A stretch of DNA of 12,822 nucleotides. Source: Nitrososphaeraceae archaeon (lineage in GTDB: Archaea; Thermoproteota; Nitrososphaeria; Nitrososphaerales; Nitrososphaeraceae). The notes below the pieces were generated by a model. It searched no databases, had not been told where the DNA came from, and worked only from the letters and a program-made list of their open reading frames with translations. How positions within the stretch are numbered: position 1 is the first letter of the stretch; each line of letters starts with the position of its first letter. Below are positions 1-12,822 of this stretch, piece after piece. The translations under genes were made by a program, and so were the position numbers. The stretch lies in the NCBI GenBank assembly GCA_044870765.1, contig JBIOZG010000010.1:1-12822 (forward strand). The letters run 5' to 3'.

Positions 1-25
1 TGTTTGATTATCCAACCACTTAGCA

Positions 26-150
26 TTACCCATTTTCAAATCCATTACAGGTACACTTCATGCAATAGTTTTTTCCGTGTTTATCAAAAAATGCATTCGT
101 TTAGCATGGTGACAGGCAACGCACTCATGCGATTTAAGTTCAGAGCTCAA
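26..150 (-). pseudogene. Frameshifted small Cys/His zinc-binding protein (CxxCxHxxxxH...CxxCxCxxF)
   Basis: Manual translation: TTG at 150 gives MSSELKSHECVACHHAKRMHF. A one-base shift in the A6 run at 86-91 continues as FDKHGKNYCMKCTCNGFENG* (stop 26-28). The span is 125 nt, one base short of 42 codons. Could be a homopolymer sequencing error. Confidence 0.6.
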
Positions 151-162
151 GTTACGAATCCG
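141..162 (+). repeat. Intergenic element, left-motif only (cagagctcaagttacgaatccg)
   Basis: Resembles cagaatcccaaattagaaccg at 4151-4171 and tagattcaaagttacggatt at 5419-5438. It lies 5 nt beyond the nitroreductase stop and overlaps the TTG start of the next gene. Confidence 0.45.
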
Positions 163-167
163 TTGCC

Positions 168-680
168 TTATCTCTGATTTGTATTACTGTATTTTTCATT
201 GTGAACAAGTACAGTTAGTGGAAGACGGTCTTTTCTCTTTCCTGTCAATTTCTTTAAAGGGTAACCAAATCCGATAACGGCAGCCACGTTCAATTCTTTT
301 GGAATTCCAAAATCTGGCCTGAATATCTGTTCCTTTATACCAGTAAATATTCCTGACCCTACGCCAAAATTCCATGCTGTCACCTGCATATTCTGTATTA
401 CCCTGCCCGCATCAATTAAATGGAAACCATACTTTGGATTTGTTAGAATTATTACAGCAAAATTACAGTTTGCAACCCAATTTCCGCTAGTGCTGTCTTC
501 TGCTAGCTTTTTCAGATTCTCTTTATTTTTAACTAAAATAAAACGCCAGTGTTGTGTATTAAGGCCAGTTCCTGTTAATCTGGCTGCTTCAAGTACGTTT
601 GATTTTATTTCAGGTGGAACTTGTTTTGGACTAAATTCTCGTATGTCGAGTTTAGTCGCTATAGATTCAAAAGCATCCAT
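168..680 (-). CDS. Nitroreductase family protein (FMN-binding)
   Basis: N-terminal pattern ...DIREFSPKQVPPE...VLEAARLTGTGLNTQHWRFILV, central DAGRVIQNMQVTAWNFGVGS, and C-terminal VIGFGYP...R are typical of the nitroreductase fold. 170 aa. Confidence 0.92.
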   Translation of the reverse strand: MDAFESIATKLDIREFSPKQVPPEIKSNVLEAARLTGTGLNTQHWRFILVKNKENLKKLAEDSTSGNWVANCNFAVIILTNPKYGFHLIDAGRVIQNMQVTAWNFGVGSGIFTGIKEQIFRPDFGIPKELNVAAVIGFGYPLKKLTGKRKDRLPLTVLVHNEKYSNTNQR

Positions 681-693
681 ACATCTTATACTG

Positions 694-709
694 TTTTAAT
701 ATATTAAAA
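694..709. promoter_or_regulatory. Perfect 16-bp AT-rich palindrome, probable TATA box/operator between divergent genes
   Basis: TTTTAATATATTAAAA lies 14-29 nt upstream of the nitroreductase ATG (680) in the 97-bp divergent gap. A second inverted repeat, CTTCTAA-N14-TTAGAAG, lies at 722-749. Confidence 0.5.
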
Positions 710-777
710 GGGGAAGCCAGTCTTCTAAGAACTCTAGCTTTATTAGAAGTTAGAGAGGATATATCTACGTCCAGTAA

Positions 778-1491
778 GTGAGATACTATATCAAGTGCAA
801 GCTAAATCCAAAAGCAAGGGAAAAGTTAGCAAATTCTATAAATTCGGGGAACTTAGCAAAGGGAAAAATATTTTATGAAGGAATGCAAGCTGCTTTGAGA
901 ACTGCAACTATAGATGAAACGGATACAGTTCATTTCATCGAGGCTTGCTATTGTCTAGAAGGAGGCCTCTATCCGATGGCAATGGAAATACCTACACTCA
1001 ATGAATACTTTGAATCTGTCGAGCAAGTAGCGGATGCCCGATTCAGAGAAAAATGCACAATGGAATGTGAAGCCTGCGATTGTACTCGGGCAATTAAACT
1101 TCCAGGAATGCAATTAGTAAAAAATCTGAATCTTGGAAGTAATGATACCGATAGAAAAGAAAATGATAAGATGGAGTTTATAGATTATGGAAGAGTTGAA
1201 TTAAGGAGACATAAACAAAGACAAGGTATTGATGCCCTCAGAAAAGTTGTAGATGAATGTCTATCATCAAAAATTAAACCAGTAAAGGCTGGTGCTGCAA
1301 TCTCAGGACTTTTTGCAATATTTCAAGACGATAACGGTGAATATTTCAGGATAAAGAATATTCCTGACACTAATGAAGCTCGTCATATTCTTAACAAGCT
1401 AGGACTGGATATACACGATTCTGTTGAAAGTGTTAAGGAAAATGCCAGATACTCTCTGGCGGCAAGCGATAGGTACTCCAACATAGTTTAG
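778..1491 (+). CDS. Hypothetical protein with Cys cluster (CxC ... CxxxCxxCxC), possible metal/Fe-S binding
   Basis: 237-aa ORF with GTG start. Motifs FIEACYC and KCTMECEACDCT. No family recognised with certainty. Confidence 0.8.
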   Translation: MRYYIKCKLNPKAREKLANSINSGNLAKGKIFYEGMQAALRTATIDETDTVHFIEACYCLEGGLYPMAMEIPTLNEYFESVEQVADARFREKCTMECEACDCTRAIKLPGMQLVKNLNLGSNDTDRKENDKMEFIDYGRVELRRHKQRQGIDALRKVVDECLSSKIKPVKAGAAISGLFAIFQDDNGEYFRIKNIPDTNEARHILNKLGLDIHDSVESVKENARYSLAASDRYSNIV

Positions 1492-1508
1492 GGCAAAGGA
1501 TAAAGAAC

Positions 1509-1646
1509 TCATCCATAAATTACATTAATCTTATCTATACTGGCGTTCCCGCAATATGGACAATAATTTGGATTAACACTGGTCGAAAGTCCTATTAATT
1601 GAAATTTGATTTTACACTGTTTACAGGAGAATGTACCAACTTTCAT
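1509..1646 (-). CDS. Small zinc-ribbon protein (45 aa), not in ORF track
   Basis: Manual translation MKVGTFSCKQCKIKFQLIGLSTSVNPNYCPYCGNASIDKINVIYG*. Two CxxC knuckles (CKQC, CPYCG) 17 residues apart. Confidence 0.75.
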   Translation of the reverse strand: MKVGTFSCKQCKIKFQLIGLSTSVNPNYCPYCGNASIDKINVIYG

Positions 1647-1820
1647 AGTCAGATTTAACAATGTAGCATTATTTGTTTGTCTTTGTCTTTGTCATTATAG
1701 TCCTAACGGCTTACTCTTAAATACTCTAGGAGAAGATGAAATGCCGCCTTTAATACCAGCAAGCCGAAAGATTACTCTAGGAACGGATATAAAGAGCCCT
1801 ATAGCAGTTGTTCGTTCCCA

Positions 1821-2030
1821 ATGATGGTCGATATAAATTCTGAATACGCAAGAGCAATGATACGGGATTTCATAAAAATACAAAAGGATATTTTGGGATT
1901 ACCAAACTTAACAACAAAGCAAAAAGACGATATAAACAGCTTGGGACATGAGTTAGGTACTTTAAGCTCACAAGCAGATGATGACAAAATAAAAACTGGC
2001 CTAATAGACATGATGAATAGACTTAATTAA
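1821..2030 (+). CDS. Hypothetical small helical protein (69 aa)
   Basis: Charged amphipathic composition. More protein-like than the overlapping antisense ORFs. Confidence 0.65.
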   Translation: MMVDINSEYARAMIRDFIKIQKDILGLPNLTTKQKDDINSLGHELGTLSSQADDDKIKTGLIDMMNRLN

Positions 2031-2045
2031 GAAGTTTCTCTGAAC

Positions 2046-2148
2046 TTAAAAGAAAACTTTTAGCTTCTAGTCCATTCTAATACCAAGAATCCTAATTTAG
2101 AACCGATAGCGTCGTGGGTACCGACAGCTGAAGATCTGAAGGTTTTAA
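2046..2148 (+). repeat. Intergenic element type A, copy 1
   Basis: The 29-bp stretch ttagaaccgatagcgtcgtgggtaccgac (2097-2125) is identical to 4163-4191. Shares the ttaaaagaaaact..agct left arm and gaaga..tga right end. The ends are imperfectly complementary (aaaacttttag/ctgaaggtttt). Confidence 0.9.
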
Positions 2149-2159
2149 TAAACACTTGC

Positions 2160-2750
2160 TTATATTAGTATAGATGGCATAAAGGTTATCATAAAGAGTA
2201 TTATTACTGCTACTGCACCGATTAGGAACGCTGGATATCCTAACAATTTGTTACGTGAAATTTCTGATACACCTCCCAATCCAGCAGCTATGATCAGGAG
2301 TATGGTTGTAAGTTCATACATTCCGATCTTCTTTGATATATCTGAAATATGATCTACAGATTGAAGAAATGATTCATGTTCGGATTCTGCTTTGTGCTTT
2401 AGATTTAACAATGAACCGTTGACTGTTACACTCCCTTCAAGATTTTCAAGATGAGATTTATACGTAGCAAAGTTATTCTCTATTTCAGTGACATTATTTT
2501 TAGTAAAGTTACCTTGAAGAGTAATATTCAGATTGTCAAGCTGAGCCTTCAGAATTCTTTCACCAATTTTTTCTTCGTTATAGTCATTTTCCCAATCCAT
2601 TGATTTCACAAAATGGGCAAGAGAAGTAATCTGCAAATCATCCTTTTCTAAGCCAAGTTCGGTTGCCAGAGTGGTTGTATATACTGCCAAAATCGATACG
2701 CCTATAATAAAGAAAGTGACAATTAAAAAAAATCCTGAGACTGAATGCAT
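2160..2750 (-). CDS. Membrane protein, DUF4337-like topology
   Basis: One N-terminal TM helix, a soluble coiled region starting near a W..Y..K motif, and two C-terminal TM helices (LLIIAAGLGGVSEI; YPAFLIGAVAVIILF). Family call is from pattern resemblance only. Confidence 0.6.
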   Translation of the reverse strand: MHSVSGFFLIVTFFIIGVSILAVYTTTLATELGLEKDDLQITSLAHFVKSMDWENDYNEEKIGERILKAQLDNLNITLQGNFTKNNVTEIENNFATYKSHLENLEGSVTVNGSLLNLKHKAESEHESFLQSVDHISDISKKIGMYELTTILLIIAAGLGGVSEISRNKLLGYPAFLIGAVAVIILFMITFMPSILI

Positions 2751-2808
2751 TTTTCTCCATTTAGTCTTGTCTCACATGTTTTTAAATCTGTTTATCAAGT
2801 CATACTCC

Positions 2809-2862
2809 TAGATTTTGGATCCGAACCGCTAACAACGTGGTTCCCTACGGCTATAGGCTTTG
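2809..2862 (+). repeat. Intergenic element type C, copy 1
   Basis: tttggatccgaaccgctaacaacgtggttccctacggct matches 6640-6678 at 29/39 and aligns ungapped with the type A core. Hairpin GAACC-N11-GGTTC. Confidence 0.8.
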
Positions 2863-2929
2863 CATAAATTTTTAACATCATCAAAATTATTCGGATTAAA
2901 TTTTAATACGAAGAGGGACAAGTGTATTA

Positions 2930-3448
2930 ATGGCATCTAATTCTAGTTCTGGCCATGATGTTAGACCTCCTTCTCTTACCCCATCCGAGATCGACAAAAT
3001 CCTTTCAATGACCCTCATTGCTAATTTGGCCACACTTGGCGAAGATGACACTATCCATATCGTTCCCATGTGGTTCATGCGATTTGGTAACGATATTTGT
3101 ATTCCCACTTCTCGACTTACTCGCAAATACAAGAACCTGAAAGCGAGGCCATACGCATCAGTGATGATAGATATTTCGCGAGAGGGATTAGACTTGAAAG
3201 GGGCATTGATTAGAGGCCCTGTAGAGCTCGTTGAAGGGGAAGAGGCAAGAAAGATCAACCACCAGATCCATTTGAAGTATGTGACAGAGGAGGGACTAAA
3301 TGATCCAAGCGTTGCATTGTATTTATCCAAAGGCGATGACGTAACTGTGAGAATACACATGGAACATATAGTTAATTGGAATCTAGCAGACTCTAAGGCG
3401 GGGAGAGCACTTAGAATAAAAGATCGTTCTCGACAACTAGATGCATAA
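2930..3448 (+). CDS. Pyridoxamine 5'-phosphate oxidase-like (split beta-barrel flavin/F420-binding) protein
   Basis: IANLATLGEDDTIHIVPMWF, TRKYKNLKARPYASVMID and GALIRG are characteristic PNPOx/FDOR-family motifs. Confidence 0.88.
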   Translation: MASNSSSGHDVRPPSLTPSEIDKILSMTLIANLATLGEDDTIHIVPMWFMRFGNDICIPTSRLTRKYKNLKARPYASVMIDISREGLDLKGALIRGPVELVEGEEARKINHQIHLKYVTEEGLNDPSVALYLSKGDDVTVRIHMEHIVNWNLADSKAGRALRIKDRSRQLDA

Positions 3449-3461
3449 AAAACGAATAAAC

Positions 3462-3572
3462 AGAAAGTAATAGAACCAGTATATGCAGGGTTCGAATCCC
3501 GATGAACTCTAAACGGTTAGAAAACTTTAAAGCTTTGTAGTGCTCTCTTATAGAAGAACATTCTTTTAGAAC
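3462..3572 (+). repeat. Composite intergenic element: type D (tRNA T-loop-like) plus degenerate type A left arm
   Basis: gaaagtaatagaacc..gttcgaatcccgatg matches 6286-6328. It is followed by gaaaactttaaagcttt..ttttagaac, which matches the type A left arm. The same D-then-A order occurs at 12143-12240. Confidence 0.7.
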
Positions 3573-3586
3573 ATAACGTATTAAAG

Positions 3587-4051
3587 TCAGTCGTTGTTGG
3601 TGTTATTCGCCTCAGCGAAGGTCATATTGTTGTCATCTAGGTCCGCAAGAATATCTGCTCGTTTTGAATCAGTTTGCTCTTGAAATTCTTGAAGGTTACT
3701 CGGATCTTCTAGAACGCCTCCCCGCTGTGGACCCGTTGTTTCACCTTCAGGTTTTATTGCTTGTTTGGCTGGATCTGTGCATTTTTCATAGGTGTTACCA
3801 TTGGCGTCCTTGTAGTTTTTGCACGTCTGGCACTTCGTTTCTCCGAGTATCTTTCCAGGAACTTGTTCACGCCAACAGCAAGTTTGTCCTCCCTTATCCC
3901 ATCTACTCCCAGTGCAATCCGTGGACGAATCATAATTACTGTCTCGTATTGCCGCACAGGCAATAGGTAAAAGAGGTCGGCCTGAAACAAATGGAACAAG
4001 CAGGACAAGTAGGACTCCTGTAGAAACGAAAAATACAAGCTCCCTATGCAT
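3587..4051 (-). CDS. Secreted Cys-rich hypothetical protein
   Basis: Hydrophobic N-terminal signal, then C..TCCW..CQTC..C core and acidic low-complexity tail. TATA-like ATATATTTAA about 30 nt upstream (4081-4090). Confidence 0.8.
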   Translation of the reverse strand: MHRELVFFVSTGVLLVLLVPFVSGRPLLPIACAAIRDSNYDSSTDCTGSRWDKGGQTCCWREQVPGKILGETKCQTCKNYKDANGNTYEKCTDPAKQAIKPEGETTGPQRGGVLEDPSNLQEFQEQTDSKRADILADLDDNNMTFAEANNTNND

Positions 4052-4110
4052 GATGTTTTTGTATTTGTCTTGAGATGTTATTAAATATATTGTGATCCAA
4101 GTGATACAAG

Positions 4111-4210
4111 TTAAAAGAAAAACTTAAAGCTCAGCACCCCTTATTCATATCAGAATCCCAAATTAGAACCGATAGCGTCGTGGGTACCGACGTCGGAAGA
4201 CTTGACTTAA
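4111..4210 (+). repeat. Intergenic element type A, copy 2
   Basis: 29-bp identity with 2097-2125. atatcagaatccca..ttagaaccgatagc is shared with 6107-6136. Contains the palindrome ccgacgtcgg (4187-4196). Confidence 0.9.
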
Positions 4211-4321
4211 ACAGAAGAGAAATGTATCGTACGGAGATTAAAGAAGAGATGACTGTTAGACAAGAAAATCAGATGTCTGAAGTCTACAGCGTCCTTCCAA
4301 TCAACATCTCTCATTGGCTAA

Positions 4322-4975
4322 CTAATTTTCAAACGACATTATGGCCTTTTCTTTCCCTACCAACAATTCACTACGAGGAATCTTGAGATGTTTCATTCGG
4401 ATACGAATATCAACGTATTGAGTAAACCCAACTTTAAACTTCATTAAATCTAACGAAAGACAAGAATCAACACAGCAACCCGCATCCGTCCTAAATGGCA
4501 CTTGCTCAATAAGTCTTCTTGACAGACGCGACAAAGCAAACCCTTGATGCAATACAGGAATTATGGCATTGGGATTTTTTACTTTCGATAGCAACGATTC
4601 AAACTGTGCTATCTTAAACCAACGGTAGCCTTCATATGTTGCAGTACGCGGCGGATCTGGGGGCAGGAAAGCCGAGATGTTAGTATCGATATTGGTATCA
4701 TCACGGCCGGTGTTATTGCACCAGCCAGATATGGAATCATATGACTCGTCATAATTTACTATTGCATCAACATCTTCTTGAGTCACAATAAGATCGTCGG
4801 GCAGGATCATAAAATGAGTAAAGTCGCTTTGCAGAAAGAACTCTCTTGCTTTGTTGTATGCTTCGTCTTGTGGAAAATATTTAATCCATAGTTTAGAGAT
4901 CCCGTTTATCTTTTCGATGGCCTTGTAAAACTCTGGGATACTACGCGGATTGAAGATTACTAATAAGGGCTTCAT
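4322..4975 (-). CDS. GT-A fold glycosyltransferase-like protein
   Basis: AYNKAREFFL..FTHFMILPDDLIV (acidic metal-binding position after a beta strand), ISGWCN, GFALSRLSR..IEQVPF, D..LS, YVD..I.MKH follow the GT2-like motif order. Confidence 0.65.
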   Translation of the reverse strand: MKPLLVIFNPRSIPEFYKAIEKINGISKLWIKYFPQDEAYNKAREFFLQSDFTHFMILPDDLIVTQEDVDAIVNYDESYDSISGWCNNTGRDDTNIDTNISAFLPPDPPRTATYEGYRWFKIAQFESLLSKVKNPNAIIPVLHQGFALSRLSRRLIEQVPFRTDAGCCVDSCLSLDLMKFKVGFTQYVDIRIRMKHLKIPRSELLVGKEKAIMSFEN

Positions 4976-5147
4976 TGCTATCGTCGCTAATATGTAGTTC
5001 AGTCAGGTAGTTATATACTATTTCTCGAGATTCGTCAACGGAGAACATTACATTAAAAACTAAATCATCATAAAGCTTTAAAATGGCTTCTTCTCTTGAC
5101 TTGGATTTAGTCATCCACCTAAAGTCTGGTAAGTTTAGTATTGTCAA
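4941..5147 (-). CDS. Hypothetical small protein overlapping the GT-like gene
   Basis: 68-aa ORF with TTG start (alternative ATG at 5114). Overlaps the downstream gene by 35 nt, suggesting coupling. Confidence 0.5.
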   Translation of the reverse strand: MTILNLPDFRWMTKSKSREEAILKLYDDLVFNVMFSVDESREIVYNYLTELHISDDSNEALISNLQSA

Positions 5148-5158
5148 TTTTTAAATTT

Positions 5159-5344
5159 TTAATAGTATTTTTTGTTAGTTACTTCAAATCCTTCAAATCC
5201 ATTCATCACCATCGAATGGTCTTCTTTTTTACAACAGTTGCAATGAAGTTTAAAGCAATCTCTACTTATCTTATGATTGCATTGCTTACAGGTGCAAATA
5301 CTATCAGAAAAATCCATTATCTTATGATGATTATCTGCGGTCAT
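5159..5344 (-). CDS. Small Cys/His-rich putative metal-binding protein
   Basis: CTCKQCNH..DC..HCNCC..DH. Seven Cys in 61 aa. Confidence 0.7.
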   Translation of the reverse strand: MTADNHHKIMDFSDSICTCKQCNHKISRDCFKLHCNCCKKEDHSMVMNGFEGFEVTNKKYY

Positions 5345-5418
5345 TTATGCTCATTAGTAGTGCACTATATTACATCTTTCGATATAGTTGTGCGTTCGTT
5401 CGGGTTTCTAAGATAACA

Positions 5419-5438
5419 TAGATTCAAAGTTACGGATT
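5419..5438 (+). repeat. Intergenic element, left-motif only
   Basis: tagattcaaagttacggatt resembles 141-162 and 12219-12240. Short and degenerate. Confidence 0.35.
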
Positions 5439-5463
5439 ATATGTCATAAAAACAATTTATGGT

Positions 5464-5964
5464 ATGGACAAAATAAATGAGGATGCTATCTTGCATTTTT
5501 ACAGGATATTGGAAAATTCGCTTCTTGAAAGTGATATATCCAAAATAAATGAAGAAGATATAGATGCTTGGTCGCAATCGTTCAAGAAAGTTGTGAGAGA
5601 AAGTAGAGAAAAGAGTGGTAAGGGAGTATTCGTCCCTTTTTTAATGTGGAAGTTGGGTGAGATAAGCCCTGTTGAGGCCAGCAAATACCTAGTCAATAGA
5701 AAACAGGATGAATGCCGGGTTAGTTATGATCATAATAAAGTTGAATATATACTCCGGGTGATGGCATTGATGTTTATGTCTTGGTCTGTTACAAATCTTA
5801 AACGAAAAACGCAAAACGGACATTGTCAGAATATCGATCATCCACATGGAGATACGAATCCCAGACTTTGTAAAGAAGGAACAATATTTCATCAAGAACT
5901 TTACAATGAATGTGTTAAAACTTTCAAAGATTTACTGATTCATTCAGATGCTCAACAGAATTAA
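5464..5964 (+). CDS. Hypothetical protein (166 aa)
   Basis: Long ORF with normal composition. C-terminal C..H.H..C..H..C could bind metal. No family recognised. Confidence 0.8.
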   Translation: MDKINEDAILHFYRILENSLLESDISKINEEDIDAWSQSFKKVVRESREKSGKGVFVPFLMWKLGEISPVEASKYLVNRKQDECRVSYDHNKVEYILRVMALMFMSWSVTNLKRKTQNGHCQNIDHPHGDTNPRLCKEGTIFHQELYNECVKTFKDLLIHSDAQQN

Positions 5965-6071
5965 TTCAAATTCAGTATACTTTCAATAACTTTGATCAAA
6001 TTATAAACCTTTTAGGCCTAAAAACTAGTCAAAAATGATTCACAAACCTCCATGCCTAGACCATTGGGTCC

Positions 6072-6166
6072 TTAAAGAAAATTTAAAGATTAGCAGTTCG
6101 TAAAATATATCAGAATCCCATTTTAGAACCGATAGCCATGTGGAGCTCCATCCGGTAAGGAGCCTC
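6072..6166 (+). repeat. Intergenic element type A, copy 3
   Basis: ttaaagaaaatttaaagattagca..atatcagaatcccattttagaaccgatagc aligns with 4111-4176. The right part diverges into its own hairpin gctcc-N9-ggagc. Confidence 0.85.
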
Positions 6167-6284
6167 GATGATCTAAAGAAGGGAATACCGCAAGCCGTAG
6201 TCGAAGTAAACTCATACCGTGACTAAAAAATAATCATTCTGTCAGCATCCAATTTCTAATCGTTACTAAAAATAAAACTAAAAT

Positions 6285-6339
6285 AGAAGTTAGTAGAACC
6301 TACTCCATACAAAGTTCAAATCCCGATGTTGAAGACTAG
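6285..6339 (+). repeat. Intergenic element type D, copy 2
   Basis: gaagttagtagaacc..gttcaaatcccgatgttgaagactag. The left part matches 3462-3504 and the right end matches the ccgacg..gaagacttg end of types A and B. Ends 7 nt from the DUF1059 stop. Confidence 0.7.
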
Positions 6340-6346
6340 TCTATTA

Positions 6347-6535
6347 TTAGGAATGTTTGATGTATTGTTTATAATAGTTTTTAAACTGTGGAGTAATATC
6401 CTCCACTTTCATACCATGTGCCTTTACTATATGCTCTGTACCATCTTTCCAAAGTTCTTCTTCTGTCGTTCCTTTAGCAACGTAATCGCATTCAATCACT
6501 TTGGCTCCCGTGTCACGACACGCTAACGACAACAT
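6347..6535 (-). CDS. DUF1059 family small metal-binding protein
   Basis: LACRDTG...CDYVAKG.TEEEL....EH....HG is the DUF1059 C..C..H..H signature. TATA-like TAAATATATAC upstream (6559-6569). Confidence 0.9.
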   Translation of the reverse strand: MLSLACRDTGAKVIECDYVAKGTTEEELWKDGTEHIVKAHGMKVEDITPQFKNYYKQYIKHS

Positions 6536-6639
6536 ACTTTACTTGCTAGTGGAGGCATGTATATATTTATTCTCTTTATACACTTATTAAGAAATCAAAA
6601 GCTATTGAGTTTCGACTAAATATCAACTATATCTTTCCG

Positions 6640-6688
6640 TTTGGATCCGAATTGTTGACAATATTAATCCTTACGGCTTAAGACCTGG
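6640..6688 (+). repeat. Intergenic element type C, copy 2
   Basis: 29/39 ungapped identity to 2814-2852, with 8 of the 10 differences being transitions. TCCGA-N17-TCCTTACG spacing is preserved. Confidence 0.75.
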
Positions 6689-6868
6689 AAGTATGATTGC
6701 TGATATACTGTGTCGAACTTAATTGGTTATGTGTAAAGACCGAGAGCCTGTAGAACATGGCGTTATTAAAAAAAGACAAACCTGTAGAGAATGATTTTGG
6801 CAGTCCGGCTGAGAATCAACTAAAAGAGGCATATGATTCTGTAGACACATCCGAAGACTAAACCTGCG

Positions 6869-6904
6869 ATCACATTATAGCATAAAATCACATTATAGCA
6901 TAAA
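6869..6904 (+). repeat. Perfect 18-bp tandem duplication (atcacattatagcataaa x2)
   Basis: Units at 6869-6886 and 6887-6904, about 30 nt upstream of the methyltransferase ATG. Confidence 0.9.
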
Positions 6905-6933
6905 ATAAAAGAGAGAACAAGCAATCCGTATCT

Positions 6934-7731
6934 ATGGATGAGTTTAATAAAAAAGCTATTGCAACGTGGTCTTCAGGAGATTACCGTAGTATAGCAACAT
7001 TTATTCCGCCTATATCGGCACATCTAGTACGACTAGTAAATATAAGTCCCGATAAATCTGTCCTTGATGTCGCCTGCGGAAATGGAAATACCGCCATCAC
7101 GGCTCGCAGAATGGGTGCACGAGTCACGGGGCTAGATTTGACACCAGAGCTCTTGGATCAGGCCGTTGAAGATGAAAAGATGGCAGAAATTGACGGTATT
7201 GATTGGAAGCAAGGAGACGCCGAAGACCTTCCTTTTGAAGATGAATCATTTGATATCGTTCTTTCAACTTTTGGACATATGTTCTCACCTCATCCAGAAG
7301 TATCCATTAAGGAAATTCTAAGAGTTACGAAGAAGGGTGGATCTATCGGGTTTGCAACTTGGCCTCCAGAACTTTCTGTGGGAAGCATGTTTCGTACTAT
7401 AGGTAAATATACATCAACTTCAGTTTCCAATCCACTACCTTCTCCAATGGAATGGGGTATCCCCGACGTAATCCGAAATCGACTTAACGGAGTCAACGGA
7501 ATTTATTTTGAGCGAGGTACAGTTAATGTCCCAATATTAAGTCCAAATCATTATTGGAATCACTTCAGTACAAAATATGGTCCATTAATGCAGGCTATTC
7601 GCGTAGTCAAAGAACAAGGTGAAGAAAAAATCGAACTATTGCGAAAAGATTTTCTGAATGCAATCAAGCCTTATATTTATGAAAACGATCTAAGAGTAGG
7701 TTACCTTCTTACAATTGGGGTAAAAGCATAG
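6934..7731 (+). CDS. Class I SAM-dependent methyltransferase (UbiE/Methyltransf_11-like)
   Basis: Motif I VLDVACGNG, VTGLD, GDAEDLPFEDESFDIVLS, EILRVTKKGG. Confidence 0.95.
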   Translation: MDEFNKKAIATWSSGDYRSIATFIPPISAHLVRLVNISPDKSVLDVACGNGNTAITARRMGARVTGLDLTPELLDQAVEDEKMAEIDGIDWKQGDAEDLPFEDESFDIVLSTFGHMFSPHPEVSIKEILRVTKKGGSIGFATWPPELSVGSMFRTIGKYTSTSVSNPLPSPMEWGIPDVIRNRLNGVNGIYFERGTVNVPILSPNHYWNHFSTKYGPLMQAIRVVKEQGEEKIELLRKDFLNAIKPYIYENDLRVGYLLTIGVKA

Positions 7732-7815
7732 TCGACTTCTAACTTGGCTAGTTCTTGATCAATACACTTCTTTACTATTGGCAAATGATGAAAAATCATT
7801 CAAGAAAACCCGAGG

Positions 7816-8077
7816 ACCTGTATCAAACAGTAATATACTGTTGTTATTTTTATATTTGATTTTTTTACCCTATTATTTTTTTCCTTCTTTTCTTCACTGT
7901 GTACTACAATATCTACAAGTGAGGAGAATCCATGTTCTGCAATTGGAAGAGGGGGTAAAAATTTTTCATTCGTCGTTAGCTCGGGTCTATTTGCATGAAT
8001 AGAGTTTGTTAGCAATAGGTCCGTGGAGTTATCCATTAGGATCGTAACAGATACTTATCAATTTCTTAGAGTGTCAT
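7816..8077 (-). pseudogene. Degraded 5' fragment of an MBL-fold metallo-hydrolase
   Basis: GGAG then ATG at 8077: MTL*EIDK, frameshift, VSVTILMDNSTDLLL..PIAEHGFSSLV, frameshift near the T-run at about 7860, SILLFDTG. ILxDN, AEHG.S and LFDTG are the N-terminal motifs of this MBL subfamily. The HxHxDH core is absent. Confidence 0.8.
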
Positions 8078-8191
8078 TTAATTCTCCTATACTTACGAAT
8101 TACTATGTTTTATCTATTCAATAAGCGAGGCAAAGTACAAGAGAAACTGATGTCTTCTACAACGGACATGCAGTTCACGCAATATCTAGCC

Positions 8192-8881
8192 TTATGGTCC
8201 TTTCCAAGTGTTTTCTGAAAAACTACCATATGTTCCTTCATATCGAAAGCTAAGATAGCCGTCATTTGCAACAAGTGCTTTCATAGATGCTTGGTCCATT
8301 CTAGTAGACTCAAAACCTTCAGGGATTTCAATTACTGCTCTATGTGCTTTACCAGTTACAGGATTTCGTATAGGTTCAAGCCATGCTTCAGCAATGACAC
8401 TTTTAAACTGTTCTCCTCTGATTCTTCGTTTTTTATCCTCACTCGTTCCCGACACACTGACACGACTTCTAATATCCTTAGTTTGAAACTTTACACTTGC
8501 TTTCTTGGGTTCTTGGATTTCTTCTATAATGCTTGCATACACAGCGAAAGGTCCTCCTCCTGCCCTACCCGTAATAATGTTTGATAACGCCTCAAACTGT
8601 TTTTCATCTGCCCTATTGTCTATATAATATGACGCTTTTCCATGACCTTCATGCAGTGGGCCCGGCCAGGAAGCTATCAATGCCATATTAAGTCCATCTA
8701 GTTTAACTTTAGTTCCATAACTACCAGTTATTATATGGTATCCGGCAATTCCTTCGCAATTACCATGAGTGGGATTTGCATTAAACTGACAGGGACACCC
8801 CCAGTCACAATTACACGCATCTAGAAAATATGCATGAACTTTCCAACTTAGTTTTTCTTGTTGCTGTGCTTTAGGTTTCAA
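8192..8881 (-). CDS. DUF1326 family protein (putative metal-binding)
   Basis: W...DACNCDWGCPCQF...PTHGNCEG, LDGL, WPGPLHEG, YIDNRADEKQ.EAL..I..G..GG match DUF1326. Confidence 0.88.
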   Translation of the reverse strand: MKPKAQQQEKLSWKVHAYFLDACNCDWGCPCQFNANPTHGNCEGIAGYHIITGSYGTKVKLDGLNMALIASWPGPLHEGHGKASYYIDNRADEKQFEALSNIITGRAGGGPFAVYASIIEEIQEPKKASVKFQTKDIRSRVSVSGTSEDKKRRIRGEQFKSVIAEAWLEPIRNPVTGKAHRAVIEIPEGFESTRMDQASMKALVANDGYLSFRYEGTYGSFSENTWKGP

Positions 8882-9248
8882 TGCTATCGAAATAATAATA
8901 TGACATATTTATGGATATTTGTCTTTCCTGTCCAGTCAGATTAAACATTAGGACAAATTAACTCTTTGCCAGCTTTCAATTGTAGAGGTATTTAGATTAT
9001 GACTATGTTAGGTACCGAAAAATAAAATTTAACTAGTTTAATTCCATACATTGCTAAGATGATGACATGAATTAACAGTTAATTATCTTTATCCATTATC
9101 GTTTTTTGCTGAAAATGATATTATCTTAATTTTATTTGGCAGTATACTGTAGATAACTTTACAAAAGCAATAACAGTCAAAATTGTCAGTAGTGTAAAAC
9201 GTTTTTTTAGCTTTATTATTTTTAAAATCCAATTAAGTATAGGAGATC

Positions 9249-9386
9249 ATGTATAAATTGATATTGCCAAGTAAGAAGTTGTTGTATGGATTTGGTTCAA
9301 GAAGAAAAGAAATGTTGGCCAAAAATTGGAATGCTGAGTCATTAATCCAAAAGCAAGATTTAACGAGTGTTGAAATTGAGGACTAA
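9249..9386 (+). CDS. Possible small protein (45 aa), not in ORF track
   Basis: AGGAG at 9241-9245 directly before ATG. MYKLILPSKKLLYGFGSRRKEMLAKNWNAESLIQKQDLTSVEIED*. The stop abuts atatcaga, a motif also seen in the type A elements. Confidence 0.4.
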   Translation: MYKLILPSKKLLYGFGSRRKEMLAKNWNAESLIQKQDLTSVEIED

Positions 9387-9412
9387 TATCAGACCATGGA
9401 GTTTTATGGGAG

Positions 9413-9456
9413 TTCCGACTGAATATTCAGCCGTATCCCTACGTCCGAACACTTGA
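9413..9456 (+). repeat. Intergenic element type B, copy 1
   Basis: 39/44 identical to 12349-12392. Perfect 12-bp palindrome ctgaatattcag. TCCGA-N17-TCCCTACG spacing as in type C. Confidence 0.9.
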
Positions 9457-9502
9457 TGACTTTTAATATTTTGGCCGAATGAACGTTATAGAAAATCTAA
9501 TT

Positions 9503-9949
9503 TTACTCTGGGATTTCAGGTTCAACTAGTTTTGCTAGATTATTCAATGATTGCTGCCAGCCTACATAGCACGCTTCAAGAGGGATGACAGTGGGCAAAC
9601 CTTCTTGTACAATGGTCATTTCTGTTCCTAGTGAAACCTTCTTCAAGGTTACAGTTACTTGAATTTCTCCCGATAAGTTTGGGTCATCAAAATTATCCGT
9701 ATAACGTAAGCGTTCGTTTTCAACCAGCTCACGGTATTCTCCACCAAATGACATGGTCTTTTGAGTGGTAAAGTTTGTAAAAGACATCTTGTAGGTTCCT
9801 CCTACCTTTGCATCCATGTGTTGAACACTACAAGTATAACCATTGGGTGGTAACCATTTAGCCATGGCATCACGGTCAAGAAAAGCACGATAAATTTTCT
9901 CGGGCTTTGCTGTAAGTACACGATGTAAATGAACAGTGTTAGTAGACAT
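9503..9949 (-). CDS. SRPBCC (AHSA1/CalC-like) ligand-binding domain protein
   Basis: LHRVL.A.PEKIYRAF.D..AMAKWLPP, D.KVGG.YKMSF, FGGEY.ELV..ERLRYT, GW..SL..LA. Confidence 0.93.
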   Translation of the reverse strand: MSTNTVHLHRVLTAKPEKIYRAFLDRDAMAKWLPPNGYTCSVQHMDAKVGGTYKMSFTNFTTQKTMSFGGEYRELVENERLRYTDNFDDPNLSGEIQVTVTLKKVSLGTEMTIVQEGLPTVIPLEACYVGWQQSLNNLAKLVEPEIPE

Positions 9950-10401
9950 AGGCTTCTTACTGCAATATACTATTAAAATATTCTGTGCCTATTGGGTTTT
10001 GATAACTAGACCTAAATCAGATACTGATAATCTCTTGATCTATGGAATATTTCCACTTTTGCATTCCCTTGTTAGGTTTCCCATTTTCCTTAGGACAAGT
10101 CCTTTTCTAGGGACTAATTTCCTCTTAATACTTTACGCCTATCAAGACTCTGAACATGGGATTCACATTGTAAACAAATTAAATCGCTTCGGAAGTTATC
10201 CAACCGTTTTTCATCATTATTTTTCGGTTCTGAAAATTAATTCAAAGGAAACCTTTCCACTGATAGTATTGAATATGACTCTAGCGATATTATAATGATT
10301 AAATCACTGGATTACCCGAATTGTTATAATTGAGAACACTAGCTGATAAATCATAAAATCACATCAGGAGATCTTGTATATCCAGACATGTAAGAATTCA
10401 T

Positions 10402-11205
10402 ATGAAAAAATTTTCTTTGTTATCGTGGAATGTAGAACATTTTAGATTAAGTTCAAAGGATGTGCCAGGGATTATTTCACATATACAAAAATTTGATCCA
10501 GATGTTATGGCCATATATGAAGTAGAAGGAAAAGACGTGTATAGTCACATGGTCACTTCTTTTCCTCAATACACGTTTTCAATTACTGAAGGTCGTCAGA
10601 CTCAAGAAATACTTGTGGGAGTCCGCGGAGGTTTTACAGCTTTCTTTACTCAACTCGTAGAATTCAAGAGTGGTAACACTTTCTTAAGGCCCGGCTTGTT
10701 ACTTAGTCTGCGAATAATTAATGAAGATTATACAATATTATTTTTGCATACAAAGAGTGCCTCTAGGCCAATTGGACTTGGAATAAGAGATGATCAATTC
10801 TATCATGCATTTAATTTAAAGAAAAAATTAGATGAAATTGCAGGAGGATTCAATAAATCAAAATTCATTGTGGTTGGAGATCTTAACACGATGGGAATGG
10901 TCTATCCGTTCGATAAAGGCATTGATTATAAGATTGAACTTCAGAAATTAGAAAAAGATTCACAGAAGGTTGGTATGAGATTTTTGATCAAAAATTATGA
11001 GAAAACTTGGACAGACGGAGCACGATTTAGCAACTTAGATCATGTACTGGCTAGTTCAAATTTAGATTTCACGAAATGGGATTCGGACATTGAAGCAAAA
11101 GTTTCGGGTTGGAAGGAGTTGCATGAAAATAATAATGTAGTTGAATTTACACACTTCTACAAACAAATTTCTGATCACAATTCAGTTTATTTTGAAGTAC
11201 ACTGA
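10402..11205 (+). CDS. Endonuclease/exonuclease/phosphatase (EEP, DNase I-like) family protein
   Basis: All canonical motifs are present: SWNVE, PDV.AIYEV, LHTKS, VVGDLN, LDHVL and terminal SDH. Confidence 0.92.
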   Translation: MKKFSLLSWNVEHFRLSSKDVPGIISHIQKFDPDVMAIYEVEGKDVYSHMVTSFPQYTFSITEGRQTQEILVGVRGGFTAFFTQLVEFKSGNTFLRPGLLLSLRIINEDYTILFLHTKSASRPIGLGIRDDQFYHAFNLKKKLDEIAGGFNKSKFIVVGDLNTMGMVYPFDKGIDYKIELQKLEKDSQKVGMRFLIKNYEKTWTDGARFSNLDHVLASSNLDFTKWDSDIEAKVSGWKELHENNNVVEFTHFYKQISDHNSVYFEVH

Positions 11206-11407
11206 CTCTTCTGTCTAACAATAGAGAACCCGTACTACTATAAAGATTCACAATGTAAACAATGTCAATGAATTAATCCGGTTAGGTAACGACAGAGCCT
11301 GTATAGAGGCTTTCTTTTTAGGAATTAATTCATATAAAAAAGCATGCGACAAGATACGTGAAAGTTAAAAATGAAAGTCTGAATTAAATGAGGTGTCCGA
11401 GAGTTAG

Positions 11408-11433
11408 GGAACCAAATACTAGTATCAGATTCC
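11408..11433. repeat. Imperfect 26-bp palindrome, possible inverted/degenerate member of the element family
   Basis: ggaaccaaatactagtatcagattcc (10 of 13 pairs). The minus strand reads ..ggttcccta.., as in the type C copy at 2839-2847. Confidence 0.4.
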
Positions 11434-11488
11434 GAATTTTTTGATTTATCATTTAATTACTTATTTATATTACTAGATAAGTAGTAAA

Positions 11489-12118
11489 ATGTCTAATAAA
11501 CCCAAAAAACAGTTAGGTGGATACTTAGCATATGCTTTATTATTGACAACAGCGTCCTTGACAGTTTTATTATTACACGAACAGACTGTCTGGGCCGACA
11601 TCATTCATTGCTCAGGAACTTCTATATGTAACGGAACTTCAGATGATGACATAATGTTCGGAGCCGGTTCTGTTACCATAATCCATGGATTAGGAGGTAA
11701 TGATATTATTACAGGTCAGGGACCCGGAGGAGACTACATCTATGGCGATGAAGGTAACGATATTTTATATGGATCAGAATTTAACGATTATCTAAACGGT
11801 GGATTAGGTAATGACCTTTATGACGGATGGTATGGCGATGATACCATCATCGATGAATCGTGGGCCGTAAATCCTTTTGCATCTAACGTGGACGTCGTAT
11901 CAGGTGGCTTCGGAAATGACTACATAACTACTGGTTTCGGAATAGATAAAATTCATGGTGGCCCCGGCGATGATCTTATCACTCCCAATGGATATCTGCG
12001 TGATTTTTCTCGTGATATGGTAGACTGCGGTTCTGGTGCAAACGATCGCGTAGGAATTTGGTCGGGAGATAGTGATAGTGCTATTAATTGTGAACAGCCT
12101 GACAATTGGGATCGCTAA
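11489..12118 (+). CDS. Secreted hemolysin-type (RTX) calcium-binding repeat protein
   Basis: Signal peptide ending VWA. Repeated GxGGND/GDEGND/GGLGND/GGFGND/GGPGDD nonapeptides. Terminal Cys pairs (CSGTSIC; DCG..NCE). Confidence 0.9.
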   Translation: MSNKPKKQLGGYLAYALLLTTASLTVLLLHEQTVWADIIHCSGTSICNGTSDDDIMFGAGSVTIIHGLGGNDIITGQGPGGDYIYGDEGNDILYGSEFNDYLNGGLGNDLYDGWYGDDTIIDESWAVNPFASNVDVVSGGFGNDYITTGFGIDKIHGGPGDDLITPNGYLRDFSRDMVDCGSGANDRVGIWSGDSDSAINCEQPDNWDR

Positions 12119-12142
12119 ATCTGGTAATCTCATACTACTGTT

Positions 12143-12275
12143 GGGTTTGAATCCTGTGCCTTCTATAGGATAGTAGACTGGCAAAACTATCAGCTTCGTA
12201 ATTCTCTCCAAGAAAAACTAGAATTTCTAATTACGACCCGTCTGAAATTCCAGATTTGTCCCTTCCGACCCACGT
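12143..12275 (+). repeat. Composite intergenic element: type D-like plus type A left arm plus hairpin
   Basis: gggtttgaatcctgtgccttctataggatag resembles gggttcgaatcccgatgaactctaaacggttag (3488-3520). Then aaaactatcagcttcgtaattctctc..agaatttctaattacgacccg, followed by hairpin tctgaaattccaga. Confidence 0.6.
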
Positions 12276-12348
12276 AAAAATACAATCCTTTATACATTAG
12301 ATAACGTTTCACTACTTATAGAATTTAAGTTCAATTTGATACGGGCAC

Positions 12349-12392
12349 TTCCGACTGAATATTCAGTTGTATCCCGACGTTCGAAGACTTGA
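12349..12392 (+). repeat. Intergenic element type B, copy 2
   Basis: 39/44 identical to 9413-9456. The right end ccgacgttcgaagacttga matches type A copy 2 (ccgacgtcggaagacttga). Confidence 0.9.
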
Positions 12393-12598
12393 AAACATTA
12401 CTAATATCTATCAACTTCAGTTACTATAACTTGGAAGTAAAAACATCTGACAAATTAAATTCTGTTAGTTGGACCTATGGGAACATTGGGCGACCCTCAT
12501 TATGAAAGAATACCTTCGATAATAACAAAAATAGTAAATACTTTGGGTAAATATATGACAAATTCTACTCTTATATTTTCAGAATCTAGAATGAAAAA

Positions 12599-12822
12599 CT
12601 AGTTTGTTGGTTTATGTGAAGTTATCAGAGATACGCAAGTATCATATGCTTCTTTAAGCAATCGCTTTGTATTCTCTCCCTGCTCTTCAGTTTCAAATAT
12701 ACATGAGACCCATCCTGCCTGAGGAGCATATTGGTGCTGAATAGCCATATGTCTCCGCAAGGCTTCTTCTTGTTGAGGTTTTGATAGCCTGATATCTATG
12801 TGTCGCGGTCCATGAAAATGAG
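12599..12822 (-). CDS. DUF5519 / luciferase-like family protein, 5' end outside window
   Basis: Manual translation ..HFHGPRHIDIRLSKPQQEEALRRHMAIQHQYAPQAGWVSCIFETEEQGENTKRLLKEAY..*. The HFH..DI.L, H..AP..GWV and L...AY pattern fits. Confidence 0.7.
   Translation of the reverse strand, partial: HFHGPRHIDIRLSKPQQEEALRRHMAIQHQYAPQAGWVSCIFETEEQGENTKRLLKEAYDTCVSLITSHKPTN

Follow-up and report, generated by a model that had tools for sequence, protein, structure and literature searches.

Probable attachment-type recombination sites of a tRNA-targeting integrase system in an accessory gene island of a Nitrososphaeraceae archaeon

The window, i.e., the whole stretch of DNA that was analysed (12,822 nucleotides), represents one whole contig of the 2.0-Mb genome of a Nitrososphaeraceae archaeon, hereafter G000. 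Its cargo genes span positions 168 to 12118 in mixed orientation, the open reading frame (ORF) list containing seven genes on the plus strand and 11 on the minus strand. A Pfam scan identified a nitroreductase (168-680, minus), a DUF4337 protein (2160-2750, minus), a PNPOx protein (2930-3448, plus), a DUF1059 protein (6347-6535, minus), an SAM methyltransferase (6934-7731, plus), a DUF1326 protein (8192-8881, minus), an AHSA1/SRPBCC protein (9503-9949, minus), an Exo_endo_phos protein (10402-11205, plus), and an RTX-repeat protein (11489-12118, plus). The ORF list further comprised two plus-strand ORFs without family (778-1491 and 1821-2030), a third plus-strand ORF (5464-5964), and minus-strand ORFs at 3587-4051, 4322-4975, 4941-5147, 5159-5344, and 7800-8036. 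Every cargo unit of the window recurs alone in other genomes. Indeed, the genes between the repeats described below are unrelated accessory units that move between species, as a preliminary description of this DNA had supposed.

That description listed 13 related, co-oriented elements at gene boundaries. Iterated nhmmer searches of G000 retrieved 41 site matches in four related families, namely A (18 copies), D (13), B (7), and C (3). These were found in islands only and were confined to 9 of the 59 contigs, with 9, 9, 6, 5, 4, 3, 3, 1, and 1 sites per contig. Orientation was uniform within each site-bearing contig, and none of the 41 sites was overlapped by an ORF of at least 100 aa, versus 69% of the genome lying under such ORFs. 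The genome-wide profile scan proposed earlier thus bore out both the co-orientation and the position at gene boundaries, although co-orientation is not absolute in relatives, as G010 carries two A matches on the opposite strand. Of the 13 listed positions, nine fall within these families, two (3520 and 12143-12275) were confirmed in part, and two (141 and 5419) were unmatched by any model. The pairwise identities reported for them hold, amounting to 54 nt at 87% (2086/4152), 56 nt at 82% (9408/12344), and 29 of 39 nt (2814/6640). A 29-mer of family A is nearly invariant across species, occurring with at most three mismatches in 19 of the 24 genomes of the genus, including the unpublished G020; the site pattern is likewise present in 19 of the 24 genomes, as well as in runs of independent studies. 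In families A and D, a conserved TATA-like box lies some 22-25 nt ahead of the conserved stretch.

A single 8-bp core, T[AC]CCGACG, is common to all four families and has its break point at CCGAC|G. The motif C[CT][GTA]A[CGT] anchors 35 of the 41 copies; it is preceded by T and then by A or C (in 31 and 35 of the 35, respectively) and followed by G in 28. Consequently, the second half of the frame proposed in the preliminary description, T(C/A)C(C/T)(G/T)AR, corresponds to the common core, and a GAAGACTTGA-like right arm follows about a dozen of the 41 copies, as counted from the site listing.

All sites of the window lie on the plus strand. Site A1 (2053..2140; nhmmer 64.6 bits, model match 2053-2125) has a left arm consisting of the TATA-like box and a 45-nt conserved stretch, a core at 2119-2126, and a short right arm (2127-2140) that is part of the next unit. 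Blocks shared with G012 and G053 begin at 2121 and 2118, the same right arm following a B-type arm in G012 and another hairpin in G053, and soil metagenomes of other studies contain loose ends at 2124/2125. Site A2 (4119..4212; 66.3 bits, model match 4119-4192) combines an A-type arm, a core (4185-4192), and a GAAGACTTGA right arm. Its core is joined to the right arm of site C1 in a soil metagenome (4192 to 9441), and loose ends occur before 4150/4152 and behind 4192. Site A3 (6078..6136; 49.5 bits, model match 6078-6143) is an A-type arm cut off before the core and followed by a remnant of the 3' end of a gene (6137-6240); the break at 6136/6137 was found in G007, G053, and G002, and also as a loose end continuing into a normal A arm. 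Site D1 (3461..3504; 42.2 bits) has an arm ending in a 15-nt copy of the T-loop/T-stem region of tRNA-Lys and travels with the upstream PNPOx gene; blocks shared with G053 and G041 stop at 3502 and with G005 at 3524, with different sequence behind each. Back to back with D1, as in three D+A pairs on contigs C43 and C54, alignment revealed a degenerate A copy, A' (3516..3590). This element, listed earlier at 3520, retains the box and the arm start of A, but its core is missing. It shares a 19-nt identity with C43:100816, and at the corresponding place G012 carries an intact variant site that includes a core. Site D2 (6283..6341; 41.4 bits, model match 6283-6328) has a core at 6320-6327 and a GAAGAC-type right arm that is part of the DUF1059 unit. 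A block at 6137-6328 stops at this core, and the DUF1059 block of G010 (contig C9) begins right behind the core of an A-type site. Site B1 (2811..2853; 38.6 bits) is an imperfect palindrome followed by the core variant CCTACG, with a block end at 2849. Similarly, site B2 (6638..6679; 37.1 bits) has a palindromic arm and the core variant CTTACG; its left half moves with the DUF1059 unit, blocks ending at 6659-6662 in G010, G005, and G021. Site C1 (9408..9465; 64.0 bits) contains an inner hairpin in its arm and the core variant CCCTACG (9437-9443). Its right arm is part of the SRPBCC unit, and a G053 block begins at 9441 behind a B-type arm. Finally, site C2 (12344..12401; 61.3 bits) has a canonical core (12372-12379) and a GAAGACTTGA right arm.

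Further plus-strand elements lie in the window. Element F (12143..12272) ends in a core-like CCGAC..ACG, at which blocks of G043 and G046 stop (12272 and 12268), and has weak relatives on C12 and C36. A cryptic site absent from the earlier list (7785..7815) consists of a short hairpin followed by CCCGAGG, with blocks of G016, G012, G021, and G003 ending or starting at 7809-7813; it belongs to no model family. Half a hairpin with a weak right-arm-like stretch behind it (10090..10160), at the distal end of the SRPBCC unit, is probably a decayed site; in G053 the same left half forms a full hairpin with CCCGAC behind it and leads into the A1 right arm, and three runs show loose ends before 10160. 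The listed element at 141..175 has no nhmmer or BLAST relative and could be a decayed site; one soil run has a loose end at 152, and blocks start nearby at 177-190. The one at 5419..5441, with block starts at 5421-5426 in five genomes, including the unpublished G045, probably marks no more than the point upstream of the gene at 5464-5964 where its conservation ends.

A tRNA-Lys(UUU) gene (C43:64720-64818) carries the identical 8 bases of the core at its T-stem/acceptor junction. It scored 58 bits against the Rfam tRNA model and is intron-bearing, with a 24-nt insertion after CUUUUA. Synteny between C43 of G000 and C22 of G010 reaches the last base of this gene and ends there, and co-oriented sites come next in both. 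Sites of types A, B, C, or D have the 3' end of the tRNA gene (core plus GGGCCCG) as their right arm on G000:C36, G016:C85, G010:C9, G010:C6, G041:C130, and G055:C12. Most right arms lack this acceptor end, which counts against the explanation favoured below, as such units could not enter the tRNA gene without breaking it. In the part of PMC6563490 that deals with them, thaumarchaeal att sites measure down to 8 bp and lie mostly within tRNA genes. Furthermore, each family is conserved in sequence, the A and D alignments yielded no consensus fold (RNAalifold), no stem showed a compensatory base change in the fold and covariation analysis of the families, and the attC boxes RYYYAAC/GTTRRRY were absent from the alignments. 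The repeats therefore do not match the earlier picture of structure-conserved but sequence-variable, attC-like folded sites; they appear to be of the att type, with a core copying part of the tRNA-Lys gene.

The view that these are recombination sites was strengthened, as shared blocks break at one fixed core and one right arm can follow left arms of type A, B, D, or others. Within G000, for instance, one downstream flank lies behind an A arm on C52 and C53 and behind a D arm on C43. In the synteny-breakpoint check suggested in the preliminary description, 7 of the 39 clusters of block ends fell on the 10 cores (binomial P ~3e-5), or 6 of 39 without the site at 7785..7815, which was defined post hoc from block ends. 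The other 32 clusters lie away from any recognised core, which counts against the favoured explanation, several of them being limits of gene conservation or deletions (e.g., 708-720, 6136/6137, and 8976-8994). The same holds for the unit 4213-5122, which begins 21-36 nt past the core in three contexts. All genomes compared are metagenome bins, and some joins at repeats could be assembly chimeras. The units have been exchanged between species recently: those of the window are 90-98% identical across species, versus 69-80% for the flank upstream of the tRNA gene, the single core flank used for this comparison (G053, 95 versus 76%; G043, 97 versus 77%; G010, 95 versus 77%; G003, 94 versus 69%).

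No recombinase is encoded in the window, as noted before. The search for a linked one revealed a tyrosine integrase directly after the tRNA-Lys gene in two relatives, G021 and G050 (ORFs of 424 aa and 391 aa, beginning 9-47 nt past the tRNA 3' end), but neither an integrase nor a fragment of one was present in 282 kb of arrays, nor a Y1 transposase in the G000 genome. The G050 protein scored 21.9 bits against PF00589, below the cut-off, and its G000 paralogues 46 and 38 bits. Of 26 upstream regions examined, 21 have a gene or gene fragment of this integrase subfamily just downstream of the 3' end of a tRNA gene, and four had no integrase match. Integrases are joined to A or D arms elsewhere, in attP-like junctions on G000:C24 (D arm, core, tRNA end, and integrase fragment) and G008:C2 (A arm, core, tRNA end, and integrase pseudogene) and in three further A-arm junctions on soil contigs. 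An inverted copy of the A-arm motif occurs at a fixed offset in 9 of 30 right arms of such junctions. None of the PF00589 matches of G000 is on an island contig. G000 itself contains only N-terminal fragments of the tRNA-Lys subfamily and no intact member; two integrase paralogues lie on other contigs with no A-D site nearby. Also, 19 of 20 flanks around integrase genes related to the G016 copy lack an A-D site, and only 3 of the 28 A-arm/tRNA-end sites on metagenome contigs have a detectable integrase behind them. These points, too, count against the explanation favoured below. The linked enzymes form a family of ordinary tyrosine integrases that target tRNA genes.

Taken together, the repeats are probably attachment-type sites recombined by a tyrosine integrase system that targets tRNA genes, in a tRNA-Lys-anchored accretion island of small cargo units without integrase. 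In each site, a left arm of 40-75 nt specific to its family (A, B, C, D, and some singletons) would be followed by the 8-bp core and a short right arm. Strand exchange would occur at or next to the core, so that the left arm stays with the upstream unit and the right arm with the downstream one. The window would belong to a large island whose starting point is the 3' end of the tRNA-Lys gene and which grew by many site-specific insertions, most of them cargo units of 0.2-3 kb that carry one or two accessory genes but lack an integrase. These sites may be recombined by the tRNA-Lys integrase subfamily; the integrase-less units would have been moved in trans, as opposed to being decay products, perhaps singly, as cassettes that are excised and re-inserted, and the TATA-like box of the A and D arms may read across the core. 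Counting against this explanation, neither circular forms nor excision products nor any activity came to light.

Alternatively, the arrays could be debris of full-size integrase-bearing elements (proviruses, plasmids) that serially entered the tRNA-Lys gene and were then stripped of their integrase and of most genes, in which case the small units would never have moved by themselves. For archaea, PMC6563490 and PMC8371274 describe tandem insertions into a single site as well as subsequent loss of the integrase gene. Also, integrase fragments adjoin tRNA genes in G000, the window contains truncated sites and remnants of genes (e.g., A', A3, and 10090-10160), and several right arms keep the integrase-upstream region with no integrase behind it. 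However, each integration adds one site, and about 19 plus-strand sites in 41 kb (G010:C22) leave only about 2 kb for each event, not enough for an integrase gene of 1.1-1.3 kb plus cargo. Moreover, the arrays are devoid of integrase fragments, and the same one-gene unit with its own arms recurs in varying orders and genomes at the high identity given above. Such an origin is considered unlikely. It is very improbable that the elements are small non-coding RNA genes, or regulatory RNA or DNA signals, with a merely secondary position at block boundaries. This would fit the conserved box, the near-invariant A 29-mer, and RNA-library contigs that span the A1 and A2 arms, the latter being no proof of transcription. 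Yet, Rfam gave no match at E up to 1, so that the elements correspond to no ncRNA described there, a possibility that had been raised against them; a consensus fold and compensatory changes are lacking, conservation ends at a core that also occurs in a tRNA and at integrase junctions, and the elements are restricted to islands. Hardly any weight can be given to self-mobile miniature elements (MITE- or REP-like) independent of gene movement, or to assembly artefacts at repeats. Although the copies are short, intergenic, and repeated, and all genomes are bins, the family alignments show one-sided conservation ending at the core, with neither terminal inverted repeats nor target duplications. In addition, a Y1 transposase is missing, identical right flanks stand behind different left arms, and the pattern recurs in 19 of the 24 genomes of the genus and in runs of independent studies. 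Least credible of all, and already doubted in the preliminary description, is a classical integron or attC cluster (CALIN) served by an IntI-type integrase, which could account for co-oriented sites separating short units with typically cassette-like cargo, canonical integrons being reported in archaeal bins in the relevant part of 10.1101/2022.02.06.479319, but not for a break at CCGAC|G, the lack of attC boxes and structure covariation, genes in both directions, and PF00589 matches off the island contigs.

The integron-analogous system proposed earlier thus stands as to recombination sites and mobile units, but not as to the nature of the sites and of the integrase family. The island resembles an integron in function, as an array of small swappable gene units, whereas its machinery differs and is att-site-like; attC boxes, compensatory base changes, and uniform gene orientation are all absent. 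Since the core copies part of the tRNA-Lys gene and the linked enzyme would be a tRNA-targeting tyrosine integrase, the known model that comes closest is serial integration into a tRNA gene. This soil ammonia-oxidising archaeon harbours a large, fast-changing island that the sites cut into small swappable gene units.

The repeats of the window are quite probably att-type sites served by the tRNA-Lys-specific branch of a tyrosine integrase family that targets tRNA genes, the window being part of a many-insertion island. Such an island would have grown through many insertions at tRNA-Lys, in the way known from other tRNA genes at which elements integrate in tandem; She et al. are said to have described gene capture at archaeal tRNA genes in 2001. 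The genome scan proposed in the preliminary description, performed with iterated nhmmer models seeded from the window copies only, returned 41 matches in the host bin G000 (2.0 Mb, 59 contigs, 36% G+C; completeness 96.65%). These belong to the families A (18 matches), D (13), B (7), and C (3) and were confined to nine of the 59 contigs, namely the window itself (C10, a complete contig of 12,822 bp), C43 (67-101 kb), C49, C52, C53, C54, C36, C21, and C4. All sites of a contig had a single orientation, and none of the 41 lay under an ORF of at least 100 aa, although such ORFs cover 69% of the genome, so that the clustering, co-orientation per contig, and intergenic position of the copies were borne out. 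Nine of the 13 repeat positions listed earlier are family members, 3520 is a degenerate A copy, and 12143-12275 has weak relatives only, while those at 141 and 5419 were not confirmed. The site-bearing stretches of G000 sum to at least ~110 kb (~5% of the genome) and presumably form one island. Among the relatives within the genus, co-orientation was strong but not absolute, two A matches in genome G010 lying on the opposite strand; the array on its contig C22 is dense, with 19 plus-strand sites in ~41 kb. A 29-mer of family A (at most three mismatches) occurred in 19 of 24 genomes of the genus (one being the unpublished G020) and in none of 16 genomes from other genera of the order. The exact degenerate pattern of the commonest repeat occurred in 44 stretches of a species-representative genome collection, all but one in records of Nitrososphaeraceae, Nitrososphaeria/Nitrososphaerales, Thaumarchaeota, or Thermoproteota, the remaining one being labelled 'bacterium'; the A pattern had no match in viral contigs. 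Furthermore, soil and rhizosphere metagenomes of many studies contain DNA nearly identical to the window.

Every family terminates in an 8-bp core, T[AC]CCGACG with at most one base changed. The left arm of A consists of a TATA-like box, ~20 variable bases, and ~45 conserved bases, and that of D of a similar box and a 40-nt arm; the B arm is an imperfect palindrome and the C arm contains a short hairpin. Conservation mostly ends right of the core, which is followed by a GAAGACTTGA-like stretch in about a dozen copies and by other short arms in others. The bare core is not enriched: counting both strands, the genome contains 51 copies where base composition predicts ~39, and 13 of the 51 belong to A-D sites; the sites are defined by their arms, not by the bare core. 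Inverted repeats are present in all arm families, and the preliminary description had drawn a parallel to attC sites, which are variable in sequence and conserved in structure. Yet no compensatory change was found in any stem among the distinct copies in all DNA in hand (A, 101; B, 44; C, 17; D, 62), neither A nor D yielded a consensus fold in RNAalifold, and the window had no Rfam match at E values up to 1, which also disposes of a known RNA family, C/D-box RNAs included. Therefore, these are sequence families with a common core, and that parallel was not borne out.

The core corresponds to the T-stem/acceptor junction of a tRNA gene at C43:64720-64818 (Rfam tRNA, 58 bits), and some D copies match this tRNA over 15-17 nt. 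The gene has a 24-nt insertion after CUUUUA and was read as an intron-bearing tRNA-Lys(UUU), although ARAGORN places the intron elsewhere and calls Glu or 'Stop'. The site-bearing part of C43 begins 2.6 kb downstream of the tRNA gene; the sites of this contig and those of G010:C22 are on the tRNA strand. When these two contigs were aligned, 6.8 kb of shared genes ran up to the final tRNA base, where the alignment stopped; in G010, too, a co-oriented array comes next. Hence, a variable region starts at the tRNA 3' end, and co-oriented direct repeats of part of the tRNA (the 8-bp core in all families, 15-17 nt in some D copies) bound the inserts. The tRNA-Lys gene was detected in 16 of 40 genomes of the genus (two of them unpublished), and the sequence after it varies between genomes (11 flanks compared). 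In addition, sites with the tRNA acceptor end as right arm (core + GGGCCCG) were found within or at the end of arrays, which is an attR layout. This right arm occurred with A-type (G000:C36 and G016:C85), B-type (G010:C9), C-type (G041:C130), and D-type (G010:C6) left arms, and with a singleton arm in G055:C12, where it bounds 3.2 kb that are inserted relative to its relatives and contain no integrase. The start of the 4213-5122 unit (window 4213-4250) resembles the sequence right after tRNA-Lys in G010:C22; what originally adjoined the tRNA gene on the chromosome is a possible ancestor of this unit.

Several other features were observed near the tRNA gene. The first ORF past it (C43:64833-65339, minus strand; L031:6833-7339 in the extract of this contig) encodes 168 aa with HTH_23/HTH_28/HTH_7-type matches and could be an N-terminal piece of a transposase or a directionality factor. 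A segment of ~570 nt upstream of the tRNA region (C43:58283-58852; L031:283-852) occurs in multiple copies, with 83-90% identity, in the larger genomes of the genus, its second copy in G000 being the start of C57 (C57:1-565). Elsewhere, on C5, the intron mode of ARAGORN proposed two tRNA-Lys(ttt) genes.

Comparison of the window with 40 genomes of the genus split it into separately recurring blocks. Block ends fell on the cores at 2118/2121, 2849, 3502, 6328, 9441, and 12268/12272, and a pile of block ends at 7809-7813 exposed a site that had not been listed before. The preliminary description had proposed to look for breakpoints at a fixed position of the element; this held for 7 of 39 end clusters, each of which coincided with one of 10 cores (binomial P ~3e-5; 6 of 39 without the post-hoc site), but not for the other 32, some of which are deletions, such as the cut in A3 at 6136. 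The 4213 unit, which begins 21-36 nt past the core in three contexts, also counts against a break at the core. Base-level alignment revealed exchanged arms. Indeed, the right arm of A1 together with the DUF4337 gene lies behind a B-type arm in G012 and behind another hairpin in G053. Similarly, the right arm of C1 and the SRPBCC gene lie behind a B-type arm in G053, the DUF1059 unit is found behind D2 in the window and behind an A site in G010, and one and the same flank within G000 is preceded by an A arm on C52 and C53 but by a D arm on C43. The downstream arm stays with its unit, as seen for PNPOx with D in five genomes and for DUF1059 with B in four. Unit order differs too, the SRPBCC unit being joined straight to the DUF4337-PNPOx units in G053 and DUF1059 to the 4213-5027 unit in G010:C9. 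In soil metagenome contigs from other studies, the A2 core was joined to the right arm of C1, loose ends lay at 2124/2125 and 4192, and further joints occurred away from known cores. Among public-run contigs, one joint that goes back from 8928 to 6347 was ambiguous. Contigs of two RNA-library runs (X15 and X16) extend over parts of the window and end at cores, although such contigs cannot show transcription, ends, or strand. The proposal that the elements are recombination sites and that the genes behave as cassettes is upheld by blocks breaking at cores, swapped arms, and differing unit order.

The cargo of the window consists of unrelated accessory genes in both orientations (7 ORFs on the plus and 11 on the minus strand, according to the ORF list and Pfam scans). 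It encompasses a nitroreductase, DUF4337, PNPOx, DUF1059, a SAM methyltransferase, DUF1326, AHSA1/SRPBCC, Exo_endo_phos, an RTX-repeat protein, and a luciferase-domain (PF17648) fragment, besides several ORFs without a Pfam family. This fragment is the last unit of the window (12595-12822) and a frequent one, located 39 nt past the tRNA-Lys gene in G016 (G016:C1:31062-31299) and also present in G010:C22, G021:C177, and G014. Between B2 and the methyltransferase block, the region 6680-6900 looks like a tiny unit or a scar; a 34-codon ORF at 6757-6861 ends in the right-arm-like motif TCCGAAGAC and is followed by a direct 18-nt tandem repeat (~6871-6905). The units are shared between distant genomes at 90-98% identity. 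The 6.7-kb flank upstream of the tRNA gene is 73-80% identical to most genomes of the genus, 93% to G012, 92% to the unpublished G020, and 88-91% to G016. Window units and core flank show identities of 95% and 76%, respectively, in G053, 97% and 77% in G043, 95% and 77% in G010, 94% and 69% in G003, and 92% and 71% in G051, a comparison that relies on one core region and in which the gap is large and consistent. The units have moved between species recently.

Concerning the enzyme, G000 has three PF00589 matches, on C11, C59, and C29, none of them on a site-bearing contig, and 282 kb of arrays, taken from four genomes, contained no integrase homologue. Clustering of 268 array ORFs revealed no recurrent array gene or hidden recombinase, the largest family having seven members and the scanned families being ordinary enzymes and sensor kinases. 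The sole serine recombinase of G000 (Resolvase family, 110 bits; C5:134944-135384) lies on a contig without sites. The candidate enzyme comes from relatives. In G021 and G050, ORFs of 424 and 391 aa begin 9-47 nt past the tRNA-Lys 3' end, on the tRNA strand; they share 44% identity and are 27-37% identical to the integrases of G000. The G050 protein scores 21.9 bits against PF00589, which is below the cut-off, compared with 46 and 38 bits for integrases of G000. Among 26 upstream regions of this integrase subfamily, 21 had the gene or a fragment just 3' of a tRNA gene (Met, Val, Pro, Ile, Ser, Arg, or Lys) and four had no integrase match. In G008:C2, an A arm, the core, the tRNA-Lys end, and an integrase pseudogene follow each other; in G000:C24, a D-like arm, the core, and the tRNA-Lys end precede a fragment 68% identical to the G050 integrase. 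Each has the layout of an attP or of a junction inside a tandem array, and these layouts tie the A and D arms to this subfamily. A 17-mer scan of metagenome contigs gave many chance matches in GC-rich DNA, and 46 of the 80 loci listed, having no A arm by nhmmer, were excluded. At least 34 sites with an A arm and the tRNA end were obtained, 28 of which had at least 300 nt downstream; among the matches listed, an integrase followed in three of these 28 and others retained only the stretch upstream of the integrase. Again among the matches listed, an inverted A-arm motif occurred in the right arm of 9 of 30, at a fixed offset of 9-10 nt, as paired binding sites around a crossover would look. Consequently, the linked tyrosine recombinase that the preliminary description had suggested looking for exists next to the target and the element-side arm in relatives (G021, G050, G008:C2, and three metagenome contigs), whereas G000 has fragments only and the 282 kb of arrays have none. 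An integrase of a different branch lies 1.2 kb from an A/tRNA-end site in G016:C85, but it is a weak lead, as 19 of 20 flanks around its relatives had no A-D site; the subfamily whose genes directly follow tRNA genes is the better fit. A core within the integrase frame, as in the SSV-type split integrase, was rejected too: a near-core 7-mer in the 5' part of the C11 gene is absent from the C59 and G016 genes and is attributable to chance.

Integrase remnants and tRNA fragments were also noticed elsewhere in G000. N-terminal integrase fragments lie right after the genes for tRNA-Pro(GGG), tRNA-Met, and tRNA-Arg(GCG) (C11:24732-25244, C41:10-363, and C43:11496-11780), only N-terminal pieces having survived. 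A second copy of the final 29 codons of the C11 integrase lies ~700 bp downstream, with 76% identity (C11:52555-52641), which would be expected if the att site of the element overlaps the 3' end of the integrase gene. 3'-terminal pieces of other tRNAs (Thr, Ser, Arg, Glu, and Pro-like) occur outside tRNA genes (C2:31644-35204, C36:16556-16583, C41:1548-1575, and C4:3907 and 18297), the four on C2 being co-oriented and near an N-terminal integrase fragment (C2:41105-41386). G000 probably has further tRNA-anchored islands.

Known tandem (accretion) islands at tRNA or tmRNA genes include the tycheposon islands of Prochlorococcus (10.1101/2020.12.28.424599), the cis-mobilizable elements of streptococcal ICEs, and the ssrA islands of Dehalococcoides (PMC5704250, PMC3146451). 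As far as the accessible text of these reports goes, the likeness comprises the start at a tRNA 3' end, co-oriented partial tRNA copies scattered inside, tyrosine integrases beside the tRNA in some genomes, cargo mostly without mobility genes, and high variability among close relatives. The comparison with tycheposons covers the island model. Against the islands as portrayed there, the present locus is unusual in its grain, with far smaller and denser units of one or two genes and about one site per 1-2 kb; in a shared tRNA part of just 8 bp in most sites, with at least four conserved arm families coexisting as its partners; in arrays that hold no integrase or fragment of one in 282 kb; in units shuffled and traded across species; and in its host, a soil Nitrososphaeraceae archaeon. 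For integrated elements of Thaumarchaeota, the available parts of two publications (PMC6563490, PMC8371274) mention very short att sites (8 bp upward), tandem arrays, the targeting of tRNA 3' parts, intron-bearing genes included, and integrase loss. The elements covered there are discrete, several kb or more in size, and carry mobility genes, unlike the units found here; in those parts, arrays of dozens of integrase-less single-gene units are undescribed and archaeal integron counterparts are called unknown. No such arrays are described for Nitrososphaeraceae in the accessible portion of the literature, although the thaumarchaeal target table of PMC6563490 may list tRNA-Lys insertions.

A more far-reaching reading, tentative and less probable than att-site integration as such, is that of a true archaeal integron analogue made from different parts, in which integrase-less single-gene units are mobilised like cassettes. 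Each insertion adds one site; therefore, such small units cannot all have contained an integrase, and movement in trans would be the simplest account. Units would be excised as circles and reinserted by a tRNA-Lys-specific tyrosine integrase acting in trans, any site with the 8-bp core would accept an insertion, and the tRNA gene would stand in for attI and the four arm families A-D for attC, resulting in a ~100-kb 'super-array' that trades cassettes among the species of a genus of soil ammonia oxidisers. The likeness to integrons, sedentary chromosomal 'super-integrons' included, lies in long arrays of one-gene accessory units with co-oriented sites between them, an own site arm at one end of each unit, a fixed break point, shuffled order and interspecies exchange, arrays often without an integrase (as in CALINs), and a single entry point, the tRNA gene being comparable to attI. 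The integron-like interpretation proposed earlier is supported in part, namely for recombination sites and cassette-like genes; the sites do not resemble attC, however, and probably work by att-site integration into a tRNA gene.

Membership of the classical integrons fails all sequence tests made. attC sites have paired R and L boxes (RYYYAAC ... GTTRRRY), with the crossover in the R' box. Here, no such boxes were present in the alignments or consensus, the break falls between CCGAC and G, and there was no sign of a folded-strand substrate, the families being conserved in sequence instead of structure. No IntI-type integrase with an attI was found beside the arrays (282 kb from four genomes), the candidate enzyme being a tRNA-targeting integrase. 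In addition, genes of the window are not mostly co-oriented with the sites; as they face both ways, there is no common promoter for the array, unlike in integrons. The preliminary description had already denied a classical integron, pointing to missing R boxes and mixed gene orientation, and was right on both points. Published archaeal integrons use canonical attC sites, and Nitrososphaeria are unmentioned in the accessible part of that report (10.1101/2022.02.06.479319). tRNA pseudogenes and split or permuted tRNAs were rejected, as ARAGORN found no tRNA gene in the window, D copies lose T-stem pairing, and only the 8-17 nt att part is tRNA-like. Finally, MITE or REP repeats were dismissed, since conservation is one-sided and ends at the core, the alignments contained no terminal inverted repeats or target-site duplication, and the Y1 (RAYT) transposase PF01797 was not found in G000 at its 96.65% completeness.

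Soil Nitrososphaeraceae are major ammonia oxidisers, and, to our knowledge, little is understood of how accessory genes enter and leave their genomes. The locus offers a concrete, sequence-searchable route for such gain and loss, in which one tRNA gene is the entry point (hot spot), a handful of recognisable site families delimit small units, and these units are far more alike across species than the surrounding core genome. If movement in trans is true, integron-like trading of cassettes would have had an independent origin in ordinary tRNA att sites, which would bear on the possible origin of integrons and their cassettes. In that case, site-anchored PCR on metagenomes could also give direct access to the flexible genes of uncultured archaea, in the manner of attC primers.
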